64,000 bases of DNA from Deltaproteobacteria bacterium (GTDB taxonomy: Bacteria > Desulfobacterota > GWC2-55-46): positions 48,367-112,366 of the forward strand of contig JACPGB010000047.1 in the NCBI GenBank assembly GCA_016182655.1, read 5' to 3'. Below the pieces are notes generated by a model. The model was not told the origin of the DNA, ran no database searches, and worked only from the letters and a program-made list of their open reading frames with translations. This document shows, one piece after another, positions 1 through 64,000 of the stretch; within the stretch, counting starts at the first letter, position 1; the number at the start of each line of letters is the position of its first letter. Position numbers and translations under genes: made by a program.

Positions 1-160
1 CGGCCTCGGCGTATTCGGCGTCAGCAATGGCGGATCCTGCGCCTGCGTCCTTTTCGACGAGCACGCGGTGGCCCGCGTCTTTAAGGGCCCGCGCGCCGGA
101 CGGGGCGAGTGAGACCCTGAACTCGTTGTCTTTTATCTCTTTTGGTACGCCTATTATCAT
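1..160 (-). CDS. Alanine dehydrogenase (or PntA-like) N-terminal fragment, truncated by the window edge
   Basis: Minus-strand translation from the ATG at 160 gives [53 protein letters not shown]. This matches the conserved Ald/PntA N-terminus. It was not in the ORF track because it is shorter than 60 aa inside the window. Confidence 0.55.
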
Positions 161-212
161 GTTCGATTATTTCAAGTTACCAGTTTTGGGATCTACAGTC
201 AACATGGGGCCT

Positions 213-1370
213 TTAGTTTCTCCCTGCCTTTACGAGCGGCAGGACCTCTGTCTTAAGGAAGGCTATGTCCTCGTCGACCTGCTTAAGCTCCTCATCCCTC
301 ATCGGCGACGGGGCAAGGGGGAGGTCGCGGAGCGCCTTGGATCGGAAGATGTCGCCGTTCTGCTGAAGGAACTCCGCCGGGATGTTTAATGGAGGCTCGA
401 CTTCGTTCATGATTGCCCATGCGAGCGTCCACGCACGCGCGACATTGCTTAGGTCATAGCCGCCGCCCCCGAGCGCGACCCATGGGATATTGAAAGAACG
501 GAAGGCAGTAACCATCTTCTCGAAAGAGTTAGTGGTGAGGCTCAAGTGCGTGAGCGGGTCTGTCTCGAAGGAGTCTACCCCGAGCTGTGTGACCATCACG
601 TCAGGCGCGAACGCCTCGATGAACGGGGGGACTATGGCGTTAAAGGCCTTCAGATACAACCCGTCCTGCGTCGAGGGCGGCAGGGGCACGTTTACAGAGT
701 AGCCCTTAGCGGAGTTTACCCCTATGTCGGTCACAAACCCCGTGCCTGGAAAGAGCCATTGGCCGTTTTCGTGGAGAGAGATGGTAAGGACCTTATCCGT
801 GTCGTAGAACGCGTACTCGACCCCGTCTCCGTGGTGCGCGTCTATGTCTATGTAGGCTACCCTTTTGCCGAGTTTCAAAAGGTACTGGATAGCTACGGCC
901 GCGTCGTTTATGTAGCAGAACCCCGATGCCCGGTTCGGCATTGCGTGGTGGAGGCCGCCGGCGATGTTGAATGCGATCTTTGCTTTTCCGCTTGCGACAA
1001 GCTCCGCGGCCTGGATGGACGCCCCCGCGGACCATGCAGACCACTCGTAGACGCCGTTGAATACCGGGTTGTCGCCGAAGCCGAGCCCGTGGACAGAGCC
1101 ATCGACCGGGATTATACCCGTATTCGCCTCTTTAAGGACCCTCACGTACTCCCGCGAGTGGAAGAGCTCGATCTCGGGTTCAGTGGCCTGCCGCGCCGGG
1201 ACTATTTCGGAGTCCGGAAGCTTTGTGAGTTTCAGCTCCTCCATCAGCTCATAGGTGAGCTTCAACCTCACCGGCCTCATCGGGTGGTTTGGGCCGTAGT
1301 GGAACGAGCCGAATTTTTCAGAGTAGATGAACGCTGTCTTCATCGGTTTCCCACGGGTCGCAACGCGCAA
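213..1370 (-). CDS. Histone deacetylase-family protein / acetoin utilization AcuC-like deacetylase
   Basis: 385 aa. Carries the HDAC-fold motifs (DIDAHHGDG, GGGGY). Confidence 0.8.
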   Translation of the reverse strand: MRVATRGKPMKTAFIYSEKFGSFHYGPNHPMRPVRLKLTYELMEELKLTKLPDSEIVPARQATEPEIELFHSREYVRVLKEANTGIIPVDGSVHGLGFGDNPVFNGVYEWSAWSAGASIQAAELVASGKAKIAFNIAGGLHHAMPNRASGFCYINDAAVAIQYLLKLGKRVAYIDIDAHHGDGVEYAFYDTDKVLTISLHENGQWLFPGTGFVTDIGVNSAKGYSVNVPLPPSTQDGLYLKAFNAIVPPFIEAFAPDVMVTQLGVDSFETDPLTHLSLTTNSFEKMVTAFRSFNIPWVALGGGGYDLSNVARAWTLAWAIMNEVEPPLNIPAEFLQQNGDIFRSKALRDLPLAPSPMRDEELKQVDEDIAFLKTEVLPLVKAGRN

Positions 1371-1428
1371 ATTTCCGGCTTTTGACTATTTTTAACTATT
1401 TTGATGCGCTAAAAATAACAATTTTTAG

Positions 1429-2637
1429 CTACTCGTACCTCAAAGCCTCTATCGGGTCCAGCAGCGACGCCTTCCTCGCCGGGTATATCCCGAAAATGAG
1501 CCCGATGAGGACCGAAAAGAAGAACCCGAGCGCGATGGAGAACGGGGTTATGACCGTCTCCCAGTCGCCGAAGTATGAGATGGACGCGCCGAGGCCTACG
1601 CCTATCGCGATGCCTATGAGCCCGCCGGAAACCGTTATGACGAGCGCTTCTATCAGGAACTGCCGCAATATATCGCTTCTCCGCGCGCCGACGGCCATGC
1701 GGATGCCTATCTCTCTTGTCCGCTCGGTTACAGAGACGAGCATTATGTTCATGACCCCTATGCCGCCGACGAGGAGCGAGACCGCGGCTATGCCGGATAA
1801 AAGGATGGAGAAGGTCTGCGAGGTCTTCTGCATCGTCGCTATCATCTCGGAGAAGTCCCTTATCGAGAAGTCGCTTTCCACGCCTTCGGGTATCCTGTGG
1901 CGCGCGCGGAGCACGCGCTCTATCCCTTTTTTCACATCCGGGATGTCCTCGTAATTCTCGACCTGTATGTTTATGTCGTTCAGGAAGTCCTGGTTATAGA
2001 GCCGCCTCATGTAGGTCGAGACCGGGATAAAGACCTGGTCGTCAGGGTCGAACCACGAGGTCTGCCCTTTTGTCGACATGATGCCTATTACGGTAAAGGT
2101 CTGCCCCTCTATCTTTATCTCCTCCCCTATGGCCGGGCCGTCCTCGAAGAGGTCTTTTTTTACGGTCGTCCCAATGGCCGCGACCCTCTTCAAGAGCTTG
2201 ATGTCTGTCTCGTCGAAGAACCTGCCCTCCGCGACCGGGAAGTTGTTTATCTCCATGAATAGCGGGGTCGTGCCTGTGATGAGCGAAGTCGCGTTCTTGT
2301 TCGCGTACTTGAGCTGGCCCGTGGAGCCGACAGACGGGCTTATGCTCCGAACGCCCGGGACCTCTTTTTCTATGGCCTCGGCGTCGTCCATGGTGAGGTT
2401 CTCTACCGACCCTGTCCGGACGTGGCCCAAGCGCGCGGCGCCCGGCCTGACCTTGAGCTGGTTGGTGCCGAACCTCGAAATGGATTCCATCACCTGTTTC
2501 TTCGCGCCTTCGCCTAAGGACAGCATCGCGATTATCGCGGCGACACCTATAATGATGCCGAGCATGGTAAGGGTCGTCCTCAGCTTGTTTGCGAGGATGC
2601 CCCTCCACGCGACCTTTATGACCTGCCAGAGGAGCAT
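1429..2637 (-). CDS. ABC transporter permease, MacB/FtsX family
   Basis: 402 aa. N-terminal TM helix, a large periplasmic domain and a C-terminal FtsX-like 3-TM bundle. Overlaps the upstream ATPase by 1 nt. Confidence 0.85.
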   Translation of the reverse strand: MLLWQVIKVAWRGILANKLRTTLTMLGIIIGVAAIIAMLSLGEGAKKQVMESISRFGTNQLKVRPGAARLGHVRTGSVENLTMDDAEAIEKEVPGVRSISPSVGSTGQLKYANKNATSLITGTTPLFMEINNFPVAEGRFFDETDIKLLKRVAAIGTTVKKDLFEDGPAIGEEIKIEGQTFTVIGIMSTKGQTSWFDPDDQVFIPVSTYMRRLYNQDFLNDINIQVENYEDIPDVKKGIERVLRARHRIPEGVESDFSIRDFSEMIATMQKTSQTFSILLSGIAAVSLLVGGIGVMNIMLVSVTERTREIGIRMAVGARRSDILRQFLIEALVITVSGGLIGIAIGVGLGASISYFGDWETVITPFSIALGFFFSVLIGLIFGIYPARKASLLDPIEALRYE

Positions 2638-3302
2638 TAGTTCGCCCCGCTCGTAATCAAGCCGTCCTTTATGGTTATGGCCCTCTGCGAGTGCGCCGCG
2701 ATCGATGGGTCATGCGTGACTATTACGAGGGTCGTCCCCTTTGCGTTCAACTCCTTAAGTATAGCCATGATCTCGGCGCCTGTCCTGGAGTCCAGGTTAC
2801 CCGTGGGCTCGTCCCCGAGTATTATGGGCGGGTTCAATACGATGGCCCGCGCTATCGCGACCCTCTGCCTCTCCCCGCCGGAGAGCTCGTTCGGCCTGTG
2901 GTCGAGCCTGTGGCCAAGGCCCACTTCTTTTAACGCCTCGACGGCGAGCGCCCTCGGCTCCCTTACCCCGGAGTATAACAGCGGGAGCTCGACGTTTTCC
3001 GTCGCGCTCTCCCTCGGAAGGAGGTTGAAGGTCTGGAAGACGAACCCGATGTTCGTGTTCCTGACCCTCGCGAGCTCGTCTTCGCTCATCTCGTCGACCC
3101 TCGTGCCGTTTAAAATATACGAGCCTCCGGTCGGCCTGTCCAGGCACCCGATTATGTTCATAAGGGTTGATTTGCCCGAGCCCGAGGGGCCCATTATGGA
3201 GACGAATTCGCCTGACTCGATCTTCAAGTCGACGCCCTTAAGCACGTCGACCTCGGTCGAGCCCATCATGTACTTCTTTGTTATGGAAGTGAGTTCTATC
3301 AA
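2637..3302 (-). CDS. ABC transporter ATP-binding protein (MacB/LolD-type)
   Basis: Walker [13 protein letters not shown] signature [14 protein letters not shown], Walker [12 protein letters not shown]. Confidence 0.9.
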
Positions 3303-3505
3303 TTCGATAAATGAGTCTATAGGTGAGGTGTTCGCCGGACGGGCAAAGCCAGACCGGGTATCTATGCGCGATTCGGATATCCTCCCCCTTTTCTAAAGGG
3401 GAATTTCAGGGGATTAAAAAAGGCCGTTTTTATATATAATCTCCCCCAACCCCTCTTTAGAAAAGAGGGGTTCAACCAATGTCGCCATGCGCCGCCGCGA
3501 AGGAA

Positions 3506-4669
3506 TTAGAAGAAGAACCTCTTCTTCTTTTTCGCGGTCTCGCCGTTGGCGTTTATGGACGAGGTGACGACCTCGGCCCCGTCCCCTATGCCCTCTGATA
3601 TGGCCGTATGGACCCCGTTCGTCTCGGCGGCCTTGACCGGCGTCCACCTGGGCGTGCCGTTCTCCATAACATAGACGCCCGTTCCGCCGTCCCTGGTCTT
3701 TACCGCCTCTTTCGGCACGAGGAGCGCGCCTGTCACGACCTTTGTGAGGACCTTTACATCCGCGGTCATGCCGGGCTTGAGGAGCGCCTTGTCCTTGTCG
3801 GTTATGGCGACGACTACCTCGAAGACGGTCACGGTCCTCGCCACCTTGCCCTTCGGGGCTATCCTCTCTATCTTCCCGGCAAATGCCTTCTCGGGCATGG
3901 AGTCTATCTTTATGGAGGCCTCCTGGCCCGGGACGATCCTCGCGATGTCTACCTCGTCGACTTCGGCGACAACGCGGATCTTTTCGAGGTCCGCGATGCT
4001 GAATATCTGGGTGCCTTCGGAGGCGGATGACAATGTCGAGGATATCACCTGGCCCCGGTCCACGAACTTCCTTAAAATCGTCCCGGCGAACGGGGCCTTT
4101 ATCTCGGTATCCGAGAGCCTCTCGTTTGCCTCCTTAAGGGCCTCCCGGGACTGGAGTAGCTCGGCCTCGGAGAGGGCGAGGTCGGTCCGCGCCTTCTCAA
4201 TCGATACCTCGGCGTCGTCGAGCTCCTGCCTCGATATTATCCCCTCCTGATAGAGCTTCTGCTGGCGGCCCAGCTTAACTGAGACGTCCTTAAGCGAGAT
4301 ACGCGCCTTGTCGAGCCTCGCCTTTGCCATGAGGAGGTTCGCCTCTGCCTGGTTCGCGCGCGCCCGCTCGGTCTTGGGGTCGAGCTTTACTATCGTCTGG
4401 CCCTTATTGACCAGGTCGCCCTCGTTGAAGGGAAACTCGGTTATCTCTCCGCCGGCCTTGCTTTTCACGATGACTTCGACATCGGGCGAGACTACGCCTG
4501 CCGAGACGATCTCTATCCTCAATTCGCCCTTTGTCGCCTTGGCGGTCTTTATGTTTCCGGCGTCGTTGACGGGCTTGCCCGTCCCCGAGAGGAAAACTAT
4601 CGCGACACCAATGACGACGAGCGCGGCTATTGCGTAGATAAACGGCTTTTTGATCAAACCCTTCAACAT
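3506..4669 (-). CDS. Efflux periplasmic adaptor subunit (HlyD/MacA family)
   Basis: 387 aa. N-terminal TM anchor, a coiled-coil hairpin and beta-barrel/lipoyl-like segments typical of membrane fusion proteins. Confidence 0.8.
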   Translation of the reverse strand: MLKGLIKKPFIYAIAALVVIGVAIVFLSGTGKPVNDAGNIKTAKATKGELRIEIVSAGVVSPDVEVIVKSKAGGEITEFPFNEGDLVNKGQTIVKLDPKTERARANQAEANLLMAKARLDKARISLKDVSVKLGRQQKLYQEGIISRQELDDAEVSIEKARTDLALSEAELLQSREALKEANERLSDTEIKAPFAGTILRKFVDRGQVISSTLSSASEGTQIFSIADLEKIRVVAEVDEVDIARIVPGQEASIKIDSMPEKAFAGKIERIAPKGKVARTVTVFEVVVAITDKDKALLKPGMTADVKVLTKVVTGALLVPKEAVKTRDGGTGVYVMENGTPRWTPVKAAETNGVHTAISEGIGDGAEVVTSSINANGETAKKKKRFFF

Positions 4670-4681
4670 TACCCCTTATGC

Positions 4682-6163
4682 TCAGTCCATCTTTATGGAG
4701 AGCTCGTCTAAAAGAGTCCCCTTTTCCCTGTAATAAGTGATTATCGCCTTGTTGAGGTCCGAGACCGCGGCTATCTCGTTCAATCGCGCCTTCGCGAGGT
4801 CCTCCTGTATGCGGAGCACATTGAAGGTAGTCGACCTCCCGGCAGAGAGCTTCTTCTCCTCGGCAACGAGCGACTCCCTCGTGAGGTTGGCCGCAATGCG
4901 GGCGGCCTCGAGCCTCGCCCTGCCGGACTCTATATCCTTTAGGGCGTTGTCGATGCTGAGTATTATCTGCTGTTCGAGCCTCCGGAGCCTCAAGACCGCC
5001 TGGTCGGTTGTGAGCCTCGCGGCCGAGAGCTCGCCGTAGGCCGCCCTGTTGCCGATAGGGTAGCTGAAGAGGAGACCTATAGTCCACTCGGGGGAGTCGA
5101 GGTCAAAGGACGAGCTGAAACTGTCCCCTATGCCGTTAAAGCCGTAGCTCGCCTCTATATCGACCTCAGGGAGCCTCTGGTCCTCGGCAAAGACCGTCTG
5201 CAAACGCCCCTTGTCGATTGTGGCGACCGTCTCGCGGTAGTCGGGGCGCGTTGCGACCGCCTTTTTCACGCTCTCCTCGTACCCCTCGGGCTCGGCCTTC
5301 AAAGCCGAGTCGGACGAAGGGATTATCTCGGTGTCCTTTACGGCGTGGATGTCGGAAGCGATGAGCATCTTTATCGCGTTCTCGGTATCCTTTACTGATT
5401 TAAGAGCGACTATGACATCGTCCTTCCTCGCCGCCGCGGCGGCCTCGGCCTGGACGACCTCGAGGGCCGACATAGCCCCGGCCTCGAGCTTCTTCTTGTT
5501 TATGCCGTAAAGGGTCTCGGCGAGGGTTTGTGATTCTATCCTTACCTTAAGCTCCTCGCGGACCCTGATAAGGTCCCAGTACTTGAGGCCGAACTCGGAG
5601 ACCGTATCGAGTATCTTCTGCTTCAGCTTGTGGACGGAAATATCCCTGTCCTTCTGCGCAATTTTGAGCTCAGCGATGTTCGAGTCCCCTCCGAAGCCCT
5701 TAAGCAGCGGCTGGGTGACGACTACCCCGGTGAAGGACTCGTACTCGTAGTTGAAGTTGTTTAGCGTCTCGGAGGTCCAGTCGTTCCTCACTTCGAGCGT
5801 ATACTCTGTCCCGTACCGGGACTTTCCGGTAACGCCGGTCTCGAGGCTGTAGGTGGTCGAATCGAGCGCGGAGAGCCCTCCCAATGATACGCTTTCGCGC
5901 GAGCTCAAGGGCGTCATTACATCCTGCCTCTTCATCGAACCGAAGAGGCTCATGTCAAAGGCCCCCTCCTCGGCCAATATCCCGGCCTCGGCTATCTCCG
6001 GGGATATCCTCTCGATAGTTATGTCGAGGTTGTTCTCGAGGACCTTGACCACCCCGTCCCTCAAGGAGAGGAACATCTCTTTCTTTTGCTCTTGGGCGTT
6101 GGCGCCTGTCGGCAGAAGGGCCAGGAGGGCTGTTGCTATGGCGGTTTTCGCGTATTTCCGCAT
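4682..6163 (-). CDS. TolC-family outer membrane efflux protein
   Basis: Two repeated alpha/beta TolC halves. The start is placed at MRKYAKTAIATALLALLPTGANA (a signal peptide) rather than the upstream ORF-track start at 6250. Confidence 0.75.
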   Translation of the reverse strand: MRKYAKTAIATALLALLPTGANAQEQKKEMFLSLRDGVVKVLENNLDITIERISPEIAEAGILAEEGAFDMSLFGSMKRQDVMTPLSSRESVSLGGLSALDSTTYSLETGVTGKSRYGTEYTLEVRNDWTSETLNNFNYEYESFTGVVVTQPLLKGFGGDSNIAELKIAQKDRDISVHKLKQKILDTVSEFGLKYWDLIRVREELKVRIESQTLAETLYGINKKKLEAGAMSALEVVQAEAAAAARKDDVIVALKSVKDTENAIKMLIASDIHAVKDTEIIPSSDSALKAEPEGYEESVKKAVATRPDYRETVATIDKGRLQTVFAEDQRLPEVDIEASYGFNGIGDSFSSSFDLDSPEWTIGLLFSYPIGNRAAYGELSAARLTTDQAVLRLRRLEQQIILSIDNALKDIESGRARLEAARIAANLTRESLVAEEKKLSAGRSTTFNVLRIQEDLAKARLNEIAAVSDLNKAIITYYREKGTLLDELSIKMD

Positions 6164-6356
6164 CAGGAAAGACCTTTGAAGAGAGATAGAGGAATGATAA
6201 TAGCCGGGCCCTCCCCTGTCAAGGGAAAGGCGCAAAGCGCGAGGCTCCAAAAGACCCTCTGGCGAGCCTGAGTCCGGAGCGCCCAGCCTTCGATATTATC
6301 ACAAAACCGTTGTGCGAGGTATTTTTAAAGCATGGTGGAGAAGGGGCGGCAAGGCG

Positions 6357-7037
6357 TCAGCACTTCTTCTTCTGGATGGGGCGGGCGGCCTCGCGGAGCA
6401 GTACATTCCTGGGCCTGACGCCAATCGAGTTGTCCTTCGGGGGCGCGATCTTTCTCATGAGGTGGAGCCTGCCCTGCTCCTTGAGCCTCTTGTATATCCT
6501 TACCCAGGCGCACGAGTTCTCGGGGTTCACCTCGCACATGCCGTCCACCACACCGCCGCACGGGCCGTTAAGGAGCCCCTTGGGGCACTCGGTATGCGGG
6601 CAGATGCCGCCGGTCTCGATAAGGACGCACTCTCCGCAGAGCGAGCACCCCTCGTAGAACCTGCCGACCCTCTCGACCGTCGCGAGAAATATTGAATCGA
6701 GCGCCGGGAGCACGGGTTGCGTCTCTTCGGCCGCGTCTGCCACTGTCCGGACGCCCGCGCCGCAGGCAAGGACAAGGACCGCGTCGGCCTTGCACAGGGC
6801 CTCTTTTGTCTTGTACTCGCGGAGAGCCAACTGCCTGTAGCAGGTCTCTTCCGGGAGCGACGACCCCACGACCTCGAACCCGCGCTCGGCCAGGACCCTC
6901 GACATATCCTCGAGCTCTTTCCTGCCGCCTGTCTGGCACTGCTCGGCGCAGGAGTTGCAGCCAAAGAGCCACACGGTCTTCTTGCCTTTGAGCGCCTCGA
7001 CTATCTTCTCTATATCTTTCTTTTTAGTGATTATCAT
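6357..7037 (-). CDS. Methylene-THF reductase C-terminal-domain (MetV-like) Cys-rich protein
   Basis: 226 aa with the CGxCxxxxGxCPxxxCPKGxxNGPCGG cysteine cluster typical of MetV/MTHFR_C proteins. Lies directly downstream of folD. Confidence 0.6.
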   Translation of the reverse strand: MIITKKKDIEKIVEALKGKKTVWLFGCNSCAEQCQTGGRKELEDMSRVLAERGFEVVGSSLPEETCYRQLALREYKTKEALCKADAVLVLACGAGVRTVADAAEETQPVLPALDSIFLATVERVGRFYEGCSLCGECVLIETGGICPHTECPKGLLNGPCGGVVDGMCEVNPENSCAWVRIYKRLKEQGRLHLMRKIAPPKDNSIGVRPRNVLLREAARPIQKKKC

Positions 7038-7052
7038 GGAGAGTCCGGGGGG

Positions 7053-7913
7053 CTACAGCCCTGCCGCGTTCCTTGCGGCCGCGACGGTGTTCTTAAGGAG
7101 CATGGCTATGGTCATGGGGCCGACTCCGCCGGGGACCGGGGTTATGTAAGAGGCTTTCGACAACGCGGCGTCGAAGTCGACATCCCCGGTGAGCTTTCCG
7201 TCGGGCGCCCTGTTCATGCCGACGTCTATCACGACCGCGCCTTCCTTTATCCAGTCGCCCTTGACGAACCTGTCCCTGCCTATGGCCGCGACGAGTATGT
7301 CCGCCTCCCTCGCCTTTTCCGGGAGGTCTTTTGTCTTCGAGTGGCAGATGGTAACGGTTGCGTTCCTCTTAAGGAGCATCATGGCCATGGGCTTTCCCAC
7401 GATGTTGGAGCGGCCTATGATGACGGCGTTCTTCCCGGATGCGTCGACACCCGTGGAGTCCAGAAGCCTCATTATGCCGTACGGCGTGCAGGGCTGGAGG
7501 AGCGCGTTCCCGATCATGAGCCTGCCCATGTTATAAGGGTGGAATCCGTCTACATCCTTCGAGGGCGAGATGAGATCGAGCACGGCCTCTGAATCCATGT
7601 GCGAGGGCAGAGGCAACTGCACGAGTATGCCGTGGACATCTTTCGAGGCGTTAAGGTCCCTTATGAGGGAGAGGAGTTCTTCCTCTTTCATGGTGCCGGG
7701 AAGCGTGTGCTGGAAGGACCTGATGCCCACCTCCTCGCACGCCTTTGTCTTGTTCCTGACGTATATCTGGGAGGCGGGATTCTCGCCAACGAGGACTACC
7801 GCGAGCCCGGGAGTAACCCCTTTTTCCTTGAGTTTCGCTACCTCGGCCTTGAGCTCCGCCCTCACCTCTGCCGAGATCTTTTTCCCGTCTATTATCTGAG
7901 CTTTTCTGGTCAT
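7053..7913 (-). CDS. folD: Bifunctional methylenetetrahydrofolate dehydrogenase/cyclohydrolase
   Basis: 286 aa with strong FolD family similarity (VGxNPASxxYV, GRSxIVGxP). Confidence 0.9.
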
Positions 7914-8059
7914 GGTTCTTTTTATCCGGAATCGTGATTTTCCGTCCAGTATACTTTAAAACATGGCCTCCTTGCAAAGGAATTCAGAGTTCCCCGCCGA
8001 TAAGGACTTGACAGCGGAGCTGACTGGCTATTATCATGGACATACAAGAGGAGGCCTCC

Positions 8060-8374
8060 ATGGGTTTCTGGGACAATGTGAACGACGAGCTTAAAAAAGC
8101 GGTCGAAGAGGGCTGGAGTGCGGTAAAGGAAAGCGCGAAGATAGGGAAGTTGCGCCTTCGCATCCACGCTCTCCACAAAAAGGCCGAGAAGCACTTTGCC
8201 GAGATAGGCGGCATAGTCTATGATTCCTCGAAGGTCCCCTGGGAAAACCCCCTTTCAAGGACAGAGGTCCAGAAGCTCATCGAGGAGATAAGAAAGATAG
8301 AGGCCGAGACAGAGGCGCTCGAGAAGGAGATAGACGCTCTCAAGAAAAAGGAGAAGCCGGGCGCTGAAAAATGA
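8060..8374 (+). CDS. Small coiled-coil hypothetical protein
   Basis: Start chosen at MGFWDNV, which has a GAGGAGG Shine-Dalgarno 7 nt upstream. The ORF-track start at 8036 lacks an RBS. K/E-rich C-terminus. Confidence 0.4.
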   Translation: MGFWDNVNDELKKAVEEGWSAVKESAKIGKLRLRIHALHKKAEKHFAEIGGIVYDSSKVPWENPLSRTEVQKLIEEIRKIEAETEALEKEIDALKKKEKPGAEK

Positions 8375-8375
8375 A

Positions 8376-8760
8376 CTACCCCGCAGAGGCAGGGGTATCT
8401 TCTAATACTTCCCCTCCCTCAATGGGAGGGGACTGAGGGGAGGGTGACTTCGGCACGCCAATTTCAAATCGGGCGGCTCGGGGGCTCATTGACGCAATGC
8501 CGTCCGTTGTGATTTTGCCCGCCCGGCACGCTTCACCCCCACCCCGCCCCTCCCCCATCAAGGGGGAGGGGGTGAAAAAACGCGGCAAGCCGCGGGGTAT
8601 TTGACCCTAAGAGAGAATAAATTGCCGGCATCCCTTGGAAGGTCTCTGGCCCCCCTCACCCTCCGCCTCTTTCCCACAAGGGGAGAGAGGACCATAAAAA
8701 AACACCCTCGTTTAAACACACTCCGTTGTCGCTTCCCAGCATCCCGTCTTGCAACCTTCC
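8376..8760. repeat. Mosaic of G/C-rich palindromic intergenic repeat modules, including an inverted copy of the ~90-nt element at about 8449-8530
   Basis: Hairpin modules seen by eye: taccccgcagaggcaggggta, cccctccctcaatgggagggg, cccctcccccatcaagggggagggg, ctttcccacaaggggagagag. The ORF-track ORFs here are artefacts. Confidence 0.7.
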
Positions 8761-8798
8761 TTGAAATAATGCTATTTTGATTTAAAGCCAATTCACGC

Positions 8799-10772
8799 AT
8801 GGAAAACATACCTCTCCTAAAAGACATCGTCATACTGATGGCGATATCGGTACCCATCTCGATACTGCTGTCGCGGGTGGGGCTACCGACTGTCATCGGC
8901 TTTCTTGTGACCGGCGTCATCATCGGCCCTTACGGGTTCGGGCTTGTGACCGAAATCGGCACGGTCGAGACCCTCTCGCAGATAGGCATAGTCCTCCTCC
9001 TTTTCACCATCGGGCTTGAGTTCTCGATAACGAGGATGCTTTCCTTGCGGAGGGAGGGCATCCTCGGGGGCGGCTTTCAGGTGGGCATCACCGTCCTCGT
9101 CGTCTTCGCAATCGGCATACTCCTCGGCTACTCGATGCCGGTCTCGCTCCTTTTGGGCTTCATCGTCTCTCTTTCGTCCACTGCCATAGTGTTGAAGCTC
9201 CTCCTTGACAAGGGCGAGGTCAACTCCCCGCACGGGAACCTCTCGGTCGGCATACTCATATTCCAGGACCTCTGCGTGGTGCTCATGGTCATGGTGATAC
9301 AGTCGATAGGCGGCAAGGGGGCGTCTTCGACGGTCGAAATAGCGCGCGCTCTCGGAATTTCCATAATAGCCTTCTTCATCATCGTAATCGCGGTCACCTA
9401 TCTCATACCCAGGCTCTTCAACCAGGTCGTGAAGCTCAGGAACCGCGAGGTCTTCATATTGACGATAGTCCTCGTCTGCCTCGGGACCGCGCTCATGACT
9501 TCCCTTTTCGGCCTCTCGCTCGCCCTTGGCGCGTTCATCGCCGGGCTCGCCATATCGGAATCCGAATACTCGGACCAGATAGTTGCCGAGGTCATCCCGT
9601 TCAGGGATACTTTTTCGGCCCTCTTTTTCATCTCCATCGGCATGCTACTCGATTTCAACTACCTCATCTCCAACCTCCCGGTCATCATCGGGGTAGTCGT
9701 GGTCATAATCGCGATAAAATCGCTCGCGCTCGTAGGTGTCGGGCAGATACTCAAGTATCCCTTGAGGCTCTCGATAGCCGCGGGCTTGAACCTCGCGCAA
9801 ATCGGCGAGTTCTCGTTCATACTCATAAAGATGGGAGACGACTTCGGCTTTCTTAGCGGTGGGCTCTACCAGGGGTTGCTTGCTTCCACGATAATCACGA
9901 TGGCGGCGACCCCGTTCATATTCCAGAGGTCGTCGAAGATAGCGCTCGGCGTGGGCAGGCACCTCGGCAGGCACTCGAGAGAGACCGCGAAAAAGTCCTC
10001 CCTCTCCAACCATGTGATCATCGTCGGCTACGGCGTGAACGGCCGGAACCTCGCGCGGGTCCTTAAGGAAACCGCGATAACCCACATCGTAATGGACATA
10101 AACATGGAGCGGGTGCGCGAGGCCAAGTCCGGCGGCCACAAGGCGGTCTTCGGCGACGCATCCCACCCAGAGGTCATAAAGGCGCTCGGCGTGGAGACCG
10201 CCAAGATGGTGGTCGTGGCCATATCCGACCCGATAAGCACGAGGAGGATAGTAAAGACCGCGCGCGACCAGAACCCTGCGGTCTCGATACTCGTCCGGAC
10301 CCGCTATTTGAGGGAGGTGGAGGACCTCTACAGGCTCGGCGCGAACCAGGTCATACCCGAGGAGTTCGAGACCTCTGTCGAGATATTCGCTCGCGTGCTC
10401 AGGGATTACCGCATCCCCGGGAACATCATCCAGAACCAGATAGACCTCATAAGGCAGGAGGGGTACGCGATGTTCCGGAACCCGTCGATTGCGGGTGAGA
10501 GGCTCACAAAGTTGACGGCGATACTCGAAAAGACCGTGATGGACACATTCTTCGTGGACAAGGGGTGCATGGTGGCGGGCAAGACGCTCGCCGCGCTGGA
10601 TCTAAGGAAGAAGACCGGGGCGACGATTATAGCGATAGTCCGGAAGGGCGAGGCCCGCACCAACCCGCCCGCCGACTTCCTCATCGAGGACGGGGACATC
10701 CTCGTCATACTCGGAAGCCATGCGCAGTTGAACCAGGCGTTTGAGATGCTTAACGAGAAGTGCCCGGCCTGA
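8799..10772 (+). CDS. Monovalent cation:proton antiporter (CPA2/Kef type) with TrkA-N and TrkA-C domains
   Basis: 657 aa. About 12 TM helices, a Rossmann GxGxxG (IIVGYGVNG) and a C-terminal TrkA-C domain. Confidence 0.8.
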   Translation: MENIPLLKDIVILMAISVPISILLSRVGLPTVIGFLVTGVIIGPYGFGLVTEIGTVETLSQIGIVLLLFTIGLEFSITRMLSLRREGILGGGFQVGITVLVVFAIGILLGYSMPVSLLLGFIVSLSSTAIVLKLLLDKGEVNSPHGNLSVGILIFQDLCVVLMVMVIQSIGGKGASSTVEIARALGISIIAFFIIVIAVTYLIPRLFNQVVKLRNREVFILTIVLVCLGTALMTSLFGLSLALGAFIAGLAISESEYSDQIVAEVIPFRDTFSALFFISIGMLLDFNYLISNLPVIIGVVVVIIAIKSLALVGVGQILKYPLRLSIAAGLNLAQIGEFSFILIKMGDDFGFLSGGLYQGLLASTIITMAATPFIFQRSSKIALGVGRHLGRHSRETAKKSSLSNHVIIVGYGVNGRNLARVLKETAITHIVMDINMERVREAKSGGHKAVFGDASHPEVIKALGVETAKMVVVAISDPISTRRIVKTARDQNPAVSILVRTRYLREVEDLYRLGANQVIPEEFETSVEIFARVLRDYRIPGNIIQNQIDLIRQEGYAMFRNPSIAGERLTKLTAILEKTVMDTFFVDKGCMVAGKTLAALDLRKKTGATIIAIVRKGEARTNPPADFLIEDGDILVILGSHAQLNQAFEMLNEKCPA

Positions 10773-10774
10773 CC

Positions 10775-10975
10775 CCTCCCGGCCTCCCCTTGTAAAAAGG
10801 GGAGGAGTTTAAGCAGTCTTTCCCCCTCTCCCCTTGTGGGAGAGGGCCGGGGTGAGGGGGATAATATTGAGGGTGGCATTTTTCACCCCCACCCTAACCC
10901 TCCCCCATCAAGGTGGAGGGGATTTCAACAAAAAAGCCCCCCTCCTTCCGGAGGGGGGCTTTTTAAATCTCATAT
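10775..10975. repeat. Palindromic repeat modules (cctccccttgtaaaaaggggaggag; ccctctccccttgtgggagaggg; cacccccaccctaaccctcccccatcaaggtggagggga)
   Basis: Same module family as at 8376-8760, 15800-16440, 21690-22430 and 28010-28190. Confidence 0.7.
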
Positions 10976-10984
10976 CGGAAATAC

Positions 10985-11275
10985 TTATCTGTCTTCGGGC
11001 AGCTTGTACCCCTTGCCGCCGAACTGCACCGCGTCCGGGTCCTCGCACCTCGGGGGAGATACCGCGTGCACGCCGCCGCACTTGGGGCACTTTCCGACGA
11101 ATGTCTTAAGGACAAATGCCTCGCCGCACCCCTGGCACTTGATCTTAAGCCCGCCATCCGGGATAGGGGCGTTCCTTACGCCGCCGCCGTGCGCCTGGTA
11201 GACGAACTCTATAAGCTCCACACCCTCTGAAAACGGCCCGCCTCCGGACGGTCCGCAGCTTCCGCAATCACCCAT
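10985..11275 (-). CDS. Cys-rich zinc-ribbon small protein
   Basis: 96 aa with Cys pairs DCGSCG, CQGCG and CPKCGG. Strong GAGGAGG RBS 10 nt upstream of the ATG. Confidence 0.5.
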   Translation of the reverse strand: MGDCGSCGPSGGGPFSEGVELIEFVYQAHGGGVRNAPIPDGGLKIKCQGCGEAFVLKTFVGKCPKCGGVHAVSPPRCEDPDAVQFGGKGYKLPEDR

Positions 11276-11596
11276 AAGAAAAACCTCCTCGATATTGAAG
11301 ATCTTTTTTGTTTGAAACCCCTTGGTCCAATCCTTTCAGGATACTATAAAAGAGACCATCGTTCAATTGAAAATATTACTGTTTTCCCGGCCCGGCGCGT
11401 ATGACATTTCTCAGCTACCCTCCTCTCTCGAAAGACACCGATAGCGCTGAATTCCTTTCATCTGTATATTTAAATGTTTCATTTGTATTTTATTTTTGAA
11501 AGCATATTTTTGACTAATTCATCTTTTTGGGATAGAATGTGGGCGAATTCGGAGAAAAGATCCATCCCCGTTAATATCAAGAAAAAGGCCGTATTT

Positions 11597-13948
11597 ATGC
11601 TGGAAGAGACAAGGACCGACGGAATCCCGCCCAGCCTCGAAGACCTCCCCAGAACCGAGATACTCATCATAGAGGACAGCCCGGTACAGGCGGAGGCGCT
11701 CAAGAATACCCTCTCTGTAGCGGGCTACGAGGTCTATGTCGCCCACAACGGCTTTCACGCGCTCGAGGTCATGAGGCGGAGAAGGCCGTCTCTGGTCATA
11801 AGCGACATTGAAATGCCCCTTATCGACGGGTACGAGGTCTGCCGCGCGATAAAAAGGGACCCTCTGCTCTGCGACATACCCGTGATACTCCTCACCGTGC
11901 TGAACGACAAGACCCATGTCATAAGGGGCCTCGATTCCGGGGCCGACGAGTACATCACAAAGCCCTACGACATGGACCTCCTCCTCTCCTCCATCAGGCA
12001 CCTCCTTTCAGGCACCGACGAGGGCAGGATAACCGAGACCCAGCGGGGCCTCGAAGTCGAGATCGACGGCAAAAGGCACGTCATCACCGCCGGGCGGAAG
12101 GAGATAATGGAGGTCCTCCTTTCTACTTACGAAAACGCGATGCACCAGTACCGCAAGCTCTTCGAGGCCGAATGCGCCCTTCAGGACCTTAACGGGACCC
12201 TCGAGGAAAAGGTCCGGCTGAGGACGGCCGAGCTTGAGGCCGAGATAAACGAGAGGAAGAGAGCCGAGCAGGAGGTAAGGAAGCTCTCGACGATAATCGA
12301 GCAGAGCGCGAACGTCGTCTTCGTAACGGACGGCTATGGCAAGATACAGTTCGTGAACCCCATGTTCGAAAGGCTTACCGGGTTCAAGGGTTCGGAAGCC
12401 GCGGGCAAGACCCTCTGGGAGCTTCAGGCCAACCCCGACCTAAGGGAAGACCTCCACAGCATATGGGATGGGGTGCTCAAGGGCAAGCCATGGAGCGGGG
12501 TACAAAAAAGCGAGAAACGCGACGGAGGGGAGTACTGGGTCGAGAGCGTGATAACGCCGCTCAGGAACGAGTCCGACGAGATAACCGGATACCTTGCCAT
12601 CCAGGAGGATGTCACCGAAAAACGACAGGCCTCCGCGAGGATCAAGTACCTCGCCCAGTACGACCCTGTAACGGGTCTTCTCAATAGGGCAAGGTTTTTG
12701 ACGCGCCTCGAGGAGGCGATATCCTTCAGACGGGGGGAGACCCGCGCGCACTCGCTCCTTATAGCCAATGTCGACAGGTTCAAGCTCATAAACGACGCTT
12801 ACGGCCACAACACGGGAGACGAGGTCCTTAAGGGCGTAGCGCGGCTCCTCCTCTCCCTTTCGGAAAACACCCCCGAGCTCCGGCCCGACCGCGCGGGCGA
12901 TGTCCTGCTCGCGCGGCTCGGGGCCGACGAGTTCGCCGTCTTTTTCGGGTGCGCCTCAAGGGAGGAGGCGGCCTCCGTGGCCGAGGCGCTCCGTTCGGGC
13001 GTCGAGGCGATGTCCTCCTCGATAGCCGAGAGGATAACCCTGTCCATCGGCGGCTCGTTCTACCCCGAGCACTCCGAGGACTCGAAGGGGCTCCTTTCCA
13101 AGGCGGACGCGGCGCTCTTCAGGGCAAAGACGCTCGGCAGGAACCGTTTCCACGCCTTCGAGCCCGAGGACCGCGACCTCGAAAACATGCATATGAAGCT
13201 CGAATGGAAGAACCGCATTGTGAGCGCGATAGAGGACGGGAGGTTCCTGCCGTGGTTCCAGCCCATCATGGATCTAAAGAGCAACAAGGTGAACCACTTC
13301 GAGGTGCTAGCGAGGATGCGGGACGAGTCCGGCGATATACTGCCGCCGAGCCGCTTCATCGAGATAGCCGAGTCGTTCGGCATCATCAACAACATCGACA
13401 GGATGATAATAGACAAGGCCTTCCGGTTCAGGGACCAGACCCATCGGGACAACGGCGTCACCTTCTCGATGAACATATCGGGTAAGAACCTCGGGGACAC
13501 CGACTTCCTCTCGTTCCTCAAGGGCAGGATAGGCGAGATGGGCCCCACGGCAAAGAACTTCATATTCGAGATAACCGAGACCGCGGCGGTGCGCGACGTC
13601 GACAGGGCGGTCCGTTTCATCAACACACTCAAGGAGATGGGGTGCAGGTTCTCGCTCGACGACTTCGGTGTGGGGTTCTCGTCTTTCGCCTACTTGAAAA
13701 TGATGGATGTGGACTTCCTCAAGATTGACGGGTCTTTCATAAAGAAGCTCGACACCGACCAGAAGGACCGGCTGTTCGTCAAAACCATAGTCGATGTGGC
13801 CGGCGAGCTCAACATAAGGACCGTCGCCGAGTTCGTGGAGAGGGCCGAGACGCTCGATATCCTCCGGGAGTACGGGGTCGACTACGCGCAGGGGTACTAC
13901 ATCGGGATGCCGGGGCCGGGGCTGGAGAGCGTGGTAGGGAGGGCTTAA
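11597..13948 (+). CDS. Response-regulator receiver + PAS + GGDEF (degenerate GADEF) + EAL protein, probable c-di-GMP phosphodiesterase
   Basis: REC domain with the phospho-acceptor Asp in VISDIEMP. A PAS region follows. RLGADEF stands in place of RxGGDEF. EAL-domain motifs are present (EVLAR, DDFGVG). The start is uncertain: 11537 and 11474 are alternatives. Confidence 0.8.
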   Translation: MLEETRTDGIPPSLEDLPRTEILIIEDSPVQAEALKNTLSVAGYEVYVAHNGFHALEVMRRRRPSLVISDIEMPLIDGYEVCRAIKRDPLLCDIPVILLTVLNDKTHVIRGLDSGADEYITKPYDMDLLLSSIRHLLSGTDEGRITETQRGLEVEIDGKRHVITAGRKEIMEVLLSTYENAMHQYRKLFEAECALQDLNGTLEEKVRLRTAELEAEINERKRAEQEVRKLSTIIEQSANVVFVTDGYGKIQFVNPMFERLTGFKGSEAAGKTLWELQANPDLREDLHSIWDGVLKGKPWSGVQKSEKRDGGEYWVESVITPLRNESDEITGYLAIQEDVTEKRQASARIKYLAQYDPVTGLLNRARFLTRLEEAISFRRGETRAHSLLIANVDRFKLINDAYGHNTGDEVLKGVARLLLSLSENTPELRPDRAGDVLLARLGADEFAVFFGCASREEAASVAEALRSGVEAMSSSIAERITLSIGGSFYPEHSEDSKGLLSKADAALFRAKTLGRNRFHAFEPEDRDLENMHMKLEWKNRIVSAIEDGRFLPWFQPIMDLKSNKVNHFEVLARMRDESGDILPPSRFIEIAESFGIINNIDRMIIDKAFRFRDQTHRDNGVTFSMNISGKNLGDTDFLSFLKGRIGEMGPTAKNFIFEITETAAVRDVDRAVRFINTLKEMGCRFSLDDFGVGFSSFAYLKMMDVDFLKIDGSFIKKLDTDQKDRLFVKTIVDVAGELNIRTVAEFVERAETLDILREYGVDYAQGYYIGMPGPGLESVVGRA

Positions 13949-14012
13949 GGTTTAAGGAACAAGAAAAGCCGTTTTCCTCCATTACCTTTATGACAGCCTC
14001 GTACTGACTCAC

Positions 14013-15169
14013 CTACACCCTCTCATACGGATCAAACAATTTTTTATACTCGTCCAGCGCGAACCTGTCGGTCATCCCCGCGATGTAGTCGCAGACGACG
14101 CGGTGCTTGTCCCGGCCGGACTTGTCTATCAGCGAATGTATATGCGGCGGCAGGAGCTTCGGCGCGCGCAGGTAAGCCTTGAAGAGCTCCTTTATTATCC
14201 GCTCGGCCTTGTCAGCCATGCGGACGACCCTGTGGTGCCTGTAGAGGTTCTCTTTGAGGAACTTCTTCAACTGGCGGTTCTTCCTGTCCATCTCCGGGGA
14301 AAACCGCGCGACTATCCCCCTCGCCCTGACCGCGTCGAGCGACCCTATCCCTTCGGCCTCGATCGTCTTCAAGACCGTCTCGACGAGGTCCGTAACCTGC
14401 TCGTTGATTATCTTTACGATGGTCTGATATTTGAGCACCTTGAAGTCCGCCTCCGGATAAAGCGCCTTCACCTCGTCGAAGTGCGCGCTCCAGAGGTCGA
14501 CGGACTTTAATGCAGAGGGGTCTATCATCTCCGACGATATACCGTCGTCTATGTCGTGGTTGTTGTAGGCTATCTCGTCGGCAAGGTCCGCAATCTGCGC
14601 TTCGAGGCACGCGGACTTTTCTTTTTCATACTCGGAATTTACGCCGGGCCTGTCGTGCTCCGAGGAATGCTTCACAATACCCTCCCTCACTTCATACGTA
14701 AGGTTGAGACCGTTGAACCCCGGATACCTTTTTTCAAGCTCCTCGACTATCCGGAGGCTGTGCGCGTTGTGCTCGAAGCCGCCGTGGTCTGACATAAGCT
14801 CGTTCAGCACGTTTTCCCCGGAGTGGCCGAACGGGGGGTGACCTAAGTCATGGGAAAGCGCGATGGCTTCTGATAAATCTTCATTAAGGCCGAGAGCTCT
14901 CGCTATAGTCCGGGAGATCTGCGCGACCTCTATGGTATGAGTAAGTCTCGTCCTGTAGTGGTCGCCTTCGTGGAATACGAAGACCTGGGTCTTGTACTCA
15001 AGACGCCTGAATGCGTGACAGTGGATTATGCGGTCGCGGTCCCTCTGGAAAGGGGTCCTGAAGGGATGCTCGGCCTCCGGGTGCTTCCGGCCCCTCGTCT
15101 CCGCGCTCTTTACGGCGTAGGGGGCGAGCCTTTGGGCCTCGAGTTCCGGGTAGTTCGGCTCTTTTGACA
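14013..15169 (-). CDS. dGTP triphosphohydrolase-like HD-domain protein
   Basis: HD motif HDLGHPPFGH and dGTPase-family conservation. The ATG at 15169 has a GGGGA RBS. The ORF-track start at 15200 is a TTG extension. Confidence 0.8.
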
Positions 15170-15203
15170 TTGACAAATCCCCAAACAATAATAAAATCAA
15201 ACT

Positions 15204-15797
15204 ATGAAAAACCTAACGCTCGTCCCGGTCCTGCTGATTCTGCTCCTCGCATCAGGCTGCGGCTCGGTCCTTACAAAGGAACTTGTGAAGGACATTGACC
15301 GCAATATCACGATTGAAAGCGTCCAGGCCGACCCCGAACGCTACATAGGCAAAAAAGTCGTCTGGGGCGGCATAGTTCTCGCCACCAGCAATCTTGAGGC
15401 GACTACCGAGGTCGAGGTCCTTGAGACGACCCTCTCCTTCGACGACAGGCCGGAAAACGGGTCGTCCCGGGGCAGGTTCATAATCGAGGCCAAAAAATAC
15501 CTCGACGCAAACGTCTACAAGGAAGAAAAAAGGATCACCGTAGCCGGGGTCGTGAGCAGGGTGGAGACGAGGAAGATCGGGCAGATGGACTACCCGTTCC
15601 CGGTCATAACCCCCATCGAGATGAAGCTATTCGACAAGATGGAGCCTTACGCGCCCGATTATTACAGCCAGCCGTATTACCCGTACTACGGGCCCTACAG
15701 CCCCTACTACCCGTTCAACCCATACGGGCCGACCTACCCCTACGGCCCGAACCCGAACAGATACCCGTACCCGTATCCGTACTACCCATATCCGTGA
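15204..15797 (+). CDS. Slp-family outer-membrane lipoprotein with a C-terminal Tyr/Pro repeat tail
   Basis: Lipobox LLASGC. Slp-like core (GKKVVWGGIV...GRFIIEA). Ends in PYYPYYGPYSPYYPFNPYGPTYPYGPNPNRYPYPYPYYPYP. Confidence 0.65.
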   Translation: MKNLTLVPVLLILLLASGCGSVLTKELVKDIDRNITIESVQADPERYIGKKVVWGGIVLATSNLEATTEVEVLETTLSFDDRPENGSSRGRFIIEAKKYLDANVYKEEKRITVAGVVSRVETRKIGQMDYPFPVITPIEMKLFDKMEPYAPDYYSQPYYPYYGPYSPYYPFNPYGPTYPYGPNPNRYPYPYPYYPYP

Positions 15798-15799
15798 TG

Positions 15800-16440
15800 C
15801 TTCTTGCGCTTGACAGAGGCGGGCCGAAAGGCCCGCCTTTTTTTATTTAGAAGAGAGGAAGAAAAACATTTAAAACCACCCCTCCCAACCTCCCCTTGTA
15901 AAAGGGAGGAGCCAACCATAATCTCCCCCGGCCCCTCTTTAGAAAAGAGGGGGGTTTTAACCTCCCCTCCCTCGATGGGAGGGGATTGAGGGGAGGGTGA
16001 CTGCTCGGCGCAGGGCCAAAGTCGGTACGGAGCCTCCGGGGTAATCGATTCTCCTGCCGTAAGTTACAAATTTGCCTGCCCGGCGAGGGCCCCCTCACCC
16101 CGGCCCTCTCCCACCAGGGGAGAGGGGGTTCAGGCTTCGTTGGATCTCAAAACGCTGGACCCCGCTTTAAGCATGCGGGGATGACAATTTGGTTTTGCCT
16201 GTCATTCCCGAGGCATTAATCGGGAATCCAGTTAAAGGGCCTCCATAATCTCCCCCGCCCATCTTTAGAAAAGAGGGGGGATTAGCGATCTTCTCCTCTC
16301 CTTTACAAGGGGAGGTTGGGAGGGGTGGTTTGAAAGCGACCTCCCCTTGCCCCTCCTTGGTAAGGAGGGGAATCAAAAATCATCCCTTTTCCGAGGGGGG
16401 ACAGTTCGGCTTTGTCTTCATCCTGAGCAAAACCCCTACT
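15800..16440. repeat. Large mosaic of palindromic repeat modules, including an inverted ~90-nt element (about 16003-16090) and GTCATTCCCG...CGGGAAT hairpins
   Basis: Multiple G/C-rich hairpins seen by eye. The ORF-track ORFs 15847..16098 and 16167..16376 are artefacts. Confidence 0.7.
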
Positions 16441-16573
16441 TCGGGCCGCAGCCGTCCTTGACGCCCCTTAAATACAACAGGTACTCGTCATAGTAGTCGT
16501 CCATGAACTCGAACATGTTCTTGCCGTCGGTCTCTATTCCCTTCTTGATCCTCAGGTATTCAAGGAAAGTCAT
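16436..16573 (-). CDS. Candidate 45-aa small protein (MTFLEYLRIKKGIETDGKNMFEFMDDYYDEYLLYLRGVKDGCGPK)
   Basis: ATG at 16573 with a GGAGG 5 nt upstream. Begins 31 nt downstream of the queC stop on the same strand. Shorter than the ORF-track cutoff. Confidence 0.35.
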   Translation of the reverse strand: MTFLEYLRIKKGIETDGKNMFEFMDDYYDEYLLYLRGVKDGCGPK

Positions 16574-16604
16574 GGTGCCTCCGTATCTTTAATCGAGAGC
16601 GGCC

Positions 16605-17282
16605 CTAAAGCGCGGCCTTCTGCCTGTATGGTATCGGGTCTTTCGCTCCGGCCTCAGAGAAGCCCCGGAGCCTCAAGAGGCACGAATCGCACTCGCCGCA
16701 GGCGAGCGTTTCGTCCCTGTAGCACGACCATGTAAGGTGGAGCGGGGCCTTGAGCTCCAGCCCCTTTTTTACAATATCGGCCTTCCTCAAGTGGATGAGT
16801 GGGGTTATTATTTTAATGTCCGACCCCGGCTTTTTCCCCAGGTTCGCGGCCTTCTCGAAGGCAGTAAAGAACGCCTCCCTGCAGTCCGGATAGCCTGAGC
16901 TGTCCTCCTCGACCGCGCCGATATAGATGTTTTTCGCGGCTATGACCTCTGCCCAGGAGACGGCTATTGAAAGAAAATTCGCGTTCCTGAAAGGGACATA
17001 GGTCGAGGGGACGCCCTTCCTCGAAAGGTCGCCTTCGGGCACCTCAATCGCGGAGTCGGTCAGGGCCGAGCCGCCTATCTTTTTAAGATAGCTTATGTCT
17101 ACGACGAGCCTTTCCCTTACGCCGCAGCTCTCCGCTATGGCGTTAAAGGCCTTAAGCTCCCTCGCCTCGGTCCTCTGACCGTAGTTTATGTGGAGAAAGG
17201 CGGCAGTCCCTTCCAGAACCGCTATGGCGGCGGTAACGGCGCTGTCCATGCCGCCGCTTACAAGTACGATGGAATCTGCCAT
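16605..17282 (-). CDS. queC: 7-cyano-7-deazaguanine synthase
   Basis: 225 aa. SGGxDS PP-loop motif and a C-terminal CxxC...C zinc site. Strong QueC family similarity. Confidence 0.9.
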   Translation of the reverse strand: MADSIVLVSGGMDSAVTAAIAVLEGTAAFLHINYGQRTEARELKAFNAIAESCGVRERLVVDISYLKKIGGSALTDSAIEVPEGDLSRKGVPSTYVPFRNANFLSIAVSWAEVIAAKNIYIGAVEEDSSGYPDCREAFFTAFEKAANLGKKPGSDIKIITPLIHLRKADIVKKGLELKAPLHLTWSCYRDETLACGECDSCLLRLRGFSEAGAKDPIPYRQKAAL

Positions 17283-17313
17283 TGAAATATTAAATCATAT
17301 CCCCCTGGAAGCC

Positions 17314-18864
17314 TCAACCAAAAATTTCCTCGAATAAACGGGGTAGCGACTCACCGAACGGCCTCTCGGAGTTCACCATTATATCCATGCTCACAGCCTC
17401 GAACGCCTCTTTCTGCTTGAGATAGACATCCCACCCGGCGTCTGATATGCCCTTCATCGCGCATTCGGCGTCCCTTTTACGGAACCGTCCCTTTACGGCG
17501 TCGTCCTTGGCGACACATTCGATGATGTGCGAACGCGCCCCTGCCTCAAGGGCGGCCCTTTGGGCCTCGTCCACGTGCCTGGCCTTTGAGAAGGTCGCGT
17601 CAAGTATGACAGAGCGGCCCTCCTTAAGGAGTGCGGCGGCCCTATTGATCATCTCGATGTAAGTCCTCTCCGTGAACTCGGTAGAGTATATCCCCTCTCC
17701 GTACCGGGCCCGGGCCTTTTCCGTTGGTTTGAGTCCGGCGAGCTCCTTCCGGATATTATCCGTAGAGAGTATCGCGAGGTTCGTTACATCGGCTATCATA
17801 CGCGCAAGGGTCGATTTGCCGGTCCCTGAAAGCCCCCTGATCATTATGACCGTAGGCCTCCATCTCGAGGCATAGAGCCCGGCAAGATGGAAGTGATACC
17901 TGGCAGACAGCTCTGATGAAAGCCGATCTTCCTCCGGCACCTCTTTCTCCATCGACTTGAACCCCTCGACCTTTCCCCTGACATAGGCGCGGTAGCATTT
18001 GTAAAAATCGAGCAAGTGGGCGCCTTCCGTATCGTTTGAAGCCCTGAAGTACTCGTCATCAAAGGCCTTTGATAAGTCCCTTCTGTTGTGATAGTCGAGG
18101 TCCATCGAAAGAAAGGCCATATCCGCCACGGTATCCGAGTGCCTGAACCGCTCATTGAACTCTATGCAGTCGATGATGTTGATGCCGTCGACAATCGAGA
18201 TGTGCTCGGTGTGTATGTCCCCGTGGCAGTCGCGGACGAACCCGCCCCCGGCCCTTATTCTAAAGAGGTCGCCGTTCCTGTCCAGAAACCCTTCTGTCCA
18301 GGATTTGAGCCTCTCGTAGAGCGCGCCTGTTATTGTCCTCCCAACGAACGGGTCGGTCTGCATGAAGTTCTCGGAGGTGTTCTTCGAGACGAACTCAGGA
18401 AGGCCGAACGAGGCGATATGCTCATTCACCCCGGCCCCGGCGTGGAAAGCGGCGACTACGCGCGCAATCCTCCTTATGACCTCTTCCGGGACCTTCCCAT
18501 CCTTCAGCGCGCGCTTGAGCATCGATTCCTCCGGGAGCCGCTTCATCTTTACCGCGTACTCGACGGCTTCGCCCTCGCCCTCGATCTTTATCGACCCATC
18601 GGATGAGCAGATCTTTACGACCCCGAGGTATACGCCCGGCGCGAGGCGGGTGTTGAGGCGTACCTCTTCCTCACAAAAGAAGAGCCTCTTATCTATCGTC
18701 GTAAAATCGAGGAAGCCGAAGTCCACGGGCTTCTTTATCTTGTAGACGAACCTGTCGGTAAATATCAGGTAAGAGACGTGGGTCTGGGCGAGCGTGATGG
18801 AGCCGGGGTCTTCGGGAAAGGCCGTGGGATGGAGGAGCGCGTCTATTATCGGCGGGAGAAGCAC
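17314..18864 (-). CDS. Fused aminoglycoside-phosphotransferase-like kinase domain + P-loop kinase/ATPase domain protein
   Basis: N-terminal APH/protein-kinase fold (HGDIHTEHI, IDCIEFNERF). C-terminal Walker A GLSGTGKST. The ORF-track start at 19026 overlaps hpt by about 150 nt. A GTG at 18864 is proposed as the start instead, but this is uncertain. Confidence 0.6.
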   Translation of the reverse strand: MLLPPIIDALLHPTAFPEDPGSITLAQTHVSYLIFTDRFVYKIKKPVDFGFLDFTTIDKRLFFCEEEVRLNTRLAPGVYLGVVKICSSDGSIKIEGEGEAVEYAVKMKRLPEESMLKRALKDGKVPEEVIRRIARVVAAFHAGAGVNEHIASFGLPEFVSKNTSENFMQTDPFVGRTITGALYERLKSWTEGFLDRNGDLFRIRAGGGFVRDCHGDIHTEHISIVDGINIIDCIEFNERFRHSDTVADMAFLSMDLDYHNRRDLSKAFDDEYFRASNDTEGAHLLDFYKCYRAYVRGKVEGFKSMEKEVPEEDRLSSELSARYHFHLAGLYASRWRPTVIMIRGLSGTGKSTLARMIADVTNLAILSTDNIRKELAGLKPTEKARARYGEGIYSTEFTERTYIEMINRAAALLKEGRSVILDATFSKARHVDEAQRAALEAGARSHIIECVAKDDAVKGRFRKRDAECAMKGISDAGWDVYLKQKEAFEAVSMDIMVNSERPFGESLPRLFEEIFG

Positions 18865-18878
18865 CGTGGCCCCCGTTA

Positions 18879-19397
18879 CTATTTGTCGACGATAAAGACG
18901 CCGGGAAGATTTCTGTGGAGCCCCTTGTAGTCCATGCCGTAGCCGACGACGAAGCCGGGGCCGATCGTGCGCCCCGCGTAGTCGACGGCGAGTCCCGAGT
19001 GAGAGTCGCGGACGAGCAGCGAGCATACCTTTATCGAGGCCGGGCCTTTTGACGAGAGATAATCGAAGACCGCGCGCGCGGTCGTCCCCCTGTCTATTAT
19101 CCCCTCGACTATAATTATATCCCGCCCCCTTACATCCGTCCCTATCTCGCCCGTTATGAGGACTTCGGAAGCGGGGCTATCCCGCTTGCCGTAGGAGGCG
19201 GCCTGGATGAATTCTATCTCGGCGTCTGCCTTGAGAGCGCGCGCGAGGTCGGAGAGAAAGACGAACGCGCCTTTCAAGACGCCGACAAGGAGCGGCGTCT
19301 TTCCGGCGTAGTCCTCGTCTATCCTTTCAGCGATAGACCCGACCGTCTCCTTTATAACAGCTGGAGAGAGAAATGGTTTGAAGTGTTCTTGCGGCAT
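18879..19397 (-). CDS. hpt: Hypoxanthine phosphoribosyltransferase
   Basis: 172 aa with the PRTase motif IVEGIIDRGTTA. Confidence 0.9.
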   Translation of the reverse strand: MPQEHFKPFLSPAVIKETVGSIAERIDEDYAGKTPLLVGVLKGAFVFLSDLARALKADAEIEFIQAASYGKRDSPASEVLITGEIGTDVRGRDIIIVEGIIDRGTTARAVFDYLSSKGPASIKVCSLLVRDSHSGLAVDYAGRTIGPGFVVGYGMDYKGLHRNLPGVFIVDK

Positions 19398-19621
19398 AAG
19401 GGAGTTCCTTCGGATACCCCAAGGATATAATCAGCGCCTTGCGGTGTCAAGGGGGGACTGTCATCTAAAAAAACTAAACCTCCGGGCCTGTCCGGCCGAA
19501 ATAAATGCCTGAGGGTTTGCGTCTATATTATCTTGAATTGCTACCGCGCATGTGCTAAATATCTGATAGGCGCGAGGTGGAGATCAGTCTCTCCCTTGGC
19601 GTCCCCAACCAAACGGAATAG

Positions 19622-20914
19622 ATGATAATCCAGTGCGATAAGTGCTCTACGAAGTTCAGGCTCGATGATTCGAGGATCACGGGCAATGGCGTCAGGGTGC
19701 GTTGCACCAAATGCCAGAACGTCTTCGTAGTCACCCCACCGCCCCCGGCGGAAGAAGTCCAGGTCGAGGAGGTCTTCGGGGTCAAACAGCCCGCGAACGC
19801 CGCCGAGCCGTCTTTCGCGGGCGCGCCGACGGCCCCCAAGCCGGAATCAAAACCCGACCTCAATCTCAAGTTCGATTTCGAAAGGCCCCCCGACGAAGAG
19901 GACGAGGCCTCAAGCAGAAGCGCCGCCCCATCCGACGAGGACGAGAGGGACCCGTTCGAATTCAAGTTCTCCCCCAATGAGACCGCTGAAAAAAAAGAGC
20001 CTGGGGACTCCGCCGAAGGCGATGACGAAGGCTTCCAGTTCAAGCCTGAGGAGTCCGGGAAGACCGCTCTCGACTTCGACTTCAACTTCGACGACACGGA
20101 AAAAACAACGGATGAGAAGGCCACTGGCGAAGATACCGCCTCTTCCGACGACTGGGGCCTCGGCGACGGGTCCGGTTCGAAGGAAGACGAAGAAGAGCGC
20201 GAGGAGGCCCCGCAGGTAAAGGCCTCTCCCATATCTGCCGCGGCCTACGCCAGGGACGCCAAGGCGGCTCCGCCCAAATCAGAGCCCTCGACCGAGGCGG
20301 AGGAAGACGACGGCGCGGCTGAGAAGGAATTTTCCGACGTACTTACCAAATCTTTGGAAAAGGACCTCGACCTCGGTCTCGATGACGCCGAGGACGACGC
20401 CAACTTGAGGGCCGCCATGGGAGCCGCAAAGCCGAAGCCCGGCAAAAAGGCTATCCTTATAGCCGTCCTCGTGTTCATAATAGGCGCGATCGTGGTCTAT
20501 TCATCCGGCATAGTCGATTCCATCGCCAAGTCCATCCTCCCCGGCTCCGAGCCAACGGCAAAGGTCGTAGAGATAGAGACGATAAACGGCTACTACGCCG
20601 AGAACGTCCTCTTCGGCAAGGTCTTCGTGATAGAGGCGAAGATAAGGAACATATCGGACGCCCCGCAAGAGATAAAGTCGGTCACGGGCATCCTCTACAA
20701 CTCCAGGGGCGAGAAGCTCACGGTTAAATCGGTCTCTCCCGGCAGGGTCGTCTCGCAGGACGATCTTAAGAACCTATCAAAAGAAGACCTCTTGAAGCAG
20801 TTCAAGGACGCTACCGGCGGCACCATTCCGTCCAAGGCCGAGGTCCCGGTCATGGTCCTCTTTACAGAGGCCCCGGCCGAGACCGTCGAGTACGGGCTCG
20901 ACATAGTCCGCTAA
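19622..20914 (+). CDS. MJ0042-type zinc-ribbon + DUF3426-like membrane protein with a long acidic disordered linker
   Basis: N-terminal MIIQCDKCSTKFRL...VRCTKCQNVF zinc ribbon. About 230 aa of D/E/P-rich low-complexity sequence. One TM helix. A C-terminal beta-rich domain. Confidence 0.6.
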   Translation: MIIQCDKCSTKFRLDDSRITGNGVRVRCTKCQNVFVVTPPPPAEEVQVEEVFGVKQPANAAEPSFAGAPTAPKPESKPDLNLKFDFERPPDEEDEASSRSAAPSDEDERDPFEFKFSPNETAEKKEPGDSAEGDDEGFQFKPEESGKTALDFDFNFDDTEKTTDEKATGEDTASSDDWGLGDGSGSKEDEEEREEAPQVKASPISAAAYARDAKAAPPKSEPSTEAEEDDGAAEKEFSDVLTKSLEKDLDLGLDDAEDDANLRAAMGAAKPKPGKKAILIAVLVFIIGAIVVYSSGIVDSIAKSILPGSEPTAKVVEIETINGYYAENVLFGKVFVIEAKIRNISDAPQEIKSVTGILYNSRGEKLTVKSVSPGRVVSQDDLKNLSKEDLLKQFKDATGGTIPSKAEVPVMVLFTEAPAETVEYGLDIVR

Positions 20915-20936
20915 CCTCGCACATCCCATTTAAAAA

Positions 20937-21683
20937 ATGAAGGACCTCGAAGAGTTCGTCGAAAAGCTCTTGAGCGATCTTGCCGCCCTTCCGGAGGAGA
21001 AGATGAGGCTCGACCTCCTCGGCAGGAGGCTCTCTCATCTCACTCCAGATGACTCGGCGCGCGCAATTGATATCATCTATAAAAAGGGAACCGAGACCGG
21101 GCACGCGAAAAAGGCGGCGTCTCTCCTTGTAAACCCCGATGGGCTTAAATCGGTGCTTGGAGCCGACAGGTACAGGCTCATTTACCTCGCTTCGATCGAG
21201 CTCGGGCTTGTAAAGGTATCGAGGCTCTTTACCGACCTCCCGCCGCTTAAAAAAGGGCTCTCCGGCTACCAGACAGAGGAGGAGGGGCCGATGGAGCTTA
21301 TAAGCCTCGGCGAGCGGCGCGCCCTCTCGAAGAGGCCGGTCAAGGAGACCATAGACAGGCTCCTCTCGGACCCGGACACGATGGTCATAGGGAACATACT
21401 CAACAACCCGAGGACGACGGAGAAAGAGGTCTTGAAGGTCGCCTCGAAGAGGGCGAACTCACCGGCTATATTGAAGCTTGTAGCCGTCCACAGGAAGTGG
21501 TCGAAGAGGTACGATGTGCGGAAGGCGATAGCCCTTAATCCCTACTCGCCGCCGAGGGTAACGGTTGCACTCCTTGAGGGGCTCATGACGCAGGACCTCC
21601 GGGCGGTTGCGGAGGACAAGACCCTGCACTCGCAGGTCAGGGAGGCGGCAAGGGATATCGTTAAGGAGCGGGAAGGGGAGTAG
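20937..21683 (+). CDS. Hypothetical protein (alpha-helical), possible operon partner of the zinc-ribbon/DUF3426 gene
   Basis: 248 aa with no recognisable catalytic motifs. Starts 22 nt after the upstream stop. Confidence 0.45.
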   Translation: MKDLEEFVEKLLSDLAALPEEKMRLDLLGRRLSHLTPDDSARAIDIIYKKGTETGHAKKAASLLVNPDGLKSVLGADRYRLIYLASIELGLVKVSRLFTDLPPLKKGLSGYQTEEEGPMELISLGERRALSKRPVKETIDRLLSDPDTMVIGNILNNPRTTEKEVLKVASKRANSPAILKLVAVHRKWSKRYDVRKAIALNPYSPPRVTVALLEGLMTQDLRAVAEDKTLHSQVREAARDIVKEREGE

Positions 21684-21689
21684 GCAGGA

Positions 21690-22430
21690 CGCCTTTCTTT
21701 GGATAGGCGGGACTTTCCAGTCCCGCAGTAACCTCTCGCTTTCTTGACGGGATAGGGTTGAGTAAAGGAAGAAAAAATCTTCTCACCCCCATCCCGACCT
21801 TCCCCCGGCAAGGGGGAAGGAGTTAGATAAGTCGTCATTCCCGCTAAAGCGGGAAGCCAGCTCTAAAACGACACCTCCCCACCTCCCCTTGTAAAAAGGG
21901 GAGGAGATAAACAGCTCCCCTCCTTGACAAGGAGGGGCCGGGGGAGGTCGTCTTAACCCCGTCTCGGAAATGAGATACCCCGCCGAAGTGGGGGTGTCTT
22001 CTAATACCTCCCCTCCCTCGACGGGAGGGGACTGAGGCGCGCGGCGCAGGGCCAAAGCAGGTACGGAGCCTCCTGATAAATCAATCCTCTGTGGCGCGAT
22101 ACCGAATTGCCCGCCCGGCCGGTCTTCACCCCCATCCTGACCTTCCCCCATCAAGGGGGAAGGAGTTTTTCCACGCGTTTCAAGCGGATCTGTGTCTTGA
22201 TCAGCACCGGCACAACATGGGCGCGTGTGGCTGTACGAATTAAAGGGTTCAGGTTGCAACCCTGAAGCCGCAATCAGCTATAGGAATCTAATAGGACTAA
22301 CCGCTCCAACACCGTCATTCCCGCGAAAGCGGGAATCCAGCGTCTTCATATTAGACCTCCCCTCCCTTGACGGGAGGGGATAAAGGGGAGGGTGAGTAAC
22401 CTCAAAATAAAAAACCCGCCTTTCAGCGGG
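21690..22430. repeat. Largest mosaic block of palindromic repeat modules, including an inverted ~90-nt element (about 22036-22112) and two GTCATTCCCGC-GAAA-GCGGGAAT hairpins
   Basis: About 740 bp without a credible CDS. The ORF-track ORFs 21783..22259 and 21542..21838 are artefacts. Confidence 0.7.
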
Positions 22431-22461
22431 TTTTGGTATTATTAACTTTGAGAGACGGGCT

Positions 22462-22668
22462 TCAGGCGTTCTTGGTCTTTTCGTTCCGTTTGGAGTCGAG
22501 CCGTTCCTTTTCAGGGGTCACATCTATTTCGGCATCGCTCGAAGCCTTCTTGAAGTTCTTTATCGCCTTGCCCATGCCGGAGCCGATATCCGGGAGCTTG
22601 CCGACGCCGAAGACGATGAGGACTATTACGAGTATTACGATGAGCTCGGTCGTGCCTAATCCGAACAT
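22462..22668 (-). CDS. tatA: Twin-arginine translocase subunit TatA/E
   Basis: 68 aa. N-terminal TM plus amphipathic helix ([20 protein letters not shown]...KLP). GGAG RBS. Confidence 0.85.
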
Positions 22669-22792
22669 TGTTTATCTCCGCGTTTAAATGTAAAATAGAG
22701 GAAAGGACCGAACAGCCAAGGGCTCTTGTTTAAATACCCTCTGGCCCCCGGCCTCTTGTAAGATGAATTAATCTTGACAGAATCGGAGTTGC

Positions 22793-23809
22793 ATGTCAAC
22801 AAAAACTTTCCCGCAAAATGACGGCGGGGGCGAAAATCTCTTTATATTCCTTGGGCTTTCGCTCGTCATCCATCTGGTCGCGCTCATCATTTTCTACGCC
22901 TTCGCGCCTCTGCGGGATACTCTCCTTAAGGCCATACCGGGTAAGGAACCTATAATCGTCGATGTGATAGACCTGCCGCCGGGCAAGGGGTCTACTATCC
23001 CGCCGAAGCGCCCGACATTCTTCGCGGACAGGAACCAGAATGTTGCGAAAGAGACATTCCCTGATGTGAAGGCTGGTAAGGGCATGCTGATAGTCCCCAG
23101 GCCCGAGCCCAAACCTGAGCCTTACGCGCCTCCTCAAGGGGGGGCGAATGGGGGGGGCAGGGTCGCTTCGAAGCCTTCTGGAGAGACGCCTGCCAAGTCA
23201 GTTGAAAAAGAGACCATCGGCAAGACCATCCCCGGAGAGGATACTGTTGCGATGAAAGGGAGCGAGACGGAAAAGCCCTCCTCAACGCAAGCGCCGTCTT
23301 TTGTTCCGCCAGCGACTTCCGGCGAAGGCGCGGGCTCTGGAACGGCCGATGGCAAAGGCACGGCCACGACAAAGATCCAGCCCCCGAGACCGAACCTATT
23401 TCTGACCGACGACCGGATAGCAGAGCTTACCAAGAAGTACGAGTCAGAGGCCCCGAAGGGCGAAAAGGGAAAGACCCTTCAGCTCAACACCTCTGAGCTT
23501 CGGTATCAAAAGTATCTCGTAAATATGAAAAATAGGATAGAATCGAGGTGGGATTATCCGGAGGCGGCATCCAGGAACGGCTGGCAGGGGCTCCTTCGTA
23601 TCGACTTCGCGATAAACAAGGATGGGTCGTTGAAGGATGTGAAGCTCGTCAAATCCTCGAACTACCCGGCGCTCGACGACGCGGCGATAACGGCCTTGCG
23701 CCTCGCGTCGCCCTTCCCGCCTTTCCCGGATGACTTCGGCATAGAGGAGATAAACATCAAGGGGTCGTTCGAGTATGTCATCTACGCGCCTCCCCCGGGG
23801 AGGAGATAG
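22793..23809 (+). CDS. TonB-family energy transducer
   Basis: N-terminal TM anchor, a Pro-rich spacer and a C-terminal TonB domain (LLRIDFAINKDGSLKDVKLVKSSNYPALDDAAITAL). Confidence 0.75.
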   Translation: MSTKTFPQNDGGGENLFIFLGLSLVIHLVALIIFYAFAPLRDTLLKAIPGKEPIIVDVIDLPPGKGSTIPPKRPTFFADRNQNVAKETFPDVKAGKGMLIVPRPEPKPEPYAPPQGGANGGGRVASKPSGETPAKSVEKETIGKTIPGEDTVAMKGSETEKPSSTQAPSFVPPATSGEGAGSGTADGKGTATTKIQPPRPNLFLTDDRIAELTKKYESEAPKGEKGKTLQLNTSELRYQKYLVNMKNRIESRWDYPEAASRNGWQGLLRIDFAINKDGSLKDVKLVKSSNYPALDDAAITALRLASPFPPFPDDFGIEEINIKGSFEYVIYAPPPGRR

Positions 23810-23884
23810 AAAAAGAAAACCCGTTTGTCAGTGGATGAGATATAATGTGGTCGGGCTGAACGAAGTGAAGCCCCGATAGAAGTT

Positions 23885-23955
23885 GTAGGGTGGGCTCCGC
23901 CCACCATCATTGATTTTGAGGTTTTTTTTGGTGGGCGCAGCCCACCTACCATACC
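23885..23955. repeat. Twin-hairpin element: (GGTGGGC-n3-GCCCACC) x2 separated by a T-rich spacer
   Basis: A second copy lies at 25230-25300. The first hairpin plus the U-tract may act as a tonB terminator. Confidence 0.6.
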
Positions 23956-23983
23956 GAGTTCGAAAACACAAAAGGAGGCGTTT

Positions 23984-24289
23984 GTGAAAAACCCGCTCAA
24001 GAAACTTGTAAAAAAACCCGACCTTAAGACAAGGGTGCACAACGAGCTTGCGAAGGTGCAGAAAAATCTCGAGAAGGAACTCAAGGTCGTCGGAACCAAA
24101 TTCAACAAGGAACTGCAGGCGCTAAAAAAGACCGGCAAGAAGATAGAGATCGAAAAAGAGCTTCAGGTCCTTAAGAAAAAAGGCGACAGCCTCCTTGCCG
24201 ATATGAAGAAGACGACGGACAGGGTCATGTCAGAGGTAAAAAAGGATTATAACCTGGTACTTGCGGATGTGAAAAAGAGGCTCAAGTAA
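23984..24289 (+). CDS. Lys-rich coiled-coil small hypothetical protein
   Basis: 101 aa, about 30% Lys with heptad-like repeats. AAGGAGG RBS upstream. Confidence 0.4.
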   Translation: MKNPLKKLVKKPDLKTRVHNELAKVQKNLEKELKVVGTKFNKELQALKKTGKKIEIEKELQVLKKKGDSLLADMKKTTDRVMSEVKKDYNLVLADVKKRLK

Positions 24290-24426
24290 GATAGGGTTGT
24301 CCTGTTATCAAAACGCAAACGCCCGCCGGGCTTCCGGTGGGCGTTTGTTTTTTATAATGACTACATTATGACTTAGCCTCCCCTCCCTTGACGGGAGGGG
24401 ATAGAGGGGAGGGTGAAATACCCACC

Positions 24427-25173
24427 TCACCCCTTTACCTCTATCGACGCCCCCGGGTCGAACGGGTTCTTCCGCGCGGCCATCGAGAAGAGATACGGGT
24501 AGCTCTTCTTGAGATACTTCATGTAAAAAATCCACTCGGTGACGAGGAGGCCGCAGACCCTCTTCAAATCCCCCTCGATGTGTTTAAGGTCCGCCTCGGT
24601 GAGCCCCTTCAAATCCTTCCTCCCCTCAAGCTCATCGAATACATGAAAGACGGCGCGGAGGAGCTCAGTGAAAGAATCGTGTTCAAGGAGGTTCGGGTTC
24701 TGGAGGAGCGTCAGGAGGAACTCCTTTTTGTCGTGAAGGAGGGCCTTCAAACCTTCGAGCTCTCCGTTGAACCCCAGAATCGAAAAATCCGTCTTTCCCG
24801 AAGAGCGCGCCGCGCGCTTGAAGTCCGCGCCCGTCCAGTCCTTTACGCCGGAAAGCTCTTTAAGATGCCCGTCCTTAAGCGCACCCTTCTCGACGAACAC
24901 CCTCAGGAGCTCGGTGCCGAGTTCGCTGAAAAAGACGCCTATGGCCATGTTCATCTTCTCCATCATGGCCCGCTTTTCCCGGACGCTCAATATCCTCTCG
25001 ATGATGACGGTGACGATCAATACCTGGACCGGGACAAAGGCGAGGTCCTGAAGGAGGTAGAAGAAGGTGTCCCTGGGCGCCTCAAACAAGGTTATCTGCA
25101 GCCCGTAGAGCACGGCCGAGAGCGCGACGAGCCCAGCCCCGAGCGCGAGCATGTATGCGGTGTGCTTTTTCAT
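24427..25173 (-). CDS. Hypothetical membrane protein (three N-terminal TM helices and a cytoplasmic helical domain)
   Basis: 248 aa, no recognisable family. Confidence 0.45.
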   Translation of the reverse strand: MKKHTAYMLALGAGLVALSAVLYGLQITLFEAPRDTFFYLLQDLAFVPVQVLIVTVIIERILSVREKRAMMEKMNMAIGVFFSELGTELLRVFVEKGALKDGHLKELSGVKDWTGADFKRAARSSGKTDFSILGFNGELEGLKALLHDKKEFLLTLLQNPNLLEHDSFTELLRAVFHVFDELEGRKDLKGLTEADLKHIEGDLKRVCGLLVTEWIFYMKYLKKSYPYLFSMAARKNPFDPGASIEVKG

Positions 25174-25229
25174 GGCGTTAGCGATACTAACATAAATCGT
25201 TTGTTGGGGAAAAGAGAAAGGGGAAGAGA

Positions 25230-25412
25230 TGTTGTTGTAGGGTGGGCTCCGCTCACCGCTGTTGATTTGATTTATTATTTTTGGTGGGCATGGCCCACCC
25301 TGTTTTCGTCATTGCGAGGAGCTGTCCTCGCCGGACCGGCAAAGCCAGACCAAGCGGTTGTGCCTAAAAAAGTCTACTGGCTCCGATTTGGCTTTGGCCG
25401 CGCGCCGAGCGC
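25230..25412. repeat. Second twin-hairpin element copy followed by a plus-oriented ~90-nt element (25325-25412)
   Basis: gtagggtgggctccgctcacc...ggtgggcatggcccacc, then gtcctcgccggaccggcaaagcc...gcgcgccgagcg. Confidence 0.6.
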
Positions 25413-25459
25413 AAGCGACGAAGCAATCTCAAGGGCTTGGTTTAAAAAAATGGGGCGGA

Positions 25460-25921
25460 TTATTTCCACATTCTCGAATCAAATTGGAACGGTTCTGGTT
25501 TTTCGATGTTGATCCTATTGAAATCCGGATGGTTTGGATTCAAAAGGAAGTTATATTCGTCAGGCACTATTACCGTAGGGACTTGAAGCACCGGAGAACT
25601 CGTTGATTTTACCCATTCAGTTCCAATAATCCTTGTTGAGTCGTTTGGAGGCTGCATGTTCCAGTCCTCTGGAAGCTGTGCCATGCTTATTTTCTCAATC
25701 TTCAGGTCGTCAGGCACTTCGATTGTGAAGTAAACAAATTCGATGTGCTTACGCTCTTCTCCGATATGGACAAAATATTCAAGGGCGGCCAGTGAGCGGC
25801 TTTGCGCCGTATATATCATTTTTATGCCGGCGAAATTCCATCTGCCGGGATACAGGCGCGCGCCTTCCCCGTCAAAAGCATTGGCACCGTGCTTCCGCTT
25901 GACAATCCTGTATACGGTCAA
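25460..25921 (-). CDS. RES-domain toxin (RES-Xre TA system)
   Basis: 153 aa with the RES-family signature arrangement (R...Y...S...E). Overlaps the antitoxin gene by 4 nt. Confidence 0.75.
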   Translation of the reverse strand: MTVYRIVKRKHGANAFDGEGARLYPGRWNFAGIKMIYTAQSRSLAALEYFVHIGEERKHIEFVYFTIEVPDDLKIEKISMAQLPEDWNMQPPNDSTRIIGTEWVKSTSSPVLQVPTVIVPDEYNFLLNPNHPDFNRINIEKPEPFQFDSRMWK

Positions 25922-26349
25922 TCAAGCACTCCGTATTCTATTCGCCCCAGAAGATTCTCAACTTCTTTCTCCCCGGCTTCGGTTTGGATCATCTCAAGGG
26001 GCCTGCGTCCGCCAAGCCCGATCTGTTCACGATTAAGCCATTTTATGGCCATATCACCGTCTTCAAAGACCTCGACTGCAAGCGTGTAGATTTTAGCGAG
26101 CCTGAACAATCTGTCGCTTTCGACTGGAGACATCCTGCGCTCTGATTTTCTTCGCATCATCGTTCGCACGCTCATCCCGAGAAAGTCGGCAAATTGATCA
26201 TCCTTAAGCCCCAGGATTTGCTTAATGTGTTTTCCGGCATTCCATGGTATGCCCTGTCGGATGACTTGATCAAAATCTATCGTATTCTTGATCTTATGGT
26301 GCAGGGCTTTTTCTCCGCCAAGAGAGGCGGCTATTTGTTGCACGGTCAT
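25918..26349 (-). CDS. Xre/MbcA/ParS-type antitoxin (DUF2384-like C-terminal toxin-binding domain)
   Basis: 143 aa encoded immediately upstream of the RES toxin in the same operon. Confidence 0.7.
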   Translation of the reverse strand: MTVQQIAASLGGEKALHHKIKNTIDFDQVIRQGIPWNAGKHIKQILGLKDDQFADFLGMSVRTMMRRKSERRMSPVESDRLFRLAKIYTLAVEVFEDGDMAIKWLNREQIGLGGRRPLEMIQTEAGEKEVENLLGRIEYGVLD

Positions 26350-26367
26350 ATATCACCTCGCATACAT

Positions 26368-26379
26368 TGACATTTGTCA
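26368..26379. promoter_or_regulatory. Perfect palindrome TGACAtttGTCA between the -10 element and the antitoxin start codon; candidate operator
   Basis: Sits between the predicted -10 (26382-26387) and the ATG (26349). Confidence 0.4.
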
Positions 26380-26381
26380 TA

Positions 26382-26410
26382 ATTATAGGTGAAAAATGGC
26401 ATTTAGTCAA
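26382..26410 (-). promoter_or_regulatory. Sigma70-like promoter of the RES-Xre operon (TTGACT-17-TATAAT)
   Basis: Minus strand: -35 at 26405-26410, -10 at 26382-26387. Confidence 0.55.
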
Positions 26411-26439
26411 GACGGCAAAAGTAAAATAAAAAAAAACGG

Positions 26440-26466
26440 GCCCTTTCGGGCCCGCCCATTCATTTT
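26440..26466 (-). terminator. Intrinsic terminator (GGGCCC-gaaa-GGGCCC followed by U9) downstream of gcvPB
   Basis: Perfect 6-7 bp GC stem followed by a T-run on the minus strand. An A-run on the other side makes it bidirectional. Confidence 0.7.
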
Positions 26467-26484
26467 TTATTACCAGTAACCGCC

Positions 26485-27963
26485 TTACTTCTTCACCCAC
26501 CTCAAGACCGGCTCCCTCGCCGCCCGGGTCTCGTCGACCCTTCTGACCTTCGTCTTTGTCGGCGCGTTCTTAAGTAGCTCGGGGTTGGTCCTGGCCTCTT
26601 CGGCTATCGCCTTCATCGCCTCTACAAACCTGTCCATCGTCTCCTTCGTCTCGGTCTCGGTCGGCTCGATCATTATCGCTCCGTGGACGACGAGCGGGAA
26701 GTAGACCGTCGGCGGGTGGAAGCCGTAGTCAATGAGCCTCTTGGCCACATCCAGCGTGGTGACGCCGTGGCCGAGTAGGTTTTTATCCGAAAAGACGGAC
26801 TCGTGCATGCACGGCTCGTTATACGCGAGGTGATAGGTATCCTTGAGCCGTTCCTTTATATAATTGGCGTTCAAAATCGCGGTCTCGCTCGCCCTCTTCA
26901 AGCCCTCTCCGCCCATCCTTCTTATATAGGCGTAGGCGCGGACCATTATCGAGAAGTTCCCGTAAAAGGCCTTAAGCCTCCCGATGGACTTCGGGCGATC
27001 GTACTCAAGCGAGTACTTCCCCCTCGACTTCTTTACGCGCGGCGCGGGGAGGAACGGCTCGAGCGCCTTCTTAACGCCTACAGGGCCGCTTCCTGGCCCG
27101 CCGCCGCCGTGCGGGGTCGAGAATGTCTTATGGAGGTTGAACTGTATGACATCAACGCCGATTGAGCCGAGGTTCACAAGCCCCATGAGGGCGTTAAGGT
27201 TCGCGCCGTCACAATAGAGGAAGCCGCCCTTTGAGTGGACGACCTTGGCTATCTCTTTTATGTTCTTTTCGAACAACCCGATGGTGTTCGGGTTCGTGAC
27301 CATGAGCCCGGCGGTGTCTTCGTCCATCACCGCCTTTATCGCATCGACCGAGAGCGCCCCCTTGCCCTCTGACTTTACGGGCACCACCTTGAAGCCCGCA
27401 AGGTGCGAAGACGCCGGGTTCGTGCCGTGCGCGGTATCCGGTATTATTATCTTGGTCCTGGCCTTGCCCTTGTCCTTGAAATACGCGGCCATCATGAGGA
27501 GGCCGCATAGCTCGCCGTGCGCCCCGGCCGAGGGCTGGAGCGTCACCGCGTCCATGCCGCTTATTTCCGCGAGATACTCCTCAAGCTCGTACATGAGCTC
27601 GAGTGCGCCCTGAACGAGCTCTTCCGGTTCATACGGGTGTATCATCGAGAGGCCCGGCAATCTGCAAAGCGCCTCGTTGACCTTCGGGTTGTACTTCATG
27701 GTGCAGGAGCCGAGCGGGTAGAAGCCCGAGTCAACTCCGAAGTTCCACTGGGATAGCCTCGTGTAATGGCGGACCGCGTCCATCTCCGAGACCTCGGGGA
27801 AGCCGTCTATCCTGTCACGAAGAAGCCCGGCGGGCAAAAGCCCCTTGGGGTCAGCCTCCGGGATGTCGAACTCCGCCGGGGCGACACCCATGCGGCCAAC
27901 GGACGACCTTTCGAATATGAGGGGCTCGTCCAAAAGAAGCCCTTTTATGCCGTTATCGTTCAT
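26485..27963 (-). CDS. gcvPB: Glycine dehydrogenase (aminomethyl-transferring) subunit 2
   Basis: 492 aa. PLP-dependent fold with the conserved HxNLHKTF lysine motif. Confidence 0.9.
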   Translation of the reverse strand: MNDNGIKGLLLDEPLIFERSSVGRMGVAPAEFDIPEADPKGLLPAGLLRDRIDGFPEVSEMDAVRHYTRLSQWNFGVDSGFYPLGSCTMKYNPKVNEALCRLPGLSMIHPYEPEELVQGALELMYELEEYLAEISGMDAVTLQPSAGAHGELCGLLMMAAYFKDKGKARTKIIIPDTAHGTNPASSHLAGFKVVPVKSEGKGALSVDAIKAVMDEDTAGLMVTNPNTIGLFEKNIKEIAKVVHSKGGFLYCDGANLNALMGLVNLGSIGVDVIQFNLHKTFSTPHGGGGPGSGPVGVKKALEPFLPAPRVKKSRGKYSLEYDRPKSIGRLKAFYGNFSIMVRAYAYIRRMGGEGLKRASETAILNANYIKERLKDTYHLAYNEPCMHESVFSDKNLLGHGVTTLDVAKRLIDYGFHPPTVYFPLVVHGAIMIEPTETETKETMDRFVEAMKAIAEEARTNPELLKNAPTKTKVRRVDETRAAREPVLRWVKK

Positions 27964-28009
27964 CTTATTCTCTTAGGAGACACTCCGCTGAATTACTTGA
28001 AGCCTTAAA

Positions 28010-28190
28010 AACCACCCCTCCCAACCTCCCCTTGTTAAGGGGAGGAGATAAAACGCGAAACCCCTTCGTCCATCTCAGCTCCCCTCCTTACCAAGGAGGG
28101 GCAAGGGGAGGTCGTATTTCTTTTCACTCCGGAGAGGGAGTTCCACCCTCCCCTCTATCCCCTCCCGTCAAGGGAGGGGAGCTTTACAAA
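28010..28190. repeat. Palindromic repeat modules between gcvPB and gcvPA
   Basis: cctccccttgttaaggggaggag; cccctccttaccaaggaggggcaaggggagg; ccctcccctctatcccctcccgtcaagggagggga. Confidence 0.7.
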
Positions 28191-29507
28191 TTATCCTGAA
28201 ATCTTCGAGAGCGCGTCCACGAAGCTATCCATCTCTTCTTTCGTGTTCATCTCCGGGTAAAACCTCTTGAGCGCAAGCCCGCCCATGACCTTCTTCTTCA
28301 AGAGCCCCTTCAATACCTCTTCGGGGGCCTTTGAAATTTTTATAGTGAATTCGTTGAATGTCGGCGAAGAGAACGCGACCTCTACGCCGGAAACATTCGC
28401 GAGCGCCTTTTTAAGATATTCCGCCTTGGAGAGATTCAAAAGCGCGAGCCTCCGAAGGCCCACTTCCCCGAGGGAGACCATGTGGACCGATGCCGCGAGC
28501 GCGCAGAGCCCGTGGTTCGTGCAGATGTTCGAGGTCGCCCGCTCCCTCCTTATGTGCTGTTCCCTTGTGGAGAATGTCAGGCAGAAGGCCCTCTTGCCGT
28601 CCCTGTCGACGGTCTCTCCGACTATCCTTCCCGGCATCTGGCGGATAAATTCGGTCTTTGTCGCCATGAAGCCCAGGTACGGGCCGCCGTAGGAGAGCGT
28701 GTTCCCGAAAGACTGGTTGTCACCGACGGCTATGTCCGCGCCGAGCGAGCCCGGAGAGGCGAGGAGGCCGAAAGAGACCGCTTCGTTCGTGACGGCTACG
28801 ATGAGCGCGCCCTTTGCGTGCGCCGCATCCGCTAATGCCTTTAAATCCTCAACAGAGCCGAAGAAGTTAGGGTACTGTATGACGAGACAGGCGGTGTCCT
28901 TATCGAGCGCGGCGTCAAGCGCCTCAGGCAGGGTTGTCCCCGCTTCCGTGCAGTACATGACCTCCGAGACATGGTTTCCCGCGCCGTGGAGGTAAGACCT
29001 GACCGTCTCCCTGTACTCGGGGTGGAGCGCGGCGCTTAACAGCACCTTGTCCCTGCCTGTGATGCGGCGCGCCATGAGCGCGGCCTCGGCAACGGCGGAA
29101 GCGCCGTCGTAAAGGGACGCGTTCGCGACATCCATGCCGGTCAGCTGGCAGACGATCGTCTGGTACTCGAATATGGCCTGGAGCGTGCCTTGGCTTATCT
29201 CGGGCTGGTATGGGGTGTAGGAGGTGTAGAACTCGGACCTTGAGATGACGGAGTCTACGACCGCGGGTATGTAGTGGTTGTACGCGCCTGCACCAAGGAA
29301 GCTCGCATAGTCCTCGACAGTTGAGTTCCTCGCCGCCTTTTTTTTCAGCGCCTTTGTAAGCTCCTGCTCTGTAAGACCCTTCGGGAGCTTTAGCTCTCCT
29401 TTTAGCCTTGCGTTCTCAGGTACGGCGATGAGGTCGTCGATCTTTTCCGCCCCTACCGCCTTTAAAAGGCACTCTCTGTCTTTTTCTGTATGCGGGATGT
29501 ACGGCAC
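28191..29507 (-). CDS. gcvPA: Glycine dehydrogenase subunit 1
   Basis: The GTG start (VPYIPHTEKD) sits 5 nt after the gcvH stop. The ORF-track N-terminal extension overlaps gcvH and is rejected. Confidence 0.9.
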   Translation of the reverse strand: MPYIPHTEKDRECLLKAVGAEKIDDLIAVPENARLKGELKLPKGLTEQELTKALKKKAARNSTVEDYASFLGAGAYNHYIPAVVDSVISRSEFYTSYTPYQPEISQGTLQAIFEYQTIVCQLTGMDVANASLYDGASAVAEAALMARRITGRDKVLLSAALHPEYRETVRSYLHGAGNHVSEVMYCTEAGTTLPEALDAALDKDTACLVIQYPNFFGSVEDLKALADAAHAKGALIVAVTNEAVSFGLLASPGSLGADIAVGDNQSFGNTLSYGGPYLGFMATKTEFIRQMPGRIVGETVDRDGKRAFCLTFSTREQHIRRERATSNICTNHGLCALAASVHMVSLGEVGLRRLALLNLSKAEYLKKALANVSGVEVAFSSPTFNEFTIKISKAPEEVLKGLLKKKVMGGLALKRFYPEMNTKEEMDSFVDALSKISG

Positions 29508-29512
29508 TTCTT

Positions 29513-29899
29513 CTACTTCTCTTCTTCTATGAACTTCTGGTACTCGTCCGACGACATGAGGTCGCTGAGATCGTTGGTGTTGCCTATCTCCACCCTTATC
29601 ATCCATGCGTCGCCGTACGGGTCTTCGTTGATCGCCTCGGGACTGTCGATGATGGCGTCGTTGACCTCGTGGACCGACCCGCTTATCGGCGAGTAAAGGT
29701 CCGAGACCGCCTTTACTGACTCGACGACCCCAAAGGGCTCGTTCTTCGTGACCGTGCCGCCCTCCTGGGGCAGTTCCACGTAGACCACGTCACCAAGAGA
29801 GTCCTGGGCGTAGTCGGTGATGCCGACGGTGGCGATATTACCTTCGACCTTAACCCATTCGTGCTCTTTGGTGTACTTAAGGTCCTTCGGGAACTCCAT
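29513..29899 (-). CDS. gcvH: Glycine cleavage system H protein (lipoyl carrier)
   Basis: 128 aa with the lipoyl-lysine motif ESVKAVSD. Confidence 0.9.
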   Translation of the reverse strand: MEFPKDLKYTKEHEWVKVEGNIATVGITDYAQDSLGDVVYVELPQEGGTVTKNEPFGVVESVKAVSDLYSPISGSVHEVNDAIIDSPEAINEDPYGDAWMIRVEIGNTNDLSDLMSSDEYQKFIEEEK

Positions 29900-29972
29900 A
29901 TTAGTATCTCCTTTCCTTACCGATCAATATAAATTGCGCTCTTTTGTTGACTTCCGTATCAGTACTAAATGA

Positions 29973-29997
29973 ATTCCCGATAAAGACGATCGGGAAT
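29973..29997. repeat. ATTCCCGAT-n7-ATCGGGAAT hairpin, a variant of the GTCATTCCCG...CGGGAAT module, in the gcvT-gcvH spacer
   Basis: 9-bp perfect stem, inside the operon. Confidence 0.5.
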
Positions 29998-30006
29998 GAC
30001 ACACGC

Positions 30007-31152
30007 TTAGTAAGGCCTTTTATAGAAGGGGAGCTTTACCACCTCGACCTTCGCGGCCCTGCCCCTTATGACTACATCGACTTCGGTGCCGACCTCTTTA
30101 AAGGCGGGCTCGACGAACCCGGTGCCGATGCCCTCTTTCAGCGACGGCGACATGGTGCCGCTCACGACATCGCCTATCTTCTTGCCGTTCTTCGCTATCT
30201 CGTAACCGGCGCGCGGGATGCCTGCGTCCTTCATCCTGAATCCCACGAGCGTCCTCTTTACTCCGGCGGCTTTCTGCGCCCTCAAGGCCTCGGCTCCGAT
30301 AAACTCCCGGCCTTCGAGCTTCACATATTTTCCGAGGTTCGCCTCTATCGGGGTTATCCCCTCGCCGAGCTCGTGGCCGTAAAGCGGGTAGCCCATCTCA
30401 AGCCGGAGCGTGTCCCTCGCGCCCAAGCCCACGGGCGCGATGCCGAACTCTTCGCCGGAGTACATTAGCGCCTCCCAGAGCTCTTTGGCGTCCGTTGGGG
30501 CGATGTATATCTCGAACCCGTCCTCTCCGGTATAGCCTGTCCGCGAGACTATCGCCTCTATGCCGCCTGAGAGCTCGGCGAGGACGAAGTGGAACGGCTT
30601 TATTTCAGAGGGCGGTATGTCGCTCAAGTCTTCAAGGATGGACGCCGCGTTCGGCCCCTGTATGGCTATCTGCGCGTACTGGTCGCTCAGGTTCTCAACG
30701 AGCGCGATGGAGGAGACCTGCTCCTTTATCCACTCGTAGGCCTTGTCGGTATTCGACGCGTTTACGCAAAACAGGAAACGCTCGTTATTGTACCGGTAGA
30801 CAATCGTGTCGTCGACGACGCCGCCGTTCGGGTAGCAGAGGAGCGTGTACTGGCACTGGCCGTCCTCCACCCGAGCGATGTCGTTCGTCATGAGGAGCCG
30901 GACGGCCTCCTCGGCCCTCGGCCCCGAGACCTCGATCTCGCCCATGTGGCTCACGTCGAAGATGCCGCACGCGGACCTGACGGCGAGGTGCTCCTCGATG
31001 ACCCCCTTGTACTGAACGGGCATTTCCCAACCCGCGAAATCGACTATCCTCGCGCCGAGAGAAAGATGTATGTCGTATAAAGGCGTTCTTTTAAGCACTG
31101 TGCAATGAACTGCGGCCGGACAAGCGAAAAAAACCCTCCGGAAAATTTTAAG
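30007..31152 (-). CDS. gcvT: Aminomethyltransferase (glycine cleavage T protein)
   Basis: LKRTPLYD...GWEMPVQY N-terminus. Start placed at the ATG at 31152. A GTG 60 nt downstream is an alternative. Confidence 0.9.
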   Translation of the reverse strand, partial: LKIFRRVFFACPAAVHCTVLKRTPLYDIHLSLGARIVDFAGWEMPVQYKGVIEEHLAVRSACGIFDVSHMGEIEVSGPRAEEAVRLLMTNDIARVEDGQCQYTLLCYPNGGVVDDTIVYRYNNERFLFCVNASNTDKAYEWIKEQVSSIALVENLSDQYAQIAIQGPNAASILEDLSDIPPSEIKPFHFVLAELSGGIEAIVSRTGYTGEDGFEIYIAPTDAKELWEALMYSGEEFGIAPVGLGARDTLRLEMGYPLYGHELGEGITPIEANLGKYVKLEGREFIGAEALRAQKAAGVKRTLVGFRMKDAGIPRAGYEIAKNGKKIGDVVSGTMSPSLKEGIGTGFVEPAFKEVGTEVDVVIRGRAAKVEVVKLPFYKRPY

Positions 31153-31285
31153 CATCTGAATTATTACTAAATGAAAAATAAATGTCAAAGAAAAAAAACG
31201 CTTTCGCGTCTTTTTTCCGCGTACCCGCAAAAAAACAGGCCGCGCGCATATGTCGCGGAGCCGCGCAGGTGCTGTTTTTTATGAT

Positions 31286-31313
31286 ATTATAAATGGTAAA
31301 TTCCCTCTGTCAA
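31286..31313 (-). promoter_or_regulatory. Near-consensus sigma70 promoter of the gcv operon (TTGACA-17-TATAAT)
   Basis: Minus strand reads ttgacagagggaatttaccatttataat, followed by a 130-nt leader. Confidence 0.6.
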
Positions 31314-31325
31314 AGTATTTAACGC

Positions 31326-32186
31326 ATGCCCTCCTTAAACCTGATACTTGACGACCGTCCGCTCGCGGAGAAGCTCCTCTCACCCGATACGAGGTCGATA
31401 ATGCTCCTCGGAGAGGCGGACACCGGAAAGACGACGCTCGCCGGGGCGCTCTCATCCTTTCTTTCAAAAGACTTCAGGACCGCGGCAGTCGACCTCGACA
31501 TGGGGCAGTCTTGCATAGGCCCGCCCACAACGGTCGGCTGGGGGTTCGCTAACAAGAACGCGGCCTGGGACAAGATCTCCCCGGAGGAGATATACTTCAT
31601 CGGCGCGCTCTCGCCTCCGGGTTCCCTTGTGCCCACGCTCGTCGGGGCGAAGCGCATGACGGATGGCGCGCTTCAACGGGCCGAAAAGGTGGTCATAGAC
31701 ACGACCGGGCTCGTCTCAGGCGAGATAGGCACGATACTCAAGCAATACAAGATCGAGTTGCTCTGCCCCGATATCGTCATCGCACTTGAGAGATACGGCG
31801 AGCTTGGCGAGATTTTGGACGGCTTCAGGGCGTCTTCGAAACCCATGATCTGGCGGCTCAAGGCCCCGGAGTCCGCGCGGACCAGGACCGGACTCATGCG
31901 GGCCGCCTACAGGGAGGAAAGGTTCAGGGAGTACTTCGCAAGGGCGCGGCCGGTCGAAGTCTCCTTAAACGAGACCGGCTTGAGATACACCGGAGGCAAG
32001 GGCGGCGAAATGGCAGGCAGGCTCGTCTCGTTCAGGGATTCATCACAAAAGGACCTGGCTTTGGGTATAATAGAGGCGAAGGACTTAGACGGAAACAGGC
32101 TTATCATAAGGACCCCGCTTAAAGAAGACGCGCGATACGCGGCAATTGTAGTCGGCAGGGCGACGGTTCTGCCGGGCAACGATTAA
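31326..32186 (+). CDS. P-loop NTPase, Clp1/Grc3-like polynucleotide-kinase-domain protein (tentative)
   Basis: 286 aa with the Walker A motif GEADTGKTT. Confidence 0.4.
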   Translation: MPSLNLILDDRPLAEKLLSPDTRSIMLLGEADTGKTTLAGALSSFLSKDFRTAAVDLDMGQSCIGPPTTVGWGFANKNAAWDKISPEEIYFIGALSPPGSLVPTLVGAKRMTDGALQRAEKVVIDTTGLVSGEIGTILKQYKIELLCPDIVIALERYGELGEILDGFRASSKPMIWRLKAPESARTRTGLMRAAYREERFREYFARARPVEVSLNETGLRYTGGKGGEMAGRLVSFRDSSQKDLALGIIEAKDLDGNRLIIRTPLKEDARYAAIVVGRATVLPGND

Positions 32187-32202
32187 TCAGGCAGGCTTAA
32201 TA

Positions 32203-33474
32203 ATGTCGAACTTCCTCCGGCTCCCTAAGAGGTTCAAGGGCCTGAACCTCGAACTATTGAGGTATCTCGGCCCTGGCTTCCTCGTCACCGTCGGGTTCAT
32301 AGACCCCGGCAACTGGGCGACGAACATAGCCGGTGGGTCGGAGTTCAATTACTCGCTCCTCTGGGTCATATCTCTTTCCACCCTCATGCTCATCTTCCTC
32401 CAGCACATGTCCGCGCACCTGGGGATAGTGAAGGGCATGTGCCTTGCGGAATCCTGCAGGGTCCATTTTTCGAAGGGGACGAACATCGTCCTCGGCGGCT
32501 CTATCATGCTCGCGTGCATGGCGACGGCCCTTGCCGAGTTCCTCGGCGCGGCCATAGGCCTCAGGATGCTCACGGGCCTGCCGCTATCGGTATCGGCTAT
32601 CGTATCGGGCTTTTTCATACTCTACCTCGTCACGGTCCAGAAGTACGACCAGATCGAGCACATCATCATCTCTTTCGTATCCATCATCGGTTTTTGCTAC
32701 CTCGCCGAGCTCTATATCGTCGGGCCCGACTGGGGAGAAGCGGCAAAGGCGGCCGTGGTGCCGAGTATCAGCTCGGCCGAGATATTCATAGCCATGGGCA
32801 TGCTCGGCGCGGTCATCATGCCGCACAACATCTACCTCCACTCGGAGGTAATACAGAAGAGGAACTGGGCCGCCGAGACCGAGGAGAGGAAGAGGCGTCT
32901 CCTGCGGTACGAGTTCCTCGACACCCTCCTTGCAATGGGCACGGGGTGGGTCATAAACAGCGCGATGGTCATTGTAGCCGCGGCGGTCTTCTTCAAGAAC
33001 GGGGTGGTGGTCAGGGATGTCGTCCAGGCCGCGGAGACGCTCCGCCCGCTCGCCGGGGACCTCGCCGAGATACTCTTCGCAATCGCCCTCATATGCGCCG
33101 GGATCTCGTCGTCCATCACCGCCTGCCTCGCCGGAGGCACGGTCTTTACCGGCTTTCTCGGAAAGGAGATCGACCCCCAGAAGAGCTGGTTCAGGGCGGG
33201 CGTGCTCGTTACGGCCGTCCCGGCGATACTCCTCATCATGGTATTGAAGGACTCCTTCCAGACGCTAATCTGGAGCCAGGTCATACTCTCCATGCAGTTG
33301 CCGCTGACCATAATCCCTCTCATAGTCCTTACGCGCTCCAGAAAGGTCATGGGGGCGTTCGCGAACGGCAGGTTTGAAAACATCCTCCTCTACATCTGCG
33401 GGACGATAATCATAGGCCTTAATATTCTACTGCTCTTGAGTTTCTTCGGGGTGGAGTTCAAGGTGTTGGGATAG
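32203..33474 (+). CDS. mntH: NRAMP-family divalent metal (Mn2+/Fe2+) transporter
   Basis: DPGN and MPHN motifs, 11 TM helices. Confidence 0.85.
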   Translation: MSNFLRLPKRFKGLNLELLRYLGPGFLVTVGFIDPGNWATNIAGGSEFNYSLLWVISLSTLMLIFLQHMSAHLGIVKGMCLAESCRVHFSKGTNIVLGGSIMLACMATALAEFLGAAIGLRMLTGLPLSVSAIVSGFFILYLVTVQKYDQIEHIIISFVSIIGFCYLAELYIVGPDWGEAAKAAVVPSISSAEIFIAMGMLGAVIMPHNIYLHSEVIQKRNWAAETEERKRRLLRYEFLDTLLAMGTGWVINSAMVIVAAAVFFKNGVVVRDVVQAAETLRPLAGDLAEILFAIALICAGISSSITACLAGGTVFTGFLGKEIDPQKSWFRAGVLVTAVPAILLIMVLKDSFQTLIWSQVILSMQLPLTIIPLIVLTRSRKVMGAFANGRFENILLYICGTIIIGLNILLLLSFFGVEFKVLG

Positions 33475-33592
33475 AGGCTTTTGGTCGGTGAAGGCCGTTA
33501 CCACTCCCCGCAGTCCCCTCCCGTCACAATGGTTGAGCGCCACTAACGCCAAAGTCATCGGATTTTAATCTGGCCGTACGCCGAGTACCATG

Positions 33593-33621
33593 TTGACACC
33601 TCTTTCCCATAGGGATAATAT
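33593..33621 (+). promoter_or_regulatory. Sigma70-like promoter (TTGACA-17-TAATAT) immediately upstream of pyk
   Basis: The -10 element ends 6 nt before the ATG at 33628. Confidence 0.45.
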
Positions 33622-33624
33622 CAA

Positions 33625-35085
33625 TTGATGGAGAGACAACCGAGGAAGACGAAAATAATAGCGACCATCGGGCCCGCCTCGTACTCCGAGGACGCGATAG
33701 AGGGGCTTATCCGGGCCGGCGCGAATGTCTTAAGGCTGAACCTATCGCACGGCGAGCTCGATGTGCACGGCGATGTCGTTGAGCGCATCCGGGCAGTCTC
33801 AAAAAAACTGAACGCGCCAATCGGCATACTCATGGACCTGCAGGGGCCGAAGATCAGGGTCGGCGACCTCGTAAACGGGTCAATAGAGCTTACGCCGGGG
33901 CAGAGGATATCCATAAGCGCGGGTTCGAAGGACCCCGCTGTCATCACAACCACCTACAAGGACCTCCGGAGCGACGTAAAGCCCGGGGACAAGATACTCT
34001 TCGACGACGGTCTCATTGAAGCGCGCGTGACGGGTGTCGCCGGCTCTGTCGTCGAATGCGAGGTCGTATACGGCGGGCTCCTGAAGGCCCACAAGGGGAT
34101 AAACCTCCCAGGAGTGAATGTAAGCGCGCCGTCTTTGTCCGAGAAAGACCTCGGCGACATCGCTTTCGGAATAGAGGCCGGTGTCGACTACATCGCGCTC
34201 TCGTTCGTAAGAAAGGCCTCGGACGTCGCGGACCTTAAAGACCGCCTCAAGGCAAATGGCGCCGACATACCTGTAATCGCGAAGATAGAAAAGGCCGAGG
34301 CCCTGTCTAATCTCGATTCCATTCTGGATGAAGCCGACGGCATCATGATAGCCAGAGGCGACCTCGGCGTCGAGCTCGCGGCAGAGGAGGTGCCTGTCCT
34401 CCAGAAAGAGCTTATCTCTCGCGCGAACGAGGCCGGAAAGCTCGTCATAACGGCGACCCAGATGTTGGAGTCCATGATAACGAACCCGAGGCCTACGAGG
34501 GCGGAGGCGTCGGACGTGGCTAACGCGGTATTCGACGGCACCGACGCGCTCATGTTATCCGGCGAGACCGCCGTAGGCAAGTACCCGGTAAAGGCCGTAG
34601 AGATGATGGTCAAGATAGCAGTGCAGGCCGAGGAGGCGGCGCTCGCGCAGAAGCACCTCTTGAGGAGAAAAGCCGTGGCAGGCTCGTTTGCCCAGGCCGT
34701 CGCCTTTGCCGCGCACGCGGCCTCGAACGAGGTAAACCCGAAGGCCGTGGTCATATTCACGCAGACAGGAGACACGGCGCGGTTGTTGTCAAAGCTCCGG
34801 CCCTCCACCCCCATCATCGCATTCACGCCGCTTGAGAAGACCTGGAGGAGACTCTCGCTCGTCTGGGGTGTCGAGCCCTATGCTATCGAATTCGGCTCGC
34901 ATACCGATGAGATGATATGCAGGGGGGAGGCGGCGCTACTCGATAACGGGATAGCCTCCCTGGGCGACACCATCGTTATCGTCTCGGGCACAAAGGTCGG
35001 GATGAGGGGCGCGACGAACATGATGAAGATAGACTGGATCGGGAGCGAGGAGTGCAAGCTGTATCTGAAGGATAAGGGAAAATGA
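33625..35085 (+). CDS. pyk: Pyruvate kinase
   Basis: 486 aa with a strong family match. The true start is probably the ATG at 33628. Confidence 0.9.
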   Translation: MMERQPRKTKIIATIGPASYSEDAIEGLIRAGANVLRLNLSHGELDVHGDVVERIRAVSKKLNAPIGILMDLQGPKIRVGDLVNGSIELTPGQRISISAGSKDPAVITTTYKDLRSDVKPGDKILFDDGLIEARVTGVAGSVVECEVVYGGLLKAHKGINLPGVNVSAPSLSEKDLGDIAFGIEAGVDYIALSFVRKASDVADLKDRLKANGADIPVIAKIEKAEALSNLDSILDEADGIMIARGDLGVELAAEEVPVLQKELISRANEAGKLVITATQMLESMITNPRPTRAEASDVANAVFDGTDALMLSGETAVGKYPVKAVEMMVKIAVQAEEAALAQKHLLRRKAVAGSFAQAVAFAAHAASNEVNPKAVVIFTQTGDTARLLSKLRPSTPIIAFTPLEKTWRRLSLVWGVEPYAIEFGSHTDEMICRGEAALLDNGIASLGDTIVIVSGTKVGMRGATNMMKIDWIGSEECKLYLKDKGK

Positions 35086-35150
35086 GCTACCCCGCGGCAC
35101 AATGGACGGGGTAGCGACTTAACTTTCCCTCCCTCGACGGGAAGGGTAGT

Positions 35151-35510
35151 TCATTTTGCGTTTTTATCATCCTTCCAGAGCCCGAACTGGTTCCCCTCGG
35201 TGTCCGTGCATACCGCGAACCAGCCCATCCCAGGCACCGCCATCTTGCCCATAAGGACCTTGCCGCCCTGCCTCTCGATGTCTTTCAAGTACTTATCGAC
35301 ATCGGAGACCTCTATGTAATCGGTTATCTTCTGGCCGGACTCCTGCCGCTTCATGAGGCCGCCGCCCACGGCTCCGTCGCCGTCCACGGTTATGAGCCAG
35401 TAGTTCATCCCCGGCATCTCCTTGAACTGCCACCCGAATACCTTCGAATAGAACTCTCGCGCCCTCTTGACATCGTCGGCCGGTATCTCGAAATGGACTA
35501 TCTTTGGCAT
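35151..35510 (-). CDS. VOC-family (glyoxalase/bleomycin resistance/dioxygenase fold) protein
   Basis: 119 aa with the VOC fold pattern. Confidence 0.7.
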   Translation of the reverse strand: MPKIVHFEIPADDVKRAREFYSKVFGWQFKEMPGMNYWLITVDGDGAVGGGLMKRQESGQKITDYIEVSDVDKYLKDIERQGGKVLMGKMAVPGMGWFAVCTDTEGNQFGLWKDDKNAK

Positions 35511-35575
35511 AAGCGCCTCCTTTCGATTCTCTATTCAGAGCCTATCGCTTACCCGGGCTTTGTCAAGACGAACCC

Positions 35576-36658
35576 TTAGGCTCTCCGTCTTAAATGGGGG
35601 ATGAGAGAGAATATCAGCAGGAGCGCGGTCAAGGGGAGCGCGACGGAGTTGATCGCGAAAACGAACCCGGGAAGCCCGGCGTGATTTGCCGAGCTCAGGA
35701 CGAGATACGCGGTGTACGCGATGTAGTAGCCGAGAAAGAGGCCACCTTCCCATCGGGAGATCTCTCTCCCGGTATAAAAGACAGGAAGACAGACGGCCGC
35801 CACGGCGGTCATTACCGGGATGTCCACGCCGAGGACCGCGCCGGAAACCGGGACCCCGCCGGATACGGCTACGCTTGAGAGCCCGAGCACGGCGAGGATA
35901 TTGAATATGTTCGACCCTACGATATTCCCGACGGCGATGTCGCGCTCGCCCCTTATGCTCGCGATAACAGAGGTCGCGAGCTCCGGGAGAGACGTCCCTG
36001 CCGCGACGATCGTAAGGCCTATTACGAGCTCGCTAATGCCTAACGCCCTTGCCGCTATCGTCGCACCGTCAACGAGAAGGCTCGAGCCGAAGACGAGGAG
36101 CGCGAGCCCTCCGACGACGAATACGCCGTTTTTTACCCACGCCCAGGAGGAGCGGCCGTTCCGGTAGGCGAACTCCTTCTCGTACTCCTCCTTTACGGCC
36201 CGGGACTCTTTTTTGGACCTGTATATGAGTATGGCCGTGTACGCGAGTATCCCGTAGAGGAATACAACCCCCTCCATCCGGCTTATGTTCCCGTCCTGCG
36301 CGAATGCCATGAGGAGGAGGGAGGTGCCTATCATCACGGGGAGATCGAATCTTATGAGCTGGGCCGAGACGCCCAAGGGGACTATCGTTGCGGATACTCC
36401 GAGTATGAGAAGGACATTGAAGATGTTGGAGCCGACGACATTGCCGATGGAGAGGTCGGGTTGATTGTTAAGGCTTGAGAAGACGGACACCGCCGTCTCG
36501 GGCGAACTCGTCCCGAAGGCGACGACGGTTAACCCTATGACGAGCGGAGATATACCGGCTATGGCCGCGATGCGGGAGGCCCCTCGTACGAGGAATTCGG
36601 CCCCGGCCACGAGAAGGCAAAGGCCCGCTATGAATGAGACGAGGTCGAGTATGGACAT
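35576..36658 (-). CDS. Ca2+/Na+ antiporter, CaCA family (YrbG-like)
   Basis: Two internal repeats with alpha motifs (GxSxPE...). Confidence 0.8.
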   Translation of the reverse strand: MSILDLVSFIAGLCLLVAGAEFLVRGASRIAAIAGISPLVIGLTVVAFGTSSPETAVSVFSSLNNQPDLSIGNVVGSNIFNVLLILGVSATIVPLGVSAQLIRFDLPVMIGTSLLLMAFAQDGNISRMEGVVFLYGILAYTAILIYRSKKESRAVKEEYEKEFAYRNGRSSWAWVKNGVFVVGGLALLVFGSSLLVDGATIAARALGISELVIGLTIVAAGTSLPELATSVIASIRGERDIAVGNIVGSNIFNILAVLGLSSVAVSGGVPVSGAVLGVDIPVMTAVAAVCLPVFYTGREISRWEGGLFLGYYIAYTAYLVLSSANHAGLPGFVFAINSVALPLTALLLIFSLIPHLRRRA

Positions 36659-36773
36659 TACAACCGATTGAAGGGTTCAAAAGGTCGGCCTGGAGCGCGC
36701 CAAATACAAATCGTGGCCTATGGGCTTTCCTGTGCACAGCCTATTGATGCTACTTTGCCCGCCTGGCGAAGCC

Positions 36774-38495
36774 CTACCTTATATACGCCTCGGTCACGTA
36801 CCTCCTCATCATCCTGTGGGAGTTGAAGTAGTTGGCGTTCTTTCCGATGGCGTTCTGCATCATCCTTACCCAGATGAGCCTGTTTCCGTAGAAGGTAGCC
36901 ATCACCTCGTGCTCGAGCTTCTGATACAGGTCGTCGGCGTCGAGCGCGTCGGTCGATTGGACGAGCGTCGATTCCGTCGGGTTCGGGCCGATGGCCCAGC
37001 CTGTGTACCCCTCGATATGCCCCTCTATCCACCATCCGTCGAGGACGCTGAAGTTCATGACGCCGTTGTGCGCGGCCTTCATGCCGCTCGTGCCCGAGGC
37101 CTCGCGGGGGCGCATCGGGGTATTCAGCCATACGTCCACGCCCGAGACCATCTTCAGCGCGAGCTCCATGTTATAGTTCTGGAGGTAGACTATCTTTATG
37201 TCCGGGTGGAGCTCGCGCGCCTTCCTGAATATCTCCTCGATGTTCTTTTTCCCGTCGTAGTCGCGGGGGTGGGCCTTTCCGCCGTATATGAGCTGGAGCC
37301 TGCCCTTGCCGATCTTGCGGAGCCGCTCGGTATCGGAGAACAAGAGGTTCGCCCTCTTGTATGCCGTCGCGCGTCTTGCAAACCCGATGGTGAGCGTATC
37401 GTAGTCCATCCCCGCGTCCGTCAGGTTGTTGACGTAGTCTATGAGCTTCTTTTTCGCCTCCATGTGCGCGGCCCATATCTCCTCGTCCGGGACCTTGCCG
37501 ATCCTGACGAAAAGCTCCGGCTCGTTCGCCCATCCGGGGAGGTACTTGTCATATAGCCTCGCGAACGACTCGCATGTCCACGTGAACGAGTGCACCCCGT
37601 TCGTTATCGCCTGTATCTTGTAGCCGGGGAAGAGCATCTTCGAGACCTCGCCGTGCTTCTTGGCGACCCCGTTTATGTACTTGCTGAGATTCATGGCCAG
37701 AAGCGTCATGTTGAGCTTGTCTTTTCCGGCGAGCTCGCGGAGGACGTCGAAAGGTATCAGCTCCCCCGCGACCTCCTTGACGAGCTCGTAGGAGAACTTG
37801 TCGTGGCCCGCCTCTACTGGAGTGTGCGTCGTGAAGACGCAGAGGTCTTTTACCCGCTCCACGTCCCAGACCTGCCTTTCGTCCCAGACCGACTCGATGT
37901 CGCGCTTGTATCTCTGCAGGAGCTCGAGAGTGAGCAACGCCGCGTGCCCCTCGTTCATGTGGTACTTCTTTATGCGTATGCCGATGGCGCGGAGCATCAT
38001 GACCCCGCCGATGCCGAGGACCACCTCTTGCTTTAGCCTGTAGCGGTCGTCCCCGCCGTAGAGGTAATCCGTTATCGAGCGGTCCTCGGGCTCGTTCTCC
38101 GGGAGGTCCGTGTCGAGGAAGATTATCGGCACCGACCAGTTCGTTACTATATTAGATATATTGTGGACCCAGGCCTGGACCGAGACCTCTCTGCCCTCTA
38201 TGGAGAGGCGGATCTTCTGGGGGAGGAGAGTCATATGCTCCTCGGGGCTCCACTTCTCCGGGTGCTCTTTCTGGGTCCCGTTCGCGTCAAGCTCCTGCCT
38301 GAAGTACCCCTTCCTGTGGAGGAGTGTGACCGCGACGACCGGGAGGTTCAAGTCCGCCGCCGATTTTATGGTGTCCCCGGCGAGCACGCCGAGGCCGCCG
38401 CTGTAGGTAGGTATGTCGTTCCTGAAGCCTATTTCCATCGACAGATAGGCTATCTGCGGCTCTGATAACAGGTCCTGCGAAAGAATGAATTTCAT
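36774..38495 (-). CDS. Alpha-glucan phosphorylase (GT35; glycogen/maltodextrin phosphorylase, short form)
   Basis: 573 aa with the PLP-lysine motif EASGTSGMK. Confidence 0.85.
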   Translation of the reverse strand: MKFILSQDLLSEPQIAYLSMEIGFRNDIPTYSGGLGVLAGDTIKSAADLNLPVVAVTLLHRKGYFRQELDANGTQKEHPEKWSPEEHMTLLPQKIRLSIEGREVSVQAWVHNISNIVTNWSVPIIFLDTDLPENEPEDRSITDYLYGGDDRYRLKQEVVLGIGGVMMLRAIGIRIKKYHMNEGHAALLTLELLQRYKRDIESVWDERQVWDVERVKDLCVFTTHTPVEAGHDKFSYELVKEVAGELIPFDVLRELAGKDKLNMTLLAMNLSKYINGVAKKHGEVSKMLFPGYKIQAITNGVHSFTWTCESFARLYDKYLPGWANEPELFVRIGKVPDEEIWAAHMEAKKKLIDYVNNLTDAGMDYDTLTIGFARRATAYKRANLLFSDTERLRKIGKGRLQLIYGGKAHPRDYDGKKNIEEIFRKARELHPDIKIVYLQNYNMELALKMVSGVDVWLNTPMRPREASGTSGMKAAHNGVMNFSVLDGWWIEGHIEGYTGWAIGPNPTESTLVQSTDALDADDLYQKLEHEVMATFYGNRLIWVRMMQNAIGKNANYFNSHRMMRRYVTEAYIR

Positions 38496-38684
38496 AGACT
38501 CCCCTCGTCTCTTATCCCCCCGAAGCTCGGGGGGTCAATTCGAGATTATACAACATCGCTGTCTTTAATCAAGGCCTTTTAAAAATTTATTGAACATTTC
38601 TAAGGGCTTACAAGTACGACAGCCCGGTCTTGCCGCAACGGCAACCGAGCGCTTCCGGCCTTTTGTCAAACCGCCTCTCGACCC

Positions 38685-38713
38685 TTGAACAAATACGGCC
38701 GACTTGATATAAT
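38685..38713 (+). promoter_or_regulatory. Sigma70 promoter (TTGAAC-17-TATAAT) for the TPR-Slt gene
   Basis: GGAGGG RBS 5 nt before the ATG at 38735. Confidence 0.55.
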
Positions 38714-38734
38714 CGACCGGACTGGAGGGACCTT

Positions 38735-41104
38735 ATGATCGAAGAAAAACGGGCCCTTCGCCGGTCTCTATGCCTCTTCGGCGCGCTCCTCGTAGCCTCT
38801 TCCTGCACACTCCACAGAGATATACCTCCCGTTGCCATAGCCGAGGAACAGAAGAGCGCGCTCGCCGTACCTGTTGCGGTCGATGAGCCGGTACACGGCG
38901 AAGAGCCCGGCAAGGCTTTTGCCGACGCTGTAACATCCAGGCGTGACGGCAAAAATGACGTTGCCGCGCAAAAGCTAAGCGAGATCATCCTGAGGCATCC
39001 CGGCACGGTCTGGGCCGCGAGGGCGTCTCTTCTCCTCGGTATTTCAGAGCTCGAGGCGCATCGCGACGCGCTTCCGTTCTTTGAGGCCGCTTCCGCCGTT
39101 CCGGACATGGAAGATTATATCGCATATTACAGAGGCCGCGCCCTGCTCGAACGGAAGGATTTCGCCGGGGCGGCGGAAGTTTTCGATTCCATCCCCACCC
39201 TATTCCCCGATTCCCGCCTCATCGAGGACTCCTCCTTCAGGGAGGCCTCCGCGCTTCTGGAGGCCGGGGCGCACCTCGAGGCTTTGACCGGCTTTTCGGA
39301 GTTCATGGAAATCTACCCCGGCAGTTCCCTCATGCCCGAAGCGATACTCGGCTCGGCGCGCGCCCATATCGGGCTCGGTAACTTCTCCTCGGCGCTCCCC
39401 ATGCTCACGCGGATAAGGTACAGATATCCGCTTTCGAAGTCTTCGGCGGCCGCCTCCGCTATGCTCTCTGACATCAGGGACTCCGGGGTCGATGTCCCTG
39501 AGCCGACCGGAGAGGACATATACGCCCGCGCAGGCGCGCTCTTTGACGGGGCGCGCTACAGGGACGCCATCAACGAATATTCGAGGCTCCGAGTACCGGG
39601 CGGCGCCTACTACGACCGGGCTGTCTTGAAGACCGCGTACGCGCAAGTCAGGCTTAAGAGCTACACCCTCTCCGAGACGACACTTAAGGAGTACCTTAAA
39701 GGGCGCAGGCCCGAGAAGGTACGCGAGGCGCTCTCTCTCCTTGCCCTCGTCTCTTTAAGGCGAGGCGACCTCGATGGCATCGTCGAGGCCGAAAGAAGGC
39801 TTGCCGAAAGGGGACCGACGTCTGCCGAGCGCGCCTCCGCCCTTTTCTATATAGGGACGTACCACGAAGGCAAAGGTGATAACCACAAGGCAGTTGAATA
39901 CTACAAAAAGGCCGCGCAGGTCGAAGGGACCGAGGCGGCGAAAGACGCCCTCTGGGCTCTCGGATGGCTCGATTATCGCGATGGCGACTTCGAAGGCGCG
40001 TCAGCGACGCTTACGGAATACGCCTCGCTTACAAGCGGCAGGGACCTCGCCAAGGCGCTCTACTGGAAGGCGCGCTCCCTTGACAAGGCCGGACGGACCG
40101 AGAAAGCGGCAGAGGCCTACCTGGAGACATGCGCAAGGGATACGGACGGCTACTATTGCCGGCTCTCGTCCAACAGGGCCTCTGATATCAAGGGCAGGCT
40201 GAATATAGCGCTTGTCAGCGCCGAAACGGAGGATGCGCCTTCAGTTACCCCGCCCGCCCCGCTCGAAACGGATGACGAACCCCTTGAAGACAAGGGGGAC
40301 GAGGGTTTTGAAAACATGGCTACCGGGGAGACCATCCCGGAGGAGGACCCGTTCCAACGGGACCCTCACTACCTCGCCGCAAGGGAATTAATGACGCTCG
40401 GCCTCGTTGAGAGCGCCTCCGGCGAGATCGACCTCCTTGCCAGAAGGTTCTCGGGGGATACCGGGGCGCTTGCCGCCCTCGCCTCCCTTTTTAACGAGAC
40501 TGGAGATTACTTCCGGTCGCACAGGCTCTTCCGGAGGTTCTTGTCGGAGACCCTGAAGGACGACGCCTCACTCGCCGCATACTCCTATCCGCTCAAGCTC
40601 GTGGAGCTTATAAAGGAGCGCGCGCCTTATGCCGCCGACCCATTTCTCGTAGCCGCGGTCATAAGGGAGGAGAGCCACTTCAACCCGCGCGCGGCCTCTC
40701 CCGTAGGCGCGCTCGGTCTCATGCAGCTCATGCCGGATACCGCGAAGGGCGTCTCCCGCCTCTCGGGTAACGGCAGTTTCAGCGGAGACCTCTTTGACCC
40801 GAACGTAAATATCGAGCTCGGGTCAAGGTATCTCTCCTCGCTCCTTGCGAGGTTCGATAACGACATCGTCCTCGCGATAGCCGGATACAACGCCGGGCCT
40901 GAAGCGGTCTCGAAGTGGGCCCTATCTTTTCCATCGGAGTACGACGAGTTCATAGAATCGATCCCCTACCGCGAGACGCGCAACTACGCCAAGAAGGTCT
41001 TAAGGAGCTACGGCGAATACATGCGCCTCTCCGGGGAAGACCCCTCGGAACTTTTCAGAAACCCGCGCCTTACCCTCATCAGGAAAAACTCAGCCGGTAT
41101 ATAA
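38735..41104 (+). CDS. TPR-repeat protein with a C-terminal soluble lytic transglycosylase (Slt) domain
   Basis: Signal-anchor, multiple TPRs, and the catalytic ESHFNP...GLMQLMP SLT motif. Confidence 0.8.
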   Translation: MIEEKRALRRSLCLFGALLVASSCTLHRDIPPVAIAEEQKSALAVPVAVDEPVHGEEPGKAFADAVTSRRDGKNDVAAQKLSEIILRHPGTVWAARASLLLGISELEAHRDALPFFEAASAVPDMEDYIAYYRGRALLERKDFAGAAEVFDSIPTLFPDSRLIEDSSFREASALLEAGAHLEALTGFSEFMEIYPGSSLMPEAILGSARAHIGLGNFSSALPMLTRIRYRYPLSKSSAAASAMLSDIRDSGVDVPEPTGEDIYARAGALFDGARYRDAINEYSRLRVPGGAYYDRAVLKTAYAQVRLKSYTLSETTLKEYLKGRRPEKVREALSLLALVSLRRGDLDGIVEAERRLAERGPTSAERASALFYIGTYHEGKGDNHKAVEYYKKAAQVEGTEAAKDALWALGWLDYRDGDFEGASATLTEYASLTSGRDLAKALYWKARSLDKAGRTEKAAEAYLETCARDTDGYYCRLSSNRASDIKGRLNIALVSAETEDAPSVTPPAPLETDDEPLEDKGDEGFENMATGETIPEEDPFQRDPHYLAARELMTLGLVESASGEIDLLARRFSGDTGALAALASLFNETGDYFRSHRLFRRFLSETLKDDASLAAYSYPLKLVELIKERAPYAADPFLVAAVIREESHFNPRAASPVGALGLMQLMPDTAKGVSRLSGNGSFSGDLFDPNVNIELGSRYLSSLLARFDNDIVLAIAGYNAGPEAVSKWALSFPSEYDEFIESIPYRETRNYAKKVLRSYGEYMRLSGEDPSELFRNPRLTLIRKNSAGI

Positions 41105-41142
41105 GCCCCTCGAGTCACAGAAAACTCTTTGGAGCCCCCAGG

Positions 41143-42930
41143 ATGGACGAAAAAGAAGCATCGCCCTCGCGCGCCTTTTCCGCGTTCGGCTACGCGGCGA
41201 GGATCGCGGCCCTTGTTATCCTCTCGGAGACGCTCATAATGGCCCTCCTCGGCTATCTCCAGGTCTCCAGGGTTGCGTCCGCGGCGATAGACACATCCCT
41301 CCTCACCCTTATCCTCATCCCCTCTATATACGCCTGGGTCTACCGCCCCCTTTCAAAGGAGATCGCTCTCAGGCACGAGGCGGGATTGAAACTCGAGGAG
41401 GCGAACGCGAAGATCAACGGATACGCCCGCTCCCTTGAAGAGAGGATAGAGGAAAAGGTCAGGGAGCTTAAATCCACCTACGCCCAGTACAAGGCCCTGC
41501 TTGAGACCTCGAACGACATGATAATCGTGGCTGATTCGGAGAGAAGGATAATCTTCTGGAACCGGGTCGCCGAGACGTCTTTCGGGTACTCGCGGGAAGA
41601 GGCCATCGGCAGGGACGTCGTCTTGACGGTCCCCGAGATTTACAGGGAGGCTCACCTTAAGGGCTTCGCCGAATTCATGGTCACCGGAACGATAAAGTCC
41701 AGGCTCCGCGAGGTGGAGGGGCTCAGGAAGGACGGGACCCTTTTTCCCATAGAGCTCTCCCTCTCTTCATATTCAGTGGGAGACAACGTATTCGTGATGG
41801 CGATACTCCGCGACATAACGGAGAGGAAAAAGACCGAGACGCAGATAAAAGACCAGCTTGAAAGGTTGAAAGCCCTCAGGAACATCGACACGGCCATAAC
41901 CGCTTCGATGGACTTGCGCTTGACGCTCGGCGTCATAATCGACCAGATAGCCGCGACCCTAAAGGCGGACGCGGCTGACATACTCTTGCTGAACAAGGAC
42001 ACTGCAAGGCTCGAGTTCCACGCAGGAAAGGGGTTTTATACAGACGCCCTCAAGGAGACGAGGCTCAAAATCGGCGAAGGGCACGCGGGCAGGGCGGCGT
42101 TTGACGGCAAACTCCTCTGCATAAGGGACTTGAGGGCCTCCGGCGACGACTTCGTGCGCGCGCCTCTTTTCAAGGACGAGGGGTTCGTATCCTATTGCGC
42201 GGTCCCGCTCGTCTCAAAGGGCGCCTTAAAGGGCGTCCTCGAGGCCTACTCAAGGGCTGAGCGCACGCCTCCCCCGGATTACTACGACTTCCTGGAGGCT
42301 CTCGCCCTGCAGGCCGCGATAGCCATTGACAACGCCTCGCTCTTCAACGACCTCTACAGGGCCAACATGGAGCTCTCGATGGCCTATGAGACGACGCTCG
42401 AGGGGTGGTCCAGCGCGCTCGACTTACGTGACAAGGAGACCGAGGGCCACTCCCGGAGGGTGACCGAAATGACGGTCAGAATAGCCAGGGCCATGGGGTT
42501 CTCGGACGTGGAGCTCGTCCACATAAGAAGAGGGGCGTTGCTCCACGATATCGGGAAGATGGGCATACCCGACGCCATACTCCTTAAACCCGGGCCGCTC
42601 GACCCGGACGAGACGGAGATAATGAAAAAACACCCTGTATACGCCTACGGCCTCCTGAGCCCCATCCTTTATCTCCGTCCCGCGCTCGACATCCCTTACT
42701 GCCACCACGAAAAATGGGACGGCTCCGGGTATCCGAGGGGGCTTAAGGGCGCGGAGATCCCGCTTTCGGCGAGGATATTCACCCTTGTCGACATCTGGGA
42801 CGCGCTCCACTCCGACCGCCCGTACAGGAAGGCCTGGGACGACGAGCGGATAAGGGAGCACTTGAAGTCACTCTCCGGCAAGGCGCTCGACCCTAAGGTG
42901 GTCGAGGTCTTTTTCAGCATGAACTGGTAG
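41143..42930 (+). CDS. PAS-GAF-HD-GYP c-di-GMP phosphodiesterase (membrane anchored)
   Basis: HD...HHEKWDGSGYPRGL HD-GYP motif, with PAS and GAF domains upstream. Start at MDEKEAS. The ORF-track extension that overlaps slt is rejected. Confidence 0.8.
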   Translation: MDEKEASPSRAFSAFGYAARIAALVILSETLIMALLGYLQVSRVASAAIDTSLLTLILIPSIYAWVYRPLSKEIALRHEAGLKLEEANAKINGYARSLEERIEEKVRELKSTYAQYKALLETSNDMIIVADSERRIIFWNRVAETSFGYSREEAIGRDVVLTVPEIYREAHLKGFAEFMVTGTIKSRLREVEGLRKDGTLFPIELSLSSYSVGDNVFVMAILRDITERKKTETQIKDQLERLKALRNIDTAITASMDLRLTLGVIIDQIAATLKADAADILLLNKDTARLEFHAGKGFYTDALKETRLKIGEGHAGRAAFDGKLLCIRDLRASGDDFVRAPLFKDEGFVSYCAVPLVSKGALKGVLEAYSRAERTPPPDYYDFLEALALQAAIAIDNASLFNDLYRANMELSMAYETTLEGWSSALDLRDKETEGHSRRVTEMTVRIARAMGFSDVELVHIRRGALLHDIGKMGIPDAILLKPGPLDPDETEIMKKHPVYAYGLLSPILYLRPALDIPYCHHEKWDGSGYPRGLKGAEIPLSARIFTLVDIWDALHSDRPYRKAWDDERIREHLKSLSGKALDPKVVEVFFSMNW

Positions 42931-42977
42931 ACCTCCGCCATTCCCTATTCCGCGTTTACCTGATAGAATCATAGGCT

Positions 42978-44210
42978 ATGGAAGGTCCGCTCGCCATAGC
43001 CGCGCTATATATATTCAAGGCCGCCTTTGGCTGGTGGTTGAGCCTTTTAAACCTGCGGAGCCTCCAGAAAAGCAGCGGCCCGGCGCTTGACGGGCGCTTG
43101 AGTGCCGGGCTTCTCGAAAAGTCTCAGGCGTACCTCGCGGAGAACACGCGCTTCGCCGTCCTTTCCTCTGTCGTCTCTACCTCTCTTATAATAGCCTTTG
43201 TCTTCGGCCTTCTTGTCCATTATGACAGATGGGTCGCCTCTTTCGGTCTCGGGTTCATCGCATCCGGCATTGCCTTCTTTCTCATCCTCTCGTTCGCAGG
43301 CGAGCTCGCCTCCATCCCGTTTTCCCTCTACAGGACCTTCCGTATAGAGAAACGGCACGGCTTCAACGCGATGACCCCCGGGCTCTGGCTCACGGACCTC
43401 GTAAAGTCCCTTGTCCTCTCCACCGTTCTTTTTTCGGTCGTCGCAACGGGCGGGCTTTTCGTCGTCAAGGCCTTTCCCGGCCTCTGGTGGCTCATCGGGT
43501 GGGCCTTTTTCCTCGTATTCTCGATATTCATGATGTACATCTCGCCCTATGTCATCGAGCCGCTCTTCAATAAATTCGAGCCTGTCGACGACGAGCGGTT
43601 TAGAAAAAAGATAGAGTCGCTTGCCGAACGGGCGGGTATAAGGATAAAGGCGATAATGAAGATAGACGCGTCGCGGAGGACGAAACACACGAACGCCTAC
43701 TTCACCGGATTCGGGTCCGTTAAAAGGATAGTCCTCTTTGACACGCTTCTTAAAAACCTCACCCCGGCTGAGGCGGCCTCGGTCCTCGCGCACGAGATCG
43801 GCCACTGGAAGCGTCGCCACCTTTTGAAGCACTTGTTTCTCCTTGAGGCCGGCGCGCTCGCGGCGTTCTATATATCGTTCAGGCTTATCAACGGGGACCT
43901 CCTCGCGCGACTTTTCGGGCTCGGAGACCCGGGCTTTTTCGCGAAGCTCGTCTGCCTCTCGTTGCTCTGGGCAATAGCCGGTTTTTTTGTCGCCCCGGTA
44001 CTGAACGCAATCTCGAGGAGGCACGAGCGGGAGGCCGACGCTTACGCGGCCCGGCTCGAAGGGGCTGAGGCGATGACAAGCGCGTTAGTGAAACTCACCG
44101 AGGACAACCTGTCCAACCCCTTCCCGCACCCGCTCTACGTATTTTTCAACTACTCGCACCCGCCGGTTGAGGAGAGGATAAGGCTATTAAAGGGGAAGAG
44201 GGATGTTTAG
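42978..44210 (+). CDS. M48-family zinc metallopeptidase (Ste24/HtpX-like)
   Basis: HEIGHWKRRH HExxH motif and multiple TM helices. Confidence 0.8.
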   Translation: MEGPLAIAALYIFKAAFGWWLSLLNLRSLQKSSGPALDGRLSAGLLEKSQAYLAENTRFAVLSSVVSTSLIIAFVFGLLVHYDRWVASFGLGFIASGIAFFLILSFAGELASIPFSLYRTFRIEKRHGFNAMTPGLWLTDLVKSLVLSTVLFSVVATGGLFVVKAFPGLWWLIGWAFFLVFSIFMMYISPYVIEPLFNKFEPVDDERFRKKIESLAERAGIRIKAIMKIDASRRTKHTNAYFTGFGSVKRIVLFDTLLKNLTPAEAASVLAHEIGHWKRRHLLKHLFLLEAGALAAFYISFRLINGDLLARLFGLGDPGFFAKLVCLSLLWAIAGFFVAPVLNAISRRHEREADAYAARLEGAEAMTSALVKLTEDNLSNPFPHPLYVFFNYSHPPVEERIRLLKGKRDV

Positions 44211-44214
44211 GCGG

Positions 44215-44700
44215 TGGGATTGTCTTTTAACCCTTAAGGTCGCTCGCCCCATGCCCGGGGAGTTTTGAAAAACAAAAAAAGAATTTTTGTTTTTTATTCT
44301 GTCTTTACAAACACGCGGGCGCATGGCGGAGAGCGCCTCAGGGAGGCTGGGGTGAGCGAGCCGGGGAAGGATAGACGCGAAGCGCTCGGGGGGCGAGCGA
44401 GCGGTCCTCGCCGGACGGGCAAATCCGCATCGGGCGGTTGTGCTTCATTTAGCCCTCTGCAACCCGATTTGAAATTGGCACCGCGCCGAGCGGGGGGAGG
44501 AAGAAAGCGCTCGGAGCCATCGCCAAAAGCGCGCGGAGCGCGCAAAAAGGCCTTGCCACAAAGACTTTGAGTTTTTCGGCGTTTTTAAAAAACTGGATTC
44601 CCGCTTAAAGCACGCGAGAATGACAGTTACTCAAAAAATCATACAACTAAGGATTACGGTTACAAAACTGCATCCCAAAAAACAAAAAAGCCCCGGTCGC
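44215..44700. repeat. Repeat block with a plus-oriented ~90-nt element (44404-44482) and an inverted GTCATTC...GGGAATCCAG module
   Basis: gtcctcgccggacgggcaaatccgcatc...cccgatttgaaattggcaccgcgccgagcgg. Confidence 0.65.
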
Positions 44701-44735
44701 CCGGGGCTTTTTTTATTTCCGTTATTTTTTGAAGC

Positions 44736-45251
44736 TTACTTCGCTTCCGAGTACCCATATACGGTCTGGGGTGTGGCGAGCGCGATGAAGCCCTGGAAGT
44801 TCGCGTCAGACTCGAAGTAGTAGACCTTGCCGGAGGCGTCGGCGTAGGTCGCGGCAGAGGCCTTGTCCACCCTCTTGTTCGTAAGCGGGTCGATTGCGAA
44901 CCTGGCGGAGGAGTTCTGCGCGAGGTTGAACTCGCACACCCCACCGTCGGTGAAGTAGCTCTTGCCGTCGATGTTCACGGACTTCTGGGCCTTCTTCTCG
45001 AAGGTGTTGGTGGCCATGTTTACTTCGTTAGCGGCGACTTTCTTGAGCCACTCGCTCGCAGGACCCGTGGACATCCTCTCAGGCACCGGGTTTCCGGTCT
45101 GGAGGGCCTCCAGACGGAGGCTCGCGAGGTAGTTGCCCTTTGCGGCCTCGAGCTTCGCTATCGCTTCCTGGTTTTCGGCGGCGTTAGACGCCCCGAGCGC
45201 GGCCACTGTAAAAGCCGCGGCAAATATCACTGCCAGTATCCCTCTCTTCAT
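44736..45251 (-). CDS. Secreted protein with YHS-like domains lacking the metal-binding Cys
   Basis: Signal peptide, then DPLTNKRVDKASAATYADASGKVYYFESDANFQGF, which resembles the YHS pattern. Confidence 0.4.
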   Translation of the reverse strand: MKRGILAVIFAAAFTVAALGASNAAENQEAIAKLEAAKGNYLASLRLEALQTGNPVPERMSTGPASEWLKKVAANEVNMATNTFEKKAQKSVNIDGKSYFTDGGVCEFNLAQNSSARFAIDPLTNKRVDKASAATYADASGKVYYFESDANFQGFIALATPQTVYGYSEAK

Positions 45252-45364
45252 TTGTCCGTTCCTCCTGCTTATTAGATTTAATTAGAAAAACACCTCTACG
45301 GAAAGATTAATTATAAACGGGGATCGACAAAAATCAAGCCGTTTAATTTTTTGTTGATTCCCTC

Positions 45365-45934
45365 TTAATCCCGGAGGTGTTTATCCACATACTGAGCCAG
45401 TATCTCCTGCACCTGAGGAGGCGGAGGCGGCGCGAAGTAGAAGTTTATGACCGCGTGCGCGACCTCGTGCGCGAAGATACCGTCGGAGAGTCTATCAGGG
45501 GTGAGAAATATTGTATGTGACTTATGTGAGTAGAAGGCTATGGGCGGGGTCCCGGTCATGCCGAGCTCCCTGTAGATACCCGCGACCTCCTCGGGAGACC
45601 TGAGGATGGAGATGTTGAAGTGAAACTCGGGATGCATGTCCAGGAGGGCCTTGACCCTGAAGACTATCCTGTCGGTATTCTCCCTAACAAGGGAGAGCGC
45701 CTTGTCCCTGTCCCGGACGAGGGCGATCGACACGCTGCCGGTCTTTTTCCCGAACTCGATGAGGTCGGATTCAATCGAATACCTGATGGTAGCGTACCTC
45801 GTCTCAAAGGCGTTTGCCTGTACCTCGGCCGCGACGCCGGCCGGGCAAAAGAGCAAGGCCGCGATCAGCGGAAAGAGGGCGCGTAGGGCCAAGACCCCCG
45901 CCATCCTATTCAGGGCAATGAGAAAAGAGGGCAT
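45365..45934 (-). CDS. Secreted hypothetical protein with an HExxH motif (FAHEVAHAV) and a PPPPP stretch
   Basis: Signal peptide. Possible MA-clan peptidase-like fold. Confidence 0.4.
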   Translation of the reverse strand: MPSFLIALNRMAGVLALRALFPLIAALLFCPAGVAAEVQANAFETRYATIRYSIESDLIEFGKKTGSVSIALVRDRDKALSLVRENTDRIVFRVKALLDMHPEFHFNISILRSPEEVAGIYRELGMTGTPPIAFYSHKSHTIFLTPDRLSDGIFAHEVAHAVINFYFAPPPPPQVQEILAQYVDKHLRD

Positions 45935-45945
45935 ATTCGGAGGGC

Positions 45946-46560
45946 TCAGCGCCCCTTTGACCTTGAGGTCTTGAAAAAACCGGCCGAGGACTTTAGCTCC
46001 CTCGCCTTGCAGAGCGCTTCATCCATAAGGGGCTCGGCCTTTCCGAAGCCCTTCCCGGCGGAGTCCTTGAGCTCGATAAGAGTGGATTCGAGCCCGGCGA
46101 TATCCTCCTGCATCCTTGCAATCGTTGAGTCCATCGTGGCGTTAAAGTCGTTTAATCTCTGGGAGAGCACCCCCATCTGGTCGTCCGAGCGCAGAGAGAA
46201 CCTGTGCGTAAGGTCGCCCTTTCCCGTCTCCTCAAGGGATTTCTCGAACCTGTAGAGCGGGCCCGCTATCTTGTGGGAGACGAGGAGGAGGATGAGAAAC
46301 CCGGCTGACGCGGTTATGACTATCACCGCAAGGTTCGCAAGGAGCATCTTGGGCATGAAGTACTCGCCGGTCCTCGCTATGACGAGCTCGCTCCCGCTGT
46401 ACCCGGTTATGACCGTGCCCCGCAAAAGATAACTGAAGAGCCCGCTCACCATGAACGACTCTATTACGATGAGGGCGAGGAACTTCAAGGAGAAGTTCGT
46501 CTGGAACCTTTTTTTTATGAATATGTTCTTTCTCTTGTATTTCACGCTCTCGCCCATCAC
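45946..46560 (-). CDS. HAMP-domain membrane protein
   Basis: Two TM helices, then a HAMP linker (HKIAGPLYRFEKSLEETGKGDLTHRF) and a coiled coil. Confidence 0.55.
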   Translation of the reverse strand: MMGESVKYKRKNIFIKKRFQTNFSLKFLALIVIESFMVSGLFSYLLRGTVITGYSGSELVIARTGEYFMPKMLLANLAVIVITASAGFLILLLVSHKIAGPLYRFEKSLEETGKGDLTHRFSLRSDDQMGVLSQRLNDFNATMDSTIARMQEDIAGLESTLIELKDSAGKGFGKAEPLMDEALCKARELKSSAGFFKTSRSKGR

Positions 46561-47351
46561 TTCACCTTCTTTAGGGTTTCCTTATTTATTTCTATCTTCG
46601 CCGTCCCCTTCAACTCTTCCAGCCAGTCTTCGAGCGCCTTCTCCTTTTTCTGCTCAAGGAGGCTCTCCTTTATCTCCCCGTATATGGTCCCTAACACGGG
46701 CGCGGGTATCTGCTCTTTTTTAACGACCCTGACGGCGAGGAAGTCGTCCCTGCCTTTTATGATTGCCGTCTCTCCTTCGGAGAGGTCAAAGGCCGCGTAA
46801 AGAGGGTTCGCGAGCCTTACATCCTCTATAAGCAAGGGGCCGACGACCTCCGCGCGTTCGAATGAGCCGGATGCGAGCTCGGCCCTCGCCTCCTCGGCCT
46901 TTTCCTTGCTCTCAACGTCTAAAAGCCGGAGCGAGAGCCTTGTGCCTATCCTCTTGTGGTGGGCCTGCACCTCTTCATCCGTGACAAAGAGCCTCTCGGA
47001 CCATTCCTTGGATTTCGAGTTCACGAGCTCCCTTATGAGCGTCTGCTCCCAGAACTCCTTGATGGTGTCGAGGAACTTCTCGTCCTGAGACAACCCCTTT
47101 TTAACCGCCTCCTGGACCATGAGCTTCCTGTCTATTACCGTATGGAGCTGGTGTTCGAGCGCCTCTTCGGTGAGTTTGAGGGCAGGGTCCCTCTTTGCGG
47201 CTATCGAGACCTCCTTCTGGAACTCCTTAAGGGCGACCGGCGAGCCGTTGACTGTCGCAACCGTGTCAATCTTGTCCTTCTGGCCTGTGCCGCAGGCAAC
47301 GAGCGTGATAGAGAGCGCCGTCAATATTATCGGGAATATCTTCTTCATCAT
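46557..47351 (-). CDS. SurA N-terminal-domain-like chaperone lipoprotein
   Basis: Lipobox LVACG. No PPIase signature seen. Confidence 0.5.
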   Translation of the reverse strand: MMKKIFPIILTALSITLVACGTGQKDKIDTVATVNGSPVALKEFQKEVSIAAKRDPALKLTEEALEHQLHTVIDRKLMVQEAVKKGLSQDEKFLDTIKEFWEQTLIRELVNSKSKEWSERLFVTDEEVQAHHKRIGTRLSLRLLDVESKEKAEEARAELASGSFERAEVVGPLLIEDVRLANPLYAAFDLSEGETAIIKGRDDFLAVRVVKKEQIPAPVLGTIYGEIKESLLEQKKEKALEDWLEELKGTAKIEINKETLKKVK

Positions 47352-47406
47352 TGACCCTTCTTTTTGGGGACTATTATATTCGATACCGTTCAGCGGGGGA
47401 TGCCGC

Positions 47407-48846
47407 TTACCTCTTGTTCCTCAGGTACTCTATCTTCTCTCTCACCATCGCGAGGTTCGATACCGCCTCCTGGCTCGGGTATATGCGCGCGGCCGCCTCG
47501 TAGGCCTTTTCAGCCTCCTCTAATCTCCCGGCCATTTCGTACGCGTAGCCGAGGTTCAGTTGCGCCTTGTCCTGGCCGGGGGATTTGGCGGCCGTATCCT
47601 GCCAGAAGGATAGCTCGTTTCTCCAGACCCCGACTCTTTCGAAGGCGACAGCGCCGTAAAAAAGGAAGACGACCGCAAAGGCCGCGTATGCGGTCTTCCG
47701 CGCGGCATTCAAATCCTTTATATAAGACAGGACCGACCCGAAGAGGACGAATACGGCGATTGCCGGGATATACATGTACCTGTCAGCGTAATAGACCGGT
47801 ATCGGGATGATGTTCGCGACCGGCATCAGCCATATCCAGAACCAGAGATACCAGAACCTCATCTGACCGGTCCCCTTCCAGAGGATCGCTATCGTAAGGA
47901 CTATCCACGCTACAAGCGAGACAGCGACCACAGGCTCAGCGAACGACCCGAAGAGCGTCGTATCGTAGAAGCCGCTCAAATCGAACGGCCAGAGGATGAG
48001 CCTTATGTACTTCCAGTATACCGGGACCATCGTCGGATATACCGTGCCGAAGAGCACGTCGAGTGAGAGACTGCCGCCCTCGATTGATTTATGCGACAGA
48101 TGCGCCCAGAAGGCCATCCCCGCCCCGAGCGTGGAGAGCAAAAACAACGGGACCGGCTTTACCCACCCGCGCCTCTCTTTTTTTATGAAGAGCTCATAGG
48201 CAATGAGCGCGAGCGGGAGCGTGACCGTAAGCGGCTTTGAGAGGAGCGCGAGCAGGAAGAAGACGAAAGCGAGCGCGTAATGGAAGAGGCCCTTCCCTTC
48301 CCTGAAGCTCAAGTAAGAGAGCATCGATAAAAACGAGAAAAATGACGTAAGGAGCGTCTTTCTCTCCGATATCCAGGCCGCGTTCTCGATATTTATCGGG
48401 TGGACGGCAAAGAGGAGCGCGGCCATGAGCGCGGTTACCCTGTCGTTCAGAAGCCTTGAGAGGAGCGCGAAGAGGAGGCAGGCGTTCAGAAAGTGCAGGA
48501 CGACGTTCGTAAGGTGATACCCTGCGGGGTCGAGCCCCCAGAGAGCGAAGTCGACAGAATAGCTCAGAAGATGGAGCGGCGCGTAGTTCGAGAAATACGT
48601 CTCCGTAAATAACCTCTTGAGGTTCCCGGCGGACAGGGACTGGATGAGGATATTTTCGACCACATACTCCTTGTCGTCCCAGGAGGGTATGAAGTCGAAC
48701 GAAAGAGTCCTGCCATAAAGCGCGGCCACTGCGATGGCTATCGCTATGTACGGCAACCAGAGATTGGCTTTTTTTCCTGCGAACATACGAAGACCCCTGA
48801 AACAAAAGTCAGAGGCCATTATCAAAGATTTCCCTGTGGGTGTCAA
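47407..48846 (-). CDS. Polytopic membrane protein with a C-terminal TPR, PMT_2/TMTC-like glycosyltransferase family
   Basis: FAVHPINIENAAWISERKTLL loop motif, about 11 TM helices, and a C-terminal TPR. The start may instead be at 48786. Confidence 0.55.
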   Translation of the reverse strand: MTPTGKSLIMASDFCFRGLRMFAGKKANLWLPYIAIAIAVAALYGRTLSFDFIPSWDDKEYVVENILIQSLSAGNLKRLFTETYFSNYAPLHLLSYSVDFALWGLDPAGYHLTNVVLHFLNACLLFALLSRLLNDRVTALMAALLFAVHPINIENAAWISERKTLLTSFFSFLSMLSYLSFREGKGLFHYALAFVFFLLALLSKPLTVTLPLALIAYELFIKKERRGWVKPVPLFLLSTLGAGMAFWAHLSHKSIEGGSLSLDVLFGTVYPTMVPVYWKYIRLILWPFDLSGFYDTTLFGSFAEPVVAVSLVAWIVLTIAILWKGTGQMRFWYLWFWIWLMPVANIIPIPVYYADRYMYIPAIAVFVLFGSVLSYIKDLNAARKTAYAAFAVVFLFYGAVAFERVGVWRNELSFWQDTAAKSPGQDKAQLNLGYAYEMAGRLEEAEKAYEAAARIYPSQEAVSNLAMVREKIEYLRNKR

Positions 48847-48944
48847 TAAGGGCGGGGGAGAGACTCGACCTGGAGATTCTAAAGATGTTAGAAAAACGAG
48901 GTCCGTCCGGAGTAGCCCACCCGGCCCGGACCCCGCGCACGATA

Positions 48945-49574
48945 TTATTTTTCGAAGAGGCTCTTCATTATGGTTATGACGTTCTTCTTGAAGTCCTCCA
49001 TGTCGTGGCCCGCGGCGTGCGGGTTCGTCATTATGTTCCCGGCTATCACCACAGTCGGCGTTTCCTCTATCCTGTACTCTTGCGCCATATCAAGCGCCTT
49101 CTGAGCCTCCCTCGCCTTCTCGCCGCCCCTGAGCTTCCTGCTAAAGTCAAAGCCGAGCCCGACCCTGGCGGCCAGAGCTTCGAGCACCTCGACACTTCCT
49201 ATGTCTTTTTTCTCTACGAAGTTCGCGTTAAAGAGCGCCTTCTTCATCTCCTCGCCCTTTCCGGCGTCTACAGCGATCAGGTACGCCTCTCCGGGTTTCG
49301 AGGAGCCCTGCCCCCAGTAGAGCGGGACTATCTTCCACTTGACCTTCTTCGGAAAATTCCCCTTTATCGCCGGTATCGCCTTTTCGAACTGATAGCAGTG
49401 GTCGCAATAAAAACTCAGGAACTCGACCACCTCGACGGTCTTGCCGTCGAACCTGAACTCCTTGCCCGGGACCTGCGTGAAACTCCCCTTTATTGTCGCG
49501 GGTGTCCCTGCCGCGATGGCGGCAAGGGGCAGGAAGAGTATTATGGCTATTGCGATTAGTGACTTTTTTATCAT
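48945..49574 (-). CDS. DsbA-family thiol:disulfide oxidoreductase
   Basis: Signal peptide and a CDHC active site. Confidence 0.7.
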   Translation of the reverse strand: MIKKSLIAIAIILFLPLAAIAAGTPATIKGSFTQVPGKEFRFDGKTVEVVEFLSFYCDHCYQFEKAIPAIKGNFPKKVKWKIVPLYWGQGSSKPGEAYLIAVDAGKGEEMKKALFNANFVEKKDIGSVEVLEALAARVGLGFDFSRKLRGGEKAREAQKALDMAQEYRIEETPTVVIAGNIMTNPHAAGHDMEDFKKNVITIMKSLFEK

Positions 49575-49584
49575 ACGGATCTCC

Positions 49585-50874
49585 TTAGTGTATTATCTTT
49601 TCCCTGTAGCGCTCGTAATCGAACTCGGGGCTGTTCTCTTTTGTGTGGCACTTGAGGCATACGGTCTCATCAACAGGGCCGGACGGCGCGGAAAAACCCC
49701 TGGCGTGGTCCTTGCCCGGGCCGTGGCAGACCTCGCACTGCACTCCGGCAAGCCCCGGTGTCGCTACCCTGTTTTTGAACCCGCCCTCGGTCCCATAGCC
49801 GGTCGTGTGGCAGACTATGCACTCGGGGTCTTTCGATTTCCCGACCCTTTCAAGCGTATCAAAAGCCTTTGCGTGTTTTGTCGCGGACCAGGACTCGAAG
49901 AACGGCTCGTGGCACTCTATGCAGGAAGCGGCTCCGAGCCAGGGGCCGGAGAGCTCCATCTTCTTTTCTTCGTCTTTAGTAAGCTCGGCGACCTTCGCGT
50001 CGTACTCTTTCAATACCTCCCTCACCCGCGCGTCCTCTGTGACATCCTTGCCGAGCGACTGCCACCTCTGGTCGAAGGACGACACCCTGCCCTTTTCGTC
50101 GAGCCTGAGAGAGAGGATGCCGAGCTTCTCGCCCTTGGGGTAGCCGGAGACGACGATTGCGCCCTTGTCCCTCACTACCCCGTCGATCTCCTCGCCGGAC
50201 GATGTTATCACGACATCCCACCCCTTGGCCGCGGCATCTTTTACGAATCTACCCGTAAGGAGGATGTTCAGCATCCCCTTTTTAACGGACTTCGGGTCGA
50301 TACTGATGTTTATCCTGATCGGGCCGCGCTCGACGACGACGGAGCGGCTTTTGCCCTTGAGGGATGAGACTGCCCTGAGGTTTTTTTCCTTGATGGCGGG
50401 CTCGATAAATTCAGGGAGCTCAAAAAACGCCGCGGCGTCATACCCGATGACCCCGAAAGACTTGACGAGCGCCTCTGACTTCAGTCTCCCCTGCGGCGTA
50501 TCGGTCGCAAGCGAGTTACCCGCGTCGGCCAATACGAAAGGCTCGAGATTTTGTCTCTCCGAGTTTATAAATCCGGATAGCCGCGCAAGCCCGCCCGACT
50601 GCGTCTCCGGGGCGCACCCGCAAGGCTCGAGCTCCCCCCTCATCGCGCCGGTATAGAGTATGTTCAATACCCTTTCATCGGCCACGGCCGGAAGCGGCGC
50701 AAGCGCGAATAAAAAAAGGGCCGCCAGACAAAGCAAGGCTCTCAGGGGATCTATAATGAGAAGAGACGGCCTGTTCGCGGGCGCTCGCTCGAACGGATAA
50801 ACGGGGGTGTTTGCCGGAAGGCCCGGATGACCGGGCTCGGGCGTGGACGGGTAATCTGCAATACTGCGCCTCAT
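49585..50874 (-). CDS. Tetraheme c-type cytochrome with a large N-terminal non-heme domain
   Basis: Four CxxCH motifs (CIECH, CIVCH, CEVCH, CLKCH) in the C-terminal 110 aa. Signal peptide. The N-terminal roughly 300 aa are of unknown fold. Confidence 0.7.
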   Translation of the reverse strand: MRRSIADYPSTPEPGHPGLPANTPVYPFERAPANRPSLLIIDPLRALLCLAALFLFALAPLPAVADERVLNILYTGAMRGELEPCGCAPETQSGGLARLSGFINSERQNLEPFVLADAGNSLATDTPQGRLKSEALVKSFGVIGYDAAAFFELPEFIEPAIKEKNLRAVSSLKGKSRSVVVERGPIRINISIDPKSVKKGMLNILLTGRFVKDAAAKGWDVVITSSGEEIDGVVRDKGAIVVSGYPKGEKLGILSLRLDEKGRVSSFDQRWQSLGKDVTEDARVREVLKEYDAKVAELTKDEEKKMELSGPWLGAASCIECHEPFFESWSATKHAKAFDTLERVGKSKDPECIVCHTTGYGTEGGFKNRVATPGLAGVQCEVCHGPGKDHARGFSAPSGPVDETVCLKCHTKENSPEFDYERYREKIIH

Positions 50875-50933
50875 ACAAAAAATAGTATGAGATACGCGCT
50901 CTTAAGTCAACAAGAATCAGGCGGGAGGCCGTC

Positions 50934-52031
<1,098 letters not shown>

Positions 52032-52039
52032 CTATGGGC

Positions 52040-52531
52040 CTATTGCCCCTTGGCTATTTTCTTTACGAATACCTCGCCGGTCGCCGTCATGAACATGACC
52101 TTCCGGCCGAATACGCCGCCCGTGTCCCTGCTCAACGTTACTATCCTGCTCTCCGAAAGGGACTCCTCGGCGAGCGCTATGTTACGGTCTCCGACGTTCA
52201 GGAGCCCGCTCGTGCTCTCGAGGATGTTCCCCCCTCCGAACACCTTTGCCCTGATGTTGCCCTTGATCGAGCCGAGGGAGAGCATCTTCTCTATGAGCAT
52301 CGGTATCGCGACGTTCCCGTACTTAGGCGTCCGGAGCCCCTCGCCGTTCCAGAAGGGCAGGAGAAAGTGGTTCATGCCCCCTCTCCTGAGTATCGGGTCC
52401 CAGAGGCATACCGAGACGCAGGAGCCGAGGACCGTCGAGATGATGGACTCGCCGGTCTCGGCGAATATCATGCCGGGGTAGAGGAAATGGGCGTTCGCGG
52501 CCTTCGCATTCACAACGCTCTCCATGCTCAT
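52040..52531 (-). CDS. cheD: Chemoreceptor glutamine deamidase CheD (copy 2)
   Basis: 163 aa with the CheD family motif (VLGSCVSVCLWD). The ATG overlaps the upstream kinase stop (TGATG). The ORF-track ORF 52040..53227 is an out-of-frame artefact. Confidence 0.8.
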   Translation of the reverse strand: MSMESVVNAKAANAHFLYPGMIFAETGESIISTVLGSCVSVCLWDPILRRGGMNHFLLPFWNGEGLRTPKYGNVAIPMLIEKMLSLGSIKGNIRAKVFGGGNILESTSGLLNVGDRNIALAEESLSESRIVTLSRDTGGVFGRKVMFMTATGEVFVKKIAKGQ

Positions 52532-53433
52532 CAGAACCTCTCGCCGTCTGTTCCGAAGAAGAACTCGTTGCCGTCGACGGAGAAGACCGTCGCCTCCTCC
52601 CCGGCCATCTCGGGGACCGTGACCGTGAATACGGCGCCCGCGCCTTTTTTGGAGACGACCGAGATAGCGCCGCCCAGGAGCTCGAGCGTCGACTTGATTA
52701 TCGAGAGCCCGAGCCCGTGCCCGCCGTGGTGCTTGGTCGAGCCGGCCTCCAGCTGGCGGAACCTCTCGAAGACCGCCCCCTGGTCCCGCTCTTCCATGCC
52801 GATACCGTAATCGGCGACCGAGACGGAGAGCTCGCCACCGTCCTTCCACGCCTTGATCGTCACGGGCCTCTCCTCGTAGCTGAACTCTATGGCGTTTGCA
52901 AGCAGGTTCGCAAGCACGCACTGGAGCTTTTCCGGGTCGGTCCTGAAGAAGTGGTTCCTGACCGCATCGGTCAAGGTAGTGGAGACGGTTATCTTCTTTT
53001 CCGCGGCCCTGTGCCGGAAGGCTTCCACGGTGCTTTTCATGAGGGTCGCCATGTCTATCGCGGAAACGCTCAAAACGCTTTCGCCCGCCTCGAGTTCGGC
53101 GGCGGCGAAGATGTTCCGTAGCTGGTAATTCAGGCTGAAGGCCTCTTTCCGGATGGTCCCGACGAGCGAGCGGCATGTCTCCGCGTCGAGGTCCATGGGG
53201 CCGTCGGTTGAAAGTATCAGCTCGCACATGGTGAGGACCGAGGTCAGCGGGTTGTTTATCTCGTTCCTTATGTTCGAGAGGAAGTGGCTCTTTACCTTCT
53301 CGGACTCAAGGAGCCTCTCGTTCAGGGACGCGAGCTTTCTGGTCATCGCGGTGAGGTCGTGGCAGGCCTTGTCCTTGGCCTTGAGCCTCCGCATGAGCTC
53401 GTTTATTATCTCCTCGTCGCGATACCTGTCCAT
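52531..53433 (-). CDS. Cytoplasmic sensor-less histidine kinase (coiled coil + HisKA + HATPase_c)
   Basis: H-box KSHFLSNIRNEINNPL and G-boxes (DYGIGM, GGHGLGL). No TM helix and no REC domain. Confidence 0.8.
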   Translation of the reverse strand: MDRYRDEEIINELMRRLKAKDKACHDLTAMTRKLASLNERLLESEKVKSHFLSNIRNEINNPLTSVLTMCELILSTDGPMDLDAETCRSLVGTIRKEAFSLNYQLRNIFAAAELEAGESVLSVSAIDMATLMKSTVEAFRHRAAEKKITVSTTLTDAVRNHFFRTDPEKLQCVLANLLANAIEFSYEERPVTIKAWKDGGELSVSVADYGIGMEERDQGAVFERFRQLEAGSTKHHGGHGLGLSIIKSTLELLGGAISVVSKKGAGAVFTVTVPEMAGEEATVFSVDGNEFFFGTDGERF

Positions 53434-53456
53434 GGAGCCTCCTCGTATATTCGCTT

Positions 53457-54005
53457 TTAATCGTAATTTCCGACGAGGGCGGCTCCCTCGTCCGTTGTCG
53501 TCCTCTGGATGGTCCGCACTATCGCCTGGCCGGTGTGCGTAAGATAGAGGACCTTCCGCGCCTTGTCCCCGCCGGTATCCGAGTCGACGACCCGGACCCC
53601 GCGCCTCTTGAGGGCGGAATGCGCGGCGAGCGCGTTCTTGGCCCCGATCGAGGCGGCCCCCCTCGTGTCAGTAAAAGCGGCGCCCCCGAAGACCTTTGCT
53701 TCGAGCCGGGAGGGCCCGGCCCCGTGCTCCTCGAACCTCCGGAGCATGAGCTGGACGGAGCCGTCGACGAATATCATGGCGTCCCGCTCTTCCATCGAGC
53801 AGGAGGAACACTCAAACGCGCACTTTGTCATCGGGCGCGGCAGGAGGGCATGGCAGATGGCCCCGGCCCGCAGAGCCGGAGAGTGGATGAGTACCGCGAT
53901 GCAGGAACCGAGGACCGTGCGTACGGCGGAGGGCCTGATGCTGAAAAAAAGCTCCCCGGGACTGAGATAGACGAGCGGGATGCCTTCGGGAACGTATATG
54001 CGCAC
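53457..54005 (-). CDS. cheD: Chemoreceptor glutamine deamidase CheD (copy 1)
   Basis: 182 aa with the CheD family motif (VLGSCIAVLIH). Confidence 0.8.
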   Translation of the reverse strand: MRIYVPEGIPLVYLSPGELFFSIRPSAVRTVLGSCIAVLIHSPALRAGAICHALLPRPMTKCAFECSSCSMEERDAMIFVDGSVQLMLRRFEEHGAGPSRLEAKVFGGAAFTDTRGAASIGAKNALAAHSALKRRGVRVVDSDTGGDKARKVLYLTHTGQAIVRTIQRTTTDEGAALVGNYD

Positions 54006-54006
54006 G

Positions 54007-54861
54007 TCACACCTTTCTGTACACCGATGGCGCCGCCTTCTCGAACGGGAGGTCGAGCCCGGAGAGCGTCTCCGAGTGCCCTATGAAAAGGTAGCTCCCG
54101 GCGTGCATGCACTGGGAGAACTTGTAAAAAAGCCTCTCCTGGGTCTCTTTGTCAAAATATATGATGACATTCCTGCAAAAAATAATATCGAGGTCCCTGA
54201 ACGGAAACTCGTTGTCCATGAAATTAAGCCTCTGGAGGTGGAGACGGGCCCTTAGCTCCGGAGACATCCTCACGAGCCCCTTTGCCGCGTCCCTGCTCCT
54301 TAATACATACTTTTTTCTGAGCTCCATCGGCACGGGCTCGATCCTCTCTTCCTTATAGATGCCTTTTTGGGCCATGGAGAGGACCCTTGTCGAGATGTCG
54401 GTACAGGATATCCTGAAGTCGAACCCAAGGCCCGAGTTAGCGCACGCGAACTCCGAGAGCGTCATTGCAATGGTGTACGGCTCCTCGCCGGTCGAGCATC
54501 CCGCGGACCAGACGGTAAGCGGTGAACCGAGCCCCGCCCTACGGCTGTTTACGAGCTCCGGGACCGCCGTGTTGGAGAGGTACTCGAAGTGGAACGACTC
54601 GCGGAAAAAATCGGTCTTGTTCGTAGTGACGAGGTCTATCATGTGGACGAGCTCCTCGTCCGCGCCGGCGGGGCTGAAGACGAAGTCGATATATTCCCGG
54701 AAGCCTCTGAGCCCGAGCGCGCGGAGCCTCTTCTGGAGCCTGGATTCCAAGAGCGCCTTTTTCACCGGGGGCATCTTTATCCCGAGCTCCTTTTGTATGA
54801 AGGCGCTAAGGGCCTGGAACGCCTTGTCGTCCATCCGGACCGAACCGATGATGCCTGTCAT
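54007..54861 (-). CDS. cheR: Chemotaxis protein methyltransferase
   Basis: SAM-binding motifs (VWSAGCSTGEEPYT). Confidence 0.9.
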   Translation of the reverse strand: MTGIIGSVRMDDKAFQALSAFIQKELGIKMPPVKKALLESRLQKRLRALGLRGFREYIDFVFSPAGADEELVHMIDLVTTNKTDFFRESFHFEYLSNTAVPELVNSRRAGLGSPLTVWSAGCSTGEEPYTIAMTLSEFACANSGLGFDFRISCTDISTRVLSMAQKGIYKEERIEPVPMELRKKYVLRSRDAAKGLVRMSPELRARLHLQRLNFMDNEFPFRDLDIIFCRNVIIYFDKETQERLFYKFSQCMHAGSYLFIGHSETLSGLDLPFEKAAPSVYRKV

Positions 54862-54923
54862 ATGAATGCCTTATCGATAATTAAAGGGCTCCGGGGGGCT
54901 TTTGCCCCCCGGAGGACCGCCGC

Positions 54924-55418
54924 TTATGCCGCCGGGGCCTTGGCCTCGTGGACCTCGAGGAGCTCCTCTGTCGAGAATATCCTGTCGATCTCGAGGATTA
55001 TGATGAACTGGTCGTCACGCTTGCCCATGCCCTTGATGAACTCGGTATTCAGCCTCGTCCCTATCCTCGGGGCCGGCTCTATCTGGCCCGGCTCGAGCTC
55101 TATGACCTCCTGGACGGAATCGGCCAGGGCCCCGAGCACGAGCTTGTCCCCGTCGAGATTTATTTCCGCTATTATGATGCAGGTGTTCACGGTCTGCTCG
55201 GTCCTGGACATGTTGAACTTAAGGCGCATGTCGACTACCGGCACTACGGACCCGCGAAGGTTTATGACTCCCCTCATGAAGTCCGGGGTCCTCGGGACTT
55301 TCGTGAGCGCCGTAAAATCGAGGACCTCCCTCACCTTGGTGATGTCGAGGGCGAAGACCTCCGTCGCGAGCTTGAAAGTCAGGTACTGCGTGGTCTCTGT
55401 TATGGCGGCAACACTCAT
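54924..55418 (-). CDS. cheW: Chemotaxis coupling protein CheW
   Basis: Start at MSVAAI, with an AAGGAGGG RBS 8 nt upstream. The ORF-track start at 55466 overlaps the MCP and is rejected. Confidence 0.85.
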   Translation of the reverse strand: MSVAAITETTQYLTFKLATEVFALDITKVREVLDFTALTKVPRTPDFMRGVINLRGSVVPVVDMRLKFNMSRTEQTVNTCIIIAEINLDGDKLVLGALADSVQEVIELEPGQIEPAPRIGTRLNTEFIKGMGKRDDQFIIILEIDRIFSTEELLEVHEAKAPAA

Positions 55419-55431
55419 CTGGAAGCCCTCC

Positions 55432-57138
55432 TTAATATTTGACGAACTCGGTCTCTTCCTCGTCACCCGCGTCGAGGTTCAAGGCGACCCCGCTGTTCGC
55501 GGCCGCCTTGGCGTGCTTCGCATGAGCGGAAGGCGCGGCTTCCCTTGCGTGAACGGCCTTGGCCTTGGGCGCCGGCTTTGCCCCGCCCTTGACCACCTTT
55601 AGCTGTCTCGTCGCCTGCTGTAAGCCGGAGTCCGATATCCTGAAGAAGGCTATCGCCGACTGGAGCTGTTCGGCCTGCGAGGAGAGCTCCTCCGAGGTAG
55701 ATGCGAGCTCCTCGGCCGCGCCCGCGTTCTGTTGTATGACCTGGTCGAGCTGCTGTAGCGCCCTGTTTATCTGTTCGGCGCCGCTGTTCTGCTCGCCGCT
55801 CGCGGCCGTTATCTCCTGGACGAGCTCCGAGGTCTTCTGGATGTCTGGTACGAGCTTCGCGAGCATCTCCCCGGCTTTTTCCGCGATTTGCACGCTGGTC
55901 GAGGAGAGCTGGCTTATCTCGCCCGCCGCGGTCTGGGACCTTTCGGCGAGCTTCCTTACTTCAGAGGCCACGACGGCAAACCCTTTGCCGTGCTCGCCGG
56001 CCCTTGCGGCCTCTATCGCGGCGTTCAGCGCAAGCAGGTTCGTCTGCCTCGCGATCTCCTCGATGATCGATATCTTGGACGCTATCTCCTTCATGGCGTT
56101 TACGGTCTCCGCGACCGCCTGGCCGGACTCTCTGGCGTCGGACGCCGACTTGTTCGCTATCTTTTCCGTCTGCTGGGCGTTATCCGAGTTCTGCTTGATG
56201 TTAGAGGTCATCTCCTCCATGGAAGACGAGGTCTCCTCGATGGAGGCCGCCTGCTCGGTCGCGCCGTGGGATATCTGCTGTGCCCCGGAGGAGAGCTCCT
56301 GGCTCCCGCCCGCGACATTGTCGGATACGGTACGGACGTCCGTCACGACCCCGCGTAGCTTCTCCACCATGTTCTTCATGGCGGCCATGAGCTGGCCGGT
56401 CTCATCCTTGCCCCTGACCTCTATCTCCATCGTCAGGTCTCCTATTGCGAGCTTGTTCGCGACGTTCGTCGTGAGGTCCGAAAGAGGCTTTGCTATGAGC
56501 TTGGTCAAGAGCATGACGGCCGCTATGGCGACGGCCATCGCAAGGACCGTCGCGCCTATTACGATATTTCTCGTCATGATGTAGTCGTCATTTGCCTCGT
56601 TAAAGAGCTGTTTGCCTACCTCGTCCTGTATCTCGATGAGCCTCTGGGATTTCTGGTCGACTATCGTGAACTTTGGGCCCGCGTCATTGGCGGCGTTGTA
56701 CCTGGCCTGGTCGAACTTTCCTTCGAGCGCCCATTTGTAGGTGTTGAGCCTGGAATCGTTATAGGCCCTCCATGCCGGACGGAACTCGGAGAGGACCTTT
56801 TCCTCCTCGGGCACCAGCGTCGTCGCGGCGTACTTCTCAATCAGGTTGTCTATCTCCTTTTCGCTCTCGGAAGCATCGTTGAAGATGGCCTGGCGCTTTG
56901 GCGCATCCTGCTCATTTATTATCTTCAGCGCGCCCATCCTTATATTGGCAAGCTCCATGTTGATCTTGCCGAGGTCGACGACAGGCACGAACCTGTCTGC
57001 GTAAAGCGACTGTAGATTGCTCTTCATGTCCATTATCCTGTTGATGCTCAACCCCCCGAGCAGCATGACGAAGACCACGACAAGGGCGAAGCTAACGGTC
57101 AGTTTGGAGCTCGTTTTCATGTCTCTGAAGAAATTCAT
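55432..57138 (-). CDS. Methyl-accepting chemotaxis protein (TM-periplasmic 4HB-like-TM-HAMP-MA)
   Basis: Conserved MA signalling domain ([33 protein letters not shown]). Confidence 0.9.
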
Positions 57139-57244
57139 CTTTCCCTCCGCTTGGTTATGTTGATCATTTTTTCCTCCCTAAAGCTGTCTCTGAAGTCCGT
57201 GCCTATCATTCCGGCGGCGCGTCTTTTGTCATTGCGTCCTCCGT

Positions 57245-59404
57245 TCAGGCTGCCGCCCGTTCAACGGCCTCGATGAGCCGCGGGATGTCGAGTATTAGCG
57301 CGACTTCGCCGTTCCCCATTATCGTTGCCCCGGATATGCCCTTTATCTCTTTGTACGCCTTGGAGAGCGACTTGATGACGGTCTGGACCTCGCCGAAGAG
57401 CTCATCCACTACAAGCCCTATCTTCGCCGAGCCGTACCTTACTATGATGATGTTCTCGTACCTGGCGTCCTTGCCTTCAAGCCCGAAGTAGCGTTTAAGC
57501 CTTACGTACGGCAGGACCTCGCCCCTCAAGTTTATGTAGCTACTCCTGTTGCCTTCCCTCTCGGATTCCGGGAGCTCCACGCATTCCACGACCATGTCGA
57601 GCGGTATTACGTACGAAGACCCGGCTACCCCGACCCTGAAGCCGTCGATGATGGCGAGCGTTAGTGGTAGCCTTATGCGGACGACCGTGCCAGAGCCTTC
57701 AACGCTCTCGACATCGACCGACCCGCGTAGCGCTTCGATGTTCCTTTTGACCACGTCCATGCCGACACCCCTGCCCGAGAGCTTGGTGACGGATTCGGCG
57801 GTCGAGAAGCCCGGCTCGAATATGACGCGGAATATCTCGGAGTCCGAGTACTGCTGACCGGGGGCGAGGAGCCCCTGTCCGATGGCCTTCTCCAGTATCC
57901 TCTTTTTATTGAGCCCCCTGCCGTCGTCGGTTATCTCGATCGTTATCGAGCCCGCGTCGTGGAAGGCGTTAAGCCTTATCGTCCCAATAACGGGCTTTCC
58001 AGCGGAGGCGCGCGCCTCCGCCTTCTCGATCCCGTGGTCTGCCGCGTTTCTCACTATGTGCATGAGCGGATCGCTTATTTTTTCGACCACCGTCTTGTCG
58101 AGCTCGGTCTCTCCGCCTTTTATCTCGAGCGCAATCTCCTTGCCCGTATCCCTGCTTATGTCGCGGACTACCCTGTTGAACCTGCTGAAGGTCTCGCCGA
58201 TGGGGACCATCCTTATCTTCATCGAAGTGTCCCTTATCTCCTCGACGAGCCTCAGCATGGATGAGGCGGACTCAAGGAGCCACGCGTCCTTTACCCTTTG
58301 CGCCTGCTGGTCGATGTTGGCGCTTGCTATGACGAGCTCTCCGACGAGGTTTATGAGCCCGTCAAGCTTGTCGGCGTCGACGCGGATGGTCCGCGCCTCC
58401 TTAGACCTCGTCTCCTGTGTCTTCTTCTGCTTTTCGAGCGCGGCGTCGACTATGTCGGATTGGACCATCCCCTCGGTCACGAATATCTCGCCTATGAGGC
58501 GTTTGGAGCCGTCGGAGGCGGCCTCCGAGGACTTCTGTAGCGAGAGCGCCTCATCGAGCTCTGTCTTCGTAAGAGCCCCGCCCTTTACGAGTATCTCTCC
58601 CAAAAGGACCGTATCCTCGGGAAGGTCCCTTATGAGGTCCACGTAGGACTCGACCCTGCTGTGCGGCGGGAGTATCGCTATCATGCAGTCCTCGCGGACG
58701 AACTCGAATACGCCCTCGATCGCTTTTTTGTCGAAGTCGCTCTTGAAGTCGATCTCGAATCCGAGATAACAGGTCTCGGGGTCCATATCCTCAACGCCCG
58801 GTATCGAATCGAAGAGTGTCGATATCGAGATTATCTCGCCGAGCTTTCCGAGGTACGAGATGAACGAGGCCGGGTCCATGCCGGAGCGGAGCACATCCGG
58901 GCCGAACCGCAGCGATATGTGCCATGCGTCCGTCGAAGACAACCTGCCGGACTCAGGCGTATCCGTAACCGGGCCTTTAACGGCGCGCTTCTCCGGGACC
59001 TCCTCCTTTTTCACGAGAAGGGCCGAGAGCCTCTCGGTCAGGCCCGCTTCCTTGATCTCGGTAAGGGCAGGGACAGCGGCGTCCGAGGCCGCGAGCTCTA
59101 TAAGCGTCTTCGTGTGGTCCCTGCACTCGAGGAGGAGCTCGATCGTCGCGCTCGTTAACGTGAACGCGCCGTCGCGGACATTGGAGAGGAGGTTTTCGAC
59201 GAGATGGGTGAACTTCTCGACCGTCTCCATCCCGAGTATCCCGGAGGCGCCCTTTATCGTATGGGCCGACCTGAAGAGCGAGTTTATCGTGTCGGCGTCA
59301 CCCGGGTTTTTTTCGAGGGAGAGAAGCACGTTCTCCATCTCCTCCAGGAGCTCCGCGCTCTCAGTCATGAATGTCTGCCTTGCCTGCCCTAACTCGATGT
59401 CCAT
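57245..59404 (-). CDS. cheA: Chemotaxis histidine kinase CheA (Hpt-P2-dimerisation-HATPase-CheW-like)
   Basis: Hpt HTIKGASG motif. Confidence 0.9.
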   Translation of the reverse strand: MDIELGQARQTFMTESAELLEEMENVLLSLEKNPGDADTINSLFRSAHTIKGASGILGMETVEKFTHLVENLLSNVRDGAFTLTSATIELLLECRDHTKTLIELAASDAAVPALTEIKEAGLTERLSALLVKKEEVPEKRAVKGPVTDTPESGRLSSTDAWHISLRFGPDVLRSGMDPASFISYLGKLGEIISISTLFDSIPGVEDMDPETCYLGFEIDFKSDFDKKAIEGVFEFVREDCMIAILPPHSRVESYVDLIRDLPEDTVLLGEILVKGGALTKTELDEALSLQKSSEAASDGSKRLIGEIFVTEGMVQSDIVDAALEKQKKTQETRSKEARTIRVDADKLDGLINLVGELVIASANIDQQAQRVKDAWLLESASSMLRLVEEIRDTSMKIRMVPIGETFSRFNRVVRDISRDTGKEIALEIKGGETELDKTVVEKISDPLMHIVRNAADHGIEKAEARASAGKPVIGTIRLNAFHDAGSITIEITDDGRGLNKKRILEKAIGQGLLAPGQQYSDSEIFRVIFEPGFSTAESVTKLSGRGVGMDVVKRNIEALRGSVDVESVEGSGTVVRIRLPLTLAIIDGFRVGVAGSSYVIPLDMVVECVELPESEREGNRSSYINLRGEVLPYVRLKRYFGLEGKDARYENIIIVRYGSAKIGLVVDELFGEVQTVIKSLSKAYKEIKGISGATIMGNGEVALILDIPRLIEAVERAAA

Positions 59405-59415
59405 TTAAGCGTTCC

Positions 59416-59730
59416 TTATCTGTTGTGGTCTGCGGAGCAGTTCAGGTATTCGCCGACGGAGAAGAGGTCTATCACCGCACGGGCGGCCTCCGAGGCGTTC
59501 ACGATTGAAAACGCCCTGCCCGAGGCCTCGGCCTCTCTCTTGGCGAGCAACAGCAGTTGAAGCCCCGTAGTGTCCAATTCGGTTGCGCCCGAGAGGTCGA
59601 TTTGAAGCGGCTCATGGCGCGCAAGCGCCTCAACGACGCCTTTTTTAAGGTCAAGGGCGTGGTATATGTTCATCTCCCCGGTTACGAGCGCGGTACAGAG
59701 GCCGTCCTTGTTTTCGTGCTTTATTTCCAT
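59416..59730 (-). CDS. STAS-domain protein (anti-sigma-factor antagonist-like)
   Basis: Start at MEIKHENKDG. SpoIIAA-like fold pattern. Confidence 0.6.
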   Translation of the reverse strand: MEIKHENKDGLCTALVTGEMNIYHALDLKKGVVEALARHEPLQIDLSGATELDTTGLQLLLLAKREAEASGRAFSIVNASEAARAVIDLFSVGEYLNCSADHNR

Positions 59731-59740
59731 TTTCCCTCCG

Positions 59741-60109
59741 TCACGGCACGATGAGCTTCGAGATCGCCTCAAGCATCTGCTCGGGCTTGAAGGGCTTCAC
59801 GACCCATGCCTTTGCCCCGGCCATCTTGCCTTCCTGCTTTTTATTCTCCTGCGACTCGGTCGTGAGCATGATGACCGGCGTGAACCTGTAGGATGTGTTC
59901 GTCTTCACGTTCTTCAAAAAAGAGATGCCGTCCATGTTCGGCATATTTACGTCGCAGATCATGAGGTTTATCTTCTGCCCCTGGAGCTTGGAGATAGCGT
60001 CCTGCCCGTCGCAGGCCTCGATGACGTCGTAACCCGCCTTCTTGAGCGTCAGGTTGACGACCTGCCTTATCGAGGCCGAATCGTCTATCACCATGATAGT
60101 CTTTGCCAT
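59741..60109 (-). CDS. cheY: CheY-like single-domain response regulator
   Basis: 122 aa with D10, the D53 region (MICDVNMP) and K105 conserved. Confidence 0.85.
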   Translation of the reverse strand: MAKTIMVIDDSASIRQVVNLTLKKAGYDVIEACDGQDAISKLQGQKINLMICDVNMPNMDGISFLKNVKTNTSYRFTPVIMLTTESQENKKQEGKMAGAKAWVVKPFKPEQMLEAISKLIVP

Positions 60110-60130
60110 TTGCCGTTCCTCCCTGGTTCG

Positions 60131-61468
60131 TTAAAAAAATGTCACGTCGCTCTGAGCCACCTTCGGCGTTGCCTTCCCCTTCGCGGCCTTGTTGCCTCCG
60201 GCAACGACCTCGAGATGGACCGACCTCTGGCGCTCCATGACGTAATACTTCTTGATGTCCTCTATGTCGAACTCCGCCGTCCTGCACTCGCCTACGCAGG
60301 CCGCGTCCTCCTTCATGCACTCCTGGAGGCTTACTATGAAGGCGTCGGTGTCGTTGATGGTCCGTATGACGAGCTCTATCTGCTGGCGGACGATGTCCTG
60401 GAACTGCACATTGGCGAGGAGCTCCGTCACTTCCCGCGCCACCTCGTCGCTCGATATCGAAACATGGCCGAGTACCTCGTGGTTCAGCCTGTCGAGTTCC
60501 TTATAGCTCCCGCCGAGCCTGGCGAGCTGGCTTTCGAGCGAGAGGAGCATCGAGCTCTCGTCGCTACCCGCCTTCTGGTTGAGCTTTACCGCGAACTTCT
60601 CCTCTATCTCCCCGGCCATCTCGTTCATCGCGTGCCCTATTTTCGTTGCGGCCGCGTCGGACTGCGTGGAGAGTTTTCTCACCTCCTGGGCTACTATCGC
60701 GAAACCCCTGCCGTGCTCTCCGGCTCTCGCCGCCTCTATGGCGGCGTTCAGCGCCAGCAGGTTCGTCTGGTCGCTTATTTCCTTCAGAAGCTCGACGAAC
60801 CTGGTCATGGAGCGGGCCTTCTCCGCGAGCGCCAGCACCGTCTTGTAGTCCTTGTCCACTTCCTGGAGGCGCCTGTCTATGTACTTGCGGAGATCCGCTA
60901 TCGTCTCCTCGTTCGCCGCAATCGTCTCATTGGACTCAGCGGCGAGCGCCTCGCTCTGGCCCTGGAGCTCCCTTATCGTCGACTGCATCGAGGTCATCGA
61001 GGAGTCGATCTCCTGGGACTGGGCTATTATCCTGTTCGCCGCCTCCGCTGTCTCATCCACTATCTGGTTCAGATGGCCGTTCGTGAGCTTGTTTATGTCG
61101 TGCTGTGTGTTGAAGAACCTCTCGACCTTCGCCTCGCGGTTGCGGTGGTGGACACTGCCTTGCGTGAACTCCTCGACGAGCTCCGTCTCGGATTCGGCGA
61201 TGTCAGGAAGCGGCCTCCTCGCCCATTTTACGCTCAAGCCCTGGATGATGACGGCTCCGGTCACGAGCCATAACGCGCCTTCGATCGCCCTCGCGTACCT
61301 CCCTGTCAGAAACCCTCCGAGGAGTTCATTTATATGGTCCAGGAGGAAGAGTTCGATTACGACCGATGCCGCGAGCGCGGCGAGCGTGGATTTAAAAAGT
61401 ATCCGCCTGTACGCCGGGATATACAGGAAGAGGAACTGGTCGGATCTTTTTTTGGCGGCTGATGTCAT
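60131..61468 (-). CDS. Methyl-accepting chemotaxis protein (two TM helices, short periplasmic loop)
   Basis: MA domain ([33 protein letters not shown]). Confidence 0.85.
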
Positions 61469-61705
61469 TCGTAAGGCGCCTTTCAGGATCTATGAGCGCG
61501 TCACGCTCTTAAGGGCGTTCCGCTTTTACGCATACATCCTTATCGGACCGGGCACTTTCGAGATACATAGCCAGAAAGATTGAATTTTCAGGTAGGCTGA
61601 GGGATTACGGGTCGGGTGTCCGAAGGGTCTATTCCGGAGTAGTCCCCGGGACTAGTCTCGCCTGACTTTGAATTTGGTTGTAAAAGGCCGGAGGGCAGGT
61701 TAGAC

Positions 61706-62683
61706 TTGGAACCCATGGTAAGGATACTCTCTCATTCAGGGGACAATACGCTCTCAGAGCCCGGCGTAAACGAGCTCGGCGAGCTCCTCGCCGACGCGAA
61801 GCGCCTCACATGGGTCGACCTCTACAACCCGACGGACGAGGAGTTGAAGCTCCTGACCGATGTCTTCCGGTTTCACCCGCTCTCCATAGAAGACTGCCTC
61901 TCCTTCGTCCCGAACCCCAAGATAGACGACTACATCGACTACCTCTACATAGTCATCCACGGCATAGACGCCGAAGCGCTCAAGAAAGACGAGCTAAAGA
62001 CCCACGACCTCGACATCTTCCTCGGGAAGAACTACCTCGTAACCTTCCGCAAGGGCTCTTTCAGGTCGATCGAGTCAGTGATGGAGCGGTGCAGGAAAAA
62101 CCCGGCGCTTATGGGGAAGGAGCCCGAGTGGCTCATGCACAAGGTCATAGACACGCTCGTCGACAATTACCTCCCTCTCATGGATTCCATCAGCGAGGAA
62201 ATCGACGAGATAGAGAAGGAGTCGTTCGAAAAGGCCGGCCCCGAGACCCCCAGAAAAGTACTCGCCCTCAAGAAGGACATCCTCTACCTCGGCCGGATCA
62301 TCCACCCGCAGAGGGAGATATTGAGACAGCTCTCGGGCTCCGAGTACCCGATAATATGCTTCGAGTGCTCGCTACACTTTAAAGACGTCTACGACCACCT
62401 CTTCATGCTCTCCGAGCTCATCGAGTCCCACAGGGACTCCTTGAACAGCGTCATGGAGGTCTATTTGTCCTCCGTCTCCAACAGGCTGAACGAGATAATG
62501 AAGGTCCTTACGGTAATAGCCACCATAATGATGCCGCTTACGCTGTTGTCCGGCATATACGGCATGAACTTCGCGCATATCCCCCTTGCCGACTCCCCCT
62601 GGGGCTTTTACATCGCGCTGGCGGTCCTGGCCCTCCTCGGGGGCGGGATGCTCCTCTTTTTCAAAAAGCGGGGCTGGTGGTAG
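61706..62683 (+). CDS. corA: Magnesium/cobalt transporter CorA
   Basis: GMN motif (YGMNF) and two C-terminal TM helices. Confidence 0.85.
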   Translation: MEPMVRILSHSGDNTLSEPGVNELGELLADAKRLTWVDLYNPTDEELKLLTDVFRFHPLSIEDCLSFVPNPKIDDYIDYLYIVIHGIDAEALKKDELKTHDLDIFLGKNYLVTFRKGSFRSIESVMERCRKNPALMGKEPEWLMHKVIDTLVDNYLPLMDSISEEIDEIEKESFEKAGPETPRKVLALKKDILYLGRIIHPQREILRQLSGSEYPIICFECSLHFKDVYDHLFMLSELIESHRDSLNSVMEVYLSSVSNRLNEIMKVLTVIATIMMPLTLLSGIYGMNFAHIPLADSPWGFYIALAVLALLGGGMLLFFKKRGWW

Positions 62684-62686
62684 GTC

Positions 62687-63050
62687 CTCGCCGGACGGGC
62701 AAATCCGCATCCAACGCCTGAGTTGTCTGATTGCCTAAAGCCACCCGATTTGAATTTGGCCCTGCGCCAAGCAGGCCTCGCCGGGCAGGCAAATCCGTAT
62801 CCAACGCCTGTGTTATCTGATTGCCTAAAGCCACCCGATTTGAATCTGGCCCTGCGCCGAGCAGGCCTCGCCGGGCAGGCAAATCCGTATCCAACGCCTG
62901 TGTTATCTGATTGCCTAAAGCCACCCGATTTGAATCTGGCCCTGCGCCGGGCAGTCCTCGCCGGACGGGCAAATCCGTATCCAACGCCTGTGTTATCTGA
63001 TTGCCTAAAGCCACCCGATTTGAATCTGGCCCTGCGCCGAGCAGTCCTCA
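62687..63050. repeat. Four tandem, nearly identical ~90-nt units of the dispersed ~90-nt element family
   Basis: Unit: ctcgccggRcRggcaaatccgYatccaacgcctgWgttRtctgattgcctaaagccacccgatttgaatYtggccctgcgccRRgcagKc. The units are contiguous, with no unique spacers. Confidence 0.85.
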
Positions 63051-63169
63051 TCGCTTAAAAAATCCTTAAAATCTCCTCTCTTAACTTCATCCCTGCAGTC
63101 TTTAATCCTTCGGCTATACTTAATTCATACGTCCTGAATCTGTCATCCTCATAATAATGGAGGGCGGTC

Positions 63170-63817
63170 ATGGCTGAGGCAGAGCCTTTCAGGTTCCACG
63201 AGTGTTTCGCGCTCATAAGGCTGACCGGCAGGCGAGCGAGCGACATCCTCGAGCTCCTCGAGATAATAAAGCAGGTCTCGAAGGGCTCCATCTTCCACCA
63301 CATGCACCAGTACTTCATAAAATCGTACATCGTCCCCCCGGAGTTCCCGAACGACTTCGCGGTCTGGGTCGCCGACTCTCTTGGAGAGCAGAACCTCGCC
63401 GAGGGGCTCGCGAACCTCAACCCGTTCGAGTTCGAGAACATCGAGGACATAAGGTCCGAGCTCGTGAGGATAATAACCGAGCACCTGAAGAACTACCCCA
63501 TGCCGAGGCCGGTCCTGCCCGGCAGGGAGTTCATGTTCAACGAGGGCGTGACCATGGTCCTGCCTACCTCGATTACGGCGGCCACGCTCCACGACTTCGC
63601 TCGGGCATTGAGGGAGGTCGACCCGTCGTCCATATACTTCCACTTCTACGAGGCGCGCCTCCGGCTCGGCAAGGAGGAGGACGACTTCACCCATTATATC
63701 GATGAGTGCCTCGAGTGCCCGGGCCTGGCCAGGAGGATAAAGACGATGGACCCATACATGTACTCGACCGAGGTCCTGAGGGATAAATTCATACGGATCA
63801 TAGAAGAGGCGCTATGA
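63170..63817 (+). CDS. Hypothetical protein (possibly DUF5752-like), translationally coupled to the downstream GT4 gene
   Basis: 215 aa. ATGA stop/start overlap with the next gene. Confidence 0.4.
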   Translation: MAEAEPFRFHECFALIRLTGRRASDILELLEIIKQVSKGSIFHHMHQYFIKSYIVPPEFPNDFAVWVADSLGEQNLAEGLANLNPFEFENIEDIRSELVRIITEHLKNYPMPRPVLPGREFMFNEGVTMVLPTSITAATLHDFARALREVDPSSIYFHFYEARLRLGKEEDDFTHYIDECLECPGLARRIKTMDPYMYSTEVLRDKFIRIIEEAL

Positions 63818-64000
63818 AAAGCATCCGCGATTACAAGGGCATTTCCGAGCAGGGCGACTTGCGGGCCATAGAAGCGATGGCCGCGAAGCTCAAGGGCAGG
63901 ACGATGCTCCATGTAAACTCGACAGCCGAGGGCGGAGGGGTAGCCGAGCTCCTCCAGCGCATAGTCCCGCTCCTTAAGGACATCGGGCTCGACGTCAGGT
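63814..64000 (+). CDS. GT4 glycosyltransferase N-terminus (TreT/trehalose-synthase-like), truncated by the window edge
   Basis: MLHVNSTAEGGGVAELLQRIVPLL matches the TreT-type N-terminal motif. Confidence 0.5.
   Translation, partial: MKSIRDYKGISEQGDLRAIEAMAAKLKGRTMLHVNSTAEGGGVAELLQRIVPLLKDIGLDVR

Follow-up and report, generated by a model that had tools for sequence, protein, structure and literature searches.

Intergenic repeat mosaics of a deltaproteobacterial genome include predicted intrastrand triplex motifs akin to the BoxC/PIT/TM-ECO elements of E. coli

INTRODUCTION

The BoxC elements of E. coli and other bacteria, also known as TM-ECO or PIT (potential intrastrand triplex) elements, go back to Hoyne & Maher 2000, as cited in Holder et al. 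2015 (PMC4666352). They comprise a 9-nt C-rich stem, a 3- to 6-nt loop, a 9-nt purine stem, a 3-nt loop, and a 9-nt reverse-Hoogsteen stem. The triplex fold of the E. coli element has been demonstrated in vitro, where NMR indicates a triplex and not a quadruplex; in vivo DMS footprinting revealed no stable triplex, in its double-stranded form TM-ECO resembles any ordinary duplex, and published tests detected neither promoter nor terminator activity (PMC4666352). The NIME arrays of Neisseria consist of RS units flanked by dRS3 hairpins, ATTCCC-N8-GGGAAT (PMC1797815).

Here we analyze a 64-kb stretch of DNA (the window) from an uncultured deltaproteobacterial lineage, for which a preliminary description had proposed nine intergenic blocks of a single, distinct family of REP/BIME-like palindromic repeats.

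RESULTS AND DISCUSSION

Intergenic blocks are mosaics of several repeat families

All nine blocks are non-coding and carry the modules quoted for them, at frequencies far beyond chance in shuffle controls: the window has five matches to CCCCTCCC-N-GGGAGGGG-N-GGGGAGGG and 100 shuffles have none, and class II three-arm motifs identified with an ITxF-like scan number 22, vs 0 in 30 dinucleotide shuffles. The blocks are interspersed, modular, BIME/NIME-like mosaics present in intergenic DNA only, and the reported operon-internal setting is borne out for two gaps, between a macA-like adaptor gene and a MacB-type ATPase gene (3303-3505) and between gcvPB and gcvPA (27964-28190). An assembly artefact is ruled out, with modules also present in independent metagenomes, GTDB genomes, and complete E. 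coli genomes.

The notion of one family does not hold, as the blocks are built from at least five unrelated kinds of short repeat (Table 1). The C-rich modules do contain the hairpins described, but a third arm, previously noted for one module only, is nearly always present. Block 44215-44700 lacks the C-rich module; besides a 90-nt element and a ~330-nt repeat, it contains a terminator and a single dRS3-like hairpin. Ordinary T-tailed terminators are found among the block hairpins at 10931-10964, 15817-15838, and 44679-44718. Additional repeat loci lie at 23885-23949, 25237-25411, 36695-36777, and 62679-63043, the last a fourfold tandem array outside the range originally given. The window could be an unusually repeat-rich part of the genome.

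Table 1. Repeat elements of the window. TM, triplex motif (arms separated by slashes; v, stem variant); e90, ~90-nt element. TM copies come mostly from the ITxF-like scan (I), and v1 copies also from the CCCCTCCC/GGGAGGGG/GGGGAGGG pattern (P); E, e90 pattern.
Coordinates	Strand	Element	Source
3322..3366	+	e90, partial, 5' box only	
3384..3415	+	TM v8 CCCCCTTT/AAAGGGGA/AGGGGATT, 8 triplets, 1 mismatch	I
3438..3470	-	TM v6 CCCCTCTTT/AAAGAGGGG/GGGGAGATT, 9 perfect triplets	I
8377..8397	+	TACCCCGC..GGGGTA hairpin, extends v1 TM on 5' side	
8410..8444	+	TM v1 TCCCCTCCC/GGGAGGGGA/AGGGGAGGG, 9 perfect triplets	P, I
8449..8538	-	e90 between TMs	
8536..8571	-	TM v4 CCCCTCCCCC/GGGGGAGGGG/GGGGTGGGGG, 10 perfect triplets	I
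8650..8690	-	Degenerate TM, CCTCTTTCCC..GGGAGAGAGG with CCCTCACCC arm upstream	
10771..10805	-	TM v5 CCTCCCCTT/AAGGGGAGG/GGAGGGGTC	I
10824..10858	+	TM v2 CCCTCTCCC-CTTGT-GGGAGAGGG-CCG-GGGTGAGGG, TM-ECO/BoxC consensus fit, type B loop CCG	I; PMC4666352
10886..10920	-	TM v4' CCCTCCACC/GGGGGAGGG/GGGTGGGGG, loop 2 TTA (E. coli type A)	I
15878..15909	-	TM v5	I
15920..15952	-	TM v6, perfect	I
15963..15997	+	TM v1, perfect, adjoins e90	P, I
16002..16094	-	e90 between TMs	E
16092..16126	-	TM v2, TM-ECO consensus, perfect, adjoins e90	I
16155..16185	-	dRS3-like hairpin GTCATCCCCGC..GCGGGGTCCAG	
16201..16231	+	dRS3-like hairpin GTCATTCCCG..CGGGAATCCAG	
16247..16279	-	Degenerate TM v6, CCCATCTTT..AAGAGGGG	
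16295..16326	+	TM v5	I
16338..16370	-	TM v7 CCCCTCCTT/AAGGAGGGG/GGGGAGGTC	I
21786..21820	-	TM v3 CCTTCCCCC/GGGGGAAGG/GGATGGGGG, perfect	I
21834..21860	+	dRS3-like hairpin GTCATTCCCGCTAAAGCGGGAAGCCAG	
21871..21904	-	TM v5	I
21917..21949	+	TM v7	I
21975..21997	+	TACCCCGC-type hairpin, ahead of v1 TM	
22009..22036	+	TM v1, third arm shortened by neighbouring e90	
22039..22129	-	e90 between TMs	
22129..22163	-	TM v3, perfect	I
22314..22340	+	dRS3-like hairpin, core ATTCCCGCGAAAGCGGGAAT, exact ATTCCC-N8-GGGAAT	
22358..22392	+	TM v1, perfect	P, I
23885..23949	not assigned	GTAG-headed REP doublet GTAGGGTGGGC..GCCCACC / GGTGGGC..GCCCACCTAC, separate REPIN-like family	
24379..24413	+	TM v1, perfect	P, I
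25237..25302	not assigned	Second REP doublet, same GTAG-headed family	
25319..25411	+	e90, solo	E
28013..28045	-	TM v5, gcvPB-gcvPA gap	I
28081..28113	+	TM v7, gcvPB-gcvPA gap	I
28146..28180	-	TM v1, perfect, gcvPB-gcvPA gap	P, I
35086..35115	+	TACCCCGC-type hairpin, ahead of v1-like hairpin	
35124..35147	not assigned	v1-like hairpin without third arm, TTTCCCTCCC..GGGAAGGG	
36695..36777	-	e90, diverged	
44399..44492	+	e90 within ~330-nt repeat (44231-44566)	E
44593..44624	-	dRS3-like hairpin	
62679..63043	+	Four-unit e90 tandem array, period 90, immediately past corA stop codon	E

The third arm co-varies with the hairpin

In the dominant module (TM), a pyrimidine stem of 8-10 nt is joined through a loop of 3-7 nt to its purine complement; a second loop, of 3 nt, then leads to the third arm, which is again purine-rich and is the mirror image of the second. 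The window has 22 intact and about five decayed copies; loop 2 is 3 nt long in 20 of the 22, and 12 of them have no mismatched triplet. Among perfect 9-bp pyrimidine/purine hairpins, 17 of the 19 that are not terminators have a third arm with at least eight of nine triplets under the antiparallel rule and just four do so under a direct-repeat rule; the single T-tailed terminator in this class lacks a third arm.

Across the eight stem variants the third arm changes together with the hairpin, such that 69 of the 72 triplets are matched; when third arms are permuted between variants, the mean is 46/72 (p = 5e-5), a high background of apparent matches that reflects the G-rich, low-complexity arms, and the direct rule gives 41/72. 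Variant v3 (21786..21820) reveals both the mirror rule and T.A-T triplets because its stem is asymmetric. Opposite A, the third strand has A in 28 cases and T in 20; third arms of the T.A-T type fit the DNA purine motif, where T is allowed, and the A that is its complement breaks a pyrimidine motif on the C-rich strand. Purine-motif triplexes of RNA are reported not to form (PMC4666352).

The TM arms are under selection: when a three-TM block was found again at a non-orthologous site of a relative, 80 of 81 arm positions were identical, vs 74 of 118 in loops and spacers (Fisher p = 5e-11). All window copies lie outside coding sequence, and divergent promoter gaps are free of them. Nine copies are on the + strand and 13 on the - strand; the orientation of these 22 is not biased with respect to either replication strand or transcription, and hence no single process is picked out. 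We found no target-site duplication, conserved insertion-site signature, or enzyme associated with TM spread.

TMs are related to BoxC/PIT/TM-ECO

By its sequence, the dominant module is a predicted class II purine-motif intrastrand triplex motif of the BoxC/PIT/TM-ECO type (Holder 2015, PMC4666352). The preliminary description regarded the modules as distinct, a status it made dependent on their not belonging to a known annotated family; the main module type is an already described one. The copies at 10824 and 16092 fit the consensus CCCTCNCCC-N3-6-GGGNGAGGG-N3-GGGNGAGGG (PMC4666352) exactly and are ~90% identical to E. coli copies, and window positions 10818-10866 have matches in 5231 of 5426 E. 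coli genomes, at a median of nine places each and 80-95% identity, in unannotated intergenic DNA. In other phyla, 44 of 50 hairpins not chosen by the search pattern have the mirror arm and none obeys the direct rule alone.

Loop-2 types CCG and TTA, strictly intergenic siting, and frequent inverted pairs are common to the E. coli and window elements. The window, in contrast, has at least eight stem variants side by side, embedded in larger mosaics with other repeat families, three times bracketing a 90-nt element and sometimes inside operons, at a local density of ~0.34 per kb, whereas E. coli K-12, with a genome of 4.6 Mb, has 23 copies; the host of the window elements belongs to an uncultured deltaproteobacterial lineage. 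TMs have the homopurine/homopyrimidine mirror symmetry of H-DNA repeats, and some variants have the G-tracts of quadruplex motifs. Unlike either, a TM brings its Watson-Crick partner along on the same strand, which would allow a single strand to form the triplex.

Syntenic relatives lack the repeats

A 21.5-kb syntenic stretch in the relative L343 has neither TMs nor e90 copies, vs 15 and 3, respectively, in the window, and orthologous gaps are 30, 5, and 70 nt in L343 vs 227, 766, and ~640 nt in the window. These short gaps without such repeats indicate that the repeat invasion is lineage-specific.

A DNA-level interpretation

We consider it likely that the blocks are multi-family mosaics dominated by BoxC/PIT/TM-ECO triplex motifs, which act as DNA-level fold-back repeats and are kept where insertions are tolerated. 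When single-stranded during replication, transcription, or repair, the G-rich strand would double back on itself two times to give a triple helix of the purine motif, with G.G-C, A.A-T, and T.A-T triplets, as demonstrated in vitro for the E. coli element. The folded TM could hinder polymerases and promote slippage, template switching, and recombination, so that copies would be gained, duplicated, and shuffled locally. Copies would persist only at insertion-tolerant sites (the 3' ends of genes, gaps between convergent genes, and operon-internal gaps with room to spare), which together with local shuffling could generate the alternating-orientation arrays. The e90, the dRS3-like and TACCCCGC hairpins, and the GTAG REP doublets would be co-residents amassing in the same permissive gaps, and any effect of the 9-bp G/C hairpins on operon mRNA would be a by-product that does not account for the three-arm design.

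Alternatively, the modules could act in RNA, with G/C hairpins shielding upstream mRNA from 3' exonucleases or setting differential expression within operons, or with GGAGG- and CCTCC-like arms sequestering or mimicking Shine-Dalgarno or anti-Shine-Dalgarno sequences. E. coli REP hairpins stabilize upstream mRNA, two blocks are within operons, the arms do contain GGAGG and CCTCC, and ar14, a C-rich sRNA of alpha-proteobacteria, shows a weak likeness below the threshold (E = 0.9). However, the gcv operon of relatives has a 26- to 30-nt gap without repeats and thus does not need them, third arms of TMs in one gap face either direction relative to transcription, and most copies are in convergent gaps past terminators. 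The lack of promoter and terminator activity of the E. coli elements (PMC4666352), and the frequent T in the third arm, which is compatible with a purine motif in DNA but not with a pyrimidine-motif triplex in RNA, likewise make this explanation unlikely.

The leading idea of the preliminary description, that these are simple REP/BIME-type palindromes read as hairpins and copied by a RAYT encoded elsewhere, now appears very improbable. As in REP, BIME, and REPIN systems, the modules are short G/C-rich palindromes in intergenic DNA, clustered in alternating orientation and variably present among relatives, and true GTAG-headed REP doublets do occur at two sites. However, the C-rich modules lack a conserved GTAG/GTGG head, have an obligatory, co-varying third arm that a hairpin-recognizing RAYT does not need, and span many phyla, whereas REP/RAYT pairs are lineage-specific. 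Neither a RAYT or other transposase gene nor a Y1 transposase domain was found among the window genes and proteins scanned; only the GTAGGGTGGGC doublets look like true REPINs.

G-quadruplex or i-motif formation, in which two G-rich arms supply four G-tracts that compete with the hairpin and mirror symmetry is incidental, has very little to commend it: G-rich triplex sequences can form quadruplexes (PMC4666352) and v1, v2, and v4 (9/22 copies) have a canonical G3+ N1-7 x4 motif, but 13 copies, including most variants, lack it and three lack even a G2 motif while all obey the triplex code, a quadruplex does not require the observed position-by-position A/T match between arms, and the E. coli element is a triplex by NMR (PMC4666352). 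We give similarly scant credence to double-stranded sites for a nucleoid-associated or recombination protein whose subunits read both a palindrome and an adjacent G-rich mirror repeat; proteins or recombinases act, or have been proposed to act, at BIMEs, and the three arms are conserved while loops drift, but eight stem sequences in one genome are too many for one protein, the structural code fits all of them, and the element spans phyla that share no specific factor. The dRS3 hairpin, also a known or proposed site of this kind (PMC1797815), speaks for such a protein as well.

Co-resident repeats

The arrays resemble NIMEs in alternating short hairpin repeats with 50- to 150-nt units and in differing in length between strains (PMC1797815), and the module GTCATTCCCGCGAAAGCGGGAATCCAG holds an exact ATTCCC-N8-GGGAAT. 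Unlike in NIMEs, dRS3-like hairpins number only five and most do not flank a unit in pairs; the host is unrelated, and no dRS3-specific recombinase or filamentous prophage was seen. The ORF between the two GTAG REP doublets encodes a membrane protein that matches nothing in Pfam or NCBIfam, and a doublet is also present at the orthologous spot in a relative. The TACCCCGC hairpin at 8377..8397 and the v1 TM that it extends form a 70-nt composite with 86% identity to 21968-22037.

The e90 is lineage-specific and MITE-like. Ten copies are in the window, and its search pattern has seven matches vs 0 in shuffles. Unlike for MITEs, neither a target-site duplication nor a parent insertion sequence was found, it forms head-to-tail tandem arrays, and its 3' box has a 4-bp hairpin with compensatory changes. 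As in MITEs, it is ~90 nt long and does not code for protein, its imperfect inverted termini are conserved whereas the part between them varies, it has dozens of copies across a set of related genomes, and it is polymorphic in copy number at an orthologous site; the site matching 36695..36777 carries two tandem copies in a relative.

Three-arm motifs in the intergenic repeat blocks

The preliminary description had taken nine intergenic blocks to hold a single, distinct modular family of G/C-rich palindromic repeats. On reading these blocks, we found all of the quoted modules, which a repeat search sorts into families and which occur far above chance; the pattern CCCCTCCC-N3-7-GGGAGGGG-N2-7-GGGGAGGG is present five times (0 in 100 shuffles), and that of a ~90-nt element (e90) seven times (versus 0). 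The modular, mosaic character of the blocks stands, as do the blocks in the macA-macB gap (3303-3505, between MacA-like adaptor and MacB-type ATPase genes recognized by domain searches) and in the gcv operon (27964-28190, between gcvPB and gcvPA), and we add loci at 23885-23949, 25237-25411, and 36695-36777, together with four tandem units just beyond corA (62679-63043). Unity and novelty do not stand; the blocks mix several repeat families, and their main part belongs to the known BoxC/PIT/TM class. The C-rich 'hairpins' are not two-armed; a third arm adjoins almost every one of them.

These triplex motifs (TMs) were identified in the window (G+C ~57%) by a class II scan of both strands for a pyrimidine stem, a loop, a purine stem, a second loop, and a third stem antiparallel to the purine stem, pairing as G.G, A.A, or T.A, with stems of at least 8 nt and no more than one mismatched triplet. 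There are 22 TMs, versus 0 in 30 dinucleotide-preserving shuffles, with stems of 8 to 10 nt carrying at most one mismatch (none in 12 of the 22), a first loop of 3 to 7 nt, and a second loop of exactly 3 nt in 20 of the 22. The third arm is either a second G-rich arm downstream of the hairpin or its complement upstream, and mirrors the arm that it adjoins. A hairpin-first search recovered 20 perfect 9-bp pyrimidine/purine hairpins, one of which is a T-tailed terminator (10937-10958) without a third arm; 17 of the other 19 have a third arm matching the mirror rule at 8 or more of 9 positions, and the two exceptions are a hairpin at 22009, whose third arm is cut by an adjoining e90, and one with 7/9 matches.

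Eight distinct stem variants (v1 to v8) lie side by side in the window, with purine stem and third arm pairs such as GGGAGGGGA / AGGGGAGGG and GGGAGAGGG / GGGTGAGGG, and including the asymmetric variants v3 (CCTTCCCCC-TTGAT-GGGGGAAGG-TCA-GGATGGGGG; arm pair GGGGGAAGG / GGATGGGGG) and v6 (CCCCTCTTT-TCT-AAAGAGGGG-CCG-GGGGAGATT; arm pair AAAGAGGGG / GGGGAGATT). Across the eight variants, 69 of 72 triplets obey the antiparallel code, versus a mean of 46 when third arms are permuted among variants (p = 5e-5). A reading of the third arm as a direct repeat fits far less well and is rejected, accounting for only 4 of the 19 hairpins and 41 of the 72 triplets. Nor is G-quadruplex formation a general explanation or the common denominator of the motifs, since a canonical quadruplex motif is present in only 9 of the 22 TMs.

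The third-arm base opposite a purine-stem A is A 28 times and T 20 times. Both are permitted in the purine motif, and because a T in the third arm places an A in the complementary C-rich arm and breaks the pyrimidine motif, the constraint fits the G-rich strand. Purine-motif triplexes form in DNA, not RNA (literature quoted in PMC4666352), and for the E. coli sequence alone a stable triple helix as single-stranded DNA has been demonstrated by CD and NMR (PMC4666352). That the third arms of eight variants follow the purine-motif code, T opposite A included, argues that selection may act on a three-stranded DNA fold. A second comparison comes from the three-TM block in the gcv gap. A related metagenome genome (locus L130) has this block, too, with 83% identity, in a non-orthologous place that lies downstream of a 796-aa ORF. 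The nine arms are identical at 80 of 81 positions, and the loops and spacers at 74 of 118 (Fisher p = 5e-11); with arms constant while loops and spacers drift, purifying selection or conversion appears to act on all three arms.

Coordinates of genes and TMs discussed in the text (window positions unless a contig is named)
Feature	Position	Strand	Remark
MacB-type ATPase gene	2637-3302	-	domain search
MacA-like adaptor gene	3506-4669	-	domain search
Inverted neighbouring TMs	10824 / 10886	+ / -	
Inverted neighbouring TMs	16295 / 16338	+ / -	
Inverted neighbouring TMs	21871 / 21917	- / +	
Inverted neighbouring TMs	28013 / 28081	- / +	
248-aa predicted membrane protein	24427-25173	-	bracketed by REP doublets; no Pfam/NCBIfam match
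RES toxin / Xre-MbcA-ParS antitoxin pair	25460-25921 and 25918-26349	-	
TMs on IMG/VR contig L278	1947-1980, 3014-3047, 7382-7415, 12693-12726		
TMs on IMG/VR contig L299	3070-3101, 5713-5744, 5803-5834, 9244-9276		

Relationship to BoxC, PIT, and TM-ECO elements

The architecture is that of BoxC, later named PIT elements (Maher's group) and TM-ECO. Holder et al. (2015, PMC4666352) reported 3610 copies in 262 proteobacterial genomes and a consensus, CCCTCNCCC-N3-6-GGGNGAGGG-N3-GGGNGAGGG, with TTA and CCG types of the second loop. Within the window this consensus is matched only at 10824-10858 and 16092-16126, both with CCG as the second loop, and the other 20 TMs share the architecture but have other G/C-rich stems. 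The segment 10818-10866 has matches in 5231 of the 5426 complete E. coli genomes at a median of 9 places each (80-95% identity), with no annotated feature there; in the E. coli wcaA-wzc gap, for example, type A and type B copies form an inverted pair, the right-hand copy reading TCTCCCTCGCCCCTTTGGGGAGAGGGCCGGGGTGAGGGGGAT against TCCCCCTCTCCCCTTGTGGGAGAGGGCCGGGGTGAGGGGGAT in the window.

The CCCCTCCC variant was found in at least 120 contigs in a scan of one genome per species, and its hosts, among the matches listed, include Alpha- and Deltaproteobacteria, Nitrospirota, Planctomycetota, Chloroflexota, Bacteroidota, and others. Of the further pyrimidine/purine hairpins in the listed loci, which the search pattern did not select, 44 of 50 have the mirror arm and 0 fit the direct rule only. 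The TM modules thus belong to a class that spans phyla and do not make up a new family; the main component of the blocks is a set of members of this known class that in this lineage is unusually dense, diverse, and demonstrably recent. Rfam searches gave 0 window matches at the gathering score, and only chance ones at E ≤ 1, such as mir-3718. The inverted TM pair at 10823-10921 scores as this animal microRNA precursor on both strands (E = 2e-4 and 3e-3), though far short of the gathering score, and illustrates the false RNA-family matches that TM repeats can produce.

Recent gain in short intergenic gaps

All 22 TMs are non-coding and lie only in tandem or convergent gaps, with 0 in divergent promoter gaps; these gap classes were assigned by hand with domain matches, automatic greedy ORF picking having taken antisense ORFs. 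The G-rich strand is the plus strand in 9 TMs and the minus strand in 13, and neighbouring copies are in several places inverted (Table).

TM density in the window is 22 per 64 kb (0.34/kb), versus 14 per 619 kb (~0.02/kb) in metagenome loci of relatives. In relatives at ~80% amino-acid identity, gene order is kept (HD - Slp - small ORF - QueC - zeta/AAA - PRTase - Zn-ribbon - 252 aa - TatA - TonB - ... - gcvPB - PA - H - T), and a 21.5-kb syntenic locus (L343) has 0 TMs and 0 e90 copies, whereas the matching stretch of the window contains 15 and 3, respectively. Relatives have 26 to 30 nt between gcvPA and gcvPB where the window has 227 nt, 5 to 42 nt in the convergent gap of tatA and the 252-aa gene (window, 766 nt), and 70 nt between Slp and the small ORF (window, about 640 nt). 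Because these gaps are short and repeat-free in relatives, the window mosaics are lineage-specific insertions that enlarged short gaps, and the relatives' operons work without them. With syntenic relatives lacking any such repeats, the gain is recent, and able to strike operon-internal gaps without destroying the operon.

For annotation, the blocks should be treated as repeats, neither genes nor sRNAs; spurious ORFs arise from them, for example at 21783-22259, 44265-44570 (101 aa), and 62608-63051. Short-read assemblies are probably broken at such blocks as well.

Possible routes of multiplication and spread

Comparison establishes the three-arm architecture and its covariation, the kinship with BoxC/TM-ECO, the restriction to non-coding DNA, the recent lineage-specific gain, and the preservation of arms over loops, and these features, together with the findings in PMC4666352, suggest how the motifs might multiply. 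When single-stranded, the G-rich strand would fold into a purine-motif triplex, which would hinder polymerases and so promote slippage, template switching, and recombination; copies would be gained and shuffled locally, and those that fell in permissive gaps would survive, alongside other small repeats. For the published elements, triplexes form in vitro without a stable triplex in vivo, and the tie to local genome instability is statistical only (PMC4666352).

It is also conceivable, although we think it rather unlikely, that a host or phage enzyme inserts TM copies at new sites by way of an intermediate that is single-stranded and triplex-folded, and that they cross phyla on phages. If so, the genome would record a recent burst, a reading drawn from the densities (0.34 versus ~0.02 copies/kb), the empty orthologous gaps, the composite blocks at non-orthologous sites, and the TMs in phage head/packaging modules. 

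The window supplies comparative evidence bearing on the function and spread of BoxC/PIT/TM elements, and should the whole genome confirm the density, the lineage would offer a good natural system in which to study how TMs multiply.

On two IMG/VR contigs, TMs lie in the gaps between genuine phage genes for head formation and packaging (terminase, portal, and major head by PHROGs; Table). The four on L278 share one orientation, with CCTGTAC ~35 nt after each, and at least 120 viral contigs carry the TM. For the E. coli element, Holder et al. (PMC4666352) reported no phage or plasmid association.

The e90 element

The e90 element is a family separate from the TMs. With an nhmmer profile, we counted 10 full copies in the window and a further 74, these also often in tandem, in metagenome contigs of relatives (Ga0154409, Ga0209317, Ga0154453), one of which is syntenic with the window at 32.7-37.2 kb (82-93% identity). 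It has a near-invariant 5' box (GTCCTCGCCGGACGGGCAAA), a variable middle, and a 3' box (TTGGCCCYGCGCCGAGCRG) holding a 4-bp hairpin with compensatory changes; the element ends, CTCGCCGGACGGGCAAA and TTTGGCCCTGCGCCGAG, which would be the terminal inverted repeats of a MITE, are only ~75% complementary. Inverted TMs bracket e90 three times in the window (8410-8571, 15963-16126, and 22009-22163), and a TM lies beside 0 of the 74 copies in relatives. At one orthologous gap, the window has a single diverged e90 (36695-36777) and the relative has two tandem copies and a TM remnant (L151 440-660), showing that the tandem arrays expand and contract.

What kind of element this is was approached from several sides. 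A structured RNA is not favored, since the fold of a single copy is no better than that of shuffles, whichever strand is taken (z = -0.8 to +1.8), and just two hairpins, of 3 bp and 4 bp, have support in the alignment. Duplicated flanks indicating a target-site duplication were not found, nor was a 5' box/3' box pair around a gene, as expected of a parent insertion sequence, in 619 kb of relatives. A CRISPR-like reading of the tandem arrays fails because the 'spacers' inside an array are identical.

A larger composite also contains e90. A ~330-nt repeat (window 44231-44566; L151 2190-2645; L138, L170, L131, L189, and others) holds one e90 and an A/T-rich palindrome, AAAAACAAAAA..TTTTTGTTTTT, and is present at least 10 times in the genome of the relative Ga0154409. 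A related copy, compared without formal alignment, fills the Ga0154409 pyruvate kinase-glyoxalase gap, which is 65 nt in the window. A solo e90 within 25304-25430 is bracketed by GTCATTGCGAGGAGC and GCGACGAAGCAATC, which look as though e90 insertion had cut another hairpin repeat of the GTCATT..AATC type in two.

Other co-resident repeats

Five GTCATTCCCG..CGGGAATCCAG hairpins in the window recall NIME/dRS3 repeats. The copy at 22317-22336 is exactly the neisserial 20-bp ATTCCC-N8-GGGAAT, whereas the four others vary in stem or spacing, only one inverted pair is present (16155-16231), and no dRS3-specific recombinase was found in the window. The TACCCCGC..GGGGTA hairpins are a 5' extension of the v1 TM.

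The preliminary description had likened the modules to REP/BIME mosaics and proposed a search for an associated transposase, and neither a RAYT (Y1 transposase) nor any other transposase is present among the ~45 window proteins scanned with Pfam and NCBIfam. Unlike REP/REPIN elements, the C-rich modules lack the conserved GTAG-type head, which occurs only in separate doublets at 23885-23949 and 25237-25302. These REPIN-like doublets (GTAGGGTGGGC..GCCCACC) bracket a low-GC (50-52%) islet, and in a relative (L222 4020-4110) the orthologous gcvPB-tonB gap contains a matching doublet whose stem changes compensate each other (GTAGGTTGGGC..GCCCAAC). Between the doublets and gcvPB (24427-26349; genes in the Table), relatives carry unrelated small ORFs. 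Finally, a 102-nt direct repeat (78% identity; 55945-56046 and 60668-60769) lies in two coding regions ~4.7 kb apart, and because it also matches relatives' loci, it probably encodes a protein domain that paralogous genes have in common.

What the first reader, a model, noticed from the sequence alone, without database searches (positions are those of the whole stretch)
52040..54005. Sensor-less cytoplasmic histidine kinase translationally coupled to a second CheD
The kinase stop codon overlaps the CheD2 start (TGATG) by one nucleotide. CheD1 ends 23 nt before the kinase start. The kinase has only a coiled coil plus HisKA/HATPase. Its H-box is atypical: NEINNPL instead of the usual ELRTPL. The ORF track missed CheD2 as such and reported a 395-aa out-of-frame artefact instead. 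The two CheD copies are divergent, about 35% identical by eye, so this is an old duplication and not a recent one.
Basis: seen in the sequence. Interest (0 to 1): 0.5.

Follow-up and report, generated by a model that had tools for sequence, protein, structure and literature searches.

The report
Histidine-less kinase paired with CheD
The "histidine kinase" wedged between two CheD genes has an asparagine where its phosphorylated histidine should be, and this kinase-dead protein plus the CheD gene after it form a conserved, apparently undescribed two-gene module found in chemotaxis gene clusters of several bacterial phyla.

Summary
The coordinates, the TGATG stop/start overlap and the 23-nt spacer are all correct. 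The gene order on the minus strand is CheR-CheD1-HK-like-CheD2-CheB, inside an 11-gene che operon.

The atypical H-box has no histidine: Asn57 sits at the phospho-acceptor position.

- **Asn57 is conserved.** It is present in 120/120 close homologues and in 111/113 representatives at 32-51% identity. No other histidine is conserved.
- **Other motifs are kept.** The nucleotide-binding boxes and the HisKA phosphatase determinant (E58-x-x-N61, the same ExxN form used by CheC/CheX) are near-invariant.
- **The pairing is near-obligate.** A CheD gene follows the pseudokinase in 80/80 genomic loci. The pseudokinase precedes 70/73 CheD2-clade genes in metagenomes.
- **CheD2 is specialised.** It belongs to a distinct CheD clade (WNGxG motif) with an intact catalytic triad.
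- **CheD1 is the extra copy.** It is lineage-specific and only 29% identical to CheD2.

Best reading (inferred): a kinase-dead, phosphatase-competent partner for CheD that plays the role CheC plays in Bacillus.

I found no description of the module in the searchable literature. Verdict: a new variant of known kinds (pseudo-histidine kinase; CheD partner system).

The parts
53457..54005 (-). CheD1: a lineage-specific, divergent CheD (182 aa, GTG start 1 nt after the CheR stop). Catalytic Thr/Cys/His are present. It carries a CxxxCxxC insertion (KCAFECSSC).
   Evidence: Pfam PF03975 77 bits. Aligns to T. maritima CheD 2F9Z with GSC and His conserved. Nearest relatives outside its lineage are <=44% identical. 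The insertion is conserved in L001, L015 and P0121.
53434..53456 (-). 23-nt spacer between the CheD1 stop (TAA) and the pseudokinase ATG, containing GGAGG 5 nt before the ATG.
   Evidence: Read directly from the sequence.
52531..53433 (-). Pseudo-histidine kinase (psHK), 300 aa: N-terminal helix (aa 6-45) continuous with DHp helix 1, then DHp helix 2, a CA (ATP-binding) domain and a disordered C-terminal tail.
   Evidence: Pfam HisKA 30.8 bits and HATPase_c 87.1 bits. AF2 mean pLDDT 80.6. Best PDB fold matches are the pseudokinase DivL (4q20) and HK853-RR468 complexes. A 99%-identical protein occurs in an independent assembly (P0001).
53245..53283 (-). Degenerate H-box FLSNIRNEINNPL (aa 51-63). 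Asn57 (codon 53265-53263) replaces the phospho-acceptor His. E58-x-x-N61 is the retained phosphatase motif.
   Evidence: Alignment to HK853 'FIANISHELRTPL' and GacS. N57 is present in 120/120 homologues and 111/113 representatives. E58 is 109/113, N61 110/113, P62 113/113.
52609..52938 (-). CA domain (aa 166-275) with N-box N176/N180, G1 D208-x-G-x-G, F-box F222-x-R-F and G2 G238-H-G-L-G-L-S.
   Evidence: Conservation across 113 representatives: N176 112, N180 113, D208 104, G210 112, G212 108, G238/G240/G242 113.
52555..52575 (-). Conserved short motif DGNEFFF (aa 287-293) in the disordered C-terminal tail. The protein usually ends in Phe.
   Evidence: G288 84, N289 81 and F293 102 of 113. 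pLDDT is below 50 for aa 280-300.
52529..52533 (-). TGATG: the psHK stop and the CheD2 start share one nucleotide.
   Evidence: Read from the sequence. The same 1-nt overlap occurs in L001, L003, L015, L042, L060 and L063. Most other loci have spacings from -4 to about 60 nt.
52040..52531 (-). CheD2: the psHK-partner CheD (163 aa). Catalytic Thr33, Cys38 (52420-52418) and His55 (52369-52367). Clade-specific WNGEGLRTPKYGN motif (aa 61-73, 52351-52313) directly after the catalytic His.
   Evidence: Pfam PF03975 90.5 bits. Aligns to 2F9Z. T33/C38/H55 are 81/81 in partner CheDs. WNGxG is in 79/80 partner CheDs versus 5/116 generic CheDs.
54007..54861 (-). CheR methyltransferase, immediately upstream.
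   Evidence: Pfam CheR 191 bits and CheR_N.
50934..52022 (-). CheB methylesterase (REC + CheB_methylest), starting 17 nt after the CheD2 stop.
   Evidence: Pfam.
54924..61468 (-). Upstream part of the same operon: MCP (61468-60131), CheY (60109-59741), STAS protein (59733-59416), CheA (59404-57245), 4HB-MCP (57138-55432), CheW (55466-54924).
   Evidence: Pfam and NCBIfam.

Best explanation
**What is shown.**
- The middle gene encodes a pseudo-histidine kinase (psHK): a sensor-less DHp+CA protein that cannot autophosphorylate on the canonical site, because that site is an invariant Asn.
- psHK and the CheD gene immediately downstream (CheD2) form a conserved, co-translated two-gene cassette.
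- The cassette is found in F7-like che operons (usually CheR-psHK-CheD-CheB), at the head of a second type of che cluster, or standing alone.
- It occurs in records titled Deltaproteobacteria, Nitrospirota (several named as magnetotactic Candidatus taxa), Magnetococcales, Rokubacteria and Bacteroidota.

**How it most likely works (inferred).**
- psHK keeps a nucleotide-binding CA domain and the helix-borne acid/amide pair E58-x-x-N61. In HisKA kinases (H-E/D-x-x-T/N), and in CheX/CheC (ExxN), this pair positions the water that hydrolyses the aspartyl-phosphate of receiver domains.
- I therefore propose that psHK is a dedicated binder/phosphatase of a phosphorylated receiver (CheY~P, CheB~P or CheV~P) that works in complex with CheD.
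- This would make it a non-homologous replacement for CheC in the CheC-CheD-CheY~P feedback loop, linking response-regulator phosphorylation to the availability or activity of CheD at the receptors.
- In the window's lineage, the extra CheD1 would be the ordinary receptor deamidase, sitting in the CheR-CheD-CheB position.
For: **Shown here.**
- His to Asn at the acceptor site. This is invariant in 120/120 homologues and 111/113 distant representatives.
- No conserved alternative His.
- E58, N61 and P62 are near-invariant.
- N/G1/F/G2 boxes are conserved.
- DHp+CA fold, with the best structural matches to the pseudokinase DivL and to HK853 bound to its regulator.
- CheD follows psHK in 80/80 loci. 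psHK precedes 70/73 CheD2-clade genes. Spacing is tight or overlapping.
- Partner CheDs form a distinct clade with an intact catalytic triad.
- A REC-domain gene (CheB, CheY, CheV, REC-DUF4388) is directly adjacent to the pair in at least 80 of 149 loci.
- No CheC/CheX/CheZ family appears among the families hit by 3 or more of 136 unassigned ORFs around these clusters.
- Two-CheD arrangements recur independently (window/L001/L015, L105, L121), which argues that the partner CheD is not redundant with a canonical CheD.

**From the literature.**
- In CrdS/HK853 the H+4 Asn/Thr is required only for phosphatase activity. The His is largely dispensable (H371A half-life 2.6 versus 0.7 min). N375D is dead. 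CheX/CheC use ExxN (PMC3510030).
- CheD's main role in B. subtilis is binding CheC and receptors under control of CheY~P (PMC3513319).
Against: - No biochemical or structural evidence that psHK binds CheD or any receiver. Adjacency shows functional linkage, not the mechanism.
- 44 of 149 loci are standalone with no REC gene nearby. In Nitrospirota taxa named as magnetotactic, the pair lies between dnaN and gyrB.
- If only phosphatase activity mattered, strong conservation of the ATP-binding boxes and of Asn57 itself would not obviously be needed.
- The absence of CheC/CheX elsewhere in these genomes was not tested.
- Inter-protein covariation was uninformative.
- A complex prediction could not be run.
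Confidence: 0.4

Rival explanations
1. psHK is a substrate or pseudo-substrate of CheD. Its DHp four-helix bundle would mimic the helical bundle of chemoreceptors. CheD2 would bind, and possibly deamidate, one of the invariant amide residues (N57, N61, Q104, N107), switching psHK between states or simply titrating CheD away from receptors.
For: - Near-obligate gene pairing.
- The CheD2 catalytic triad is invariant, so catalysis is under selection.
- The clade-specific WNGxGL motif sits right after the catalytic His.
- The DHp helices carry an unusual set of invariant amide/acid residues: N38, E45, N57, E58, N61, E97, Q104, N107, E115.
- CheD recognises helix-borne Gln and binds a receptor-mimicking helix of CheC (PMC3513319).
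- A CheD-fold enzyme, NTAN1, deamidates Asn (PMC7022378).
Against: - N57, N61, Q104 and N107 are essentially never encoded as D/E in 113 representatives. Q/E interchange is, from general knowledge, typical of receptor deamidation sites.
- By inspection of the psHK sequence I saw no match to the receptor A/S-x-x-Q/E-Q/E-x-x-A/S consensus (consensus recalled from memory).
- CheD is known to act on Gln, not on internal Asn.
Confidence: 0.2
2. psHK is still an active ATP-dependent kinase that phosphorylates something other than its own H-box His. The target could be CheD2, the operon's STAS protein (as SpoIIAB/RsbW-type GHKL kinases do) or another partner. Alternatively, psHK could be an ATP/ADP sensor that gates CheD.
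For: - Nucleotide-binding residues are conserved across the family.
- There is a weak match to HATPase_c_2, the anti-sigma kinase type (29.7 bits versus cutoff 27.4).
- A STAS gene sits in the same operon and in 19 related loci.
Against: - The STAS gene belongs to the che-cluster type, not to the cassette. It is absent around standalone pairs.
- SpoIIAB-type kinases lack a DHp domain, whereas here the degenerate H-box is the most conserved segment of the protein.
- The N-box+3 Lys that aligns with HK853 K383 (a nucleotide-phosphate contact, from memory) is Glu in 64/113 members.
Confidence: 0.15
3. One reading: psHK is an ordinary (if atypical) sensor-less histidine kinase that autophosphorylates on a histidine, for example H50 two helical turns above the canonical site, and feeds a response regulator.
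For: - Pfam calls HisKA and HATPase_c above threshold.
- H50 lies 7 residues upstream of position 57, so it is on the same helix face (sequence).
- Rare family members carry His at position 57 (P0260, L086).
Against: - H50 is His in only 25/121 and 31/113 members.
- No His column is conserved above 79%.
- Asn57 is invariant, which indicates selection for Asn rather than drift.
Confidence: 0.04
4. Artefact or decay: a frameshift, a sequencing error or a degenerating pseudogene produced the odd H-box and the overlapping ORFs.
For: None beyond the oddity of the 395-aa overlapping ORF.
Against: - There are full-length 99%, 91% and 85% identical proteins in independent assemblies.
- The family contains hundreds of members with the same length and motif.
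- The 395-aa ORF is only an upstream over-extension of the CheD2 frame.
Confidence: 0.01

Closest known systems
CheC-CheD (with CheY~P) adaptation module of Bacillus subtilis / Thermotoga maritima
   Same: A CheD deamidase is encoded next to, and (here by inference) works with, a partner that carries a helix-borne Glu-x-x-Asn pair of the kind used to dephosphorylate CheY~P. The module sits among the adaptation genes (CheR, CheB).
   Different: The partner has a DHp+CA histidine-kinase fold, not the CheC/CheX/FliY fold. It also carries a conserved nucleotide-binding domain. No CheC Pfam family was detected in the clusters examined. Binding and phosphatase activity are untested.
DivL of Caulobacter crescentus (pseudo-histidine kinase, Tyr in place of His; PDB 4q20)
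   Same: It has a DHp+CA architecture with the phospho-acceptor His naturally replaced. It is the best structural match to the AF2 model. DivL works by binding a phosphorylated receiver (DivK~P) rather than by phosphotransfer (bioRxiv 10.1101/812529 abstract; plus general knowledge).
   Different: DivL has sensor (PAS) domains and a Tyr. It acts in cell-cycle control and has no link to CheD or chemotaxis. psHK is sensor-less, has Asn, and is locked to CheD.
Bifunctional HisKA kinases such as CrdS, HK853 and EnvZ in their phosphatase mode
   Same: The same domain family and the same H+1 acid and H+4 Asn/Thr, with Pro at H+5. The phosphatase function of these kinases largely survives loss of the His (PMC3510030).
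   Different: These kinases retain the His and act as kinases. psHK has lost it in essentially every member and has no input domain.
CheD of ancestral F7 chemosensory clusters (V. cholerae cluster III, P. aeruginosa Che2)
   Same: The operon layout STAS/CheY/CheA/CheW/MCP/CheR/CheD/CheB resembles the stage-1 F7 cluster (PMC7184735). CheD lies between CheR and CheB.
   Different: In the described F7 clusters no kinase-like gene precedes cheD. Here psHK is inserted in front of it, and the CheD belongs to a separate clade (WNGxG).

Membership tests
HisKA-type (class I) histidine kinase | DHp (HisKA) dimerisation helical hairpin | tested here: met
   Pfam HisKA 30.8 bits versus cutoff 26.9. AF2 helices 6-74 and 84-116. 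Foldseek matches to HK853 and DivL.
HisKA-type (class I) histidine kinase | Phospho-accepting histidine in the H-box | tested here: not met
   Asn57 aligns with HK853 His260 and the GacS His. Asn is present in 120/120 and 111/113 family members. No conserved alternative His.
HisKA-type (class I) histidine kinase | CA domain with N, G1, F and G2 boxes | tested here: met
   HATPase_c 87 bits. N176/N180/D208/G210/G212/G238/G240/G242 are conserved. Family-specific changes: N-box+3 Lys to Glu in 64/113, and G2 Thr to His.
HisKA-type (class I) histidine kinase | ATP-dependent autophosphorylation and transfer to a receiver | not testable with these tools
   Needs a [gamma-32P]ATP assay.
HisKA phosphatase-competent DHp (H-E/D-x-x-T/N) | Acidic residue at H+1 and Thr/Asn at H+4 followed by Pro | tested here: met
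   E58 109/113, N61 110/113, P62 113/113. The functional meaning comes from PMC3510030.
CheD (PF03975) chemoreceptor glutamine deamidase | CheD domain above the Pfam threshold | tested here: met
   CheD1 77 bits and CheD2 90.5 bits versus cutoff 25. Both fall below all NCBIfam equivalog cutoffs.
CheD (PF03975) chemoreceptor glutamine deamidase | Catalytic Thr/Cys/His triad (T. maritima T21/C27/H44) | tested here: met
   Alignments to 2F9Z. T33/C38/H55 are 81/81 in the partner clade. The triad definition is from PMC7022378.
CheD (PF03975) chemoreceptor glutamine deamidase | Deamidation of receptor Gln residues | not testable with these tools
   The window MCP (57138-55432) has EQ pairs, e.g. 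ATEQAAS. Activity needs an assay.
CheC/CheX/FliY phosphatases | CheC-type fold (Pfam CheC/CheX) | tested here: not met
   psHK matches only HisKA/HATPase families. It is therefore an analogue at most, not a member.
CheC/CheX/FliY phosphatases | Helix-borne E-x-x-N active-site pair | tested here: met
   E58-I-N-N61 is invariant. The motif definition is from PMC3510030.
CheC/CheX/FliY phosphatases | Physical binding to CheD and to CheY~P | not testable with these tools
   Only gene adjacency is available.
Natural pseudo-histidine kinases (DivL-like) | DHp+CA protein whose acceptor His is replaced, with the replacement conserved across orthologues | tested here: met
F7 chemosensory class | Gene order STAS-cheY-cheA-cheW-MCP-cheR-cheD-cheB | tested here: inconclusive
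   The order is similar (PMC7184735). Class assignment by CheA/CheW/MCP class HMMs was not done.
SpoIIAB/RsbW-type GHKL serine kinases | Stand-alone HATPase_c_2 domain without DHp, with a STAS substrate | tested here: not met
   A DHp is present. The HATPase_c_2 match is marginal (29.7 versus 27.4 bits) and lies under the stronger HATPase_c hit. STAS is absent from standalone cassettes.

The most novel reading that the evidence does not exclude
CheD2 is an enzyme that acts on the pseudokinase itself. It would deamidate the invariant Asn57 (or Q104/N107) of the degenerate H-box. This would create an Asp/Glu at the former phospho-acceptor site and irreversibly or conditionally switch psHK activity. 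That would be a new kind of post-translational control of a two-component-type protein, and the first non-receptor substrate of CheD.
Probability: 0.07. Interest if true: 0.9.

Novelty: new variant of a known kind. Interest (0 to 1): 0.64.

Why it matters
To my knowledge, what CheD does in CheC-less chemosensory systems such as the F7-like clusters is unresolved.

- **A candidate missing partner.** A widespread kinase-dead DHp-CA protein that is almost never separated from a dedicated CheD clade offers a concrete partner and a directly testable model: a CheC-like phosphatase/sequestration loop built from a histidine-kinase scaffold.
- **A new pseudokinase family.** It adds a large, cleanly defined family (more than 110 clusters at 50% identity) to the short list of natural bacterial pseudo-histidine kinases. 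The replacement residue (Asn) is under strict selection.
- **An annotation problem.** Public annotation calls these proteins 'HAMP domain-containing histidine kinase'. That name is misleading (no HAMP domain was detected and no histidine is present) and inflates counts of two-component kinases.

Tried and rejected
1. **Alternative phospho-acceptor His (H50 or elsewhere).** Rejected. H50 is variable, and no His column exceeds 79% conservation.
2. **Frameshift or artefact.** Rejected. Near-identical full-length proteins occur in other assemblies, and the 395-aa ORF is an in-frame over-extension of CheD2.
3. **A conserved CheD-HK-CheD triad.** Rejected. Among the loci fetched, an upstream CheD in this position occurs only in the window's own lineage (L001, L015 and the metagenomic L081), plus two unrelated two-CheD layouts.
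4. **Tandem duplication origin of the two CheDs.** Not favoured. CheD1 is nearer to generic CheDs than to the CheD2 clade.
5. **HAMP domain, as in NCBI names.** None detected by Pfam.
7. **Inter-protein covariation (MI with APC; 134 pairs, Neff about 97).** The top pairs only reflect the split into two subfamilies (FLSNIRNEINNPL versus FISNITNEI[IV]NPF). Uninformative.
8. **Literature searches for a CheD-associated His-less kinase.** Four searches found nothing. The library covers only open-access papers.
9. **Match of psHK helices to the receptor methylation-site consensus.** None seen by inspection.
10. **CheC/CheX/CheZ among unassigned ORFs near the clusters.** Not among the families hit by 3 or more of 136 ORFs. 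This is a weak negative, because only the top 25 families are listed and whole genomes were not searched.
Full report
**1. What is in the sequence**

All genes in the region are on the minus strand and are tightly packed. The order is:
- MCP (61468-60131)
- CheY (60109-59741)
- a STAS/anti-sigma-antagonist-like protein (59733-59416)
- CheA (59404-57245)
- a 4HB-type MCP (57138-55432)
- CheW (55466-54924)
- CheR (54861-54007)
- CheD1 (54005-53457)
- a 300-aa HisKA+HATPase_c protein (53433-52531)
- CheD2 (52531-52040)
- CheB (52022-50934)

- The kinase-like gene's TGA and the CheD2 ATG share one base (TGATG at 52533-52529), with GAGAGG upstream.
- The CheD1 stop lies 23 nt before the kinase-like ATG, and that spacer contains GGAGG.
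- The '395-aa artefact' (53227-52040) is the CheD2 reading frame extended to an upstream GTG. It is in frame with CheD2 and out of frame only relative to the kinase-like gene.
- CheD1 and CheD2 are 29% identical over 157 residues.

**2. The key correction: there is no H-box histidine**

phmmer alignments to solved kinases place 'KSHFLSNIRNEINNPL' against HK853 'KTEFIANISHELRTPL' and GacS 'KSEFLANMSHEIRTPL'. The phospho-acceptor position is therefore Asn57.

This is a family trait, not an accident of this genome.
- In 120 homologues (46-99% identity), position 57 is Asn in all, and FLSNI[RK]NEINNPL is essentially invariant.
- In 113 representatives of 50%-identity clusters (32-51% identical to the query), Asn57 is present in 111, with one His and one Cys.
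- His50, two turns upstream, varies (S/N/H/D/Q).
- No column of the family alignment is His in more than 79% of members.
- The long proteins in the representatives list are ordinary hybrid kinases with SHE[IL]RTP[LM].

The rest of the kinase core is under selection.
- E58 (109/113), N61 (110/113) and P62 (113/113) are conserved.
- The nucleotide-binding residues N176, N180, D208, G210, G212, G238, G240 and G242 are conserved.

AlphaFold2 gives a standard DHp hairpin plus CA domain, preceded by a roughly 45-residue helix and followed by a disordered tail (mean pLDDT 80.6). The best PDB matches are the pseudokinase DivL and HK853-RR468 complexes. No sensor or HAMP domain is detected. The protein is best described as a pseudo-histidine kinase (psHK).

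**3. The conserved unit is psHK + CheD, not CheD-HK-CheD**

- A scan of species-representative genomes found 383 relatives. In all 80 loci retrieved, a CheD gene lies immediately downstream on the same strand. Spacing is mostly -4 to about 60 nt, and the identical 1-nt overlap occurs in six loci.
- The reverse test used an alignment of these partner CheDs against metagenome contigs. It returned 80 loci, and psHK is directly upstream in 70 of the 73 that have room. This count includes L127, which the script flagged as absent although a psHK ORF ends just upstream of the CheD match. The exceptions are L138, L141 and L157.
- The partner CheDs form a clade of their own. They average 55% mutual identity versus 35% to generic CheDs. 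They carry a WNGxG motif right after the catalytic His in 79/80 members, versus 5/116 generic CheDs. The T/C/H catalytic triad is invariant.
- An upstream CheD in this position exists only in the window's own lineage: L001 at 85% psHK identity ('Deltaproteobacteria bacterium GWB2_55_19'), L015 at 71%, and the metagenomic L081. Its nearest outside relatives are at most 44% identical.
- Two other, unrelated layouts also contain a generic CheD in addition to the psHK partner: L105 (CheR-CheD-CheB-CheV-psHK-CheD) and L121. This suggests that the partner CheD is not simply redundant with a receptor-modifying CheD.

**4. Genomic contexts**

- The commonest context is MCP-CheY-STAS-CheA-MCP-CheW-CheR-psHK-CheD-CheB. 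This order resembles the ancestral 'stage 1' F7 cluster described by Ortega et al. (PMC7184735), with psHK inserted before cheD.
- A second context, in Nitrospirota, puts the pair at the head of a cluster: psHK-CheD-(REC-DUF4388)-CheY-CheW-MCP-CheA-CheW-CheW-CheB.
- In 44 of 149 loci the pair stands alone. In Ca. Magnetobacterium casense and Ca. Magnetominusculus xianensis it lies between dnaA-dnaN and gyrB-gyrA.
- Taxa, as named in the record titles, include Deltaproteobacteria MAGs, Nitrospirota, Magnetococcales, Rokubacteria and Bacteroidota. The Bacteroidota hits include the isolate Rhodocytophaga aerolata.
- A receiver-domain gene (CheB, CheY, CheV or REC-DUF4388) directly flanks the pair in at least 80 loci.
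- Among 136 unassigned ORFs in or around these clusters, no CheC/CheX/CheZ family is hit by three or more members. MotA/MotB, PilZ and STAS do appear.

**5. How it most likely works**

Shown: psHK cannot use the canonical histidine. It retains a nucleotide-binding domain. It also retains the H+1 Glu and H+4 Asn.

Established knowledge:
- The His is largely dispensable (CrdS H371A).
- N375D abolishes phosphatase activity.
- CheX/CheC use the same ExxN device, and CheZ and HisKA_3 kinases use DxxxQ (PMC3510030).
- In B. subtilis, CheD functions mainly by binding CheC and receptors. CheY~P strengthens the CheC-CheD interaction, and CheD stimulates CheC's phosphatase activity (PMC3513319).

Inference: psHK is a kinase-dead, phosphatase- or RR~P-binding-competent scaffold that partners with a dedicated CheD. 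It would provide CheC-like feedback in clusters where no CheC was seen. The fact that N61 is almost never Asp (2/113) fits the amide requirement.

I put about 0.4 on this specific mechanism. I put more than 0.9 on the descriptive statement that this is a conserved pseudokinase-CheD cassette.

**6. Rivals**

- **(a) psHK as a CheD substrate or pseudo-substrate.** The DHp bundle is rich in invariant amides (N38, N57, N61, Q104, N107). CheD acts on helix-borne Gln, and the CheD-fold enzyme NTAN1 deamidates Asn (PMC7022378). However, these positions are never encoded as acids, and I saw no match to the receptor consensus.
- **(b) An ATP-dependent kinase or ATP sensor acting on another target (CheD, STAS).** This is favoured by the conserved ATP site. 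It is weakened because STAS is not part of the cassette, and because the degenerate H-box is the most conserved segment of the protein.
- **(c) An ordinary histidine kinase, or (d) an artefact.** Both are rejected by the conservation data.

**7. Novelty**

NCBIfam has no specific model for either protein; all matches fall below the equivalog cutoffs. NCBI names family members 'HAMP domain-containing histidine kinase'. Four full-text searches found no description of a CheD-linked, His-less kinase, with the caveat that only open-access literature is searched.

Pseudo-histidine kinases (DivL) and CheD partner systems (CheC) are both known kinds. This is a new combination and a new, large family, so I rate it 'new variant of a known kind'.

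**8. Limits**

- No protein-protein evidence could be generated.
- Chemosensory class assignment was not done.
- Genome-wide absence of CheC was not tested.

Noticed in passing
window 53457-54005 (minus), about aa 61-69 of CheD1: CheD1 carries a Cys-rich insertion with CxxxCxxC spacing (KCAFECSSC) just after the catalytic His. It is conserved in its own small lineage (L001 RCAFECTSC, L015 ACTGECGSC, P0121, P0122) and absent from the rest of the 120 listed CheD1 homologues (P0123-P0240). It could be a metal or Fe-S site.
   Followed up: partly
window 59416-59733 (minus): A STAS (anti-sigma-factor-antagonist-like) gene sits between CheY and CheA. It is present at the same place in 19 related loci and echoes the ancestral F7 cluster layout (PMC7184735).
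   Followed up: partly
L013 10001-11404; L017 10001-11364: In Ca. Magnetobacterium casense and Ca. Magnetominusculus xianensis (Nitrospirota), the psHK-CheD pair is inserted between dnaA-dnaN and gyrB-gyrA, with no che genes within 10 kb.
   Followed up: partly
window 52555-52575 (minus), aa 287-293 of psHK: There is a conserved short motif DGNEF[FL]F in the disordered C-terminal tail, and the protein usually ends in Phe. It looks like a docking peptide for an unknown partner.
   Followed up: no
window 54889-54914 (minus): A strong 11-bp, GC-rich hairpin (CTCCGGGGGGC-AAAA-GCCCCCCGGAG) lies in the 62-nt CheW-CheR gap. It could be an attenuator or RNA-stability element separating the signalling genes from the adaptation genes (CheR-CheD1-psHK-CheD2-CheB).
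   Followed up: no
psHK aa 183 and 239 (window 52885-52887 and 52717-52719): The N-box+3 Lys that aligns with HK853 K383 is Glu here and in 64/113 family members (Lys in 29). The G2 box reads G-H-G-L-G-L-S where canonical kinases have Thr, with the His present in 89/113. Nucleotide handling may therefore differ from canonical kinases.
   Followed up: partly
P0260; L086 2094-3005: Rare family members carry His at position 57 (FLSNI[KR]HEINNPL) while still sitting in front of a CheD (L086). They could be revertants or relics of the ancestral kinase.
   Followed up: no
L099, L103, L107, L122-L125 and others: A second psHK subfamily has the H-box FISNITNEI[IV]NPF. Asn57, Glu58 and Asn61 are kept, while R56 becomes T, N60 becomes I/V and L63 becomes F.
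   Followed up: partly
window 48945-50874 (minus): Directly downstream of CheB lie a 429-aa protein with C-terminal multihaem cytochrome domains (Cytochrome_C554/c7) and a DsbA-like thioredoxin-fold protein. VKOR, cytochrome c and thioredoxin-fold families recur among unassigned ORFs around related che clusters.
   Followed up: no

Follow-up and report, generated by a model that had tools for sequence, protein, structure and literature searches.

A lineage-restricted family of small hairpin-ended intergenic repeats, probably mobile, and its four-unit array behind corA in an uncultured deltaproteobacterium

Background

How did four nearly identical units of about 90 bp come to stand head-to-tail between the end of a corA gene and a glycosyltransferase operon, and what kind of element are these units? 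The locus was analysed within a stretch of 64,000 nucleotides (64 kb; the window) of an uncultured groundwater bacterium of deltaproteobacterial (Thermodesulfobacteriota-like) lineage. An initial reading of the sequence (the original prediction) had taken the array as the amplified form of a small structured element, and had suggested that it could be either a structured RNA gene or an array of binding sites. Here we describe the anatomy, distribution, insertion sites and array dynamics of the element, which we call E, and weigh the explanations that could be given for it.

Results and discussion

The array behind corA

Tandem Repeats Finder reported a single strong tandem repeat in the 64-kb window, located at 62686-63049 (period 90, 4.0 copies, 95% matches, no indels, score 644), which agrees to within 1 nt with the four-unit array of ~90 nt originally placed at 62687-63050. 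The position given for it, between corA and a glycosyltransferase operon, was confirmed as well: the array starts 2 nt past the TAG stop codon of corA (61715-62683, plus strand; CorA, PF01544), and a gap of 125 nt separates its end from an operon encoding a DUF5752 protein (63170-63817, plus strand, the first gene), a TreT-type glycosyltransferase and a trehalose-phosphatase. All units are on the plus strand. Unit 1 (62686-62775) is the most divergent (6-9 differences to the others), unit 2 (62776-62865) carries the variant GGGCAGG in its 5' module, unit 3 (62866-62955) differs from unit 2 at 2 positions, and unit 4 (62956-63045) has the variant GGACGGG, as in unit 1; the array stops after TCCTC (63046-63050), the initial 5 nt of a further unit. 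The array had been called perfect, which it is not, as 9 of the 90 columns vary among the four units (pairwise differences 2-9), no two units are identical, and the 5' module follows the pattern A-B-B-A along the array (GGACGGG in units 1 and 4, GGGCAGG in units 2 and 3).

Repetitive open reading frames run across the array on both strands, as was noted originally when they were described as pseudo-proteins. They exist because 90 is a multiple of three, and a gene caller based on codon usage calls none of them as genes; since, in addition, other arrays of E have periods of 85-91 bp, protein coding was rejected. No promoter or terminator was found inside the array.

Independent short-read contigs from the Logan collection, with identical corA and DUF5752 genes, all stop within unit 1 or unit 4. 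Both junctions of the array with unique DNA are nevertheless reproduced in independent short-read assemblies: the first 72 nt of unit 1, including the variants specific to this unit, in contig L061, and the 3' part of unit 4 with its junction in contigs L058, L059 and L060. Four units is thus the count as assembled. In two relatives with a DUF5752 protein of 83% and 74% identity, corA is found upstream and the spacer does not contain E (1.27 kb with an extra ORF in one relative, 184 bp in the other), and two contigs with a DUF5752 protein of 87% and 98% identity (L089 and L090) have an HTH gene upstream instead of corA, and no E. Gene order at the corA/DUF5752 junction therefore differs from that in the closest relatives (L089, L090). 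With independent contigs ending in the array, and relatives that lack E or have another upstream gene, no unit-number polymorphism was demonstrated at the corA locus.

The sequence type of the ~50-nt middle of these units was unique to this array in all data compared, which suggests that the array grew in place; taken together with the E-free spacers in relatives, it points to a lineage-specific insertion that was amplified in place. The best reading of the corA array is therefore one insertion followed by amplification in place, which is an ordinary explanation for a tandem array. The array-only middle, together with the two covarying hairpins described below, is in line with the original idea that a small structured element had been amplified.

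Anatomy and folding of the unit

An alignment of E was made from 116 distinct sequences, representing 162 non-overlapping matches in ~0.8 Mb of fetched and partly redundant DNA. The unit of ~90 bp has two conserved ends of ~20 nt, which are inverted versions of one module (a hairpin plus GGSCAAA), and a variable middle of ~50 nt, for which 32 sequence clusters were distinguished. The consensus over the 116 unique units is GTCC[TCGCC]GGAC-GGGCAAA for the 5' module and TTTGGCC-CCGC[GCCGA]GCGG (reverse complement CCGC[TCGGC]GCGG-GGCCAAA) for the 3' module. As terminal inverted repeats the ends are imperfect, with about 16/20 positions matching.

Each end module makes a hairpin with a 4-bp stem and a conserved loop of 5 nt. 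In unit 1 of the corA array these are hairpin A, GTCC[TCGCC]GGAC at 62685-62697 (plus strand), and hairpin B, CTGC[GCCAA]GCAG at 62762-62774 (plus strand), and the two modules are repeated at every unit start and at every unit end, respectively. The stem of hairpin A covaries between GTCC/GGAC and GCCC/GGGC around TCGCC, and that of hairpin B occurs in six complementary variants among the 116 unique units (CCGC/GCGG, CTGC/GCAG, GTAC/GTAC, GTGC/GCAC, GCGC/GCGC and GCAC/GTGC), with the loop GCCGA throughout. By pair counting, 95.2% of the cells in the terminal stems are paired, and pairing falls to 27-46% when the partner column is slid; doubly changed stem cells numbered 41, compared with 9.5 +/- 6.1 in shuffles. 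RNAalifold likewise picked two small terminal hairpins over one long hairpin. Conserved secondary structure, which the original prediction had proposed to look for, is thus present in the form of two covarying terminal hairpins (41 doubly changed cells against 9.5).

Outside the terminal stems, the folding of E is unremarkable. The hairpins are weak when taken alone (-1.6 to -3.7 kcal/mol as DNA), the middles are no more stable than shuffled sequences (minimum free energy z about -0.4), and on either strand z was close to 0, whether computed for single units, middles or the entire array, by which a strongly structured RNA or single-stranded DNA was rejected. A long hairpin of the whole element was rejected too: an end-to-end helix is 79% pairable at its best register and shows no covariation, and in pairing energy a spacer's own halves are no better matched than halves drawn from different units (-9.07 versus -8.62 kcal/mol, p=0.17). 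Pairing between loops, within units or across unit junctions, was rejected by inspection, as no loop variant (TTGCC, GCCAA and others) is offset by a matching change in its partner. G-U and A-C mismatches in the stems number 7 and 9, respectively, so there is no strand asymmetry and the mismatches carry no information on strand assignment. Conserved loops on short covarying stems would fit hairpins that are read by a protein.

Copies in the window and distribution of the family

A profile built from the copies was run over the whole 64-kb window, which contains ten full units of E. Single copies had originally been listed at 3331, 8449, 16003, 22036, 25325 and 44404, in both orientations; the last five are indeed copies of the element, and the first proved to be a 5' fragment of 36 nt standing alone (3332-3367, plus strand). 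The copy at 8451-8530 (minus strand) has a degenerate 3' end and lies in a G-rich/C-rich triple-hairpin type of context, which is also the type of context of the copy at 22038-22122 (minus strand); the one at 16001-16088 (minus strand) lies inside a G-rich/C-rich triple-hairpin repeat. The copy at 25325-25411 (plus strand) is at the tip of a short REP-like hairpin (GTCATTGCGAG...CGAAGCAATC), and that at 44405-44493 (plus strand) within a composite repeat of ~350 bp (44225-44575). Not listed before were a full but decayed copy at 36697-36769 (minus strand), which has lost hairpin B and is the orthologue of a dimer in a sister metagenome-assembled genome (MAG; L020), and a 3' fragment standing alone at 33531-33585 (plus strand). 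The termini had been described as conserved, and matches to the end motifs are indeed far above chance in the window (5' motif, 14 found and 1.84 expected; 3' motif, 9 found and 0.71 expected), except that the parts 'TCCG' and 'GATTTGAA' are specific to subfamilies and not universal.

Among one genome per species from 185,579 species, the exact two-part pattern of the ends was found at 57 loci in only three related MAGs, all labelled Deltaproteobacteria bacterium (GWB2_55_19, NC_groundwater_1707 and NC_groundwater_1708). The window is 80-89% identical to the syntenic parts of these three, which makes its genome a fourth relative with E. In a further relative, JACRET01, no E was seen in 8.6 kb of sequence. 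Matches in a metagenome scan were mostly from the same Rifle organism, and MAG contigs as well as Logan contigs break at E. No match to E was found in viral contigs, phage genomes or plasmids, and an origin from a phage or plasmid was rejected, since these collections gave no match. Rfam gave 0 matches at the gathering score over the whole window and 0 at E<=5 over 62600-63170; an Rfam RNA family was rejected for want of a covariance-model match. E thus makes up a family of small intergenic repeats with hairpin ends that had not been described before and that is lineage-restricted and high-copy.

The family level had escaped the original prediction altogether: it contained neither the high copy number and narrow distribution nor the common and often mixed arrays, the nesting in other repeats and the behaviour resembling that of mobile DNA.

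Insertion sites and gene context

E is extragenic, with an overlap with a gene call in only 3 of 77 copies or arrays, and favours the 3' ends of genes (16 between convergent genes and 5 between divergent ones). Between co-directional genes in the relatives, 25 of 33 are antisense and 8 of 33 sense, and, with orthologous loci among them, these orientation and context counts are not entirely independent of each other. The 20 neighbouring genes examined with Pfam are all housekeeping genes, unrelated to each other and with no shared theme. GC skew is negative throughout the window and E occurs in mixed orientations, on which grounds a rule of orientation by replication strand was rejected for the window.

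At 59 distinct sites no direct repeat exceeded the permuted-flank control, i.e. there is no target-site duplication, and a miniature element (MITE) of a DDE transposase was rejected on this ground and because of the imperfect inverted repeats. The base directly before E is G in 58 of the 59 sites, usually as CGG or GGG, and this preferred sequence resembles the 3' end of E itself (GCGG or GCAG). Further upstream, the flanks have no conserved sequence in common.

Repeats of several other families harbour single copies, for the most part at inverted-repeat tips. The host repeats also exist free of E, for instance the G/C-rich hairpin repeats at 10824, 22379, 24400 and 28159. A direct comparison is possible for the short REP-like hairpin GTCATTGCGAGCGAAGCGAAGCAATC, of which there is an empty variant (GAGGAGCG followed immediately by CAAGCGACG) and a filled variant (GAGGAGCGG, then E, then CAAGCGACG). 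Each host context has its own subtype of E, which implies that the composites also spread as units; one composite is a repeat of ~350 bp with more than 30 copies.

Dynamics of arrays among relatives

The 77 copies or arrays comprise 57 singles, 10 dimers, 3 trimers, 6 tetramers and 1 pentamer. Without exception the arrays are head-to-tail, their units are 0-3 nt apart and frequently of more than one type, and their periods of 85-91 bp are not restricted to multiples of three; arrays of 2-5 units occur in three other assemblies. In homogeneous arrays one unusual, truncated junction (85-bp period) recurs, which is what local duplication should produce.

Orthologous arrays of sister MAGs differ in unit number (2 versus 4, 2 versus 4, and 3 versus 4-5), in composition (c8-c5 versus c5-c5-c5-c8) and in order (A-B-B-C-C'' versus A-C'-B). 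At one orthologous locus with flanks that are 97% identical the ends of E are identical, and the ~50-nt middle has been swapped for another type. Differential loss from longer ancestral arrays could also have produced the non-collinear arrays, and the replacement of the middle can be explained by ordinary gene conversion.

Comparison with known systems

The described objects that E most resembles are, by analogy, the REPINs of Pseudomonas. REPINs consist of two inverted REPs, with palindromic cores that are kept by complementary mutations, around a less conserved spacer (PMC3116915, PMC2817692); one family has 612 copies of 89 bp (PMC2817692). In P. fluorescens SBW25 they form tandem clusters of near-identical units, the largest of which has four, and also clusters of unrelated units that arise by insertion into or next to existing copies (PMC3116915). 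E shares with them the conserved inverted end modules of ~16-20 nt with compensated palindromic cores and the less conserved spacer, as well as a similar size, an extragenic location, many copies and tandem clusters of both near-identical and unrelated units. It differs in that it has no GT(A/G)G head of the kind typically found in REPs, the hairpin being flanked by GGSCAAA / TTTGSCC instead, in that its two hairpin stems are unlike each other, so that a hairpin of the whole element is poor and without covariation, and in that its middles are far more diverse (32 types). Moreover, the E-bearing sequence available yielded no RAYT, and the lineage is deltaproteobacterial.

In the NIME arrays of Neisseria (dRS3 and RS units), conserved inverted-repeat elements separate variable units of 50-150 bp, and the arrays are unstable between syntenic loci (PMC1797815). 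The likeness to E lies in the short conserved inverted-repeat elements between many families of variable units and in the differences in number and length at syntenic loci. In contrast, dRS3 (ATTCCC-N8-GGGAAT) is unrelated to E in sequence and is a known target of a phage and a recombinase, E having no such known enzyme, and NIME units are defined by their flanks whereas E is discrete and also occurs singly. The mycobacterial MIRU-VNTR loci (PMC3635867) resemble E in having units of 40-100 bp at many intergenic loci, head-to-tail and in variable number, which for E was seen between orthologous arrays of sister MAGs. They differ from it, as E is mostly antisense between co-directional genes (25 versus 8), has hairpin ends and has periods of 85-91 bp that are not restricted to multiples of three. 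MIRUs reportedly have the orientation of the genes on either side and carry small ORFs that run into the stop and start codons of these genes.

Non-autonomous elements derived from IS200/IS605 recall E in that a hairpin is present at either end, nothing is duplicated at the termini, and integration takes place 3' of a short specific sequence adjoining the left end; with a right end that restores this target, the stacking of units head-to-tail would follow. IS608 is cleaved 19 and 10 nt outside its hairpins, which have the same sequence on one strand. The hairpins of E, in contrast, form its extreme ends, one inverted with respect to the other, there is no replication-strand orientation bias of E in the window, and no TnpA was found.

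The original statement that the array is not a CRISPR stands, as the units are contiguous and nearly identical over their full length, the middles of sister arrays recur at unlinked loci, and nothing viral matched. A spacer-like origin of the middles was likewise rejected, these having no matches outside E in the ~0.8 Mb or in viral contigs. An integron attC array was rejected because the R''/R' core sites are absent, arm pairing shows no covariation, and there is no integrase among the neighbours examined.

E as a putative mobile repeat

Taken together, and judged from sequence comparison, we consider it somewhat probable that E is a lineage-specific, non-coding and non-autonomous mobile DNA repeat of the REP/REPIN kind, with the corA array as one insertion that multiplied where it had landed. 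Against this reading speak the missing GT(A/G)G head, the low stability of the terminal hairpins by themselves, the lack of covariation in the whole-element hairpin that a REPIN should form, and the mixed orientations in the window, where strict IS608-like insertion would have followed the replication strand. E cannot be called an established member of the RAYT-REPIN family. The terminal hairpins would be recognized, most likely in single-stranded DNA, by an enzyme whose gene lies elsewhere, and a RAYT / IS200-IS605-type HUH tyrosine transposase is the most likely candidate. E would insert without target duplication directly 3' of a G (usually CGG or GGG), and often into the tips of other hairpin repeats. 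Its own 3' end (...GCGG or ...GCAG) makes insertion directly behind a resident copy possible as well, and such insertions would build head-to-tail arrays of mixed unit types, in which recombination between the conserved ends may swap middles and alter the number of units. For the corA array we envisage a single insertion 2 nt behind the corA stop codon, local multiplication to four units, through either unequal crossing-over or slippage during replication, and subsequent divergence at 9 positions with patchy conversion of the 5' module, which may account for the pattern A-B-B-A. No host function of the array would have to be assumed.

The search for the presumed enzyme gave no candidate gene. 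There is no transposase or recombinase (Pfam) among the 20 neighbouring genes, tblastn with IS200 and IS608 TnpA queries (approximate sequences) gave no match in the ~0.8 Mb of E-centred DNA, and a scan of the same ~0.8 Mb (~80 loci) for the HUH and YxxNP motifs gave 0 matches. A RAYT gene flanked by E was not found in the window or at the ~80 E-centred loci. An autonomous parent element was rejected, because just a few end fragments and no long element bounded by E ends were seen. A recent transposition event of E was not observed directly.

Several other explanations were weighed against that of a mobile repeat. The units could be genes or cis-elements for a small structured RNA, the array being a multi-copy locus that is reached by read-through from corA and processed to monomers, with the covarying hairpins as RNA hairpins and the variable middle as a possible target-recognition segment. 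Covariation of both terminal stems is equally compatible with RNA, and it is because stem covariation cannot tell RNA from single-stranded DNA that this reading retains some probability; constant ends around a variable middle are also reminiscent of guide-type RNAs, copies are found by preference behind the 3' ends of genes, and the corA array has the orientation of corA and begins 2 nt past its stop codon. We nevertheless consider it unlikely, in view of the lack of an Rfam match even at E<=5, the shuffle-level folding energy of single units, middles and whole array, an array with neither promoter nor terminator, flanks without a conserved upstream sequence, wobble and A-C counts that show no strand asymmetry, the antisense orientation of 25 of the 33 copies between co-directional genes, and middles for which the ~0.8 Mb contains no match beyond E itself. 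A high copy number, nesting within other repeats and the decay of copies at orthologous positions are, moreover, what selfish DNA typically shows. The structured RNA gene of the original prediction, which had named Rfam as a place to look, is thus not supported; neither is its binding-site array, since a protein that binds duplex DNA leaves the compensatory stem changes unexplained. The latter idea can be widened to a protein-binding or recombination-site array that serves the host in the manner of NIME or BIME, for instance as a site for gyrase, for a nucleoid protein or for a site-specific recombinase by which exchange of adjacent DNA would be promoted. In its favour are the high conservation of hairpin loops and adjoining GGSCAAA tails, the dynamics of arrays between relatives, as in NIME arrays (PMC1797815), and the altered gene order at the corA/DUF5752 junction compared with the closest relatives (L089, L090), yet we regard it as improbable, because compensatory changes are not expected in sites read as duplex, the neighbours are unrelated housekeeping genes with no common theme and no recombinase nearby, and many copies are decaying (36697-36769 and the end fragments).

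The differences between orthologous arrays bring up a further possibility, namely that the units are gene-less mini-cassettes with a cargo of ~50 nt, which a hairpin-specific recombinase excises and re-inserts at unit junctions in the way of an integron. Head-to-tail arrays of mixed types in a single orientation, folded junction elements, a different unit order at orthologous arrays (A-B-B-C-C'' and A-C'-B) and a middle replaced between identical ends at one orthologous locus would all be in line with it. As the order differences are explicable by differential loss and the middle replacement by gene conversion, most copies are solitary (57/77), the attC core sites (RYYYAAC / GTTRRRY) are absent from the alignment and no integrase or recombinase is present among the neighbouring genes examined, we hold this for quite improbable. 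To the broader proposition that the arrays are an active shuffling system, with exchange at the hairpin-B/hairpin-A junctions, or else that the units are transcribed as small RNAs with variable middles, we attach only a small probability. Finally, the four-unit array could be an artefact of short-read metagenome assembly, in which a repeat was collapsed, expanded or chained. The units are shorter than typical reads, units 2 and 3 differ at just 2 positions, and every independent short-read contig stops in the first or last unit. Against this stand the reproduction of both unique-DNA junctions, unit-1-specific variants included, and the arrays of 2-5 units in three other assemblies; as the four units are distinct and of a middle type unique to the locus, they were not chained in from other loci. 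We consider an artefact very unlikely; a misassembly could affect how many units there are, but neither that E exists nor where it lies.

Conclusions

E is real, and represents a family that is new among bacterial extragenic repeats of an already known kind; at the family level some of its behaviour is unusual. It opens no long-standing question and its distribution is narrow; the only feature that would raise its interest is a cassette-like exchange of middles, which is unproven. On the practical side, E breaks short-read assemblies of these MAGs and creates spurious repetitive ORFs, and its arrays could serve as strain markers of the VNTR type. If the reading as a mobile repeat is correct, REPIN-like hairpin-ended mobile repeats would extend to an uncultured groundwater lineage of deltaproteobacteria, and E would be an unusually clear case of stacking into mixed arrays, in which the 3' end of one copy recreates the preferred insertion context for the next.

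Repeats that carry or flank E units

The roughly 90-bp repeat E, in which conserved hairpin-bearing ends (hairpin A at the 5' end, hairpin B at the 3' end) enclose a variable middle, was found inside or beside several other repeats. A second abundant repeat family in the window consists of small G-rich/C-rich hairpins (CCCTCTCCCC..GGGAGAGGG, GGGGTGAGGGGG..TCACCCTCCCC, CCCCTCCC..GGGAGGGG), with copies at 10824-10900(+), 22379(-), 24400(-) and 28159(+), and it flanks E at 8431, 15984 and 22030; an E unit occupies the central loop in some copies and is absent from it in others. There is also a many-copy, short REP-like palindrome (GTCATTGCGAGCGAAGCGAAGCAATC), present at window 25303-25440 and in the comparison loci L003, L011, L029, L030, L037, L054 and L056, of which one variant, GAGGAGC...GCGACG, has an E unit inserted at the tip; L054 contains an empty, E-free version of this variant.

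Window 44225-44575 is a composite repeat of about 350 bp, seen over 30 times in the loci retrieved. Its left part is AT-rich (TTTGAAAAACAAAAAAAGAATTTTTGTTTTTTATTC), its arms are GC-rich and an E unit lies at its centre; for this repeat a larger mobile element and a promoter-bearing unit are the candidate explanations. A strong bidirectional hairpin resembling an intrinsic terminator (AAAAAAGCCCCGGTCGCCCGGGGCTTTTTTT) lies at 44679-44716 between convergent genes, and all weak Rfam E-value matches around that position come from it.

Genomic setting of the E array

In two loci whose DUF5752 protein is 87-98% identical (L089 and L090), the upstream gene is not corA but a divergent HTH_5 (ArsR-type) gene, and the similarity to the window (compared at 63100-63170) begins only about 60 nt upstream of the start codon, which places the E array at or near a gene-order breakpoint. 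The corA/trehalose-operon region is bracketed on both sides by two separate chemotaxis clusters (cheA, cheW, cheR, cheB, cheD and MCPs), at window 51715-61468 and beyond 63817 (L058, L061).

An additional ORF of 236 aa lies between corA and DUF5752 in the JACRET relative (L084:3176-3886). It had no Pfam match, and its hydrophobic C-terminal segment followed by basic residues (...LLLIGAAFAGAAVLKRKF) is reminiscent of a PEP-CTERM sorting signal.

Variation of E units in relatives

A lone additional hairpin A (GTCCTGGCCGGG) immediately precedes the first array unit in two loci (L023:3790-3825 and L024:3895-3930), much like a 13-nt stutter of the E 5' module; the gene caller placed an ORF end over this region. 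The sole match to the E pattern from a different metagenome (L063:1822-1894, Ga0302322_100039281) was not recovered by the E profile at E<=1e-3, so it probably arose by chance or is very distantly related.

Two sister MAGs can be compared at an apparently shared locus (L005:2400-2487 and L031:5018-5104). Its flanks are about 97% identical and the E ends are identical, whereas the middle of about 50 nt is only about 50% identical, which means that the E middle has been swapped for another subtype.
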